NCBI GenBank assembly: GCA_023213395.1
Contig: CM041465.1
Span: 212,977,741-213,041,740, forward strand
Direction: 5' to 3'
DNA from: Cycas panzhihuaensis
Taxonomy: Eukaryota; Plantae; Cycadophyta
DNA: 64,000 nucleotides
In this document: positions 1 to 64,000 of the stretch, piece by piece
How positions within the stretch are numbered: the stretch's first letter is position 1
Layout of the letters: every line of letters starts with the position of its first letter
Translations under genes and position numbers: made by a program
The notes under the pieces: generated by a model
Seen by the model: the letters and a program-made list of their open reading frames with translations, nothing else
Told to the model about the DNA's origin: nothing
Database searches by the model: none

Positions 1-399
1 AATGCTCACCAAAAAACTTTGGTAATTTAGGTAGAAACAAGGGCATAGAGGAAAGGAAGACCTCTTATGGAAAAGTAGACATCATATAATCTAGAAACGA
101 TCTCTTAAGCCTCAATGTAGAAGAGCATTAAAGAAGGGATTATTAATAAGATAAGGAAGTTCTAGGTGGGGGTTAACCACAATGAGAGGGACAAAGAGGT
201 GGAAGATGCTTGGGAATAAACCATATAACTAGGTAAAAGCTATTGCTTATTTATAGAATAAGATATTATAGAATTAGAGCGTTATAATGAAGAGGAGGTA
301 TTGTACATTAAGGATAAGATAAGTAAGGGTTATAAGGTCTAAGGATGAAAGAGGATGTAGGCTACTTTATAGGCCTAAAAATTTATTGTGGGTGAGTAT

Positions 400-1700
400 G
401 TTGATCAAAGGTAATATATGGATAAGAACCTTGAGTATTGTATAAAGGATATAGGGGTGTTTAAGGGACAACCCTTTGTAATAAGGGGAATAAGGCAGCC
501 TCACATTATGCATGGTGTTTTAGTAGGGAAAAGAATGAAGGTTTCTTTGACTAAGAATGGAAGTATAATGAGAAGGGATGGACCCACTAGAGGTTGGGAC
601 CTTTGAATTAGAATAAGTGTACTTGTATTTACAAATGAGAGAGGATCCTTTACTTAATTGATAAGAGGTAAATCCCTAGTGTGTATTTTCCAAGTTAAGA
701 TGATGCTTTTGAGTGGAACTCTTAAGAGGGAAACCATAAGGAACTAAGGGGATGTGAGGAATCTGAGTTTCTTCTCATAGAGGATGAACTAGTATATGAG
801 ATTGTGAATGAACTAATTTAGTATCTCCTACCTTATTAGGTAGGATAGGAGGTGCCTCGAGAGTAGGTGAGTGAGAAGGAAGGGAAGAATACAAAATATT
901 TATCATATGAAAAGGAACATCTTGCAAAGATTTATGTTCTTGTATAAGAAGATCAAATTGGTCATGATGCTATTCAAGAACTATATATAAGGACGCGATC
1001 ATAGTATAAGTATCTTGATAGAATAGGATTGCTAAACATGGATAGGAATAGGAGAGGGAATTCTAGTAAGCACAAGTTCAAAATAAGGATGGGAAACATG
1101 ATCAACTTGACCCTCTTCTTGCATGGTAGATGAAGTATAGAGAGATGACTTGTCTAAGTGCACTTTAGATAATTTAGAACAACCTTTCTCAATAGGGAAT
1201 TCATATAAATCATTAAGTTCCTTAAAGGGATAAAGATGAGTTTCATATACTTAGTGTTCAAAATAATATTTATAAGTTATATAACCCTCTTGGGCCACAT
1301 ATACTTGATGATAATCATACTCAAGAGGGAGGCCTCTTGCCTAAAAGATCTCCTAAGCTAAGTATGAGGAGGGATCTCTATTATAATGGAGATATTAAAA
1401 GAAGCAATGGAAACATAAGATATATTAAATCAAATGAAATTATGCTTCAAAAGATTCCTAAACAAGAGTAAAGGTCATGAGTCTAAGGTCACCAGACTAT
1501 GGAATTAAAAATTGCAACTTCCCCAGTATGTACTAGAAAATGGATTACTTACTTTAGGTTAATTGCTTTATAATGACTAAAGGAACTAAGCTAAAGGAGC
1601 AAGCCTTTTCAACCAACTCCTAAGAAGGAGTCCATGTCTACTTGTGGATGGGTTTTATGATTAAGGAATTTGTGCTAAAATAAGGTTTGAAATTGTTTGC
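400..1700 (+). mobile_element. Highly degenerate Ty3/gypsy-like gag/protease remnant
   Basis: Stop-riddled, purine-rich coding-like sequence. ORF 418-606 (KNLEYCIKDIGVFKG) resembles a gag N-terminus, and there is a possible decayed zinc knuckle at ~900-945. No termini found. Confidence 0.3.
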
Positions 1701-2635
1701 ATGTGTATAAAAAAAATAAATCTAAATCTACTCAAGTAAAGTAAAGTGTCAACAAACCAAACCTACATGTAGGAGCTAGAATGCACTTTTAGTTTACATG
1801 AATATAACATAAAACACACATGTAAGGAATCAAACTATATGATATGTAAACATGCAATTCTTTTTTTTTTCCACATTTACGTTTTTTTTTTTTTTTTTTT
1901 TTTTGTTAAATACCCTATGAAAAACCAAATAAAAACACAAGATACAAGAGAGATGTAAGTGCTTAAGTTGTAGAGTAAATAAATAAGTAATTAAGTAATT
2001 ACAAATCTAAGCCCAAGACTCACTAGATCAAAACGTCTAAAATCTTTTCTTTTCTTGTGTATGTAAATAAAATAAGAAAAGAGAAATAAAGCAAGTACTT
2101 GATAAACAAAAGTTATATTCATTTTGCTTTCATTTTCCTTTTTGTCTTTTAAAAATCTTAAAACCAGGAAAAGAAAGAAAAATCTATGTGAATTGAGGCA
2201 AAAGTTAGGTACCTCATGATGAATTTTGTAACTAAATTATTTCACTTTCTTCAAATCTCTCCTTAAGTTATGATGATGCTCATTAATAGAGAGAATAGAA
2301 CGCAAATATTACAATAATTGATAAAAAAGAAATAATTCTCACATATAAGTATATAAATAAATTGGGATAATTCCAATAATTATAACACTTAAAGTAGTCT
2401 TGTATGTAAAGGAGAATAACTATCTTCATTGATGACCCTTTCTAGTTTTCTATTCCACCTCCTCTCAAAAGTTTGGGATATGATATGTCAACCCTTAATA
2501 GAGAAAAACTTATTGAGGTTCATGTGAAAGAGGAAACAAGAAAGGTGTGACCACTTAAGAAAATATTATAAACAAAAATTACAATTAGTTCAATTCCTAA
2601 AAGTAGCCTTTTAACAAGACAACCAATAAGATATC

Positions 2636-3065
2636 TATAGGAAATAATATTCAAGGAGAACATGGTAGAACATAAAATAAACTTCAATAGATTAATACAT
2701 CAATATAAAAGTTTAATATATTAATGTTGCAATGTAGCATAAACCATGAAAGCATTGTATTCAAGCCATATTGTGAGAAGAAAACTTTACAAATTTCCTA
2801 ATAAGGGTGGTGTCTAAAGACACCAGGGTTGCACACCCCTTAATATTTATAATTTTGGGGGAGAAGGGAAACTCCTAAACCTTTAAAATTTAAATTAACA
2901 ATAAAATAATACTAACTTAAGTCAAATGAAACTAACTTAAATCAACATTAAACTTACCTTAACTTACCTATACATGTTGAGCACCCACATGTGTAAAATG
3001 AGTTTAATAAGGTGTACAATCCTGGTTGGAAGATGGGAGTGGATTGATGATGACTAACTCCAACA
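2636..3065 (-). repeat. 3' LTR of element A
   Basis: Aligns by eye with 7283-7722; abuts the PPT ttcttcccctta. Confidence 0.95.
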
Positions 3066-3588
3066 TTCTTCCCCTTAATGGTCATCATGAATACTTGTAT
3101 CTTCTCCTTGAACTTATGGAACTTATATTTGAAAAAACTTTAAAAATTTGATCTTTATCAACTTGTTTCAACCTTCTTGTAAAATATCTCTCTTTACCAA
3201 GGAGTGATGCAAAAAAACTGTAAGTAGATGAAACTTGATTCAAATGTAGATTAATAGCTGTAATTTTGACTTTGTCAACTAGAACATTGAGAAGGCTTTA
3301 AACTTAAACTTTGTCTTTTCTAGTCTTTATGCTATGAACAACTATCATATCATTAGGTTCATTCTTTGTCATATCATAGGATTCATTCTCCATAATGTCA
3401 TAAGATTCATTCTCCTCCTCAAATGGAGGATCAGGTACTTGTGTAGCAAGTTGGTCCTGCATTTGATCTAAATCTTCATGGGTGTTGTCATTATGATTCA
3501 CTTATTCTATTACCTATCTCGCATGCTCATCAAAACTATCATCAAATACATAGAGGGTATCTCCCCCATAAGTAGAAATCAATACATT

Positions 3589-3816
3589 TCAAACAGATTT
3601 AGAAGTTGTTAATTCAAAAACCTTTGAAAAAATATCATCATTCATAGTGTAAAATAATAAACCTAAGACTTCATTATCCTTTCTAAAATTTTCTTTAATA
3701 CTTAGATCACATTCATATTGTAAATGTTTTAGAAGATCATGTTTAATAAAATAATCTAGCCTAGTTTTGTACCATAGTGAAAAAATTTTCCTATTGAATA
3801 TAGGAAATTGTGCCAT
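3589..3816 (-). pseudogene. Truncated copia gag N-terminus (UBN2/Retrotran_gag_2-like)
   Basis: MAQFPIFNRKIFSLW...DNEVLGLLFYTMNDDIFSKVFELTTSKSV fits the copia gag N-terminal pattern; followed by acidic low-complexity ORF 3304-3501. Confidence 0.7.
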
Positions 3817-5871
3817 TTTATCAAAGAAACTTTAGTAAATAAAATGTATGCTTTTACCAAATCAAGGAGTCAATAAATGAATGAATATATATGATTTCAA
3901 ATAAACTTTTTAAAGGAGATATAATTCCCTTTGAAAATGAATGAACTAAATGCAACCTTTATGGGTGCAATAAGGAAATAAACTTTTCAATAATGATAAA
4001 TGCTTTCAATATATGTATGCCTTTAGAAAGTATATGAACTAAGCATAATAAGGAAATGATCCTTTCAATAATGGTAAAAATGGCTTTTCAATAAGTGTGC
4101 CTTTCAAATAAACTTTAAAATGAAATAAATATAAGAGCAAATTTGAATACAATAAAGATCCTTTTAGTAATACAAATCTGAAATGTAACTTTGATGATAA
4201 AAAGAATAATCCTTAACCTTTTGATTCTTCAAATAAATAAATATAAACTCTTAATGCAATAAATCCTTAGCCTTGATGATAATATATAATGCTAAAACTA
4301 AAATGTATATGTGTATTTTCACTTTGAAATAAAACGAATATGAAGAAATTTTGAATAAAAAAGGTATTGTACTTCTTAAAAGAAGGTTTAAAGGATAACC
4401 TCAAGTTTGGTAGCTTTAAAAGTATACTAACCGATGTTAGAATAATATGAAACTTCACCAATATGAATATTAATAAAATATCTATCCAATGGAACTGACC
4501 GTTTTAAAAACGGGTTCCTATAAGTCAAGTTTTGATAAAGCAATGCAGGCCTCTTTTTTAGGCTTAACAAGAGTTGGAAGCTTAAAAAGGTATAAAAATT
4601 CTAATAAAATACTTATAAAATGTTATAAGATGATCAAATATCATTTATAAGACTGCTTAATATATTTTTAGCTAAACATTTTTTAGAAATATATATAAAA
4701 AATATGTAAAAATGACAGATTAGAGGTAATTAAGTACCTCAAATTTAATCGATTTTAAAATCAGTAAAAGAACATGAAAACGTATAAAAACATATGTAAG
4801 TTTTAAGATAATTAAGTCAGTTTACCAACAAAACTAATAGGACTAAATTCTAATACAAAATAGAGAAGTTATAGTAGAAATGGCAATAGGTACCTTTATG
4901 GTAAAATGTTAAGAAAAACGCTGAAAACCACTAAAGTGGCACTTTTGACGATTAAAATAGTGATTAAAATGAATTCTAAAAAATAAAATAAAAGGTGGGT
5001 AATGAATTTTTTTGAACATAGATCATTGTAGAACATATTTAGATAAAAAATAATTACCCAGTAATAAAATATAATTAGTTCAAAAAGTGATTTTGTAAAA
5101 AGTTTTGAAAAGTCTCAAAAAATGACTAATTGACTTTAAATTGACTGAAATGGGGTCAAATCAGCACCAAATTGGTCACATGACCAATCAAAATCGATCT
5201 ACAAAAACTTTTTGATGCAATGAAATTGGTTTCATCAAAAACCTATAAGTCAGTGAGAAGTTATAGCAAAAATTTGCCAGTAACCCTTTGTAAAAGTGAA
5301 AAATTAAAAGAAATAAAAAGGAAAAAGGTGTTTATAAACTTTCGTTAGCCCCTTTAGTGATGAGTTAAGGTCATGTGAGGGTGTCTTATGATCAAGGGAT
5401 GAATTGTGAGGGGTTAATACTCTTTGAAACACAGATTCTAAAAAAATATTAAATTCAATTAAATTTGTTTGAACTTTATGGAAAAAATAAAATTTTAGTG
5501 ATTTTCAAGAGCACCGTGAGTATGTTACACCATCGCGCCCTGCACATGACCGTTGTTACAAACATGCATGCAGATCTACACAGAGATCACGCGGAGGGTG
5601 ATCTTGGGAGCCGTTGACGCGTCAAGGAGAATGCCACCCACCAGGGGGTCAAAACACGCCGAGTTTGTCAACTAAGCAACTGATGGTATCACGCGGAGGA
5701 GACGGAGATGGAAGTCCATGGAAGAGGATCACTCAGGAGAGGGAAAGACGAAGGTTTGTCATTGCTATAAGGGGGACTGTACCTAGTTAGGAGAGTCGTG
5801 ACTGCCTTGCTAAAGATGATGCGATTAAAGAGTAGAAGTGAAGAATGTTGTTACTGATATTCTTGGCTACT

Positions 5872-6020
5872 TTGGAGCTGTTTTTCAGGGATGTCCCAAG
5901 CTCTGATAGACAGAATTTACTTCTGTGAATCTTTTCTGCATCGTAGTTGACTTCATCGACCCTACCAAAAATGTGAGAGAGAATGATATTAAACAACAAA
6001 TGTTGCTCAATCTTGTGGAT
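5872..6020 (+). pseudogene. Captured fragment of PP2A B' (B56) regulatory subunit
   Basis: FFRDVPSSDRQNLLL [frameshift/deletion] NLFCIVVDFIDPTKNVRENDIKQQMLLNLVD matches the B56 N-terminal core FKDVP..EKQNLF..KLNLCCVVFDF.DPTK..KEK.IKRQTLLELVD. Confidence 0.85.
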
Positions 6021-6232
6021 CAGATTGAAGCTGCTATTGTGCTATTGTGAGGATCATGAAAGCAAGGCAGATTTGAGACCATAATAATATTGTGGCAGAG
6101 GTGACAAGACAGTTACAATCAAGGTTTCTGCCAAACCCTATTGTAATAAAGAAACGAATTGAATCTCTTATTGAACGAGAGTTTTTATAAAGGGATAAAA
6201 GTGACCAAAAATTATACAAGTATCTTGCCTAA
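6021..6232 (+). pseudogene. CUL3: Captured cullin-3 C-terminal (neddylation/WHB) fragment, followed by probable 3'UTR
   Basis: QIEAAIV[8-nt dup][58 protein letters not shown], the canonical CUL3 C-terminus. Confidence 0.95.
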
Positions 6233-7185
6233 GACACTACAGATTGTTTCAGTTGTTATCTAGTTAGATGTGTATGCAATGTGTAGAGCAAGGTTTCTTT
6301 GCTACAGTTTCTGGTATTGATCATCAACACTAAGGTTAGTCAGTCTTATCTTTGCCAAAGGTTTGCTTTGTTAAAATATGCTTTGTAGCGAAAGGAGAGG
6401 CGATTGAACTAGATTCTCAAGTTTGAAAAAAATGATAGAGCCACCCTTTATTCCAAGGGAGTATGTGAGCCCTCCTGATACCAAAGTGCATTTTAGATCC
6501 GTAATCATGGTAAAAGAGGTTACAACTGTCAACAACAATGAGTCAATGGATTTGTATAGGATTTGAAATTCTTTGATTTGTTATTTGTTTTGTCGTATAT
6601 ATGTGTAGCACCATGATTTTAACTCTGGACGATCTATTATTTATGTTTATTTTGAAAGCCTAGTGGTTTTATCCAATGCACAGATTTACTTGGAGTGCCA
6701 CGAGAGGTTGTCAAGTTTTCAGGGTTTCAAGGCTTCGATGGTGAGTGTTAAAAAGAAAAGGCTCGATTCCCAGCCCAATGATTTGAAAGGATTCTAAACC
6801 CTGCGTGTATACTTTAAGGAAATCTCCAATTAATCTTTTGTAGATTGGGTGCTCACATCACGTCTACGATTACATTTATTATTATTTGGTAATGGAATAA
6901 TGTGAGGAGATAAATATGAAAAGACGAAGATGCTCTGAACCTTTCAGAATCCACCTGACTTGCGAATCTCTAACTTAGGCTAGTTTGGAACTCATTAAAG
7001 ATGATATTAATTTGGTATATATATTTCCTAATATTTATCAATCCAGATATGAACTATTCAAAACCGTTCTTTTGCTTATGGAAAATCTATGTATCTGCTA
7101 CACTATTAGTATTTTCAGATCTTACAGTATTGATTTTATTTGAAGCATGACAACAAATAAAGAATGAAATAATGAAGCTAATGTA

Positions 7186-7280
7186 GCTTTGATACCAAAT
7201 GTTAGAAAATAATGGAGCCCGAAGTAGCTTTGATACCAAATAAAGGAAATAAAATGGAGCTAAACTATGCTCTGATACCA
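7186..7280 (-). repeat. Three tandem tRNA-iMet PBS copies (41-42 bp period)
   Basis: gctttgatacca 7186-7197, gctttgatacca 7227-7238, gctctgatacca 7269-7280; each is followed by aat and an LTR-end-like A-rich stretch. Confidence 0.9.
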
Positions 7281-7282
7281 AA

Positions 7283-7722
7283 TGTAGGAAATAATATTCA
7301 AGGAGAATAAGGCAAAACATAAAATAAACTTTAATAGATCAATACATCAATATAAAAGTTTAATATGTCAATGTTGCAATGTAGCATAAACCATGAAAGC
7401 ATTATATTTAAGCCATATTGTGAGAAGAAAACTTTACAAATTTCCCAATAAGGGTAGTGTCTAAAGACACCAGGGTTGCACACCCCTTAATATTTATAAT
7501 TTTGGGGGAGGAGGGAAAATCCTCAACCCCTAAAATTTAAATTGACAATAAAATAATACTAACTTAACTCAAATGAAACTAACTCAAATTAACTTAAATC
7601 AATATTAAACTTACCTTAACTTACCTACACATGTTGAGCACCCATATGTATAAAATGAGGTTGATGAGGTGTACAATCCTGGGTGGAAGGTGAGAGTGGA
7701 GTGATGATGATTAACTCCAACA
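7283..7722 (-). repeat. 5' LTR of element A
   Basis: tgtagg...ctccaaca, adjacent to the PBS. Confidence 0.95.
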
Positions 7723-8256
7723 ATATCAACTTAGATACCAAATCTAATTTGATCCTAAGTTTTATCACAAAAAGAGATTCAACCAAACTACTAGATTTCA
7801 ATAGTTATAAAAGCTAAAAAGTAAAGGAAGTTTTTTTTTTTCTTTTTTTTTTAATTTAAAATAAACCATGCATTAATAGAAACCACCAACTAATCTAAGA
7901 AAAATTACCTTTAACCTAATAGAAAAAGAAATAGTATATGCCTCAAAATAATGCCATGTTTCTTCTCAACGCTCTATCACCAAGTCCGAGGAACCATAAG
8001 AATGATAAGAATGATGATAAAGATGTTGATAGAGATGATAGTAGACATAAACAAAATTGATAAAAAGTATAAGAGACTAATCTCAATGGATGAGTGAGAG
8101 ATTATGCTTAAGAACTAAGTAGGATATAAGGTAAATATGGCCCATTATTCCTCTAAACACGACCAACCAATTCTCATGGAGATAAATCTCCAATCAAGTT
8201 TAGAATAATAAGGGAAATACAATCAAGATTTTATAGAGGTTTAGTAGATTTGATGG

Positions 8257-8406
8257 TATAGACTAAAGAATTATTTTAACTAGATATTTAGACTAAAGAA
8301 TTATTTTATCTAGATACATAGACTAAAGAATTATTTTATCTAGATATATAGACTAAAGAATTATTTTATCTAGATATATAGACTCAAGAATTATTTTATC
8401 TAGATA
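8257..8406. repeat. 30-bp minisatellite, 5 copies
   Basis: Unit gactaaagaattattttatctagatatata, head-to-tail with no spacers. Confidence 0.95.
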
Positions 8407-9195
8407 AAATATAATAATAAGGTAATAATTAATTTTTATCGCAAGGTTTCTCATATCAATTCTATGTTTTGTGCTTATTTATTTTGTGTCTGTTATGTAT
8501 ATAAGTAATTTGTTTGTTTATGATTTCTAACAAATTTGTTAAGGTTGGTCCCTATATGGAAAAATATTTTGTGGCACATGTATCACCTACATATATACTT
8601 ATATGATCAAATCATCCTCAGAGAATAAAAGCTCAAGAAACACTTACTAAAAAAAATGGAATAAAATCAAAGTGACTTGAAGTTTGAACTTTAGTTAGGT
8701 GTACCTCCTTCAAAAGACTCTTATAACATAAAAACTTCTTACTTCTTTTAATAGGATCCAAAATTTGATTATATCTTTTAAACATGGACATTTTAGTGTT
8801 GCCAAACATAATGGCTTTTAGTCAAAACACTTCATGCAAATGCATGAATATCATTAATAACAAGGAGTGATAATGGAAGACTTTGCCTTCATCTAAATAT
8901 ATCTTTATTTCTCTATTTATTTTAATACTAAGGTATTTGGCCCAATACTATCTTGAAACTTTAGAAGATCTTTTAATGGGTAAATAATTCTTGCTCGATA
9001 TATTCATCACTCTAGCCTTTAAAATAATTATTTTATAGATAATCCTTACATCCTATGTATGTAAGGGTTGGATAAATAGGCTAGTTTATATGACATTGTA
9101 TTAAATAATACTTCTCCCTAGTAAATATTCTTTATAAGTGCCTTCTAATCCTTATTTTTATCATCAAATTCTACATCTTCCCTATCAAAATGAAG

Positions 9196-9196
<1 letters not shown>

Positions 9197-9235
<39 letters not shown>
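9197..9235. repeat. (TA)n microsatellite
   Basis: Seen directly. Confidence 0.95.
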
Positions 9236-9237
<2 letters not shown>

Positions 9238-9339
9238 CCTTAGGTGTAATAGTGAAGTATGCACCTCTAAAGCAAAATACTCCATTATCATATCTCAACA
9301 AAACTCATGGACAATATCATTCTTGTTATATAATATGAT

Positions 9340-9920
9340 GACAATGTTTTGGAGGCTAAAATTTTGATAGATTGGCAGCACAGTTTCCCTCCCAAACTTC
9401 CTCGGGGGTTCCAAAGGGGACTGGGAGCCCCCCTTGGCCAGGGGGTGCAGGGGGAGCCAGAACCACCCCCCACAAAGAGGGGGTTTGGGGGTGATATCCC
9501 CTAACCCAAAAAGATAACACTGAAAAGCATACTAAATTATAAAGAGAATCATGGTCATTCGCTCAAAATACCCTAGATTCTATGGCCAAGATTTGTGCCT
9601 TATATGACTCTCTTGTATAGCCTGATTTAGGGTGTTTTTTCATTATGTTGATGGTGTTCGATGTATTGGATGTACCATGAAGAGTTGGGTGGCTGGTTGT
9701 TGTTACTATGAGTATTTTACTATAGATTATATATATTTCTCCATTATTTGATAATAAAGATTGATACCTTTCCTATGTGGATGCTTCCCTAACACACTAC
9801 TAGGGTTTTACCACGTTATATTGGGTGTATATGTGATGATTTGGCTTTCTAATTTATTTTATTATATTATCTCTGGTTTAAGAACTTGTATGTTAAATTT
9901 TAGTTTTGATTCTTATAACT
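9340..9920 (+). mobile_element. Probable solo/remnant LTR with GC-rich G/C-run block
   Basis: G/C-run block 9385-9505, downstream TATA-like ttataaa, and gggttttaccacgtta resembling a common plant copia LTR motif. Ends not defined. Confidence 0.4.
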
Positions 9921-11029
9921 AGTTACAAAATAGTTTAGATCTTGGTAGTGGTTTCAAGTTATTGGGACCTTATCTTCTCAACAATTCTGCCATTGTAAGG
10001 TAGGAAAGTATATCATTTAGGCTATTCTAAATAGATATAGCACTTAGGCTTAATTCACTATTACTTTTTGATGTTTTAAATATCTAGAACTTGTTTCTTC
10101 TTTATCTTTGGAGCCTACTTGAAGGTATATCCCTCCCATTTGGCTTTCTAAGCTAAGAGTTCCTTATCAACAATTTTGTTTAGGCTGAAAAGTAATTAAG
10201 GGATTTGTTATTCCTTTATTTTAATATTTTTTTAGAAAAACTTTTTCTTATCATTGTCTATTAAGAATTCTTTCTAAAATCCTTTGAATACCTTCCTTGG
10301 GGTCAAAGCTAGTCATAAATTTTAAGAATCATTAATTTATAGTATGATATTTAATGTGGCTTCCATGCCTTAATTACACATGTCATGATATGATTCTTGT
10401 CGAGGTGTATTTCCTTCAAAATTCTAACAATGAGAGATCATGAATCAATGAATAGAAAATTAATTTGATGCTATAAATCTTGTCACTAATCTTCATGTTT
10501 TGACTTGTCTTGCCATCTAATCAAGTTTCTTTAGCCATATACTAATTTATGTATAATATTTAGTTAATGTAACTGAATCAATTTTTATTATTGATGACCA
10601 TGACATAAAAAACCTTAATGCTACCAAAATTTAGATGCCAAGAATAAAGTCTTATAAATTTATCATCTATCTCTCAAAATTAATAATGGTTCTTATTCAT
10701 AAGAATTATAGGAAAGGTAGGTTATTTTTTACTTTTCCATTATTTTATACTTTTCTTCCTTCCCCTCATTTTTTTTTTCTTTTTCAAATTCTTATATGGA
10801 TTTAGTCAAATACCATTTACTTTGTTAAGTACTAACTTATTCTTTAGTGTTTTAACTACTACTAATCCATTTAGCCTAATTTATTCCAAAATATAGGGTC
10901 CTTGCCAATGAGTCTTTAATTTTCCTTGCTTCCACTTAAATTTGCTATTGAAAATAGAAACAAGATTATTTTATTAAAGTACCATATTCACTTTCATATT
11001 AGAGTGTGACACGTGTTAATGAAACAAAT

Positions 11030-12529
11030 TCGATACTAAAGCCCTTTCCAAATTTCTCCAACCATTAAATATTCCACAAGGTAAGTGGCAAGATATTGCC
11101 ATGGACTTTATAATAGGCTTATCCCTATCTATTAGGTTTGATTCTATTTGGATGGTCATTGATCAATTAACCAAGTATTCATACTTCCTCCTAGTTAACA
11201 CCTCATATACATCCTCTTACCTTGTTGACTTATATATCTAATTCACATTTCACCTTCATAGATTTCCCTTAACCATTATTTATGATTGAGACCCCATGTT
11301 TAATAGCTCATTTTAGTAAGAACTCTTTAGGGCTATTGAAATCTCATTTACCATGAGTTCTACATACCACTAATAAACTGATGGCTAATCTAAGGTCTTA
11401 AAAAAAACCTTGGAAACCTATCTATATTATTTTACCTTATAACATGAAGTTAAGTGGACTTCCTAGCTTTTCTTGGTAGAGTACTCATATAACTCCTCTC
11501 ACCATTTATCCATCAGTATGTCATTCTTTTTAGCCCTTTATGGCTACCACCCCCCTTCACACTATACTTTAGCCACCAACTTTCGAATGGCCTCAGTACA
11601 ACAAAATCTTTAAGAGATAGACCAAATCCTCTATATCCCTTTGATTAAATCTGGCCTCCACTCAAAATCACATGAAGCAACCTATCTATTGCCATCTGAT
11701 CGATCCTTAAACATTGGAGATATGGTATTCCCCTACCTCCAACTTAATAAGCATTAGTTTCTTAAGTCTCATCAAGGTCATAAACTTAGCCCATGATATA
11801 ATGGCCCTTACAAAGTCCTCCATAAAATTGGTGAATTCATGTATGCCCTTGAACTCCCCCTAAACACTAATATCCATAATGTATTCCATGTCTCTTTCCC
11901 AAAAAAATACCTTAGATCAAAAGTTATAACCCATACAACCTTACCCATTCTCACCAATGAGTAAATCCTCATAATTCCACATGATAAAATCATTGCTAGC
12001 CACCACACTACCTCAAGAATTATACTATTTTTAAGCATTTGATATAGTAGGTTGATTATGATGCAAATGAATCAACTTGAGAATTTGATGAGTTCATCTA
12101 GTAATATCCTCATCTCCAACACTGTGAGGACTCATTATCTTAGAGGGGGGCACTTATAATATAACCCCACCTTTCCTAAGCACTAACAAGTAGGACCCAC
12201 CAATGGGTTAAGGATTGATATTAGTTATTAAGATTTATACATGTGTCGTTAACCCCTCAAATAAGATGTAAGGCTGTTAGGGCCACTAATAGGATGAAAA
12301 AGAAGAACACCCCTACATGTCTATTTAAAGGGTCAAATATCGCTTGTAAAAGGTTGTTAAGTATTATTATCTTTTGAAGAGAAAGTACTTTGATACTCCC
12401 TTTAATGTTCAATTTGTTTGTGATCAATTTGTATGCTTTGTTCTTATTAAGGTGATATTTGGCTTCTATTTTTATTGATCTATATTTTCAAGGTTAATTT
12501 TCTAAAAGGAAATGCTCTAATGTATTACA
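11030..12529 (+). mobile_element. Decayed chromovirus-type Ty3/gypsy integrase, chromodomain, PPT and 3' LTR
   Basis: [13 protein letters not shown]...[13 protein letters not shown]; H**TDG*S (HPQTDGQS); GPYKVLHKIG...IHNVFHVS; PPT agagggggg ~12142-12150; LTR ending ttaca at 12529. Confidence 0.8.
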
Positions 12530-13482
12530 AAAGTCTAGAAGTTTCTTAGCATGTCAAAGGTTTACAAGTAAAGAAAGGCTTATTGCTCTACCCCTAAAAC
12601 TAGTCTTTTTAGAATATCCTTTTGAGAAATGAGGCTTGGACTTTATTAGTCTAATAAAACCTCATTCAAGTAGAGGAAATTCCTTTCTTATCATTGTTAC
12701 AAACAACTTTACCATATGGTTAGAGGTTATCCATATAAAAGGACCAACAACAACAATGATTATAATCAAATTTTTGGAGTTTTAATACCCAAGTTTTGAG
12801 TTCTAACATATTTAGTTTCTAATAATGAACTTGAATTCATTTTTTATCAAATGTTGAGGTCTTGTTAGAAGTTTTGAATCAATATTAGCACCTCATCAAA
12901 TTACTATCCTTAAGGAAATGGTCTTACAAAATCAACATGCATGAACTTGGTAAGAATTTTAAAAAGGACTATCATATAAAACAAAAGGAATTAAAATGAA
13001 AAGTTCATTTAAGCTTCATGGGTTAGTAGGATCACAATAAAGTGGGCTATTAGTTATTCTCCATGTCTTCTTTCTTATGGTAAGGAGGCCATTCTTCCTC
13101 TTCATTTGGCTTATAAAAATTAACATCTAACTACTTTTGAGAAAGACATGCAACTCGTTGAAAGAAGACTACAAGACCTCATTATCTTAGAAGAAATAAG
13201 TCAAGAAGTAGAAGACATACTCCATCTTAATTAGGCCAAAGTAAAGAAATAATTTAACAAGTTTATTGCAGGTAACAAAAACATTCAAATTTATGATAAA
13301 GTCTTGATGTGGGACAAAGCTAGAGAAAAGTTAGATGCTCATCATAGTTTTGATAGTTTATAGTTTGGACCATTAGAGATTACAAATAGAGTAGGGATAA
13401 CACTTTCAAGCTCAAGGACTTAGATAGAAGAATGTTACCCATGCTAGTCAATGGGATCTACTTGAAGCATTTTATTTCTTAG
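12530..13482 (+). mobile_element. Decayed non-chromovirus (Tat/Athila-like) gypsy integrase, interrupted upstream by the chromovirus
   Basis: CQRF...LPLKLVFLEYPFEK*GLDFI...IIVTNNFTIWLEVI and C-terminal LPMLVNGIYLKHF. Confidence 0.75.
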
Positions 13483-16400
13483 TCTTTATTATACTTTCAA
13501 TTAGTTTCATATATGGTCACCATATAGATTTTATACTTAGTTTAGGATTTATTCTCAATTTGTAGTTACTTTTATTCAACACGATGAGGGTTAGGCAAAA
13601 GCAAAGAGGCAATATATTAGGCATTTTTCTTACCTTATTAGAAAAAGGAAAAAAAAAAATTATAATTAAAAGGCCATGTAAATGGTTATATACTTTGTAA
13701 TTAGGGGGTAGTTATTATAGGACTTAGTCAAATTTTGGTTCTTTAATTATAATGTTTTATGTATAAGTGCTTAAGTATTTAAGTTTGTCTGTTAGTAGAC
13801 TTTAGGTCTTTTTATAACTTGTGATTTTATAATTTGAAGGACAAAGTGGTTCAACATCAGAACTTTGAAATAATAGTAGACAATTATTAATCTAGTTCAA
13901 TTCTCTAGAGGTCGTAAAGGGAAGACACAATTGATCATGGCACTTAGACACATGGATAGATATCATTACTAACTAGGACATAATGAGTATTTAATGTTGT
14001 TAATGTGGCATTTAAACAACAAGAGTTACCATTAATAGAAATTTGTTGATTCTCTAGTGGACCTTAAGGATTAAGTAGCATTAAGGAACCTTCTCTATTG
14101 TATCCTATAAGTAGTTCCTATATATCATGGTAATCTTATTAGGATAAACATTCTTCATCAAGATGGCCTTATTATTAAACACATGTTAATGGCACCTATG
14201 CGAGTATTAAATGTAGGTGAATTGAAATTAATGAGTATTAGGTATGATATTTAAATAGATATTTCATGTGAGTTATTGATCTTGAGTTTTATTTCATATG
14301 GTTTAGATATTATATGTGGCAAAGGCTTAATGTTTAAAGCATTAATGGGGAATTAGGATGTGGGGCTCACTAAGTAACTTAACTCACATGATTGATAAAT
14401 GTTTTACTTTACAAATTAAGAGTGCCTTCATTAAGTCATTTTAACAAACACTTTGTAGACATGGTTAATATACCCCTCCCTCCTAAAAAAAAAACATTAT
14501 CAAGCACTAGTCAAGCAACCAGATTTCATCATTCAGTCACTGATAAATGCATAGATTTTGTTGAATGCCAAGATTTTAGTAAAGTGGAATTATAATAAAG
14601 AAGTTATTGATTAGTTAGGTCTCGTCAATTAAGTTATGATGATCACCTATAATGATAGTCAAAATTGACTAAATTAATGGCTTAGGTAAAGGGTTTATAT
14701 TACAGTAATTAAGATGGCCATTTCTTAATATTGAGATGGATAGTTAATGTTTACATTAACTCTATGGCACCTAAATAACCTATAGTAATTTTGCAATGCA
14801 AAAATTAATACTTGGCACCATAAATATTGCTTAAATAAATGATATTTTGAATGTAATATTTTTTTTCTCAGTAATTATTGGTGGCTAAAATTCTACTAAG
14901 ACCTAGTTATGTAGGTAGTTGATGGTAGTTAGATTGAGAAAGTTTATATAAAATACACTAGAACAAATGATTAAGGGGACATAATTTGTCTAATTAGTAT
15001 ACTTAGTGATGAATCAAGGTATTACTCTATTTTTTTTTCTCTAGTTTTTTTAGCTTTTCATGATCCATTTTCATTTAATTTTGGTTTGAAATTATTAGAC
15101 AATTAGGTGCCATTGAAGGAAAGACCCCTGTAACCAATCCAAAGCAACTGGGGCTTGAATTTATTTCATGTATTAAGTGCATTTTATAGATAATACTTGA
15201 TGTAGATGTGAGGTCTTTATTTTTTACTGAATAAATACATTTGCATTTGGTTTAATCAATTTGTTATATTCTTTTTTTAGAATATTTAGTTGATTGTGAT
15301 TTAATAAGGTTTAATTTGGTGTTATCCAATGAATTTCTCTCTTGAATAATAGAGAATTTAGTGTTGTTGATAAAATAATTGCTTACTTGGATCTCACAGT
15401 ATCATTATTTTGGTAACAACATGAAAGTAATCCTCTGAAGCTAGGATTGGTGCTAGTTTTAGATGTTTCCTTTTGTCTCCTTCATTTCATTCTTACTTCT
15501 ATTTCAACCCTTTATAAAACCAAAAATATACAAAAATAAAAGGAGAGAAAATAAAATAAAATATAAAAGTATCAGGTTTCATTAAAGTTCTATCCCATTT
15601 ATTTAAACATTTATTATTATATATGTTATATCATATTTTCAAATTTAATTAAAAGCCAAAAGAGAGACTATATAAAGCAAGCAAGCAAGCTACCTTTGGT
15701 TGATCCTAAGTAATTATGTCAAAGTCTCATAGAATACTTGTAAACCATCTAATTATAATCACTAATTAGGGAGGGTATAATCATGAAGGTCAATAAAAAG
15801 GATGTCAAATTTGATGAATAAGGCTTAAGTTCCCACTCAACTAGTGATTATGTTTGTTCACCCTTATTAACTACTAAAGTAACACTTGATTTAAATGAAT
15901 ATAATCCTTTAGTTTCTAGTTAACGACACTCCATTAAAAAGGAGGTTTGTAACCTATAACAACAACTTCTAACACTTATACTCAATGATTTTAGCATAGA
16001 TAATCAAAGTAATTCTTAACTTGCATCTACTAACTCTGCTAATAAAAGTTCACACACTTATAGGCAGTTAACATAGGTAAAGAAAATCCTTACAACTATT
16101 GGTCTTGATATCAATGATCCTTTAGATACTCTAAGAACTATAGGTCTTAACAACTTTAGGCTAACTTTACCCTTATGGCTAAAGTTATATCTTGAATTGA
16201 CCTATAAAGTTTTAATGAAGCCAAAGATAATCTAACCTAGAAAATAATTATGAATGTTTAATATGATGCTTTCCATTTTAGACTTAGTTCTTCTTCCTTA
16301 TGGAAATAACTTAGTTAGGTATAAATAGGTTTATTATTCTAAGTATAATTCTAATAATGATATAGAAAAACACAAAGGTAAGTTAGTTAAAAAATGTTTT

Positions 16401-17099
16401 TCCTAGGTTGATGGGATTGACTACAATGAAACCTTTGCACCTATCACTCAAATGAATATAATTAAAATCATTATATCTTTAGTAGTCAAGTTTGGCTAGG
16501 AAATTTATCAAACAGACATAAATAGTAACTTTATAAATGGAAACTTGGTTGGAGAGATCTATATTACTTAATCACCTATTTTTATTTTTTATCCTAACTT
16601 AGTTCCTTATGAAAATAGGTACAGGCATAATGTCACAGGATCACAAAGACAGAAAAAATATAGGAAAAATACATTGTATAAGTACACATAATTTGCTAGG
16701 TGGAAAACCCCTTCTGGGGAAGAAAAACCACCTCCTAATCTAAAATTTTATTAAGAGTAAAAGCTATACATAAAACCATAAGTAAACCACCTACATATGA
16801 TAAAACCAGCCTTTAAAAAAGGCTCTGGATAACCTCCTAGATTCTCAGAACCACCTCCTTGAATCTAGGAGAAGATATTAATAACAAGAAAGGTTCGTTG
16901 AAATGGGCAGTTGTGCATTTCAACGACCTTTCACATAATGATTAAATAAAGGCTAAACTTTAAATATTAGAATCACTTAAATATAAATTTACACATGTGA
17001 CTTAAATAAAACATAATAATAGCATAAAGGTAACATTAATAATCCTAACATCCCTCTTTAATGTTAACTTTTATAATATAGAAAAAGAAGGTCTTCATC

Positions 17100-20000
17100 A
17101 CATTAATCTCCCTTTGATGGAGACTTCTTTTATTTTTAACAAATCTCATAGGTTTAGAAACTTGACTTCAGTTAAAAACTTTGTGAGTATGTTAGCAACC
17201 TATAGATCTGTAGGACAATAAGACAAATAAACAATGTTATCAGTAACAAGATTACGAATAAAATACTGATGTAATTCTATATGTTTAGTTCTAGAATGTG
17301 CTACTAGATTTGTAGCAATAGTAATGGCACATTGATTATCAACTTTAAGTTCAATGGAAGAGTTAGAAGACAGACCAATTTTATTTAGAAGAGATTTAAG
17401 CCAAAGTGCTTCTTTGCTGGCTTCAACAAGTGCACGATATTCAGCTTCAGTCATTGATAGAGCTAGTGCCTGCATTTTCTTACTAGACCAAGTAATAGGT
17501 GAATAATCCATAAAAAATACATAACTTGATGTAGAGATCATTTGTATCACCTACCCAATCAAAATTAGTATATCCTATTAAAGTTAAAGGTTTACTATAA
17601 AAATTATAAGTTAGTCCATAAAAAATAGTGTTTTGAAGATATCGTAATATACGTTTAGCAGCTTTCCAATGTGATTCATGTGGTTGTTGCATATAACGTG
17701 AACATAAAGTGATAGCATGTGATATATCAGGGTGGGTATGAGTTAGATAAATAAGACTACTAATTAGTTATCTATATAATATTAGATCACATAAAGGTGT
17801 GGAACAATCAGTAGATAGTTTTACTCCTAATTGTAACGGATTAGAGACAGGTTTAGCATTTTCCATGTTAAACCGTTGAATTAAGTATAAAATATATTTA
17901 GGTTGAGATATAGTTATTTTTTAATCATGTTGATAAATTTGTAATCCAAGAAAATAATGTAGAATGCCTAAATCGGTCATTTCAAATTTATTCATTAAAG
18001 TAGATTTTAAATGATGAATGTTATTAGTTGATGATCTAGTGATTATAATATCATCAATATACATGATTAAAATAGTAATATTTTTATTTTCACATTTGAA
18101 ATAAAGATTTGGATCACTAATACATCTAGTATATCTAATTTTAATTAGATAATCGTCAACTTTAGTATACCAAGCTTGAGGAGTTTGTTTTAATCCATAA
18201 ATTGATTTCTTTAGTTTACAAACTAAATTAGGATTACCAATAAAGCTAGGTCACTATGACATGTAGATCTCTTCTTTGAGATCACCATTCAGAAATGCAC
18301 TCTTTACATCCATTTGATGGATTTCCTAACCAAACTTGGTTGTGAGAGCAATAATTATTTTAATTGTATTCATTTTTGCAACAGGGGCAAAGGTTTCGTT
18401 ATAATCTATGCCATCAATTTGAGAAAATCTTTTTGCAACTAGGCTAGCTTTATATTTTTCAACTGCGCATGTTAAGTTGTATTTTGTTCTATAAACCCAT
18501 TTACAGTCAACTACATTTTTCTGAAGTAGGAGTGGTATAAGATCCCAAGTTAAATTTTTAATTAGAGCATCAAATTCAACTTGCATAGCTTCCTACCATA
18601 CAGGATTATTGCTAGCTTGTTTAAAGGTTTTAGGATCATTATTGTCCATTATTTTAGCCATTAAGACATAGTTAGTATATAATTTTTGGGCAAGTGTTCG
18701 CCTGGTATCTGAAGGATTACCTACATCAGATCCAGTGTCAATAAGTATTTTCTTTGCCCATACAAGCTATTTGTTGATAATTATTTTTGTAGTTATAGGT
18801 TGAGTTGAGGAGCTAGCTTGAAAAGAAGAGTCTATTTCAGTAGGTTCAGATAGAGTCCAATTCTAGACTTGAGTAGATAAGGATTCTATGATTTCAAGGT
18901 CAACTTATTTATCGAAGGGGTTAACCAAATTGGTGTTGGTTAACAAATTTTCAACCGGAAGTTCTACATAGGTAGAGGTTGAAGAAGATCCTTCTTCATC
19001 AAATATTACATCACGTAAAATTAAAATTTGATGTGTGACTGAATCCAAAAGTCTATAAGCTTTACTTTCTTCGTTGTATCCAACGAAGATATATTTTTGA
19101 CTCTTAGGATCTAGTTTCTTATATTTTTCTTTGGAAACGTATCCCCACATAATACTTCCAAAGATTCGTAAATGATTGACTAAAGGTTTTCTTCCAGACC
19201 ATTTTTGTTCTGGAGTAACATTTTATAGGCATTTACTAGGTAGATGATTTAGAATATAGTTGGAGCAGTTAATTGCTTCAACCCACAACTTTAGGTCAAG
19301 GTTCTTTGTATGTAACATGTAATGAGTCATCTTAACAAGAGTGTAGTTTTTGCATTCAGCAACATCGTTTTATTGAGGAGTGTATACAACAGAATACTGA
19401 AGATGAATTTCGTACTTTTTATAAAAGGAAGTGAATTTACCACTTAAGTATTCCTTGGCATTATCAGATCTAAAAATTTTAATTTTTGAGTTTGATTAGT
19501 TTTCAACAGGCGTTTTGAATTCAACGAAAATATCAAACACTTAACTACATGTTTTGAGTGTGTAAACCCAACATTTTATTAAAAAATTATCAATAAATGT
19601 GACAAAATAATGAGAGCTAGAATATGATGTTACATGAAAAGGTCCACATATGTCAGAGTGAACAAGTTCAAGTGGAACTTTCACTTTGAATTGAGTTTTA
19701 TATGGAAATAGGTCCATGTGTTGCTTACCTATTACACAGGCTTCGCAGACACCATAAATAGTATTTTAAGGATGGAAGACCATGAACCATGTCATGTCTT
19801 TTTAGATATTAAAATTTTCTATAACTAGTATGACCAAATCGTGCATGCTAAAGTTTACTAACTGAGTCAGATTTGGCAATAAAGGCACTGAAAGATTTTG
19901 TTTTGTTATTTTCTAGACTTGTTAAACTATAGAGACCTATGCTATGTTCAACAGGTCCTAAGGCAATATGTTTAAATTTGTTTGATGGCTCTTTAATGAT

Positions 20001-21309
20001 AAATTTAACTTTCCAGAATTTGACAACAAGATCTTTTTGGCAGATTTGATAAATAGAAAGTAGGTTTGGTACTAAACTAGGTACGTAAAAGATGTCATTT
20101 ATTGAACCATCTTTTAAGGTAACATCACTTGATCCTTTTACTTTAAGTTAGGTTCCACTTCCAAAATAAATCTCTTCTTTAGAGTTAGTTTCTGATTAAT
20201 AAGTGGATAAGTTTTTCTCGTATCCTATCATGTGATGGGATGCACCATAGTCAAGGATCCCTTATGCTAGTTGATTAGTTAGGGTAACAAATGCAAAAGT
20301 TATTGCCGTTAGAGAACGATTATGAGTTTGTCGATTTTTTGGTCAGGATTGAGGTCAGTTTTGCAATCCCTTGGAAGCTTTCCATGCTTTCGAAGCTATT
20401 CTACTTCTACAGAAATAAATAGTGTGGCCTCTTTTATGACAATAGGCACAACTAGTGTTCTGAGAAGGATTTACATTGTTCCAATTAGAAAATGACTGAT
20501 TAGAAGTATTCTGATGTTTAGATGGACCAAAATACTTAATATTATTTTGAGAGTTAGGTGGTGAACCTCTATGAGGTTTCTAAAATTTTGGATTACTATT
20601 AAAATTGTTCAGATGTTTACTTTTATTTTGTGGCTTAGTTTTAGAAAACAAAGCCTAGGAAGTATCTTTCAATATGCCTTTTTGAATTAACATCGTTTGA
20701 TGTTCTATCAATTGGTTTGTCAATTGATTGAATGTTATAGGAGGATTGCTAGCTTGTTGTCTAGCAGTTTTAAAAAAATTAAAATGTTCTGAAAATTTAT
20801 TTATTGCAAGACATACGAGTATCGTCATCTTTAGCATGCATGATTTTTTATTCAGTATCACCTACTTTGGTTTTGGATTTAATACAGCTACCTAGGTCTT
20901 TATTAATTAGTTAAATTTTACATCAAAAATCCTCAACTTTAGAAAAATCGTCATAAGTGAGGTCATACAATTATTGTTCTAAGATAGCCAATTGATTTAT
21001 ATCGACCTTATCATATTTTTCCTACAGAGTGTTCCAAATAGTGGCAAGATCGTCTGTTTCAGAAAACTACCGACTGATTTCTGGTGAAAGTGAGTTCAGG
21101 ATAGTGCCTAGGGCTAAATCTAAGTTCATCAGATATACCATATAACTATCTGAAGTTGCATTAGTTAGTTTTTTAAATTCACCTATCACATATCGCCATA
21201 TCTTTTACTGTTTAAGCTGATGGGATATGCGATTCATCCAATCAGCATAATTTAAGCTTGTTAAAACTAGAATTGGAACGCAGGTGGTTGTTCCTGGCAT
21301 TAAATCCAT
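17100..21309 (-). pseudogene. Copia gag-pol of element B (stops and frameshifts)
   Basis: KLDPKSQKYIFVGY (INT C-terminus), KWVYRTK...GIDYNETFAPVA (RT), WKAAKRILRYL, EAEY..HSRTKHIE (RNase H). Confidence 0.92.
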
Positions 21310-21422
21310 ATTGGAAATTGAGTTTGTTTGAAGATTGAAAGATATAAGAGTAGGTGCAAAGAAATAATCACTAAGTAAGGTTACCAAACATTAGATTAAT
21401 ATTTTATAGTTATGATTAAAGA

Positions 21423-22829
21423 CTGAAAAACATAATAGGATAAATAAATACCTTTCCCCTTAAAAAGAATTATATGTTTCCATTTTCCTTAGAAGATAAA
21501 TAGTCTCTCTTAATCCTTAAAAAAAAAAAATAGTCTCCCTTGACCTAAATAGTCCCCCTTAAAAAATAAGTGTTTTCTTTAGATTCCTTTATTATTATTT
21601 TACTTTTGTTAAGTAACAAATAATAAAGTATAAAATATATTAATTTAAAAAAAACTAATGAGTAATTTAAGTATCTTAAAATGAAAATGATGTTGAAGAT
21701 GTAAAACTAATTTAGTTTAATTTACAAGTTATATATATATATATATATATATATATGAAGATTAATAATAAAAAAGGAGGGATTGATTGTCCTTAGTTAA
21801 TTAGGCTTTATTTAAAAGAATATAAGTATATAAATGTATTTATAAATTATAATAAAGAAAGAATTAATTTTTAAGAAGTAATGAGAGAGGAATGGTTTAT
21901 TTATATACCAATTATAATGTTAAGAAAAAAATTGAAGGGGAGGGGTTGATTTGATTTATAAACTAAGTGTTATAGGAGGGAGGGGTTGCACATTAAATTT
22001 ACCTTAAGGTTGTATTGAATATATATATATCAGGTACAAAATAATCAAGGAGGAGTGAATTAATTTTACCTAAGTTAATTAGGTTTTATTTGAGAAAGTA
22101 TATATTTAAATATATCCATATAAATAATACTGAGAGAGGATTAAAGGTTATAATTACCTTATTGTAATAAAAAGAAGATTAATTTTAAGAAGAAGTGAAG
22201 GGGGAATAGTTTATTTTAACATTAAGAAAAAATTATATATCACTTATAATGGAAGAAGATTAAATTATTAAGTGTGGGAGGGGGGAGGGGAAATTTAACA
22301 AGAATGAAGTTATAAATGTAAAGAGGGAAGGGTTGATATTTAAAAAGGTAAATCAAATGTAATAAAAATGAAATTAATAAAGGAGGAATAAATCAAGTAT
22401 GAAATAAAACAGAGAAAGGGTTAAATTATAAACCAAATGTTAAAAAAGGGGAGGTTTAATTTAATTTAAATATTAAGTGTTATAGAAGGGGGTTTATTTT
22501 AAATTTGTAAATTAAATGTTATATGGAGGAATAGAACAAAGTATAAGGAGGGGAAACTAATGTAATAAGAAGGTATTATTTTTTATTTTGCCTAAGATAT
22601 ATTAGAATTAAAGAACAGATTATGATTAAATGATAATGTGTAACACTTATTAAGATTTAAAAGGTTTATTTTTGTTTAACCTAAGGTTGTTTATATACAT
22701 ATAACTATATATATAAAAAATCGAATAAAATTAGGCGCGGACCTGACATTATTTTGGATTTTATAAAATAAAGAAAATTTAATAGAAAATTAGGGTCTAG
22801 GGGGGGTAAGGCGACGAAACCCTACTTAC
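21423..22829 (-). other. Putative intron in the leader of element B
   Basis: Minus-strand AG|GTAAGT at 22829, a pyrimidine-rich body, and TTTTTCAG acceptor at 21423-21430, ~115 nt upstream of the gag ATG. Confidence 0.45.
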
Positions 22830-23277
22830 CTAGTTCGTTCATTCGTGGCAGCTCCTCTTCAATGGCGGTTGGTTGCAGGTTGATCTTGGCGACGATGGCA
22901 TTCAATTCATCTTCAAGTTGAGGCGTTTGATTATTGTTCCTCTTTGTTTAGAGCGAGCGAGGCTCTTATGCAACTGGTGATGTGTATCAACATGATTTGT
23001 GAAAAGGGCATCTTCTCCGTCTACTTTGTTACAGCAAGGGTTTAATTATTGCTCCTTTGCATATGACTAGGATTCTTGGATGGCTACAGGTTTAATAATG
23101 CCTCTCTTTCAAACATTAAAAATGCCTTTGATAAGGCTCAGTTCTGGAAAATTCTTCTAACAGTATTTGTGATTTGGGATCATGCTTTTCTTCGTGGCGT
23201 GATGGTGTTTGAGGGTTTTGCACTCCTCCGTCTAGGCGTCCCCTAATCTTACTTCTTTTTTTTTTTATAGGTTTGTT

Positions 23278-23874
23278 GGATGGGGTGCTTTTACTCTTGC
23301 TACTAAATGGACTCTTTTGACAGAGGCCTTGATTATTCCAAAGCTTATTTTGGAAGCACGTTTCTAAAATAAATCTACTGCCACGTTATATGATAATGTG
23401 AATATTGAGGATATATCACCACTAGTTGATTGGCCTACACTTGCATACATACTTGTTGGGCATGAAGATTTGTCATCAACCACTATTGGCCACTCAATTT
23501 CAGTGAAGTCCCCATATAAAGTTAATTCTGTATCAGCTCATATAAATTTTATAGCTATGTCAGCACCATACATGCTACACCTACACTTTGTGATTGTCTC
23601 TTCATCCATAATTGATTTGCATGAAGTGGTTGATTATGAAATAAAAAAGGTGGATTCTGCTGGTGAAACAGTCACTGACGGCATGGAACATATGTTTAAC
23701 ACAACTACACAATTGTGATTTGGCTGTTATTTACGACTTACTGAGGTGAAGCAACTTTTGTATTCAGCAAGGCATGTGGCTCTCCAAATGGTTTATTCTC
23801 CTAAGGATCAATCTCAACAGGCGGCTCTATTTTAGCTAGTACAACGGACTACTACATTTCCATTTAAATGGGGA
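23278..23874 (+). pseudogene. APC1: Captured, intron-less, circularly permuted fragment of anaphase-promoting complex subunit 1
   Basis: One frame: GWGAFTLATKWTLLTEALIIPKLILEARF...NIEDI | SPLVDWPTLAYILVGHEDL...MSAPYMLHLH...DGMEHMFNTTTQL*FGCYLRLTEVKQLLYSARHV...LVQRTTTFPFKWG. Both blocks match APC1. Confidence 0.92.
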
Positions 23875-25029
23875 GTGAGTATATGCCACAATCTTTCATG
23901 ATGGTAGTCGAGGATAATACAGAAACTGAAACACAGAGAGGTCATATGCATCACCTCTGTAGATTCATATGATCATGCAACATGGATCTCGTATGCTGTA
24001 GCTTTGATACCTTGTGAAAATAGGTACAGGCACAATGTCATAGGATCATAAAGACAAAAAAAATACAGGAAAAAGACATTGCACAAGTACACATAATTTG
24101 CCAGGTGGAAAACCCCTTCTAGGGAAGGAAAACCACCTCCTAATCTAAACTTTTATTAAGAGGAAAATCTATACATAAAACCATAAGCAAACCACCTACG
24201 TATAATAAAACCAGCCTTTGAAAAAGGCTTTGGACAACCTCCTAGATTCTCGGAACCACCCCTTGAATCTAGGAGAAGATATTAATAACAAGAAAGGTTC
24301 GTTGAAATGGGCGATTACGCATTTCAACGACCTTTCACATAATGATTAAATAAAGGCTAAACTTTAAACATTAGAATCACTTAAATATAAATTTACACAT
24401 GTGACTTAAATAAAACATAATAATAACATAAAGGTAACATTAATAATCCTAACATTCCTAAACTTAAAGTCTCTTTATGGTATTAAATAAGGCCTTAGGG
24501 CTTGCTATGATAAAATTGATAAATATATCCTATAAATTAGCTCTAGTATATGTGTAGAGAAAATAATAATATTATTCTTTTAATTTCAAAAGAAAAAATA
24601 ATATTATTATTCTTTTACTTTTACATATTGATGATATTATTATTATTATTGATTCATTATTTCATAATTCTAATTTTAAAATATAACCTAATATTACATT
24701 TTAAAATGACTAACTTAGAATTACTTCATCTTTCCTTAGACTTCAAATATACTAAGAAAACTCAAGAATTTCTATTTTACGACTAAAATATATGTTAGAT
24801 TTGCTTAAAAGATTTAATATAGAAACTTGTAAGATAACCCCAACTCTTCTTCAATCATGAGTTAATCTTACTCTTAATTATGATTCTTCATTGGTCAATG
24901 GCACTTTGTACTAATAGTTAGTTGGCATCCTATTTTATTTAATCCATATACGTCCCAGTATATCTTATGTTGTTATTTTATATTCTTGGTTTATGTAAAA
25001 ACTACATGATTCACACTAATAAATCAAGT

Positions 25030-28000
25030 TTAAGGTGATCTGGAGACTTATGTAATAATTTTCTGAATTTGATTAAATTTTAACTATAATAGTACCACTT
25101 CTTACTAAATTGCTAACAATTTTTTATTATGATACCCACTTTAGTTGGAACTAATTTTAATAACAAGTATACTTCAACTCATGCATATTTTTCAAAAAGT
25201 AAGGTGACCCTTATTATAGTCATTAAACATTGTAGTAGCAAATTTTTAACCCTATATATAATAGTAAATAGTAGGCTCTAATAGAAATACTTATAAATTT
25301 CATAATTCCACCCTAAAAAATATAGTATTATCACTCAAAATTTATAACATAGGTTTGGTCCTCTTAAATATATAGTTGTTTTTCCTAAACTCAATTATGT
25401 ACACCCTTAAAATGGTAGATATTTATTAAACCATACTCTAATATCAATTTTTGCCATCTTCCTCAATGGAAGCAAATGAATGGAAGCCCTCTTGAATGTA
25501 AGGAGTCCTCTAGGATGCTACTAAAGTAGTCATCAAAACTATAGAAACCAAAACTAAGATGATTATCCTTGGGTATAAGATGGATATTTATAGTCATCTA
25601 GCCTAACCTTACCTTTTCACTCCAAAATAACAACTTCCTAGATTTCCATCCAAAATATTGACTTCCTAACTTAATACTAATTATTTTAATTCCTTCACTT
25701 TTTAGAACATAACACCTTCTTTAAAAGCATTGAATGGATTTTGTATATGTCTTCCATTAGCTTCTAAAGGTTAGCCACTAGTTAAATGTAATTATTTTTA
25801 AAGATTACTTATAAAATTGCATCAAATTAATTGCAAATCCTTACATCCTAATAATTGCCTTTACTAACAATCCAAAATTTTGTAAGTCCAATCATCCTAT
25901 CATAGCTCATTGAATTAGATAATTCCTTAGTTGGGTTTTGATCTTGTAATTATAGCATTGGAACTACTCTAGCATAAAAGCATAATCAATATTCTTCATA
26001 TCTTTTCTCTTCCTAGGCTTATAAGATATCTTCTAAATTAGCCAACTAGGACTAAATGGTGTTATAGTGCAAACATCCTTCTATTGTTGAATTAATTATA
26101 TCATCAAATTTTACTTAACAAGAATAGATATCTTCATATAAATCATGGTTGATTGCTTATTTAGTTGAAATTGAAGTGTAACCTAGCTTATAATTTTGTA
26201 GTCTTTTGTCCACAAGACCTACTAGTTAGAGGGACTACATTTTGATTTATGAATTTAACCACTATTGGACATTTCTCTAGTCAAGGACTTCTGAGCCTCT
26301 TCTATGTGTCCTCCATAATTAGGTTAACCTTAAATCTAAAGGCAATAATTGTATCATAAAGATTATAATCCTCTATCTAAATATCAACTAGTGACTCAAA
26401 ATATTTAAGCTGTATTAATTCTCTTCTTGTAATTTGTCTAATTTTTTTTGACATTATTCACCTACTCTTAGGGTTCATTGATATCTTAAGATTTTTTTTT
26501 TCCCTCTAATTTGTGCTATCGTTGAAATTACTAAAGACAATAATCTTTAAGTCATACTCACATCCCTAATTCCCACTCAAAGTCCCCTTAGGATGGGAAG
26601 TAGTAAATCCTCCTCTATTAGTTATCAAGACTGTTAGACATTAGTTTATTCCCATGTCTTTGAGAAATTTATCTTTTTTTATAATAGATGAGGATATCTA
26701 ATCTTTAAGATATCCTTTGGTTGATTATGAACCCATCCTCTTATCGTCCCTTATCATTTCACCCAATTTGACTCTTATCTTCTTAGTGATGTTAAGTTTC
26801 CATATGATCTAGGAGGTGATTCTAATGCTTAGATTATTGTTATATAATTCATAACTTTACCCTTATCCTTTTTGTTCTATAATATCTATCTCATGATCAC
26901 TCAGACCACATAATATGCAGATTATGGCTCCTCTTCAAAAGGGATAATTCTCTCTCATATGTCCCTAGTCTTTGTATTTATGGCATATTATACCTTTCCT
27001 TATGTCTGGTTCCCTTAGGGGTCCTCTTTTAGTTTAGAATGAACTTCTTTCTTAGTCCTCAGATTGAAATTGTAGTCATTAGTATTATAAATATGATGAA
27101 ATCATCTTGATATCCTTAAATATACCTTTAAAGACAAATTTTGTATGCATTATTTCATTAATATAACAATATAACATTCATCTAGTCTAATCTAACTACT
27201 ATTATTATGATGTATTACGGATTTTTTTATCAAGTTATGCTAATTAGTTATATGTATTACTTATTGTTGACACCATGTTTAATTCTTAACACCTCATCAT
27301 ATAATGAGGATATACTTTTATGAAATGTCCTTCTATTTAACAATCTATATGCCACACATTACCTCTTTCCATATGTTCATTGTTGGGCAGGTTCATTCTT
27401 TTCAATGCTTAAATCAATTGATTTGCCAACCTATGAAGAAGTTGGATTAGTTAAGATCACCATCATATCTCCTTTCAATTATGTTATAATATCTACAGTG
27501 TCATCAAAAGTCTATAAATTCCTTTGTTGAATTTCCATCCTAATATAGGTGGAAGTCTAATGATAAAATAGTTAATTCTCTACTTCTCATCTAACTTATA
27601 TATTGTTTGAGTAAATACTTCCATACACCTTAAAGTAAAAGCTTGAAAGGTCTCTACAAATTGTATTTATTAATTTCAAAGCAGTATGAATGTTGATTGC
27701 CTCAAATTTTAATGATTGAAAACTTTAACAAATTGATTCTTATAACTTGTCTAGTTGGTGATTAAACCTCAATCCTTTTCTCCTTGATACTAGGTTTAGG
27801 ATTTTTCTCATAAGGTTGTGAAAAATTCATTCCATTTCATCTAATTGTCTACTTATCCTTTACAAATCTACATTAAGTTATTTATAAACTTGTGTTGACT
27901 ACTATTAACCATGTTATCATATTCTAGTAATGGGTTTCTCACTACATATTAAATTATGGGGGTAATACTAGCCATAATATTATTTATATTGAGCTTTTAG

Positions 28001-28900
28001 GTTGTTCTTGACTTCATATTCTATGAGGAGATTTCCTTCTAGAGATGTTATCCTATATAGACATGATTCAACTCTTCTTTCTAACTCATCAAATTCCTTT
28101 TTTATTGGGTTCAATTCCTTATGTTTTACCTCAAGGAGAATGTAATGAGTTGCTAATTTTAGTAATTTTTATTTTTTCATGGATGTTTTACTTTTTCTCT
28201 TTGTGACCTTTCTACCAATAGAAAATGCTAATATTTCTCTAGTTATTCTTTAGCTTAATGGTCATGTCTCATTGTTATTAATTATTCATATATTGTATCT
28301 TATCTCTATTCCATTTTATTTTCCACCTCCCCTATTGACCCCTCTTATTCAAGATCCATTTGGGTCATTATAATATAATCTTATTAAGAATTTTATTAGA
28401 CACAAAATTCACTTGATAATAGAACCAAATGTTGGATGCCTGATTTATCAAGTGTGTTTCTATAGTATTCAATCAATTACTTACATATTAGTAGCATCTA
28501 ACCAAGAATTATATTTGATATATTTCCACTACAAATCCTTTTTATTAATTATCTGACACCACCAAGTAATATGATTTCTCTCACAAATCACATTGGATAA
28601 TGGATAATGCTTACAACTTGGCCTTATTCTAGGAATTAATTATCTAAGACTATATAGAATAATAGATCTTTACAAGGTAGATTCCAATCATACTATAATA
28701 AAAATATTAATTATAAATACTAACTTGTATAGTTACAAGATAGTTATAAAACTAACTTCTTAATAGTTAGTCAACATGTTGACCCATGTCGACATTAGTC
28801 TTAGTTAGTAATTGACCCTAAAAACTAAGTAAACTATAACTTGATTTATTGACATTGACCATGATGACATGCATAGTCGATAAATTATTATTCTATTATT
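25030..28900 (-). mobile_element. Very degenerate gypsy-like internal region and possible LTR
   Basis: Weak coding-like remnants; ccaaa-tgttgg junction at ~28425-28436 resembles a minus-strand PBS/LTR border. Confidence 0.3.
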
Positions 28901-29716
28901 TTGGTAAGTTGGGAATAAGTTGTGAGAGCTAGAGTTGGAAAACTAGTACCCTTGCATTCATGTCATATTCTTAAGCTTAAGGGTAGATTCTTATGAATGA
29001 TTCATAATTGGCTTGATGGTGAAAACCCTCTAAGCAATTTGGCTTTTTTCACATAAAAGATAAGTTCTCTTGTTCTCATTTTATGTGGATACTTTTATGG
29101 AATTATGTTATAGTTATTAAAGTAGTGTTTAATTGCTCTTTTATGAGATAGTTAATGCATTTTTTAGGATGCCTAGTGCTTTATTTTTTTTCTCATTATA
29201 AAGAAATTATTATTGCATGATATGATCATACCAATTACATGCACATTCATAATTCTCTAGATTGCTAGTGTGACTTGTCACTCACTGGTCATATGGTTTC
29301 ACCACATGTGTTCTATTAAGGTTAAGTAGTCTTAAATGGGATGACATAAAGTGTTATAAAAGCATTCTTTTTTAAGTAGGGAATGTTACAATTTATATTA
29401 GAGAATCCTTGTCAAAGGTGGGTATTATTATAACTCAACTATTAGGAACTTTGTCTCACATGAAAAAATATAGTTAGTAGACTACATATGATTGTGGTTT
29501 ACTAGAGGGTTTGCTTCAAATTTGGAATTGACCCATAATGATGAACAATGGTCCTAACTACTCGAGTGGCATTCCATAAAGTTTATATATTATAGAGGAA
29601 CTTTCCATTGATTTTATAACATCAAGACAATTAACATCAATTATGTTGTAGCACGAATTGATGGTATTTATGTGCTAAAAATTGATGTATAATTTTTATA
29701 AATATTATAAAAATAA

Positions 29717-29796
29717 TACATCCATTTTTATCCAACTAATAATTTAACTAAAACCTTACATCCATTTTTAGCCAACTAATAATTTAACTAAAACCT
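29717..29796. repeat. 40-bp tandem duplication
   Basis: tacatccattttta(t/g)ccaactaataatttaactaaaacct x2. Confidence 0.9.
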
Positions 29797-32700
29797 TTCT
29801 TCTATATTTTCTTGTATGATTTATTTACTAGGGTCTTTTAGATGGCTAAATTTTTTTTTATAGTATTGTTATTTGACTTATGTTTTATTCTGAACCCTCT
29901 ATACGGCATCATCCAGTGAGCTTTATTATACGTGGGTATAATAATCAAATCAATAAGGGAAATAATATTGTTTTCATAAGCTATGGAACATAAAAGAGTA
30001 ATGGCCTTATTATTCTACTTCATTTGTGATAGTCGTGCATAAAAAAACTAATTTCTTTCTATGGTTTAAACTATATATATAAGAGAATATTCACTATGTA
30101 TTTTTGTGCCACAAATGTAGGTTCTTAATATGATGATATCATAGTTTTTCTCTTTTAAAGTTTTAAGTCACAAAGCTATATTGATTAGTAAATAAAAAAT
30201 TAAAATAAAATAAGAATAAGATAAGGCAACATTACCGGGCTTTTCTACTAAATTTTCATTGTAAGTAATAACATATAATAAGAGCATTACATTCTATATA
30301 TATCTTAGCTTGCCTATGTCTTTGCTTCAAGTTGTCTATATCACATCACTCAAGCAAGCAATTGACCATATATTCATATCTCTAGTATGGAGAGTTATTA
30401 CTTTTGTCATTATATACAAGTTGGAGGATCTCATTCATCATCACGATCAACATTTTGCCTATATCATTGAGTTTATGGTTTGGTATATATCAACATCTTT
30501 ATTTTATCCTACTTATATGGATACTATGGAGAATTGTGCATTATGTATTCTTATTTCAATGATTGACTAGGGATCTATATGTTTGAGTGAGTTATTTATT
30601 TAATGAATGGTGTTATTTTAGTGCATTGCATGTATTTGGTGTCTAGTATAAAGTCCTCATGTTGATAGCCATCATCTCAAAGAAATTTTACATATGAGAC
30701 ATTGTGTATTTGTGTCAAGGTACTTCTAGTCTTATGATATAGTATAATACTTAATCATTCCCTATGCTTAATATTTCATTACGTTATTCTAGTTTGAGTC
30801 TATTGTGTGTGTTGTATTACCTCAACTTGATGAGACCTATACAAACATCACCATATTATATATTTTCCTTCGTATTTATAGGTCATACACTCACTAAGAT
30901 TTAAATTTAAAGTTATGAGTAAGAAGAGGTTGGGAGCACACACATTAGTCATAAAGTTATTTTTAGTGGAGCCATGAACAATGTATATATGGTTGATTAT
31001 ATAGTGTTCAATCTTTATCTCTGTGATATACTTTAGAGCATTTAATATTGCCTATAATTTGAGAGATTTAACTATTTTCTATATTTTGTTGAATTCCCTA
31101 CTTATATCCCCCTTATCATCTAACCTATAGGTCATACATAATAACCAAGTAACTAGAAGAATGTCTTTCAAAGGAGCTTAACTATATTTTTAAGGAGTTT
31201 GTCTCATTTCAAGCACTTATTTCTACTTCAAAAAATATAACTATCATGCATGGTGTTTATTTTCAGATTCATCAACTTTAGTGTGATTTTTACTCTCACT
31301 TGGTTGAAATGAGTGGTTACAGTCCTATAGTGGGTTTGCATCTAGTAACCCATTTAATAAGTCAAAGCTAATCTGATTTTTTATTATAAGGCCTTTCATT
31401 TAAAATTAAACTCCTTATACTACTTAAGGCATAACTATCTCATAAAGTATCATATTTTGTTCTCATTTGAAACATTAGATTCATAATTCAATCATCTATA
31501 AAGTGGCTAGTTATGTGGGAACTTTTGAAATCATTTGATATACTATTTTAATATTTAAATTTGATGTAAGTTTTTGGGCTTCCTATGAGATGACCCTATA
31601 AATAAATTTTACACAAACTTCACTTTATAAGATTAAATTAATATAAAAGTTTTACCTTAGAGGTAGTGAAGTCCCAATTAGTATACTTGTACATGTCCTA
31701 AAACTGAACAGGGATAATCTAACTTATGTTTAAGTGTCTTTCTTTGCCCTTATTTAGTGCACTCTTATTCCTTTATCAAAGTATTTTTACTTACAAGTAG
31801 TTTCCTCTTCTATAATATTTTTTTTCAACATGGCTTCTAATATAAATAATATAATAGTTCCTAAGTTTGATGGTACTAATTTATTAAACTAGGGTCATAG
31901 AATGAAGATATATGGGACTTAATTATAAATAGCTATAATGCACTTAATCATAATTCTATTAAAGATGAGAAGAAGACTTTTAAGAAGAATGAATATAAAT
32001 ATAATGAGGCTTTGGCATTCATATTTTATGTTATGGAGGACCACATCTTCCTAAGAGTAAGTGGGGTAAATATATTAAATAATGCATGGGACATCTTAAA
32101 GATGGCTTGCAAAGGAGTTACTATAACAAAACTTCAAACCTTAAGAACCAAATTTGAAAACTACTGAATGAATAATAATGGGAGGATTAATGACTTCATA
32201 ATTAAGATATAAGGCCTAATTAATCAAATAAAGGCCTTATATGAAGATATTAGAGAACAAAAAGTGGTAAAAAAGATTTGGAGGAGTGTTAATGAGTTTG
32301 AGAGGTTTGAGATGGTAGCCATAAGAATTGAAGCCTCTAAAGACCTTATTACAGTTTAAGTTGATCAACTTAGGGCCATGTTGTTAGATGTTGAAGAAAA
32401 TAAAAGTGGTGGTAAGTCCTTAGAATATGCATTAGCCACTAAGGTAAAGATTAGTCCATATTTTAAAGGCCAAAGTTTTAAGGGAAGAGGCTAATCCCCT
32501 AAAGGAAGAGGTCAAAGCTTTATGAATTAAAAACAATTTCACCAAGGGTAATTTCATCAAAGTTAAGGATACTTTTATCAAAGACAAGTATATAGGAATC
32601 AAGGTCAATTTAATACAAACTAAGGATAAGGTTTTATAAATGAAAAATAATATTATAGACCTTAAAACTATAAAGGTAGAGGATAAAGTCTAAAGGAAAG

Positions 32701-33771
32701 GAATCAATGACAAAGAGGAAGAAGCCCTAGAGGTAGAGAAAGAGGAATAATATAATATTCCTCTTATCATAGAAGTAGACACTTAGAAAATAATTGCTTT
32801 ACAAAAAGGTTCAACATGTAAAAAGGAGTAGAAATACAACAATTGAAGAACTAAATGAGAATAAAAGACTTTTCTTATCAAGTCTAATAGCTAATGAAGA
32901 AGAGGATAGTTTGTATATTAACTTAGGTTGCTCCACCTACATGACTCATAAAAAAGAATAATTTAAGAAGTTGAATAATTCTCAAATAAGCAAAATCATA
33001 TTTAGAGATAATACTACTCAAGTAAGAATAGGTAAAGGGAATGCATCTATCCAAATAAATTTTAGAAAGATTAAGTGCATCAATGATGTACTTCATATCC
33101 CTACACTAAAAAAGAACTTACTATTAGTTGGTCAAATGATAGAATAGAAATATAAAGTTGTCCTTAATAATGGGAAGTGTATAATTAGGGATAAGTTAAA
33201 GAATGAAACAATAGTTACTAAGGGGTAAATGACAAGTGATAGATTATTTAAGTTGCTCATACCCTAAATGACTATTATATGTTAAAGGCATTAATCGATA
33301 TGGATAATAAAATATAGCATTAAATATTTGGCCATGTGAACTATAATAGCTTAGCATTAATAAAAAAGTTTAAAATGGCGATTGGTCTACCTAACATCGA
33401 ATATAACAAAGAAGTGAATAAAGAATGTAGACTAGGAAAATAATAAAGGGAAGGATTCTCAATTGATAACTATAGAGCAAATGGGCCACTACAATTAATC
33501 TACACAGATTTATATGGATTAATGGATGTACCATTCCTTAGAGGTGCTAAATACTTCATAATATTTATTGATGACTTCATAAGAATGACTTAGGTATATT
33601 TTCTTAAGTTTAATTCAAAAACATTTTAATGCTTTGTGGACTTCAATGTGATGATTGAAAGGAAAAGTAACCATAAAGTCTTAACCCTTAGATTAAATAA
33701 TGGGAGAGAATTCATTTCAAATGAATTAAAAAACTATTGTATATACTATGGGATAAATAAATAATTAACTA

Positions 33772-36700
33772 TGAAAAGAGTGGATCTATCCTTCATCTCC
33801 ATGCACTAAACACAAAGGCAAACATGGGAGCAAGAGAGACTTGAGAGAAAGAGAGAAGCTCTCACAAAATGGGGAGGTAAAAATGAGCCTCATCCATTAA
33901 GTTTTTACTTTTATATTGAGAGAGGGAGCATTAGAGTTAGGTGAAATTAAATTATACATAATGCATATGAAAGTGCATTTCACGTAAGTGATCTAATTTA
34001 AAGTTCACTTAAGACCCTTTTTAGAAATAATTAACTAATGTAATGACCTTGTGACATTAACCCTTTTCAATCTTCCCCTTAATAGTAGAAGGTCATTTCA
34101 TGCTATTTTATTCTATCCTATGAGGTCTTCATTTGAGCCTCTTATAAATCAAACTACTATGACACTTTTGTGAGAAACCCTTATTAGAAAGAAAACCCAC
34201 AGATTTTCTAAGCTATTAACCTAGCTCAGGCGGCTCTTTAAATAAATCTAGATAGCCAATCAGTACAATAAATTTTGTAGCTGAAATCTACTGAGTCTCC
34301 ATATACCATTTGGTCATCTCCCATGCCCTTTCAGGTATTCACAGGTTTCAATTTTCTAAAATGATACAATCCTTATCTTTTTATATCCATAAGGGATTTT
34401 CACGAATGGGATAGAGTAGAGACTTACTCTTGTCCTTTTTCACTCACAAGGAGTTTTCACGAATGAGATAGAGTATGATGGTCCTATTGTCATCTCCTTC
34501 AATCAGTCAGAGATGAAGGCCCTAAAGTTGAGTTGCTTTTGAAACTATTCAAACTTCATCCTTTTTAGTGGTTTAGTGAATATATCAACCACTTGATCTA
34601 TTGTGGGGTAATATTCTAGTTGAATTATTCCATCATGAACTAGTTCTCTAATTCTATGGACTTCAGTACTTATATGTTTGGTACGATCATGAAATATAAG
34701 ATTTTTAGCCATTTAGATTGTAGATTAATTATCTACATGTAAGAATGTAGAACTTGTTTGGGTGGCATTTAATGTATTCAATAATTTTCTAATATATATC
34801 ACCTCCTTACTTATCTCAGAAGTAGTAATATATTCAACTTTGGTAGTTGAGTCTGCAACTATCTTCTGCCACCTGGATCTCCATGATATTGGTGTTGCTC
34901 CAAAAAATGTTATGTACCCAGACATAGATCTTCATGTGTCTTTATCTCTGGTAAAGTTTGAGTCTGTGTATCCATAAAGTTTAAATTCTGTATTGGGTTC
35001 ATATAACAGACTATATTTGTTAGTCGTCTTCAGGTACCTCAACACTTGTATTATATCTTGTTAGTGATTCTACTTGGGATTTGTCATGAATCTTGCAAGA
35101 ATATCAATGGAGTGTGCAATATCCAGCCTTGTGTTAGTAGTATAGATGAGACTACCTATAAGTTGCCTGTAGAGTGTTGTGTCTGCCTCCCTAGTGTTAG
35201 CATCAATTGAGAGTTTATTATTAGGTTCCATAGGTGTATCCACTAGTCGAGTACCTTACAACTAAAACTTTGTTAGAAGATCTTTCATATATTTTTCTTA
35301 GGAGAGGAAGATTTTTCCATTCTTTAGAGTTACTTCGATTTCTAAGCAATATTTTATCAACTCAAGGTTAGACTATTCAAAAGTTTTAGTAAGGTTCTTC
35401 TTCAGTTGGTTGATTACCTATTCATTATTCCACATTATTAGCATATCATCCACAAAGATTAAGAGATAAGTGACTTTATCATTTTGGCACTTGATGAATA
35501 ATGTTATATCAATATCTTGATAGTCATAAACCTCATATCTAAGTTGCCTCATTCTTTCAGACAACGTGGTAAACCAAGCACGAGGGGCTTGCTTTAGGCT
35601 GTACAAATACTTTTTGAGCCTACAAACCTTTTGCTCCTAATCGACAATCTTGTATCCTTCTAATTGAGCCATGTAAATTTCTTCTTTAAGGTCCCTATTA
35701 AGAAATGTGGTCTTAACATCGAGTTGGTGGATTTTCCAACTCTATTGAGCATCCAAGGCTATAAGAGTTTTGATTGTAGGCCACTTGGTTATAGGAACAA
35801 AGATTTTAGTGTAGTCAATGCTTTCCTATTGCATGAATCCTTTTGCTACTAACCTTGCCTTGTATTTTTCTAGGGTGCCATTTGTTCTATGCTTATTTTT
35901 AAACACCAATTTATTTTGAACTACCTTTATTCCAAGTGGTACATTAACAAGATCCCATGTACCATTTTTTATAAGAGATTAGTACTCTTCATTCATGGCA
36001 TTTCTCTAAGCTGCATGTTTTATAGCTTCTTCATACATTATGGGGTCTTCATTAAGAGCAAGATGTAGTTATGTTGGTTCAAGCTCAATAAAAAGTGATT
36101 CATACATCCTTGCTCTATAGGCACTTTTAGTGTTAGTTTTGCCTACCTCATCTGGTTACATGTCCTTGTGTAGCTGGTAGACTTTATCGAAACCTCAAGT
36201 TAGAAATGAGGTTTTCATTTCCATATCCTCAGTCTTCATTTTGATCCTAAAAAGGATCATGTGAAATGTTTGGCATAGAGGAAGTTAACAATGCTAGAGA
36301 AGATGGACCAGCTACAAATGTTGGAGAAGATGATCCCTCTACTATGGCTTTGCCTTTGTCAACTTAATTGTTTACAAATGATGGTGTTGGATGTGTACAC
36401 ATTGTCCGGGAGTCACAATTTATATCCTCTAGGGATCTATTATCAGATTCCAAGATTTTGAGTAACTGTTGAGCATCTCCCCCACTAAATTTTAGAATCT
36501 GGATATCAAATTCAGTTGTATCATTAAATTAATATTAAGGCATCTTGGAGTCAAGTCTGAGTAATTGATCTTCTGTCTTCACAAAGATAACATCTCTGGT
36601 GATGATGATTTTACGATGTGAAGGCATGAAAACCTTGTACCTATTTTTTTCCATAGGGCATCCAACAAAGATGCCTTTGAGGGCTCTATCTTAGAGCTTG

Positions 36701-39700
36701 TTTCTATGTTCCTCCAAAATATGAGCATAATAAGTAGAGCTAAAAATTTTAAACTCAAAGATACAGGGGATTTATCCATACTACATTTCATGTGGAGAGG
36801 GGCCAAGCTTGGAGGGACTAATAGTATTGATGTAATACACGGTAATCTAGATAACCTCAGCCTAAAGATAGATAGAGACGTTCTTATATACCAGCATAGC
36901 ATGAGCCATGTTCATGATGGTCCTGTTCATATGCTCAGCAACTCCTTTTTTCTAGGGTGTACCTACAATAGTAGTCTAATGTTTGATTCCATGTTGACAT
37001 AGTTACGATTTAAACTCATTAGATGTGTACTCACCACCATAGTCAGTCTTGAGTATTTTGATCTTAAATCCAAATTCATTTTCCACACGGGCCTTGAAAG
37101 CTTAAAACATAGAAAAAGCTTCATCCTTCTTTGCAAGAAAAGCAATCCATATTTTCTTGGTAAAATCATCAATGAAAGAAATATAGTGCCACTTCTGTTT
37201 AAGAGAAGGGATGGGCATAGGATCTCATATATCTTAGTGTACAAGTTGCAAAGGTTGGCTAGATTTCTACTAACTATGAGGAAATAGTTGTCTATGAGAT
37301 TTGGAAATGATACATGCTTCGTATTTGAATGGCTTAGAGGAGAGCCTAGGCATACTAGGAAGAGTGACATGCAGTTATCTTAAATGATCAATTTTTATAT
37401 GGCCCGTATGAGCATGCCATAGGGTCACTTGGGACAACTTTTAAGGAGTTAGGGTTATGGTAAAAGCAGAGTCATTATTAACATAGTTAGCTTCAGAGGA
37501 TGGTAAGCCAGTTAGTCGAAAAAGTTTGCCATCAAGAATTTCGGTCATAACCATAGTATTTGAAGGAGGGTAAATGACACAGAGAGTTTGATTATTTGTA
37601 GTTACAGTCAGATCAAATCCACCAGATACAAGGGTGGATAGTAAGAGCATGTTCTATTTCAGAGCAAAAATATATAAAACATCAATAAAGGTAAAATCTA
37701 GAAGGCCTAGTAGTTTTAGGCAAATAGTTCTAAGTACTTCGACTAGCTGAGATGATTTGTTAGCCATGTGTACAACACCATGAACTTCAGCATCAAAATC
37801 CTAAAAGAACTGGTAATGACAAGTCATATATTATGTTGCTCCAATATCCATAATCCAAGATGAAGTATTTGAGGTAGTATTATTTGCAACTCCAAGTGGT
37901 GAAGGAAAAAGTAAATAAGCATAGCCATAATGAGTCTCAATATACTTAGTGGATCTATCAATAATATTTGATAAATTGGTCTCAATTCTTTGAAGGTGTG
38001 CATGAGAAAATTGCATTCCACCAAAACCATCTTCAAAAGAAGTATTATCAACATTATGTACACCATGGCACTATTGATAGCTTGGTAGTTTATTAGTGAC
38101 AAATCTACAATTTTTGGTATAATATCATTTTCTATTACACCTTTGGCACATAATTGTTTAATTTCTAGTCCTATAAGAAGTATTTAGCTAGTTGGATTAT
38201 CTCTAATTACTAGATCTAGGTCTAGGTTGATTATTTTGGCCTTGGAGTTGAGACTTTTTTTGTTAGAGTTAAGGACCCTATTGACCAAGAGGACATTGTC
38301 CTTGTTGTCTACCTCTTCCTCTTCCATAGGAATTATCACCTCTGTGAGAGTATTGACCTTGATTTTTGGTATAGTAAAGATCTTCTTCTACTTTAAAAGT
38401 AGCATCAACTGGATTTGATATAGTGGCAAAGTTAATATCAAAGGTCTTATTAAATTTAATGAATTTCTCAGCAAGAGCCCCAAAGTCTAGGGTCTTTAAG
38501 ATGCCACTAGATTAAAGACTTCCTAATAGATTTTTGTAATCTGGGATATGGAGACATGATTGAATCAACAAAGCCCATGTAATATATTAATTTTCAAAAT
38601 CTTTATCAATGGCTTGCTTAATTGGACAAAGGAGATTGATTATCTCACTTATGTATCCTTTCTATATTTTCAATTTGTTCATCTTCAACACTAAGCGAAC
38701 AAATTCTAAGTCTGATTTGGTGTCAAAGTTCTTCTTAAGAACTTTAAGAACTTTCCATGTCATATTATGTACAGCTTCATCAATGAGATTATGTAGGGAA
38801 TAATCAATGATAAGAAGTATTCCTCCACAGATTTTATCATCATCAAGTTCCCATTGGCATTTAGCTACAGCTTCAGTAGGAGTAGTCGGAGCACCTCCTT
38901 CAAAAGCACTTGAGGTAGTTGTAGCTGCAACAAATGGTGTAGGTTGTAAGTGATCTCTCCAAAGACCTTCATACTTTGTAGTATTTCTGACACCAGTGAA
39001 CTACATGTCCTAATTTTTCTTTTCTTTTTAGAATATAGTTTATATTTTGCTTGAACTGTGAAGACATGGTATCTTTTGAGAAGGGAAGAAATGAACAAGG
39101 GACTATAAAAGTGATGGTAATAAATGATCAATCACTATTTACAAAATAGGAGATGTAATAAAGTAGTGTAGCAAAAAGAAGAATAAGTGAGAATGGTTGT
39201 TCAAAAATGAAGGGAGCAACTTAGAGAAAAGTCACCAATATTTATGATAAATATTAACCTGACATAACAGTAATATGAGAAGCACTATGATGAAAATTAG
39301 CCACTAACACTTGGGGTAAATATTAATTTAATGCAGTAGGAATATAAGAAGCACTATGATTATGATTACACTATGGATCACTTTTTACAAATAAGTATGA
39401 TTAATATACAAGATTGTAGGCTAATATGGAAGCTGACATCATTGGGTGTACATAACTTGAAACTCAAATGTAGGATGCATAATCAACCCAATAACCTCTA
39501 ACTTGTGTCCAACATATAGTTGAGGTTGTTGAAGGGATGCCTAGGCTTCTAGTAGAATTAAATTGGCCTTCACCCATTATACCCATAATTATGCTTGGTG
39601 ATGAAATCCAAGTCACAACGGAGCCTAAGTACTCCCAATCCTTACCTAGTTCACCAATAAGCAGCTATATACCTCTTCTAAAGAGTGGTATGTGCATACC

Positions 39701-41404
39701 CATGGCTATGATAGATATTGAATTAGGTATATTTTAATCTTGTATTAAAGTTTCAGTTTTCCTAGTTAGTTATCAAGATGATCCTAATTGAGGCATGATG
39801 ATATAGCTAACTAAACCTCACCAATATTCTTGTTCAGTCTAGTCCCAACTTGAAACCCACACCTCCTTTATGGCATGGTACTCTACCAACTAAGGTATTT
39901 CAATCTTGGTGAGTGTGTGAACAGGTACAAGATGGCATAAAATAGTGTACATAATGCATTCCTTTTAATAAGAGTAAGAAGATTATCGAATTACATCAAA
40001 CGTACATTTAACTGAAAATAGAATACTTACTTGGAGTGATTTTGGAGTGCATGTTTAGAGAGTCTTTAGAGTGCTTGCTTAAAGTGATTTTGGAGTGATG
40101 AAATATAATGCTAATAAGTGAGTGAGGACACCAGATATTGCTTTGTTCTAGGTGTTTTTTTACTTACTTTTATAATGGGCTTTAAACCTTATAAAAAGAA
40201 GGAAGAAAATTTCTTCACATTTTTTTTAAAATATTAAAAGAAAAAGTAGTCTTCAATAAATTGACAATAACTTTCTCCCACGATAACGAAATGGAGTGCC
40301 AATTTTTGTGCTGCAAAATAGATTAGAGCTTCATCTTTAAGAAGTGGAATCAAGTTCAAATGAATTATAGAAAATGTTTAGCAATCCCTCAAAGTTAAGA
40401 GAATATATTTTTCTAGAATTCTTACTAAAAATAACTATTGTTCACTAAAACAATAATAGCTTTCTCATACGACATCAAAACTAGGTGTTGATTTTTGTGT
40501 TGGAAAGTAGACATAGAGACTCATCTTTGATAATTAGAATCAGGTCAATTAGAGCTCTTTAGAAGATTTGTAGATTTGTAAAGTTTAGCAAATAAATTTT
40601 ATTTCTATAGAAATTTTAGCTTACTAATATCTCATTAACACATGATACCATATGAAATTTCCATCATTTTTTTCTCACTAGGGTCCCAATATGAGAAAGG
40701 TGAGAGCATACAATGATGTATATTTTAAATGGATCTAAATTCTTTAAAAAAATTGGGTAAAACCTCCCCTTATAATCATTATTCTAAAAACTAGAAAATT
40801 TTCAACAACGTTTTTCCTTGTTAAAAGGGGAAAAAAAATGGGAAAGAAAAGAAAAATGAGATAGCATAAATGACCACCAATGATTGAAATCCTTGGGCCT
40901 TATAACTCCTTGTATTGTGCTTCCAAACCTACAAAAGAGAATGAGAAAGTAAACAATGCAAAATATGCTATGATAATAACTTGAAAATATTTCTAAATCC
41001 ACTTTCACAATCTCCTTCACCACATGGATTGTGGGGGGAGAAAGAAGTGATGGCTTCATTACAAGTGTAAGTGAGAAATATAAAGGAATAAAGCTCTAAT
41101 ACCACATGAAAATAGTGGATCTATCCTTTATTTCCATGCACTAAACACAAAGGTAAACATTGGAGCAAGAGAGACTTGAGAGAAAGAGAGAAGCTCTCAC
41201 AAAATGGGGAGGTAAGAATAAGCCTCCTCCATTGATCTTTTACTTTTATATTGAGAGAGGGAGCATTAGAGTTAGGTGAAATGAAATTACACATAATGCA
41301 CATGAAAGTGCATTTCACTTAAGTGATCTAATTTAAAGTTCACTTAAGACCCTTTTTAGAAATAATCAACTAATGTAATGACTTTGTGACATTAAACCTT
41401 TTCA
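33772..41404 (-). mobile_element. Element C: full-length decayed Ty1/copia nested in the integrase of the + strand copia
   Basis: 298-bp LTRs 33772-34069 and 41107-41404; TSD AACTA/GACTA (one transition); PBS gctctaatacca 41093-41104; PPT 34070-34080. Confidence 0.95.
34500..39068 (-). pseudogene. Copia gag-pol of element C
   Basis: WIMDIGAT (protease), LYSLKQAPRAW and LLIFVDDMLI (RT), SGYITFFGATPISWRS, DQVVDIFTKPL (RH). Confidence 0.92.
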
Positions 41405-44400
41405 GACTAATCCTTACACCCTCAATAAAATAGGGTAGTAGAAACAAAAAATAGGATAATTATTGGGATGGAAAGGAATATGCTTAAGGATAAGCATCTT
41501 TGCAATGAGTTTTGGGTAGAAGCTATTCATATAGTTATGTACTCATTGAATAAATATATAACAAAAGTAGTTAAATGAGTCATACTTGAAAAGGCTTCGG
41601 TAGGACACAAGCCTAATATCAATCACTTAAGGATACTTAGGTGAATAACATATATACATATTCCATAATATAAGGACCAAGTTGAATGGAAAAAGTACTA
41701 AGTACATATTTATAGGATATAGTGATATATTAAGATCCTATAAATTATATGACCTTAAGGGTGAAAGAATCATCATGAGCAGGGATGTCATCTTCAATGA
41801 AGATGGATTTTATCAAGAAAATGTTAATAAGGATAAAGAAGAAAGTATTATGGTTGATTTATAATCTAATATAAATGGTATAAATGTACTTATGTTAACT
41901 AGTATAAGTGTAGTAGGTCCATCCACTTCAAACCAAAAGGATCTAAAGCAGGTGTAAAGTGGCCATACCCCTTAAGATATTTTAGACATAAACTTTAATA
42001 GAAGAATAACTAAATCTCAACGGATAAACTTTACCTTAATAACATAACTTATGGAGACAAATTAGTCTAAAAACTTTAAAGAGGCAAATAGTCAAGATGA
42101 ATGGAAGGCAATAATGAAAGAAGAGTACAATGCCTTAGTAAAGGATGATACTTGGGAGTTAGTTGATATACCACCAAGGAAAAATGCCATTAAAACAAAA
42201 TGGGTCTATAAGACCAAGTACAAGTTAGATGGTTCAATTAATACATATAAGGCACAACTAGTTGTAAGGGGTTATGCTCAAATTGAATGCATAGATTATA
42301 ATGAAATATTTACACTTATAACATGGTTAGAAATAATTAAATTGATTATGGCCTTAGCTACACAACGTAGTTAGAAAATCCATTAAATGGATGTGAAGGG
42401 TGCCTTTTTTAATAGATATATTAATGAAGAAATATATATCTAATAACCTAAGAGTTTTGAGATAAAGGGTAAAGAAGACAAGGTCTTCAGACTCAAAAGG
42501 ACCTTATACAAACTTAAACAGGCACCTAGAGCATGATACTCTAGGATTGATACATACTTTAAGGATAAAAATTCCTAAGGAATCAATTAGACCCCAACTT
42601 ATATATTAAGTTAGAAGGAGGTTCAATATTGATTATGGGCTTATATGTCAATGACCTTGTATATACTAGGAATTATTATTACTTATCTCAAAAGTTTAAG
42701 GAAGATATATGCAAAGGATTTAAAATGATAGATTTGGGACTTATGCATTATTTCTTAGGCATTGAGGTATGGCAAGATGTAAAGGGGATCTTTGTATCAC
42801 AAAAGAAATATACATTGGATATGTTGCACAAATTTAATATGAATAGTTACAAGTCGCTTATAATACAAATAAAAGTTGGGTTGAAATTATCTAAGTTTGA
42901 GGAGTTTAAATTGATTGACCTTATTCTTTATAGATAGTTGATTGTGAGCCTTATTTACTTGAATTTAATTTGGCTAGATATTATCTATATAATTAGTGTG
43001 ATTTTCAAGTTTATACATGAGCCTAAGGTAAAATGTTGGCAGGTAACCAAAAGGATTCTTAGGTATCTTAAAGGTATTATTAGGAGTAGAGTACATTATA
43101 GGTCATCAAGTAATCATAAGTTGATTACCTATACAGACTTAGACTAGGTAGGTTGTGTAGATGATATAAAGTCTACATTAAGTTACGCATTTAGTTTAAG
43201 TTCAATACCAATAGTATAGAGTTCAAATAAATAGGTAACAATCTATCTTTCTTCTATAGAAATAGTGTACAAGGTAACTATAATAAGAGCTTATGAGATA
43301 ATTTAACTTAGGATATTACTTTAAGATTTACAAGAGGAATAGATTTGTCCTATATAACTATTTTGTAATAATCAAAGTATAATTTAAATGACTAAGAATC
43401 TAGCGTTTTATGATAGTACTAAATACATTGAAACACAACATCTCTTCATCAAAGAGCTAGTATAATAAGGTGAGTTAGAATTGGTCTATTGTAGTATAGA
43501 GGATTAGGTGGTAGACATCTTCGCAAAGGTACTTAGCAATATAAAATTAAGTAAATTTAGAGATAAAATTAAAGTCTTCTCAAGTGGGTATTATAGAGGA
43601 GAAATATTAGGATAATGCCCACATTAGGGCCATTTCCTAAATATTCATATGTTAGGAATATGTACTATTTATCAACTCCAGGTGGAAATGGACTTTAACG
43701 TGTGTGTCCAAAGTCTTGCCTATATATCTACGAGGTTTGACAATCCTAGTGTTTATTAACACCATCTTTACCATTTAGATACTTTATCTTTTTATGCTTT
43801 TGTATCTTCTTGTCATCTAATTTCCATCAAAATTAATATAACCATGCAACAACAAATGTAATACATTTTTGTTCTACCAAAAAATTACTAAAATAGTGAT
43901 ATTATAACAAATCCCTTATTCTAACTAATATAAGAACCACTCTTATAGGATACATAACCAAATTTATTGCAACTCTCTCTAAATCCACTTATTTCTTTTC
44001 CTTTTCTTCCAAGGAGCAACTTAGTGCTTCCTAAGGGCTCATCACACCTACTATAGGATACATGTTGAATGTTTCCCACCCTTAGGTTGGGTTTGAATAA
44101 GCCCTAAACTAATCATTCATAGCTTTTTAACTTATACTAATCTAAAATAAAAAGAAAATATATATCTTTTTTAAATAGCTAAAATACTTAAATATCACCA
44201 CACCATATAATTTGTGATTAAATTCCATTATAAATCAAGTACCATTATCACCTTTTTAATATCTTCGAGTTTTGCTTTACCTACAGAACAAAACCATGCT
44301 CTTAATGACCCTCAACTAATCTCCCTAAGATAAGAGTCTTATTAGTAGGAAAATACATTAATGACAATGGTTATTATCTCTATTAAGAATCCCCCCATAT

Positions 44401-45069
44401 AATAATGCTATTCAGAAACCACAAAAAGTTAAAACTCTCAACACTAACATTTTATCATCACAACTCATAATGTCTAATAATTTTCCTCCTAAATAAGTTA
44501 ACCCCTTAAAATTTTCTAACAACCTATAAATAATGTCATCCTTTTTCTATAACTTGGGTTGGGAGGCAAGGGTAGTACATCAACTCTTTTTATATTACAT
44601 TAAAATGTTGAACAAGGTGTGATACATGGATGATTATGTAGGGACACAATCTAATGATAATGTATCTATACTAATAACCTTAAACAAACATGATTTATAA
44701 CTTTAATAATAAGTACTTTCTCAATAACTAATTATCTATCAGCTTATACCACATTGATAATTAATTGTTGTATATCTTTTCATACTACCAACTCATATAT
44801 AAGGATACATACTCTAGTCAACTTTGCTAGTCAGCCTCTTAACTCATACCCACTCATATGGCATGGGAAAATTCTCTTGAATCCCCTTGGACCACATCTT
44901 ATTTTTTCTTAGAATTATTTACATAATGTTTATAATCACATGGACCTAAGAAATACATATGTCAATCAACCAAATATACTATGCCATAGTATTAGAAAAC
45001 ATAATTGTGCTACTAACACCACCTACTAATAAAAAGAATAAGAGTTTCTAATAATTAGAACACTATAAA

Positions 45070-46400
45070 TACCTATCCCTTAAGAAGTATCATCTTAATT
45101 GTGGGGTATTACTAATAATATCTTTAGAAATTTTTTTGCCATGATTTGCTAAGCATCAAGATCCTCTTTTTTAGGACTTACTTGCCTTATTAGTTCTATA
45201 TGGTTCTTTCTTGCTATAATAAGAACTCCACCACTTTCATAATAAGTTTGGAACCAAACTCTAGTCATATCTATAATCATTAAATTATATGATTTATATT
45301 TAGTATGCATTTCTTTAGCAAAGAAATATAAAAAATATTATATACTTACAAATTTATCCTAGGGAGAGGGTGTGGGCTAGCTCATATATTATAAATCTAT
45401 TTTTTTGTAGGACCTTAAATTATTCATGCTTTTAAGTATTTGGTATATTAAATTATTAAACTATTAATCTATTTCTTTTAGATTATATATATAAAAATAT
45501 ACAATCTTTTATTTTGAATCCCTTAGGCTATTTACGAAAGGCAAGTAGAAATTATACTCATCTTATGTCACTTCTATTAGTTCCCATAGTAAAGTGGTTT
45601 TCATAGATGTTCAAACTAATTAGCATCCTAAAATATCTTCATATAAGGATTTAAAAGTGTCATTTTGAAAAATTTTAGAAACTATTATTGTAAACAAATT
45701 CTACTAGATGCAATTAGTCTTCTCAAAAGTTTGGTTTATCAATCGCATACATCCTAAGTGTGTGCCTTTTCTATATTTTAGTTCATTTTTTAAATTTTTC
45801 CATGAGTTTGTGGGTGTTACATTGTACTAAATTTAAGCTTTATACCTAGCAACTCAAATAAAGATTGCTAAAATCAAGAAGTAATCTTGGAGACTCTATC
45901 CTTGATTATTACTTTGGGTATTCTAGGAAGGTACATTATTTCCTTGATAAAAAAATTAATGACTTTATAAGTGTATAAGATTCTTGAATGGTGTTAAAGT
46001 AGGTAGCTTTAATTAGGTAATTAATAATAGCAATGAGTATGTTATGTTATTTACTAAACGAAAGTAAACTAGCAATGAAATCCATGGAGATTTCCTTCCA
46101 CTTCCACATGAGAATATAAGAGCCTAAAGAAGACAAACATGATGTTAATGCTTTGTGTTACTTTTTGGTAATCTAAACAACTAGCCAATACTTTTCTATC
46201 TTGGGTTTTATTTTAGGGAAGAAGAAAAAATTGTACATTTGAGTAGGTTTTATACTAACCACCTTTGTCCATCATAAGCATGTTGTGGATTTTAAATAAG
46301 AAGTGATTTCTGATGGTCCTAATTGAGGTTATATACATGATCTCATATAAATGAGAAATGTCTAAGCTTAAATTATATTAAATAGAAATCCATAATCGAG
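45070..46400 (-). mobile_element. Decayed chromovirus-type gypsy integrase
   Basis: Minus strand WKWKEISMDFIASL...IINYLIKATYF at ~46110-45990; GPYK-like motif at ~45410. Confidence 0.7.
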
Positions 46401-49344
46401 GGGAAATGATTATAACAAATAATTGTATTCATTAGTTATAAGGTCATGACCTTCATTAAGATTGATATAAATACACATTAATCCCATGAATATTATTAAT
46501 TAATTAGTTTCTTTAAATTAGTGTCATAGCCTATTTCTTGTCCAAAAAGAATATTACACTTGCTTGAAGAAAAATTAGGATGATTTTCCATTATTTCTTC
46601 ATCTATCTATTCATTCTTATTTTTGTTCTCATTCTTCTTATTTCAATTGTTATCATCAACTTCCACTTCCTTATTATTTTCTTGACACCTTTTCATTATT
46701 GTTATCTCTATTCAATAGTTTCATTATTAAAATAACTCATTTAATTCCCTTTCTATTTTTAATCTATAGATTTCTTAAAAGAATTTTTATTGGCATTTCC
46801 TAATTAGCCTATTATTCTATCTTACTTTGTTATATTATTCCTTTTCATCTTTTATTATTATTATAATTATTTAATGTGGTCCATTGATTCTATTTATCTT
46901 CTTGTATGCATACATGTGGTCTTTTATGGAAGTGCATCCTTTAATAATAACTTGCTTAAATATTACATTTTATCAGCCTCACTATTGTCTTTCTCTATAG
47001 CATTAGCTTAGCATGCCAAATTATGTGTTGATCACCATTTGTGTCTATCCACCTTACTTACAACACGTCCATGCCCTAATCTACCTCTTTAATGCTCATT
47101 ATTTGTAGAACAACTACTCTTACTTACTCATCTTTGTTATAATAAAATATATAAACACTCACTATGCTTCATTCATTTTCTTATAACTATCATTGTAGTA
47201 TTGTTATGTATAGATAATTATTATAACAACCACATTATTGCCTCATCTTGGCATCTAGTAATACATCACAATTATAACTTGCATTGACTTGGTTATAATA
47301 ATTATTCATCCTCCCTTTTCTAGAAACTACATTTATTGTCTTATATCTACATCCATTAAGACATCATAATTATAGCTTATGTTATCCCAACTATAAAACA
47401 AGTTTATTCTATAATTTGTAACTCAACTATGCATTACCATCTTGATCTTGTTATATGTTATATGAATACATACTATTACATACTAGTTGAACCTTTAATA
47501 TTTTCTTATTCCTTAAGTTGGGGATTAGTAAGATTAAAGGAATAAAATCATTTAATTATCATTTGATTAAGGTTATATTAATTATCTACATGAGTAAGCA
47601 TTAAGTCCTATTTGCATTAAGATAAGCTGAACCTCATATGACTATATTCCATTTATAAGTATTCCTTAATACCTTTGAAAAAGAAGCAGAAAAAAATTTA
47701 TCTAGTTCATTCCTAAGGCAGCTATAATAAAGTAGTAAAAGAGCCATGCCAATAATTTTTATGATCATGATGAAAAGAGAAAATGGTAATATCATAAGAA
47801 GAAAAATTAAAAGAAATGTTAGTTAAGCTTGACCAATCAATTACCATGCTTGAAGTAATAGAAAGTAAAGTTTAAAATTAGGGAAGTTTTTAAAGTAAAT
47901 CTTTAATGAAATGAAAGATGCACATACTCAATAAATAAGAACTAAATCATCAACATGTCTCATTTAATATTAAATGTGTACATATATAACTCATGGTTCA
48001 AGGTTGTTAGAGATTGTTATATAACCACCTATCAACCTAACCATATAACTACTCACCAAATACTCTTTAAAAAAAAATCATAATGACCCCTATTAAACAT
48101 ATGACCCTTAAATTAAACTTTATATTCCAACATCCCCATATAATATTTAGTTTCTTATAATTAAAAATTGTACCAAATATAATCTATATTCTCTTGACAC
48201 TTTGCCATCAAACTATGTTACTCAGTATGCTTATACGCATGTTTCATCCTAAAAAGGTTGTTGGCATCCATATAAAGATATCACCATCCACCAGATCACA
48301 TAGGTGACTAGCCTTTATGTCTATAAGTTATCTAGATAATGTCTTCACATACATGATTCATGAACACTAAATAGATCTTTGTTTGGGTTACATTTCAACC
48401 CCTTCAACTACATAATTCATTGGTGTATATCTTAGGAGTAAGTTGAACTACCTGACTAGACAGATATTGTAAAGCTTGACATTCAAGAACAAGTTGTATT
48501 ACTTAACAAGCAATGTCTAGCAACCTATATCAATCTTGCATTTTATTATAAAAGATTCTCAACATCCACATTTGAATAAAAACTTGGTCACAAACATCAA
48601 GTGAAGGAAGTTGCATTCATGCCAACTTCCACCCATAACGAATATGAAGAGGGTAAATTCCTTAAGCCTCCAAACTCATTAATATTTATTCATTCATATC
48701 ATCATTAGCTCTTTGGTTGAAAAAAATCATCATACTATCATTAATAACTCCTTTGACCAAAACACATCATCAATGACTTCTTTAAGCTACAAAGCACACA
48801 TACAATAGTAATCAATTACTGCCTATTTACTATAGAGCTTTACATTTAAATCGTAACACAACTTCCATGACTAAATATAAAATATAAGGGTCTAAAGCTT
48901 CATAATTGGTTACTTTATTGTAACAACTTCACTTGTCTACCTTTAATTTTTAATTTAGTACCAATTTTTACTTCAATAAATAGGGTCATATTTTATGAAT
49001 CACATTATTTATCACTAGATGATACACATGCAAGAAGAAACTAATGAATAATTAAGTTAGAAAAAACCAATGAAACATAGATAACAACTTCATTATATTC
49101 TAAAAAATATTGCTTGCTTTTAAGCTAAGAGTCATTGAGCACTTGAGTATTAAATTCAACCTTTTTAAAGCTTTTTTTTTTTCTTTCTTAACCCCTTAAT
49201 GGGTTTGATTTCAACCTCTCTTTCCTTCACTATTGTTGAGGGTTTTCACTGCATTCTACTAATCCTCTTCAATTGTAAGTAGTTCTCAAAGAATATTAGG
49301 CTTATCCCATAATTTATAGTTACAAGATTATTTCTTATTTTTAT

Positions 49345-49931
49345 TCAATACTATAAATAAAATTCATAGCCTCACTTACAAGTCATATAACAACACCCAA
49401 ATTCCTTTTCAATCATAAGTTTACATCTTGTACAATATTGTCATTTGCTTTTCTTTAGCGAGATTGAAGAAGATCAAATCATCTCCCCCTTTCTTGGCAT
49501 GAGATAATTTCTAAAAATTGAAGCAATCTAGACCCACATGACATGGCACATTGCATTGGACATAAAATAGTCTTTTACACAACAAGTACTCTTAATGGGT
49601 GTCCCACTCAAGCATCTTGCTTCTTGTCCTCCTTGCAATAGGAGTGTAGAATAGTTTAAGAAAGGATAATAGAACCTTTCAAACTTAGGTATATCAACTT
49701 TAACTAGTTCCATAAACTATTCCACATATGTTTCAAAGCAGAGAATCATTATACATTAGTTAGGTGCCAAATATACCCCATAATCAAACTTTGGGCATTG
49801 TATGAGAACCACTTTCTGCCACCTCGTAGTAAAGATATATTGGACTACAAAATTAGAATAAAATTTATAGGGACATGCCATATTATCTAATATTTTAGAT
49901 GGGCATTTTGCTTCTAAATAGATTCCACATA
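49345..49931 (-). pseudogene. Captured RBR (RING1-IBR-RING2) E3 ubiquitin ligase fragment, RSL1-like
   Basis: LCGIYLEAK..MACPYKFYSNFVVQYI..IQCPKFDY (RING1); IPKFERFYYPFLNYSTLL..FYVQCNVPCHVGLDC (IBR); LAKEK..*QYCTRCKLMIEKEFGCCYMTCK*GYEF (RING2). Many Cys are decayed TGT>TAT. Confidence 0.88.
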
Positions 49932-50330
49932 ACTATTACATCTTGAGCAGTGGAAGTAATGAGTATAGTACTTCACTTTGACTATCACTCTATTTATAAC
50001 TACATCCTTTATGTGTGGCAATCATAATCATGGGGTCTATCCACCACTAATCTATTTAGTTAGTGAATTGGCAGGATCGTAGACATCTTTAAGCTCTGGT
50101 AGATGTGGTGCATGAGGAATGATTCCAGGATTCCTAGCAAAGGTAAGCAACAATGCTACTATCATCTAAAATGTAAATATAATTACCACCACTAGAATTG
50201 CATAATCGCTATCATATCTAGAGAACTTATGCAAAAGATTCCTAGTAGTAAGTATATAAAATATTATTATGGGAACCATAATTAAGAATATTATGGCAAC
50301 TAAAGATTGAATATTAGGTCCAAAGATGAT
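49922..50330 (-). pseudogene. Captured DHHC protein S-acyltransferase (PAT) N-terminal fragment
   Basis: IIFGPNIQSLVAIIFLIMVPIIIF...YAILVVVIIFTF*...LLLTFARNPGIIP...LPHIKDVVINRVIVKVKYY..HCSRCNSYVE matches plant PAT (RLIFGPD...TSARDPGI.P...PRTKEV.VNG..VKVKYC...HCSICNNCVE). No introns. Confidence 0.9.
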
Positions 50331-50589
50331 ATCCGATGTAGCTAAATCTTGGCCTTCATTAGAGAAATGAATAAAGGCAATATAATTTAATGACTTATAT
50401 TAGCTAGAATGGTTTATTCATGTAATGCTAAAGCCTCTATAAAAAGTTGTTCTAGATTTTGATAATTATGCAAAATAACTATAATGATGAAATGATTGAG
50501 AGGTGTTAGATGACTAAAATAAGAAAAGTCTATCAACTTTATATCTGTGGCTATAATGTTTTCTATAAAAACATCATCGTTACTTTTGT

Positions 50590-51385
50590 CTTTAGGCATG
50601 GTGGAGAGTATCTCTAAAATCATCTTTTTAAATTCCATACAAGTAGTCATTAAAGAGGGAAGAAGCTCAATGAATTGAATGACAACACTAATACTCCTAA
50701 TTAGACTCACGTGCTTACAAGAATAAATGACTCTCAATAGGCTCAACCTGGTAACCATTACCCTTGGATACCTCCTCTCCTTCATCAATTTTAATAAGCT
50801 AAACAAGAGCCTTAAGTTAGAGATGCTCTCAAACTTGGGCTTCTGGTTCTCTATGTTAAACATCCCTTCAATGAGACTTAAAGAGCTTATCTTTGTGTCT
50901 ATGATGCCCTCGTGTAGGAGGCCCATCATAAGTAACATCTTGGCTAATTGGGTCAATGTCCTCTTATACTCTAAATCTAATGGTAGTTGTACCAAGATCC
51001 CAATGGCCTCGACGCTGACCCCATACAATGTGAAGGGGCCTAGGAGGGACAATAGCAATGTAATCCCTCCTTCTTCCACCACCACCTTCTTTGTATATTT
51101 CTCAGTCCACATCAACCCATGGAGTGTAGAGAGTGTCTATATTCTACTTTGGTGCTTGGCCTTAGGCAGCTTCTTTAGAAGGAACTTAACCCTAGTCCTC
51201 ATATCACTTACTTATATGTTCTATAGGGAAGAATCTTTATGAATACTAATTGGATATGAAGTAACAAAGGGTGGAATTGGGCATTAGCGACATGTCTTAG
51301 ATCTCCTACATTGTTATACGAAATATGTAATGCTTGGTTGTGAACCACTTTTACTATGAGAGAATATAATTTGGATTCCTAGGTT
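50590..51385 (-). pseudogene. Captured plant U-box/ARM E3 ligase fragment, PUB30/PUB31-like
   Basis: KKLPKAKHQSRI...KKVVVEEGGITLLLSLLGPFTLYGVSVEAIGILVQL...AKMLLMMGLLHEGIIDTKI...IELLPSL matches the PUB30/31 ARM region. The U-box itself is mostly missing. Confidence 0.88.
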
Positions 51386-51980
51386 TGAGATATGCCATCT
51401 TGAGAAGGACGAGAATGGCAACCTCTCAACCTACGTTCTGATACCAAATGAAGGATGTGCATACTTGATAAATAAGAACCAAATAATCAACATATCTCAT
51501 TAAGTATCAAATGTGTATATATATAACTCATGGTTCAAGGTTGTTAGAGATTATTACATAACTGCTTAACCACCTAACTACTCACTAAATACTTTTTAAT
51601 TAAAAATCATAATGACACCCATTAAACATATGACCCTTGAATTAAACATTATATTCTAACATAAATATTAAAATTAAAAAAAAAAGGAAAAAAAGAAATA
51701 AAACAAAATCATGGATGATAAGGAGAGAACCAAGCCACTTAAAAAGGATTACCATATATTGCTACTAAAATTAAATAAATTAATGAGTTATCAAGGCAAT
51801 ATCAAAAGAAGATTAGATGGGTAAGACACAATGATAGGCAAAATCTTACGGGTATATTTTTTTGATGAGTTATTTACAAGAAAAGGGAAAGGTAATTCCA
51901 TCATATTACGATAGTTTTTTGGTTTAAATTCTAACATATATTTTTGTAGATAGTTATACAAGTAGGATTGTAATTGTTAT

Positions 51981-52134
51981 ACTACCATTTAGTTTTTTGT
52001 TTCTCTTATAGGTAAAGGTCATCTTATTTAATTTTCATATGTATTTTAAACAGCCTCACTACCATTTAGTTTTTTGTTTCTCTTATAGATAAAGGTCATC
52101 TTATTCAATTTTCATATGTATTTTAAACAACCTC
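51981..52134. repeat. 77-bp tandem duplication
   Basis: actaccatttag...aaca(g/a)cctc x2. Confidence 0.92.
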
Positions 52135-52799
52135 CTTGACTTGTAATCACCTTTTTTTGGATTTGTAATATAATAGTTGGTTTATTTAGGAAATAAAGGG
52201 GGGAAAGTGGGGAAAATAACCCAATGAACCTAAATAATAAAAATGGAAAGGTATTTTTTAATTATAAGAATAAGGGGGCAATAAAAAAAATGATCAACTT
52301 TGTTATTTCATAATTGGAAGGTTAGAGCATATCAATGATGGAATTACAAGGAAAGATATTTGAATTAGAAGGGAATTAAGCCAACTTGGGAGAAATTCAC
52401 AATTGTTTTTTTCTTAGATGGAGTAGTTAAGACGGGATAATTATTATTATTTCTAATTTTGTAAACTAAAACAAAAATAAATAGGGAAGGAACATAGTTA
52501 AGAACTTATAGGATTATTATATTTGGTTAAACACATTCTACCTAATCACCAAGTAGAATTATACATTAAAGGATAACAATTACAACTACAAATTCAAATC
52601 AAGATGTAGAACTGACTTAACTTAGGCACATTAATTAAATAGGTTCATCAGTTAGAAATAAAGGTGAAAACATATAAATGCATATATATTTTCCCATTGA
52701 TTAAGGCCTCTCACTTGCTTTAGTTAAGGTTTAATCCCATTTAGAAGATTAAAATGCTAAGTTTTCAATGTATGAACATTTATTACTAAGTATAGATCA

Positions 52800-54200
52800 T
52801 GATCATTTTTTTTATGGTCTTAAATCTTATGATTCTTGTAATAGGCCACTCTACCCTCCTAAATGAAGACACATCCTATACCTCTACCATTGGCATCAAT
52901 ATAAATGAGAAAATCCTTGAGTCAAGAAGTCGCAAAATAGGCGTGGTGTTTAGAAGCTCCTTAAATTTGTTAAAACTACTTTTAGAAGTCCAAACAAATA
53001 TATTATTCTTCTTTTATTAATCTAGATATGGGCCTTTCAATTGCCAAAAAATCATAAATGAAATTATGATTCTACCTTGCTAAATCTAAGAAGCTCCCAA
53101 CTTTAAACACTAACAAGTGAAACCTAATCTATAATGGTCTTACTCATATTTATGTCCATCAATATACTATGATTGGATATGACAAGTCCTAGATAGCATA
53201 TTTATTTCTTCTATAACTTACACTTATTATGTTTAGCAAATAACTTGCAATGACACTTCCTATGTTCTTTCTTAAGGACATTCACCAATTTAAATGACAT
53301 TTGATTAGAAACTTATAAAGATCATAATGAATTCAAAAGGTAGCTTTAATAATGCCAAAATTCTTAATCCATATTGATGATAATTAAACCTCATATTACT
53401 CTTGGAGAAGAATGTACCTCCTCCAAGTTGATTAAACAACTCATTAATGTGAGAAAGAACTTATTTGTTCTTTATGGTCACTTTGTTTAAATGGTGATAG
53501 TTAATACATAAATATAATATATTATTATTTTTCATAAAAATAATAGGAATGCCCTTAGGTGGTGTACTAGAGTGAATTGCTCAATGGTTTAGTTCTTAAA
53601 ATAGTTGTAACTTTAGTTCAATCATGTCTTACACACTAATTGTATAAGTTATAATTAGCTTTAATTATATTCATAACAGTATGGCATTAACATGGTCAAT
53701 TCTTCTAACATGGGATAGGCTAGGCAACTCTTCAAGAAAAATATCCTTATAAATGAAACTTTAATAGGACCATCTAGGTCTTTTTGTTGTTATTGAAAAC
53801 CATAGCTAAGTGAATATCACACTTCTTTTTAATGCACTTGTTAACATGCTTCGTAAACTTAAGCCATGCAAAATTGCACTAATTTCTTTTAAGATCACAC
53901 TCTTATTCTCACAATCAACAAGGAAATTTTTTGGTAGCCAATCCTGTAATGTACATATGTTACAACTTCCCAATGGAATAACATAGTATCTTACTAGTGT
54001 AAGTAAATCACAAAGTTCAAATTTATCTAACCTATATATATATAAAGGAACATATAATTTAACTAGTGTATAAACCCTTGAAAAGGTTCCTTTTGAAAAG
54101 TGATCATTCATACTATTGCCAAAATGAATACATTATACAAATAGGCAATTATTATGGAATTCCCCTTCCCACTTCAATAACATTCAATATGCAATGTACC
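52800..54200 (-). mobile_element. Decayed gypsy protease/RT remnant
   Basis: ORF 53806-54111 VIPLGSCNIC.LQDWL...VDCENKSV (protease tail); GIPIIFMKK at ~53530-53555 corresponds to RT GAPVLFVKK. Confidence 0.6.
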
Positions 54201-54485
54201 CATTTGCATTAAATTACCCTAATAAAAAAGCTAAAATACATCTCAAAAGCCTAAGAAAGCACTACACTCCTTGGATGCATGTATTTGATATGAATGTAAA
54301 CACTAGAAATTCATAGCCCAATCACATGTCCTTTGCCCGTTACTCTCATCCTTGAAATTCGTTAATGTATTGATTAATCCAACGAAAAGATATTTGGACA
54401 TTTGTAACCCATAAAACCTTATTACTCGTGTTCATCACTTCAAATCATTGTGATTGTTTTATATCGCGTTCGCAACGTTAAGTAA

Positions 54486-54724
54486 CACGTGATTCATTTT
54501 CATGTAGCAACGAATTTACAAATTCTGATACACCCCGATCGAATCATCTTCGGTAGTCACATGGGATGACGATGGGCACCGTAGCTTCACTACAGGGTAG
54601 TCTGCTGTCCCACCACGTGGCCTTCAATACCGGCCAATCCAACGGCTGTAGTGCCTCCAAAATCTGCAAATTACTGTTGTGTTCTGCGGTAGTTCGGAAA
54701 GTGCACGTGATAATTTTCAACGGT
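54486..54724. promoter_or_regulatory. Cluster of plant cis-element-like motifs downstream of the GT34 gene
   Basis: CACGTG at 54486, 54614 (CCACGTGGC) and 54704; CCAAT 54634; AACGG (MSA-like) at 54641 and 54719. Confidence 0.35.
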
Positions 54725-55041
54725 AAAAATGTAAGAATACCAAATTGAATGGCGAAGACAAGAAACCATATGCCCCACTTTCAATGGGTACAATAAACGA
54801 TGTGATCCACAGAAATTGTGCACGATCAAGCCAATAATAACCATGACGATCCCGATATTTCAATCCATCATCAGCCCATCCACAGATGTATCCTTTCGAA
54901 TCGTCTCGCATTTGCTCTTATGGACCCTCTTAAGACAATATCATAGTCATCAATATCTTAACTCATGCAATTCAGATTTGCAGTACAACTATGGCTATTG
55001 CTGGCATAAATATAATTCAATCACGAGAATGGCAAATAAAG

Positions 55042-57198
55042 TTAAACAGGTTCCAGAGAGGAAGTAGAAAAATTGGAATGTCTCAGTCCTACAACGGCAA
55101 GCAGCTGATTGTCTGCGAAATTGAAGGCTCTCCGAAAGCCCAGAGAGCATCTATCGCTAATGGCCACTCCACCACAGAAATTACAACCGCAAAAATGCGT
55201 GACAAATGGCCACTTCGCCTTTCCTTCGAGGATGTCCTCGAATTTATCAACGATGTAGTCCCAATAACCGTGTAGGCTGTAACTGGCCTCCAGGAATATA
55301 TTCTTTTCCGATTCTGTTCTATTCTGGTTCAAAAGATACACCAACGCGCTCTGATCATCCGGGTCCCAGTCGTGTGGCCTGCTCTTTAGGGCGGAATTGA
55401 GGGCGTTCCTGGCCATCTTTAGGTTTTCGGGTGCACCAAGATTGCTCCACTTCTCTAGAAATCTGTATGACCATTCGCAATTGCGGATGAGGAATATTCC
55501 TGCGTTCAACGCCATCCAATCCGGGCTTTCTGCATACACCTGGTAATGTACAATTCATGAATAATTTTAGGTGCTGTTTTGCTGCAGCAGGGGAAATTTT
55601 AAGTTTGCTTTGCAGCAGGGGAGATTTCAAGGAAACGAATCAATTTATGTAAATATAGACATATTTGGCTAACAATTTCAATATGCGAAATTTATAAATA
55701 TAATCTTAAAGAATGGATTATTTTATATAAATGTTATAAATGATTGATGTTCATTCGTCAAGCATTGTAATTCAGCATTAGATTATGTGAGAATTTGTTT
55801 CAGATTTGGCAAATGTACAAAGCTTTTTTATAATATCTTAATAATTTTGGCTGATATTTTTTGCCATTTTTATTTTTGTAAAATCTATAAAATAATAACC
55901 GATTCGTGGTAAATAATTTATAAGATCTTTCCTGTTTTACATATGATTTTATTATTATTATTTTTTAAACATCAGAGTTGCCAAAAATAGAATTCTCACA
56001 CTAAATATTAGAACCGCAAATAAATAGACATTTTACAGAACTTTTTTTAATAAAATCGCAGCAAACTAGTTAATATTTTTGAAAATTACTAAAAACTTAT
56101 TTGCGATAAGTAATTTATAATGTTCCCTTCTATTTTTTGAACATTTTATTTCATAAACAAAATTTCTATCAGATGTTCATCCAAAAAGCAAAATTCTGAT
56201 TAAATCCGTTTATATTATTCATACTTCCTAACAGTGAATAATATTTTTCCCTTAGGCATTCTTTTATCATGTCTGTATGTATTTCCTGTTCTATGTAAAA
56301 TAAATAGATAGATCTCATGTTTTATAACAGAACAGAAATTGGCGGCTAATCATACTTATAATCAATGAATCAATTGATTGATTGATTAAGAATTACTTAA
56401 ATGAATGATCAAATTTGGTTGGCGCCTTACCTTTTCCCAGAACCCAGGGACAACCAGGTTCTTGCTCCAGCTGTTGTAGGTCTGAAACGGGATCGAAAAG
56501 TTAAGGTCTGTGAAGATGGCGTCTGAATCCATCCACATGAACCAAGGAATCGAAGGATTGGCCTTCATAAGCCGCAACAGAAGCGGATATCTAACCCACG
56601 TTCCGGTGAATCCCTTCTCCCAGACTTCTAACGCATACCAAACCTTACATCCGTGCAGATTACAGTAATCCACCTTATTTTTGTAAGTCTTCATCATTAT
56701 GTTGGAACCTTCTGGAGTTACGCAGGGTGAGGTTCTCTCCCCGCTAACTAACATGAACGGCACGGGCTGACGCGGATCTCCTCCTCGGCTGAGCTCATGT
56801 AGAAGCCTCGCTGCTGGCAATGTCAGTGATCTCTTGACTGCAGCTTCCCCGCGCCGTTCGTTTTCCTCACGGCGATCCGCTTCAAGTACCGCACCATTAT
56901 TATCTGCTAACTCTTTAGTCAAGCTTTCCTTGGCCGCTATCTGAGATCCATTGGTCGCCGAAGCGGATTTCTCTGTCAGAATTACGGCCCGCATGGCGCG
57001 GTGCAGCACGCGGATAGGCAGCTGGTTCAGAGGGGTCATGCGGTCGAGCTCGATCTCCAAACTTCCCACGCTGTGGATGGAGATGAACAGAGACGAAATT
57101 ACGACACAACCCAATGCGAATGCCATCAGGGACATCCACGTTCTGGGCAATACCCTCTCCCATCTCGCGGTCATTATCTTTCTAATTACCCGAAGCAT
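55042..57198 (-). CDS. GT34 family glycosyltransferase (GMA12/MNN10; xyloglucan xylosyltransferase/galactomannan galactosyltransferase-like), 421 aa; exons 57198-56431 and 55539-55042
   Basis: N-terminal TM anchor; KNKVDYCNLHG, WFMWMDSDAIFTD (DxD), LNAGIFLIRNCEWS, DDQSALVYLL, LHGYW, WPFVTHFCGC. Phase-0 intron 55540-56430 with AAG|GTAAGG...CCAG|GTG. No stops. Confidence 0.95.
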
Positions 57199-60100
57199 TG
57201 CTCCTGGGCGAAATCAAGATTGATAAGCTCCCATGTCTATAACAGATAAAATCTATCTTGCACAGATCTCTGTAACGGACTTCCAAACAGATCAGAAATT
57301 AACCGTGCGACGTCTACGACGACCGATAAAGCTCTGTTAAAATGACATTGAACTCCATGTGCAGAGAAATTCATAGATTAGGAATTTTTAAAAATGAGTC
57401 AATAATTGGAAGCTGGAATACAGGCGAGATGCTTGCGTTAGAAGCTTTCTGTGTCTCCTCATCGACATGGAAGGCACTCGTATGGTTTACAGCTGGTCCA
57501 ACCGAATCCTCGGCTTTTAGAATATCAACAAACAGGCGGCTACAACCCGTCACATGGTGATGAGGCGTGGAAAACACCACGCCGCTGACAAATAAGGCGA
57601 GGATACAAAGCACTCGACCAAGGTGACCGTGCTCTAATGAAATTGCCGTCGCCTAATACGAGATCCCGTCAATGAATTAATTATGTCGAGGGACCACGCG
57701 CATAGAAGCTGACAAACGTCTCGGAATCTCACTGACGTCGAAGAAAAACGAAACCATCATAAATAATTTTGCAGAACATGGAGCCAGAGGAGGGGGTCCT
57801 ATTTTCCATACGGAAATCATCCAACTACCACGCTACCTGCACGAGCTTACTGCGGCGTCGCCGTCATAAATTGCCGGTCTGATTTGTCTTCACTTGGACG
57901 TGCCATCGGCCAATCCTGACCGATATCTGTACGGTTTAAAGGGAAGAAAGCTAACCGCGTGGGTAAAAGGGATAATAATGCCACCGCTGCTACTGTTCCA
58001 CGAATAAACTTACGCAACGCATCGTCATCGCTTCCACCGCCTCTGGGGCCTCCCACAACTGTTCGGAGGAGATTAAAAGGCCAACGCATTTTGATTCGTT
58101 CTGCTTGAATATCTGTCAGAGTGGATCCTGTTTTATGATTGAGATGGTCAGCTACAAAACGTTAAATGCTTCAACAGAATAAATTGCGAGGTGGGAGCTG
58201 GACTTCAGGGTGATACAAAAAACGGACCAGGGACACTATTCGTAATTAAAATAATAAAATAATTACGGGGAATGGAGTATTCCGGAACCCAGCCGGATAG
58301 TATAAAGGCATCAATGCAGCGGGATTCTCGTGGTAAGATCAAATAAGCATATTTTGACTCTGTTCTTTTGCCGTCGCTACAAACTATGAAGTTACTTTTC
58401 TTTTAATTGCCAATGTAAACTGATTTGGTGAGCCTTCTTTAATGACTTTAGTAAAGTAATCACAACCTTTTTGTTTATACTATCTTCTATTATTTTTACA
58501 AGAGCAATAGACGAAGTCAACAACTGCCTTAAAGTGGAATAAATTATGGAATTAACTGTATGCAAATAGTATCCAAAGAAAAGTTTGTCCTAAAACCTCA
58601 CAATAAGAAATTTAACCGATGTTGGTCTAGCGGTGAGTAGTTAGCTTCATTAGTACAAACTGGATGGTCAAGATGGTACTTCAAACGGTGTGATCTATTC
58701 AAGTCAAAAAATAGTTGGAATAAACAAGAGAAATAAGATCTCAAATTTTTTCATGTTTGAAAACTATTTGGTTTTCTTGGTTTTATATTTTATAAGCCGA
58801 TATTGTATAAATATTTTTGTTGGTAAGTTTCTCAAGGTGAATACCACCGTGAGTGGAATACACTTCATAGACAAAGTAACTCTTTAAACCATGTGATTTC
58901 CTTTAGTCAAAAAGATGTGGAATAAATAATATGTGACATGAAAGAGCTCACATATAAGTGTGTGTGTGCTCTCTACACATATACACATATGTATGTGTAT
59001 GTGTACATGTATATTTAGACTAGCAAAGAATGTTCCCCTTGATTTTTAACATAAGAATGTCATATATCTAAACAAAAAAACTAGAATAAAGTCTTGAGGG
59101 TATCTCTAAATTCAAGGAACGTGAAAGTGTGTACCACTTATTTCAAATTAATGAATTTCACCTAATAAATATATAAATAAGAGGTTTATTAAAAAATAAT
59201 TATCACTTAATGATTGTTGGGCTTAATTGACTACAAGAGAAATACAAAGTCCAGGTTATTATGCCATTGTTTTCCTATAGTAAGATAAAATAACCAACTT
59301 AAAATATCTAAGCTACTTGTCCCCTTTGTTGACTAAGTACTAATGGGTGGTCTCCCTCATTATTATTACCTTTAACCGTACTAAAATGACTTTACTAACC
59401 TTGTCAATGAGCTTTGAGATAAACCTTATGGTTTAAAACAACCCAAATTAGTTTAAATGACGATAGGATAAAGCCCCTTATGATTTTTTTTAAGGATATT
59501 TCTTGACTAGCCACAATGTTATAATCAATTATAGAGAAAGAATATATGGTCAACCCACCTACTCTTATGTACTACCAAAATAATTTAGGGCACTTAGAAG
59601 TTGATTTTTTAACATATTTGTCCTAAGACATATAGTGCACCAATATGTCTACACTCCTATTAGGGAATTACCCCTAACTAACTAAGGGTGGAGATCGCTA
59701 AAGACCTTATTATAGTTATATAAAGGGTCTTTTTTCAACCACATATTAGATGGAATAATAGTTAGGGTTTGACTTACAAACACTTAAGATGTACCTTAAG
59801 AAACTAAAGATAATAATGAGCTAAAGAAATGCCGATGTTCTTTGATAAAGTTACATAATTTACCTCTAAAATATAACACTTACTCTGAAGATGTCATATG
59901 ATCAACTCAATGTTCCAAATTATGGGTAAATTGAAAACCTTATTTATAAGCTCTAAAAACAAAATATATGTATGAGGTGTCCTAACTAAATTTTTATTTG
60001 GCTTTATTTTTGTAGTGTTTTGCTTTAGCATAAGCACAATACAATTTAGTATCCATTAGTATAAAAAATAAATAACAATACAATATAATGTAATCATTTT

Positions 60101-60480
60101 TTATTTTAATATTTAATCAATGATCTTAAATGGATCCTAATACTATTTATTCCTAATATGTCAATCTCTCATTCTATTTTTTATTTTCTAAAGATGTGTA
60201 ATACAAATGTAACCAAGCCTATATTTTATTCTAAAAATATAATAATATCTCCCTTAATGTAATGATACGTTTTTTATTTTAATGTTTTGTTAAATACCCT
60301 TCTTATAATGCTTAATATAGTTTTCATATCACTTAATGCAATAAAATTTATCTTGATCTCCTTAAACTAAAATCCTTTTTTTTCTTTTCTTTTTCCTTAA
60401 AATGTAAAAATTATAAAAATTTTCCTTATTATGAAATATATAAATGCACTCCTTTTAGTGTAAGGAACAACTAAATAAAT

Positions 60481-60481
<1 letters not shown>

Positions 60482-60526
<45 letters not shown>
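60482..60526. repeat. (AG)n microsatellite
   Basis: Seen directly. Confidence 0.95.
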
Positions 60527-60529
<3 letters not shown>

Positions 60530-61766
60530 AGTTCCTTATTTTCTATTATAAGTATTTTGAATAATTTTCATCAGGGTTTATGCCTTTTACACTCTTGTCA
60601 TGAAAAATTCAACTCCTAAATATAACTTTATAAAATAATGTATATGGATGTGATTTAAACCTATGACCCCCTCATTAAATGTTTTAAAAATCTCTAACCA
60701 AGTTTCCCAATAATGAAACATTGATTTAAAGATGGAGTTTCTAACTATTTGTATTTAAATTTATTTACTTATTTATTTATTATATTACTATCATTATGAT
60801 GATGACTAAAACTTTGAACGTTATTTAGTCAAATTAAACATCCATCCCATGAGTTTGTATTGTGTTGTATTGTGAATAAAGATATGCTCACAACTCATTA
60901 ATTAGCATCAAATTATTTTATAATAAGCTAAAAGTAAAAGAAAATAATTAAAGATAAAATAAGTTAAAATAAATAAAGTCCAGTTAAATAAACTAAACTA
61001 AACACAAAGGAAATAAAAATAATACCAAAGTTAAAATCTTGAGTAATATGTAAGTCATAATGGAAGATTATGGTTTTAGGTCATGAATTAGGTCTAATCG
61101 TGGAGTAAATGGAAAGGAAAACATTAAAACTAAACAAGACTAGTTATTATAGATTTCATGAATGTTTATATAGCTTTAGTAAGGCGTTAGGGGGGACTAA
61201 GGGAAAATTAAGAATAATTGATCATTGGTATAGGCTATTATATATGAGGGGAGAGTGCATTCATAGGCATTGTAGTCATGACATTACCAATATAGTGAGC
61301 ATTAGTTATGGGTAGATGATGTTCGAGAATATAATAAATCTAGCATCAAGTTATGGTGGCTTATTTTTGGAAATCCTAAAAATAATGGCTTGGAAATTAT
61401 GTAGAACAATACTACATTAAACTATGGATGATGCCCTTAAATACATCAAGTGTGTGGTAAGCAATAGGGGCAAACAAGAAAAGAGAAAGTAAGTAAGTAT
61501 ATTAATGTTTGTAAACTATAATGCTCCACTATAATAATACATTAATTAATATATTATTGTATGCTTATGGAAGAAGTAGTAGATATGTGCATCTTAGGTA
61601 GAACAAACTAATGAAAGTATATCTTGAATATGGAGAAATAAAACAATGATACAAGTAAAAGACAAACGAAGAGAAGATGCCATTACTTCTAGATAGTGAT
61701 AATGAAGACTTAAAGCAACCAACATAAGTTGAACCCAAATATCAAGAGCCTATGCCTTTATATTTG

Positions 61767-61875
61767 ATAAAGAATTTTAATCATAATATAGGGGGAGATG
61801 TTGGAAATCAACCTACACAAATAAAGAATTTTAATCATAATATAAGAGGGAGATGTTGGAAATCAACCTGCACAA
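61767..61875. repeat. 54/55-bp tandem duplication spanning an LTR terminus
   Basis: ataaagaattttaatcataatata-gggggaga-tgttggaaatcaacct(a/g)cacaa x2. Confidence 0.92.
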
Positions 61876-64000
61876 ACAATCTTCGCAAACAGAAACAAAC
61901 ACCTCCAAGATCGAACTGTACCCTTAAGGTACCTCAAATTGTACTAATAAAACATCCTTACAATAGATCAATATGATACACAATATTGTGTATTTATAAT
62001 ACAAGTCATAATGGTGAGAGTGAAACACACTTACATATGGGATAAAACAAATGTGCATTATCAATATTCCAACACTCCCCCTTAATGAACATTTGGGTTA
62101 TTTGTATTTGCAACGCTTTGTCCTTGGAAATATCTTAAGAATGATGTCTTCAACTCGATCTTTGTCTTCAATCTTGTAGTGATGTCTTTGATGTAGAATG
62201 ATGTCTTCATTTTGATTTTTGTCTTCAATTATGTATTGATGTCTTTGTAAGATGATATTTTCAGCTTGATTTCCATCTTCAATCTTATAGTGATGATGTT
62301 GATGTAGCAGCTCTAGTAAATGTAAATCCTAGTTCTTTATTGTGGGTGGTCTAGTCTGATTATAATAAAGATCATGTAAATAACCATCTTCAAACACAAC
62401 TTGCTTGTCATCATTATCCTGTATAAGTTCTTGATTACCATGTACAATAGTGATTTCTTCAACCTTAGGAGTGGAGTCTTGATTAAATTGCATACTCTTT
62501 GAACTTGAATCAATGCTCAAAGAAGGAACATCATTCAAACTTGAATCAATACTTAAAGTAGGAATATCATCAATATAAGACTCATCCTTTATAGGACCAT
62601 CGAATTCATATTCAATTTCTCTTGAAATCATGATGTCATATATATAAACCTTTATCAACTCAACACTTTCAACGTCTTCATCAGTAGTTGTAGTCTCATT
62701 AATACATTCAACCATCGTTTCTTTACATTAAGTAGAAATTTTATTAGTACTCATACATTCTTCATCTTGACATGTCGTTTCATTAGTGGTGATGATATTT
62801 TCTTAATTCATTATACCTATATCATAACCATAACTGGCCTTAATTACCTTTTCAATCATTCGTTATGTCTCTTCAGGAGTTTGTTCAAATACTTCCTTTA
62901 GAAAATCCCAAGCTTCTTTAGTAGTACTTGCATGTAGAATCATAGGAATGACAAAGTGGTATTTGGAAGGAAGATTAGCCTTGTTGAATGTAGCACGAAT
63001 CATAATGAATGCATTTCTATCTTTCTTCTCAAGCATTATCTTTTCTTCTTCATCCTTAGGGATATCATATTCATCAGTAACAATCTTCCACAAACCTCTA
63101 GCTATGAATAAACATCCCATTTTAATTGTCCAAAAGAAGTAATCTTCACCATTACACTTAGGTATCAGAAGAAATGAATACTTTAAGTAATATTCATTTG
63201 TTTTAGGAACATACAAAACCACATCATTCTCCTCCATGATTGTAAATGCCATTTCCTAACACCACATCCTTTTTTCAATCAACAAATTCACTTATTAATC
63301 AATCTCATCAAACTTTCTCATGTCTCATGTTCCTTACATCACTGACTTCATCATCACATCATTGCCTTATGCATCTCATATATTGCCAAATAGTCACATA
63401 CAAAGAAACACTTACTTCACCATAAAATCAAAGCTTATACCACATACATCTCATAGAAATCATGCATACTTCATGTCACCATTAAATCACCAAGACACAT
63501 CACACTTCACTTAATTGCCCAAAACATAACTCATGCCATTACACCACTCAGCAATTTTACTTCCATGTAACAAAAAACTCATCCTTCTTTGCCCATTCAA
63601 TCAACTAGAGCACATCATTAAACATGCCTAATCTCATCCTTAAACATGCTCAACAAACATCCAATCTTGTCATATAACCTCACATGCAATAAGCACCTCA
63701 TTGCCTTAAATCATCATTTTCCTCAATTTTACCTTATCATGCTTATAAAGCTCCTTCAAGTAAATCACATTCCAAGAAGTACTAAGTTGCCATATGCCAT
63801 CCAACTCATTCATGCAAACACATGCACTATTTCTTCATTAGCATACTATGTCATTGTTACAATAGCTCTCTCATACAAACACATATAAGAAAGCACTCAA
63901 ATTGCCATTAAATAATCACCATTATACATCTCAAACCATTAATAGAGTGCCAAATACATTCACATCAACATGACTTAATGTCGTCTCATATTGCAATAAT
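61854..64000 (-). mobile_element. Element E: non-autonomous copia-type element (3' LTR 61854-62074, gag fragment), truncated by the window end
   Basis: tgttgga...tccaaca followed by PPT ctccccctta. ORF 62863-63252 (PKCNGEDYFFWTIKM..LFIARGLWKIV...TTKEAWDFLKEVFE) is a copia gag N-terminus, followed by acidic ORF 62329-62715; no pol. Confidence 0.8.
62138..62307. repeat. Three degenerate ~55-57-bp tandem repeats in the 3' region of element E
   Basis: atgatgtcttca..tgat..t.tcttcaatct..tagtgatg..tttgatgtag units. Confidence 0.75.

What the first reader, a model, noticed from the sequence alone, without database searches (positions are those of the whole stretch)
2636..51661. Three unrelated LTR elements each carry host mRNA mosaics in the leader behind the PBS: a candidate polarised gene-capture system
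Seen: elements A, B and D have unrelated LTRs, yet each holds intron-less host coding fragments in the segment following the tRNA-iMet PBS (A: PP2A-B', CUL3; B: APC1; D: PUB30/31, PAT, RBR). In A and B the cargo is antisense to the element, in the order PBS - cargo - AT-rich spacer - gag. Established: template switching during minus-strand synthesis gives sense cargo (as in D); plus-strand strong-stop DNA ends in the PBS and must jump. Inference: if plus-strand strong-stop DNA jumps onto a co-packaged mRNA, RT writes antisense cargo right after the PBS, and repeated rounds build an ordered array of host fragments. Such elements would transcribe antisense RNA or siRNA against host genes, or borrow homology that dampens their own silencing.
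Basis: partly seen in the sequence, partly recalled or inferred. Interest (0 to 1): 0.9.

Follow-up and report, generated by a model that had tools for sequence, protein, structure and literature searches.

The report
Retrotransposons carrying stolen host gene pieces
Three old, unrelated copia-type retrotransposons in this AT-rich, probably gymnosperm, plant genome each carry decayed pieces of host genes between their primer-binding site and gag; this kind of gene-fragment capture is already known, and the proposed one-directional capture mechanism could not be tested here.

Summary
The observation mostly holds. Four LTR elements (A-D) lie on the minus strand, each with a tRNA-iMet-type PBS at the inner edge of the 5' LTR. 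Their LTRs share no similarity.

Confirmed host fragments between PBS and gag:
- A: PP2A-B56 and the CUL3 C-terminus, antisense to the element.
- B: APC1, antisense, about 600 nt, internally permuted.
- D: a PUB ARM region, in sense.

PAT and RBR in D could not be verified. Element C has a 2-kb leader with no detectable cargo.

In a Pfam scan of long stop-free pieces, non-TE domains appeared only in these leaders and in one real gene. The APC1 piece runs uninterrupted across two intron positions inferred from other plants. No poly(A) tail or target-site duplication flanks the cargo in A or B. Capture from RNA during reverse transcription is therefore the best reading.

This is the known process of LTR-mediated retroposition, or gene-fragment capture. 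It has been documented in maize, animals and, in 2026, gymnosperms. Maize Sirevirus cargo shows no orientation bias.

The specific plus-strand strong-stop model remains untested:
- 29-300 nt of unassigned sequence separates the PBS from the first recognised fragment.
- D holds sense cargo in the same slot.

The finding is of moderate interest.

The parts
2636..3065 (-). Element A, 3' LTR. TSD ATATC at 2631-2635 and 7723-7727. PPT AAGGGGAAGAA at 3066-3076.
3300..3816 (-). Element A, gag-like N-terminal remnant, the only element-coding part left. Identified by eye; Pfam was blank.
3817..5400 (.). Element A, AT-rich spacer (GC 0.25) with no recognisable coding.
5401..5869 (+). Element A, CpG-retaining unassigned segment (CpG o/e 0.84). 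Possibly the 5' UTR and variable N-terminus of the B56 mRNA.
   Evidence: the assignment is inferred
5870..6020 (+). Element A cargo: start of the PP2A B56 core, antisense to the element.
   Evidence: PF01603, E 5.8e-5, profile positions 20-55 of 413
6021..6232 (+). Element A cargo: last ~70 codons of CUL3 plus the native stop codon (6230-6232). Joined in frame to B56; an 8-nt tandem duplication (CTATTGTG) later shifted the frame.
6233..7169 (+). Element A, unassigned PBS-proximal segment. Possibly the CUL3 3' UTR or further fragments; there is no poly(A).
7170..7294 (-). Element A, three tandem ~41-nt units of [U5 end + PBS + 17 nt]. The exact PBS TGGTATCAGAGC is at 7269-7280.
7283..7722 (-). 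Element A, 5' LTR.
16608..17050 (-). Element B, 3' LTR. TSD AGGAA (minus-strand reading) at 16603-16607 and 24455-24459. PPT at 17051-17059.
17060..21307 (-). Element B, degenerate Ty1/copia gag-pol. Pol_BBD, then integrase SH3, then RVT_2.
21308..22650 (.). Element B, AT-rich spacer with no CpG and degenerate internal repeats.
22651..23066 (.). Element B, CpG-retaining unassigned segment (CpG o/e 1.03).
23067..23243 (+). Element B, weak DUF846/TVP23-like fragment, followed by a T11 run at 23256-23266.
   Evidence: E 0.004, below the Pfam cut-off
23278..23877 (+). Element B cargo: APC1 fragment, antisense to the element and internally permuted. 23278-23436 corresponds to aa 917-969 and 23416-23877 to aa 771-920 of a 1819-aa APC1.
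23878..24012 (-). Element B, 123 nt of unassigned sequence plus the PBS AGGTATCAAAGC (24001-24012).
24013..24454 (-). Element B, 5' LTR.
33771..41404 (-). Element C, used as an internal control. Copia-like, PBS at 41093-41104, 2-kb leader (39067-41092) with no detectable host fragment. Nested inside an older plus-strand copia.
47909..48132 (-). Element D, 3' LTR. A PPT-like TATATGGGGA lies just upstream.
49172..49182 (-). Element D, A11 run in element sense. Possibly a poly(A) remnant of the last sense fragment.
49531..50399 (-). Not verified by any tool.
   Evidence: all blank
50417..51136 (-). Element D cargo: plant U-box ARM-repeat fragment in sense orientation. It forms a 240-codon open frame.
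51435..51661 (-). Element D, PBS TGGTATCAGAAC (51435-51446) and the 5' LTR.

Best explanation
A, B and D are old, inactive Ty1/copia-type LTR retrotransposon copies: one full-length (B) and two internally deleted (A, D). Their cDNA picked up pieces of co-packaged, spliced host mRNAs through template switching by reverse transcriptase. This is the known process of LTR-mediated retroposition, also called gene-fragment transduction.

Sense cargo (D) fits the classical minus-strand switch onto mRNA. Antisense cargo (A, B) needs either plus-strand synthesis switching onto an RNA template, or minus-strand synthesis switching onto a host first-strand cDNA.

The leader position is explained at least as well by tolerance as by a PBS-specific mechanism. 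An insert there spares the PBS, PPT and gag-pol. Antisense orientation also avoids premature polyadenylation when the fragment carries a 3' end.

Nothing here shows a present function. The fragments are riddled with stops and deamination changes.

Shown: element anatomy, cargo identity and orientation, lack of poly(A) and TSD, and confinement of cargo to the leaders. Inferred: the RNA intermediate, the switching steps and the timing.
For: - LTR pairs, TSDs, PBS and PPT are in place. B shows the copia domain order.
- Host fragments are confirmed: B56 and Cullin, specifically CUL3, APC1 and ARM_PUB.
- The APC1 cargo is continuous across '...RLNEV|RR...' and '...DLQQ|...'. At those points, ORFs called on short contigs (presumably genomic, 1-8 kb) of several plants lose homology, which indicates introns there.
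- Two unrelated coding sequences abut at 6020|6021.
- The internal APC1 junction lies in a shared S..WP microhomology.
- No direct repeat of 8 nt or more (A; 7 nt or more for B), and no poly(A), flanks the cargo. No long inverted repeats were found.
- Non-TE Pfam domains occur only in the leaders of A, B and D.
- Cargo keeps CpGs while the LTRs of A, C and D have none. The cargo therefore entered late in the lineage's methylated history, consistent with capture in or near the cycle that made each copy.
- Literature: PMC5131818 (chimeric, partial, multi-gene retrocopies inside LTR elements, with microsimilarity at the junctions); PMC2773423; PMC3726574; PMC13477047 (gymnosperms, including W. 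mirabilis); bioRxiv 10.1101/777037 (no orientation bias in maize Sirevirus cargo).
Against: - No parent gene from this genome could be fetched. Breakpoints, microhomology at the element-cargo junctions and the true intron positions are therefore untested.
- B keeps a complete gag-pol, so its cargo was added rather than substituted. In the Drosophila cases of PMC5131818 the cargo replaced ORF sequence.
- Many unchecked first-reader notes from the same genome report mostly antisense, PBS-adjacent cargo. If that holds, simple tolerance would not explain the bias.
Confidence: 0.6

Rival explanations
1. Plus-strand strong-stop DNA, whose 3' end is the PBS copy, transfers onto a co-packaged host mRNA instead of onto minus-strand DNA. 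It is extended on that RNA, sometimes hops to a second mRNA, runs off at an mRNA 5' end, and returns to the element. The result is antisense cargo anchored behind the PBS. Repeated rounds would stack new pieces PBS-proximally.
For: - A and B have antisense cargo in the first 1-2 kb after the PBS.
- In A, the order read from the PBS is CUL3 3' part, then the start of the B56 core, then a CpG-rich segment that could be the B56 5' end. That is the order an RT would produce moving 3' to 5' along two mRNAs and running off at a cap.
- No poly(A) or TSD flanks the cargo.
- 32 unchecked notes in the same genome describe antisense post-PBS cargo.
- A review states that transduced fragments are usually in sense (PMC7264820), so a bias toward antisense would be unusual.
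Against: - Recognised cargo does not abut the PBS: the gaps are 29 nt after a triplicated PBS unit (A), 123 nt (B) and ~300 nt (D).
- D carries sense cargo in the same slot, so position alone does not require this mechanism.
- In B the PBS-distal piece is a weak match to the middle of a DUF846 domain, not to an mRNA 5' end.
- CpG retention does not fall with distance from the PBS.
- This window offers only three elements.
- Maize Sirevirus cargo shows no orientation bias (bioRxiv 10.1101/777037).
- No paper describing such a transfer was found.
Confidence: 0.2
2. DNA-level insertion. Free host cDNA, or a LINE-made and sometimes chimeric retrocopy, was inserted into the leader of a genomic or extrachromosomal element copy. 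The route would be end joining or target-primed reverse transcription, in either orientation. Only insertions in the tolerant leader survived.
For: - A '5' part of one mRNA joined to the 3' part of another' chimera, as in A, is also what LINE RT template switching produces (own knowledge).
- Both orientations occur in this window.
- Capture of spliced cDNA at double-strand breaks is documented (PMC4516963).
Against: - No poly(A) tail lies at the 3' end of the plus-strand cargo in A or B, and no flanking direct repeats were found.
- Independent random insertion into three of four neighbouring elements, always in the leader, is improbable.
- Non-TE fragments are absent from the inter-element DNA that was scanned.
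Confidence: 0.12
3. The cargo blocks are remnants of a gene-fragment-carrying DNA transposon (Helitron, Pack-MULE or CACTA) nested in the leaders.
For: Such elements commonly carry multi-gene mosaics in plants (PMC2773423).
Against: - No terminal inverted repeats are present: only one unrelated inverted pair exists in the whole window.
- No TSD flanks the cargo.
- The APC1 fragment lacks introns that DNA-level capture would usually keep.
- No transposase or Rep domains were seen in the Pfam scans.
Confidence: 0.03

Closest known systems
LTR-mediated retroposition: chimeric retrocopies inside LTR retrotransposons (Tan et al. 2016, PMC5131818; yeast Ty1 chimeras cited there)
   Same: Both show partial, processed host mRNA pieces inside an element that keeps both LTRs. 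Both include multi-gene chimeras (B56-CUL3). One junction that could be read lies in microhomology. Poly(A) and TSD around the cargo are absent. The products can behave as non-autonomous 'pseudo-LTR' elements.
   Different: In the published cases the cargo replaces ORF sequence, and the model invokes only minus-strand switching. Here two of three cargos are antisense, all sit between the PBS and gag, and B retains its whole gag-pol.
Maize Bs1 and plant LTR-retrotransposon gene-fragment capture (PMC2773423, PMC3726574; Sirevirus capture in bioRxiv 10.1101/777037; gymnosperm survey PMC13477047)
   Same: These are plant Ty1/copia or LTR elements holding fragments of several unlinked host genes. 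Capture is reported as common in large TE-rich genomes, including gymnosperms. The siRNA cross-talk and 'camouflage' ideas have already been proposed there.
   Different: Those surveys do not report position relative to the PBS. Maize Sirevirus cargo shows no orientation bias and prefers 3' exons. Function and expression were not examined here.
Retroviral oncogene transduction
   Same: Spliced host sequence is incorporated into a retroelement genome through aberrant reverse transcription of co-packaged RNA.
   Different: Retroviral transduction starts from read-through transcripts and gives sense, expressed cargo. Here A and B are antisense and all cargo is fragmentary and decayed.
Non-autonomous LTR elements (TRIM / LARD)
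   Same: D, and largely A, have LTRs, a PBS and a PPT but no pol, so they would need trans-mobilisation.
   Different: D is 3.75 kb, well above typical TRIM size, and its interior is largely host-derived or unassigned rather than a conserved family core.

Membership tests
Ty1/copia LTR retrotransposon | Pair of direct LTRs ending TG...CA, flanked by a 5-bp target-site duplication | tested here: met
   A has TSD ATATC and B has AGGAA, both exact. C matches 4 of 5 positions. D has no clean TSD..
Ty1/copia LTR retrotransposon | PBS complementary to the tRNA-iMet 3' end next to the 5' LTR, and a PPT next to the 3' LTR | tested here: met
   Matches to TGGTATCAGAGC: 12/12 (A), 10/12 (B), 11/12 (C), 11/12 (D). 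Each lies 0-2 nt from the LTR edge in the correct orientation. Purine tracts precede all four 3' LTRs.. The tRNA identity rests on my own knowledge of the plant iMet 3' end.
Ty1/copia LTR retrotransposon | Domain order gag - protease - integrase - RT (RVT_2) - RNase H | tested here: met
   In B, Pol_BBD, then SH3_retrovirus, then RVT_2 lie along the minus strand. A has only a gag-like remnant seen by eye. D has no TE domain.
LTR-mediated retroposition / transduced LTR element (Bs1-like) | Host-gene-derived sequence inside the element, between intact LTRs | tested here: met
LTR-mediated retroposition / transduced LTR element (Bs1-like) | Cargo is processed, meaning introns are absent | tested here: inconclusive
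   The APC1 piece is continuous across two intron sites. The sites are inferred from ORFs on short contigs (presumably genomic) of other plants. The parent locus of this genome was not available. B56, CUL3 and PUB were not testable.
LTR-mediated retroposition / transduced LTR element (Bs1-like) | Microsimilarity at the switch points | tested here: inconclusive
   Only the internal APC1-APC1 junction could be read; it lies in a shared S..WP motif. The element-cargo junctions need the parent mRNA sequences.
LTR-mediated retroposition / transduced LTR element (Bs1-like) | Cargo-bearing element retrotransposes again, giving several copies with the same cargo | not testable with these tools
APC1 and CUL3 cargo are noted only in this window among the 795 windows scanned, which is less than about 1% of a multi-gigabase genome.
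LINE-mediated processed pseudogene | 3' poly(A) tail and flanking target-site duplication | tested here: not met
   No A-run lies at the 3' end of the plus-strand cargo in A or B. No flanking repeats of 8 nt or more (A; 7 nt or more for B) were found. Decay could hide short ones.
Pack-MULE / Helitron cargo carrier | Terminal inverted repeats or Helitron termini around the cargo, with introns usually retained | tested here: not met
   There are no inverted repeats around the cargo, and the APC1 fragment lacks the inferred introns. Helitron ends were not searched for specifically.
   A and B are antisense but D is sense. Unassigned gaps of 29-300 nt follow the PBS. There is no age gradient in CpG content. 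Testing this needs parent sequences and family copies.

The most novel reading that the evidence does not exclude
In this probably gymnosperm genome, copia reverse transcription may recurrently mis-transfer plus-strand strong-stop DNA, or early plus-strand DNA, onto co-packaged host mRNAs. Many unrelated families would then acquire antisense, PBS-anchored arrays of spliced host fragments. This would be a directional capture process that has not been described, and it could feed antisense RNA or siRNA against donor genes, or blunt silencing of the carrier. The CpG-retaining islands inside otherwise CpG-free elements would fit reduced methylation of the cargo.
Probability: 0.15. Interest if true: 0.75.

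Novelty: new member of a known kind. Interest (0 to 1): 0.4.

Why it matters
Gene-fragment capture by LTR retrotransposons reshuffles exons, seeds pseudogenes and can tie host genes into TE silencing. It was recently reported to be very common in gymnosperm giga-genomes (PMC13477047). What remains open is the mechanism and whether it has a direction.

This window supplies clean, dissectable examples:
- antisense spliced cargo behind the PBS in two unrelated copia families;
- a two-gene in-frame chimera;
- a permuted fragment with a microhomology junction.

If a genome-wide census confirmed an antisense, PBS-anchored bias, it would point to an undescribed error mode of plus-strand transfer. It would also make the 'TE camouflage / antisense weapon' ideas directly testable. 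If the census shows no bias, these are ordinary template-switch products kept where an insert does least harm.

Tried and rejected
- As a result, no parent genes, family copies, RNA reads or sRNA reads could be obtained.

Blank searches.
- The search for homologous proteins on the APC1 piece and on the PUB piece returned nothing. Its length window and exact-word seeding do not suit decayed fragments.
- The ESM Atlas gave no usable hit for the true APC1 fragment.
- PDB searches were blank for the APC1 piece, both 'RBR' pieces, the 'PAT' piece, the B56 piece and an unassigned A piece.
- There were no tRNA genes and no Rfam families in the window.
- Sensitive blastn did not find LTRs for the older plus-strand copia into which C inserted.
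- A lenient tblastn found no further APC1 pieces in B's leader.

Readings rejected.
- Back-spliced circRNA as the template for the permuted APC1 fragment. The junction lies inside a microhomology, about 10 codons downstream of the inferred exon start (ALDKCRE...), and not at an exon boundary.
- LINE-type insertion and a DNA-transposon carrier, for the reasons given under the rival explanations.
- Selection on the 240-codon PUB frame in D. About 6% of such fragments would stay open by chance at this LTR divergence (my estimate), so the frame is not significant.
- A 9-nt repeat near the ends of D's cargo. It is about what chance gives, and it is in the wrong order for a TSD.

Full report
WHAT IS THERE

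The window is AT-rich (GC about 0.31) and strongly depleted in CpG (o/e 0.30) and CHG (about 0.5). The best match of the APC1 fragment is a Taxus chinensis protein. The genome is therefore probably a gymnosperm with heavy methylation-driven decay. The species was not identified.

Self-comparison finds four LTR pairs. Reading the termini shows that all four elements lie on the minus strand.
- Element A, 2636-7722. LTRs are 92.6% identical. TSD is ATATC and the PPT is AAGGGGAAGAA. An exact 12-nt tRNA-iMet-type PBS lies at 7269-7280. This PBS is part of a ~41-nt unit (U5 end + PBS + 17 nt) repeated three times in tandem.
- Element B, 16608-24454. LTRs are 93.5% identical and the TSD is AGGAA. B is a full but stop-riddled Ty1/copia: Pol_BBD, then integrase SH3, then RVT_2.
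- Element C, 33771-41404. LTRs are 94% identical. C sits inside an older plus-strand copia.
- Element D, 47909-51661. LTRs are 87% identical. It has no TE domain and no clean TSD.

The pattern search for the PBS gave 7 hits against 3 expected by chance. The four that matter each sit 0-2 nt from the inner edge of a 5' LTR, in the correct orientation. The four LTR families show no similarity to each other even with sensitive settings. 'Unrelated LTRs' is therefore correct.

CARGO

Element A, plus strand, antisense to the element.
- 5870-6020 is the start of the PP2A B56 core (Pfam E 5.8e-5, profile positions 20-55).
- 6021-6232 is the last ~70 codons of a cullin, including its native stop codon (Cullin_Nedd8, E 5.7e-13).
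- A PDB sequence search identifies this cullin as CUL3: E 3e-13 against Cullin-3, residues 719-754 of 768, versus 4e-5 against Cullin-1.
- The two coding sequences meet at 6020|6021 and were originally in frame (...LLNLVD|QIEAAIVRIMKAR...). An 8-nt tandem duplication later shifted the frame.
- Upstream, 5401-5869 is a CpG-retaining segment that could be the B56 5' region.
- Downstream, 6233-7169 is unassigned.

Element B, plus strand, again antisense.
- The 116-aa piece had no Pfam, PDB, Atlas or word-seeded hit.
- A full HMMER scan of 1.84 billion representatives returned APC1 proteins, best E 3.6e-27. Pfam confirmed these as APC1.
- By tblastn, 23416-23877 corresponds to aa 771-920 and 23278-23436 to aa 917-969 of a 1819-aa APC1, in the same reading frame. 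The ~600-nt fragment is therefore internally permuted.
- A weak DUF846-like piece (E 0.004) and a CpG-retaining segment lie further from the PBS.

Element D, minus strand, in sense.
- 50417-51136 is a plant U-box ARM region (E 6.6e-14) forming a 240-codon open frame.
The 'PAT' stretch does look like a plant DHHC acyltransferase to my eye, but that is recollection, not a test.

Element C.
- Its 2-kb leader has no detectable host fragment.

IS IT MORE THAN CHANCE?

I scanned stop-free pieces with Pfam. The thresholds were 40 aa or more inside the four leaders and 55 aa or more in all inter-element DNA.
- Leaders gave B56, DUF846 (weak) and ARM_PUB.
- Everything else gave only TE domains (RVT_2, SH3, gag, Pol_BBD, integrase), noise above E 0.003, and one real GT34 glycosyltransferase gene at 55045-57198.

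Recognisable host-gene debris in this window is therefore confined to the PBS-to-gag segments of three elements.

RNA OR DNA ORIGIN?

- Several short APC1 hits are ORFs called on 1-8 kb Logan, ENA or NCBI contigs. They lose homology exactly after '...RLNEV', and one loses it after '...DLQQ'. They begin at 'ALDKCRE'. This is the pattern expected when an ORF runs from an exon into an intron.
- The cargo reads straight through both positions ('RLTEVKQLL...'). It therefore lacks two introns that are conserved in several plants. This is an inference, because the parent locus of this genome could not be fetched.
- In A, two unrelated coding sequences are fused at one point.
- No A-run marks the 3' end of the plus-strand cargo in A or B. 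No direct repeat of 8 nt or more (A; 7 nt or more for B) flanks the cargo blocks, and no inverted repeats flank them.
- LINE-type retrocopies and DNA-transposon carriers are therefore unlikely.

THE PERMUTED APC1 PIECE

I confirm the permutation. I also confirm that both ends of the fragment fall at the same APC1 site (GRG, aa 917-919; 6-nt repeat ATGGGG). However, the internal junction lies within a microhomology shared by the two joined positions (...ISELKSWP / ...ESPPSDWP). It sits about ten codons inside the inferred exon, not at an exon boundary. A back-splice junction is therefore not supported. Copy-choice between two APC1 templates at a microhomology fits better. The coincidence of entry and exit points remains unexplained.

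AGE SIGNAL

- The LTRs of A, C and D contain no CpG at all.
- A's gag remnant has a CpG o/e of 0.06.
- A's cargo has 0.33-0.84, with an island at 5401-5860.
- B has an island at 22651-23066 with o/e 1.03.
- LTR differences are mostly transitions.

The cargo has thus spent less time under methylation decay than the element backbone, or has been less methylated. The simplest reading is capture in or shortly before the cycle that produced each copy. The CpG level does not fall with distance from the PBS. It therefore gives no support to 'newest piece nearest the PBS'.

MECHANISM

The best-supported reading is capture of spliced host RNA by template switching during reverse transcription.
- D's sense cargo fits the classical minus-strand switch.
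- Antisense cargo cannot arise that way. It needs plus-strand synthesis copying an RNA, or minus-strand synthesis copying a host first-strand cDNA.

It is physically plausible and explains one feature well: read from the PBS, A shows the CUL3 3' part, then the B56 5' part, then a possible mRNA 5' end.

Several points weaken the specific model:
- Recognised cargo begins 29 nt (A, after the triplicated PBS unit), 123 nt (B) or about 300 nt (D) beyond the PBS.
- D has sense cargo in the same slot.
- The PBS-distal piece in B is not an mRNA 5' end.
- Leader position is also what survivorship predicts, since inserts there spare the PBS, PPT and gag-pol.
- Antisense orientation is favoured when a fragment carries a polyadenylation signal, as the CUL3 3' end would.

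With two antisense elements and one sense element, no bias can be claimed from this window.

COMPARISON WITH WHAT IS KNOWN

- LTR elements carrying host gene fragments are long known: Bs1, and 20 cases in 22 Mb of maize (PMC2773423); rice and sorghum (PMC3726574).
- LTR-mediated retroposition is described with partial, multi-gene chimeras, junction microsimilarity and re-mobilisable 'pseudo-LTR' products (PMC5131818).
- A 2026 survey reports very frequent exon capture by TEs, including Copia and Gypsy, across gymnosperms including W. mirabilis, with a preference for first and second exons (PMC13477047).
- The siRNA cross-talk and camouflage ideas are already in PMC2773423 and in Muyle et al. 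(bioRxiv 10.1101/777037). The latter also found no orientation bias for maize Sirevirus cargo, so antisense copia cargo is not new in itself.
- A review states that transduced fragments are usually in sense (PMC7264820).
- In five literature searches I found no paper describing position relative to the PBS or a plus-strand strong-stop capture route. That part would be new if true.

THE WIDER SCAN

This scan noted similar cases before on other DNA of the same genome. 32 first-reader notes hold both 'antisense' and 'PBS', and at least one describes a sense mosaic (s1-829122). These are unchecked AI notes from the same kind of reader. I treat them as a lead only. APC1 and CUL3 cargo are noted nowhere else among the 795 windows scanned. 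That is uninformative for low-copy families.

LIMITS

I could not obtain parent genes, other family copies, or expression or small-RNA data.

VERDICT

The objects are new members of a known kind: copia-type elements with retroposed host gene fragments. The polarised strong-stop mechanism is an interesting, untested sub-hypothesis. I give it about 0.15-0.2.

Noticed in passing
window 23278-23877: The APC1 cargo is internally permuted ([aa 917-969][aa 771-920]). Both outer ends fall at the same APC1 site (GRG, 6-nt repeat ATGGGG). The inner junction lies in a shared S..WP microhomology, not at the inferred exon boundary. This argues against a back-spliced circRNA template, but the matching entry and exit points remain unexplained.
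   Followed up: yes
window 7170-7294: A ~41-nt unit occurs three times in tandem. It comprises the last 11 nt of U5, a TT spacer, the 12-nt PBS and 17 nt downstream. Only the LTR-proximal PBS copy is exact.
   Followed up: partly
window 5401-5860 and 22651-23066: Two CpG-retaining islands (o/e 0.84 and 1.03) lie inside elements whose LTRs have no or very few CpGs. Both sit at the gag-proximal end of the cargo. Either these pieces were acquired late or they have escaped methylation.
   Followed up: partly
whole window: GC is 0.31, CpG o/e is 0.30 and CAG/CTG o/e is about 0.5. Transitions dominate the LTR differences. The closest APC1 relative is from Taxus chinensis. This looks like a heavily deaminated gymnosperm genome; the species was not identified.
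   Followed up: partly
window 55045-57198 (minus strand): The only apparently genuine gene in the window is a GT34-family glycosyltransferase. It is split into two ORFs (270 aa and 165 aa) and lies in a CpG-normal region (54.3-58.5 kb).
   Followed up: partly
window 31901-33144 and 41649-43144 (plus strand): An older plus-strand copia carries gag and Pol_BBD on the left and SH3_retrovirus and RVT_2 on the right. It is split by the insertion of element C. Its LTRs were not found.
   Followed up: partly
window 50417-51136 (minus strand): A 240-codon open frame covers the PUB ARM fragment in the otherwise decayed element D, and a 171-codon frame lies on the opposite strand. By a rough estimate, about 6% of fragments would stay open at this divergence, so this is not evidence of selection.
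   Followed up: partly
window 62866-63255 (minus strand): Another copia gag fragment (Retrotran_gag_2, E 7e-4) lies near the window end. Its leader would run off the window.
   Followed up: no
proteins P0064, P0065: Capsicum annuum has separate short 'APC1-like' annotated proteins (172 aa and 367 aa) covering the same APC1 region. These may be captured or duplicated fragments in another TE-rich genome.
   Followed up: no

Follow-up and report, generated by a model that had tools for sequence, protein, structure and literature searches.

A circularly permuted APC1 fragment, antisense in the leader of a copia retrotransposon and possibly copied once round from a spliced RNA piece

Analysis of the window, that is, the whole stretch of 64,000 nucleotides of Cycas panzhihuaensis DNA under study, revealed a degenerate fragment of APC1, a cell-cycle gene, in which the downstream part of the coding sequence precedes the upstream part. 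The fragment lies in the leader of a Ty1/copia element, and its sense strand is opposite to that of the element. With confidence only a little above even, we favor the explanation that the reverse transcriptase of the copia element copied one spliced piece of APC1 RNA, about 588 nt in length, once round and that the copy became part of the leader.

The identity of the fragment was established by protein comparison. A phmmer search of 1.84 billion proteins returned 38 matches, the best of which was a partial APC1 of Taxus chinensis (E 3.6e-27, 62% identity), and this protein together with the other long matches carries the Pfam domains Apc1_MidN, APC1_3rd, APC1_C and ANAPC1. An insertion (SPYKV.SVS) and a deletion of three residues are shared by the fragment and gymnosperm APC1, angiosperms being without both, and the APC1 nearest to the fragment is that of a Ginkgo model. 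Searches of Pfam and of the sequences of solved structures with the three pieces of the fragment gave no match, which for Pfam is due to this part of APC1 falling between the Pfam domains. Similarly, no short relatives of the junction-spanning piece were found by search and the protein atlas provided no lead.

It can be seen from the translation that a single frame runs on the plus strand from 23272 to 23880, with the fragment itself occupying some 600 nt (23272-23874) and containing three in-frame stops at 23365, 23719 and 23833. The frame opens with block B (F-V-G-W-G-AFTL ... NIEDI) and continues into block A (SPLVDWP ... QRTTTFPFKWG), the two being joined in frame at 23415/23416. When APC1 proteins were compared with the window by tblastn, block A (23416-23877) corresponded to residues 682-835 of the Ginkgo model (E 6e-47) and block B (23278-23436) to residues 832-884 (E down to 7e-11). 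The residue order is thus reversed between the blocks and the downstream part of APC1 is encoded upstream in the same frame, which corroborates the block swap described in an earlier note on this DNA. In its present state the APC1 fragment is dead, a non-coding fossil.

The two ends of the fragment coincide within the gene. The pentamer TGGGG at 23281-23285 recurs at 23869-23873, giving a spacing of 588 nt (196 codons), the same period as had been proposed, and it forms part of a terminal repeat whose left copy, TTT(GTT)GGATGGGG at 23272-23285, and right copy, TTTAAATGGGG at 23863-23873, represent the codons of F-G-R-G. The earlier reading that the fragment begins and ends at the same codon with a redundancy of about 10 nt is upheld, the redundancy amounting to 11 nt with 3 nt extra in the left copy. 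Of the extent first assigned to the fragment, 23278-23874, the end stands and the start is moved to 23272 by the left repeat copy. Both repeat copies have W (TGG at 23281-23283 and 23869-23871) where every APC1 has R, and this could stem from two independent CpG decays or from one altered template base copied twice. The ends of the 588-nt unit pair with each other no better than shuffled sequence does.

The exon map used to interpret the fragment is a phylogenetic bracket built from angiosperm and moss-like APC1 loci and not from the host's own gene. One source of the map was a collection of mis-predicted short gene models in protein libraries, which run into introns at fixed points. More than 20 of these models break at the same intron sites, with at least 10 breaking before ALD(K/R)CRE (non-seed-plant-like ones included), at least 12 after RLNE, three after DLQQ and three after APLQ, and one model (P0015) skips exactly AQLW..LLTE. 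The other source was a scan of metagenome contigs for WPEFHN(A/G)VAAG, by which plant APC1 genes with introns were retrieved. The metagenome loci, with introns or cDNA-like, were angiosperm-like (L021, L031, L034/L002, L038, L029 and L028) or moss-like (L069, L075 and L025). Exon ends with GT and AG are legible in L021, L031 and L038, and the introns are all of phase 0. Three of the six intron sites (i4, i4b and i5) are identical in the moss-like L069 and L075, and i4 and i4b fall within the fragment. As moss-like and angiosperm loci have these three sites in common, the sites predate the origin of seed plants, and the host would be expected to have them.

With reference to Table 1, the exon parts of the fragment together amount to 588 nt, and the intron sites i2, i3, i4 and i4b, as placed from other land plants, are crossed without an intron. 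The crossing of four intron sites in this manner argues that the source was a spliced RNA, and the earlier observation that introns are missing is confirmed by the continuity of the fragment across these four conserved positions of the bracketed map. The point at which the fragment starts and ends (F-G-R-G) is the middle of E3. On the same bracketed map, the junction at 23415/23416 is located 30 nt inside E4b (codon 10 of 33) and 21 nt inside E1 (codon 8). In the relatives that were read, GT after the B point and AG before the A point are absent, CA being found after the former and AT or AA before the latter. The seven codons before SPLVDWP were considered as the missing start of E1 (ALD.CRE) and were rejected, as the continuation of E4b matches them better.

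Table 1. Features of the copia element and of the APC1 fragment that it carries, with the corresponding exon bounds in other land plants (a slash marks the exon border)
Feature	Position	Strand	Description	Exon in other land plants (source)
Target-site duplication TTCCT	16603-16607 and 24455-24459		both sides of the element	
3' LTR	16608-17050	-	direct-repeat comparison	
Polypurine tract	17051-17059	-	short purine tract adjoining the 3' LTR	
Degenerate gag-integrase-RT-RNase H region	17200-21387	-	ORF debris	
Leader, 2.6 kb	21388-24000	-	APC1 fragment, AT-rich/purine-rich repeats, possible second host fragment (23067-23243)	
Primer-binding site	24001-24012	-	AGGTATCAAAGC; 10/12 matches to the tRNA-Met-i type consensus TGGTATCAGAGC	
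5' LTR	24013-24454	-	TG..CA; 93% identical to 16608-17050	
E3, 3' part	23272-23325	+	F-V-G-W-G-AFTLATKWTLLTE; opens with left terminal repeat 23272-23285 (translation, tblastn, relatives' exon end)	ag/AQLW ... LTE/gt (L031, L021, L038)
E4a, complete	23326-23385	+	20 codons, with a stop at 23365; intron-free at both borders	ag/A(L/F)TVPKL ... QQNAT/gt, 20 codons (L031, L021, moss-like L069)
E4b, first 10 codons	23386-23415	+	B side of junction, mid-exon; ungapped tblastn	ag/VNLDPN ... APLQ/gt, 33 codons (L031, L038, L014, L069)
E1, from codon 8 to end	23416-23745	+	SPLVDWP ... RLTE; stop at 23719; A side of junction	ag/ALDKC ... NE/gt, ~110 codons; start ag/ALD(K/R)CRE read from at least 10 mis-predicted models and from L021 and L038
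E2, complete	23746-23820	+	VKQLL ... SQQ; no intron on either side	ag/VRR ... QQ/gt (L021, L038; models P0011, P0034, P0022)
E3, 5' part	23821-23874	+	AALF*LVQRTTTFPFKWG; stop at 23833; closes with right repeat 23863-23873	as for the 3' part

The fragment is carried by a minus-strand Ty1/copia element, whose LTRs start with TG (TA in one copy) and end with CA. Its coding debris matches the Pfam family RVT_2 (E 8e-16) and the retroviral integrase SH3 domain (E 1e-18), and the integrase precedes the reverse transcriptase. The APC1 fragment is 126 nt from the primer-binding site, and its sense strand is on the plus strand and hence antisense to the element. The LTRs, the TTCCT duplication, the primer-binding site and the RVT_2 match substantiate the location inside a copia leader that had been claimed previously, to which the antisense orientation is now added. 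Capture by an LTR retrotransposon, also part of the earlier reading, holds as well, since the fragment lies between LTRs with a target-site duplication and was propagated with the element.

Several other components of the leader were recorded. The middle of the leader (21935-22530) is filled with degenerate, purine-rich repeats about 40 nt long (AAGGGGAGG..TTATAG..), and the (TA)n tract found at 21729-21757 has a match in another at 9193-9238. The part at 22790-22950 is richer in G+C, and on its minus strand there is an open stretch (..LEDELNAIVAKINLQPTAIEEELPRMNELG) with GTAAGT at its end, as at the end of an exon; no Pfam match was obtained. To the left of the APC1 piece, 59 codons on the plus strand (23067-23243) gave a weak match below the Pfam cut-off (E 0.004) to DUF846, a Golgi protein of the TVP23/ECHIDNA type, and a word-based protein search with this left-flank ORF was blank. 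These codons, whose read depth is several-fold that of the APC1 piece, may represent a further host-derived piece of this leader. A second copy of the leader was not found within the window.

Elsewhere in the window, a second minus-strand element has its primer-binding site, of the tRNA-Met type, in three tandem copies (7186-7280). Host fragments on the plus strand follow at a distance of about 1 kb, in the region of 5943-6187, and match the neddylation domain of a cullin (Cullin_Nedd8, E 6e-13) and a PP2A B56 subunit (E 9e-4). The cullin and B56 fragments are the second case in the window of host pieces lying antisense to the leader of an LTR element.

The APC1 fragment is flanked in an exon-like fashion by a T-rich tract with AG on the left (23250-23271) and by GTGAGT on the right (23875-23880), motifs that are rare in the window (70 of the left and 25 of the right kind per 128,000 positions). 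In most other copies of the chimeric leader, G replaces T at 23876 and thereby converts GT to GG. An exon-like unit, or retained ends of APC1 introns, was considered and rejected, since every relative has the end point in mid-exon and since the donor-like site is peculiar to this copy; the resemblance to splice sites is probably a matter of chance.

These other copies were recognized in sequencing data. In three other samples, both ends of the fragment and its internal junction are bridged by short DNA contigs at 87-96% identity. Single contigs extend over the left end (23171-23334, 6 differences), over the junction (23377-23517, 13 differences) and from the right end across the primer-binding site to the LTR (23793-24022, 29 differences). 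Each place is covered by several distinct contigs, up to 8 over one place. Such bridging contigs indicate that the chimeric leader is multicopy, that it was spread by transposition and that it is older than these copies. The depth is low over the fragment and thousands-fold over the LTR, and coverage of the flanks (23112-23239 and 23944-24007) exceeds that of the fragment several-fold, which fits a subfamily having gained the fragment. At position 23473 the other copies hold the parent-like residue. The matches listed include no empty-site contig and no parent-gene contig, and none of the RNA runs contained the stretch.

An exact single period with a short overlap points to a template that was closed or self-rejoined, and closure in mid-exon on both sides makes a spliceosomal circle unlikely. 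In the explanation that we favor, the template would be a piece of APC1 RNA reaching from 21 nt inside E1 to 30 nt inside E4b. The reverse transcriptase would enter mid-piece at F-G-R-G of E3, copy to the 5' end, resume at the 3' end of the piece, stop at the entry point with an overshoot of 11 nt and return to the element. The template may have been a ring closed otherwise than by canonical back-splicing, or a linear piece in which the enzyme would jump from the 5' end to the still uncopied 3' end of the same molecule, and the two forms fit equally well. RNase H would destroy the template behind the polymerase, such that the template runs out at the point of entry and only one turn is completed. 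From the earlier proposal that reverse transcription went once round a circular template, we retain the closed or self-rejoined template, whereas closure by back-splicing is not supported.

The capture would have taken place while the plus strand was being made, soon after the second strand transfer, which occurs at the primer-binding site. Because the APC1 sense is opposite to the copia sense, DNA made on APC1 RNA would be the plus strand of the element. The proposed timing is drawn from the antisense orientation and from the position near the primer-binding site, and of these the orientation would also be produced by the insertion of a free cDNA in random orientation at a break. Subsequently the chimeric element would have transposed, leaving several copies.

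An event at the DNA level could also be envisaged, in which a processed APC1 cDNA, circularized or tandem, was inserted into a break of a chromosomal copia leader through rolling-circle or break-induced synthesis, or through opening and ligation, with the copia transposing afterwards. Such an event would account for an end-joined closure in mid-exon, for a random orientation that here happens to be antisense and, provided that the circle was copied, for the period and the overlap. We nevertheless regard it as unlikely, for a circle that is simply opened and ligated leaves no overlap of 11 nt, and the repeated occurrence of antisense host fragments in the leaders of this window, close to primer-binding sites, is left unexplained.

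The mid-exon position of the junction is typical of ordinary copy-choice, and the accepted way in which LTR elements make captures is template switching between co-packaged RNAs (PMC13317346). Two unrelated switches between separate linear APC1 mRNAs could accordingly be imagined, with copying from F-G-R-G to near the start of E1, a hop into E4b and an exit at F-G-R-G. By a rough estimate, however, an exit within 11 nt of the entry would occur by chance in only about 1-5% of cases for a template of several kb, and no homology between the flanks and the 11-mer was visible that could guide both switches, which renders this course quite improbable. Least probable of all, and very much so, is the back-spliced APC1 circRNA, reverse transcribed once round and captured, that the earlier note had put forward: the exact single period with its short overlap, the missing introns and the in-frame junction agree with it, a back-splice would keep the frame too as the introns here are all of phase 0, and such pseudogenes exist in mouse, enriched near LTRs (PMC4897178), but on the map common to angiosperms and a moss-like plant the junction does not link the 3' end of one exon with the 5' start of another exon upstream, and a rescue would need two new or shifted introns in the host lineage, or cryptic sites.

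Returning to the favored explanation of one APC1 RNA piece copied once round, a broader and rather doubtful proposition is that this copia lineage possesses a regular route, whereby the reverse transcriptase, directly after the transfer of the plus strand at the primer-binding site, wanders onto small host RNAs and makes a single round of each. If such a route were real, the leaders would preserve fossils of small host RNAs that were closed or rejoined themselves, including circles that are not back-spliced, for instance ligated mRNA decay fragments.

Pseudogenes derived from circRNAs have been described in mouse and human, their defining feature being a junction that coincides with back-splice exon ends, and non-collinear junctions can also arise by reverse transcription from open-ended RNAs whose ends are close together (PMC4897178). 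The APC1 fragment is similar to circRNA-derived pseudogenes (Dong et al. 2016, Cell Res 26:747; PMC4897178) in being intron-free, with non-collinear exons and no poly(A) tail, as well as in its multiple copies and its association with LTRs. In those pseudogenes, however, the junction is a back-splice at annotated exon ends, such as exon 6 to exon 2, whereas in the APC1 fragment both sides lie inside exons. A permuted exon order alone is no proof of a back-spliced circRNA, and the junction must be compared with the exon ends.

The capture of host fragments by LTR elements is common, above all in plants with very large genomes, and is very common in gymnosperms, with about 400,000 fragments per genome (PMC13477047). 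Like the plant captures attributed to aberrant template switching (PMC13317346, PMC13477047), the fragment described here is an intron-free host piece between LTRs that was carried into later copies. The published captures are collinear, though, and a one-period permutation with overlap and a consistent antisense position near the primer-binding site is not described there. The element as such resembles other Ty1/copia elements in its TG..CA LTRs, its 5-bp target-site duplication, its tRNA-Met type primer-binding site and its gag-integrase-RT-RNase H layout with RVT_2, and differs from ordinary ones in an unusually long leader (2.6 kb) with host cargo and in a degenerate coding region. How host pieces enter LTR elements has mostly been inferred so far, and a one-turn antisense piece with a short overlap, situated beside the primer-binding site, preserves a rare trace of the behavior of a reverse transcriptase. 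Overall, the fragment is an LTR-element gene capture of a one-turn, permuted and antisense kind, set apart from circRNA-derived pseudogenes by a junction that lies within exons.
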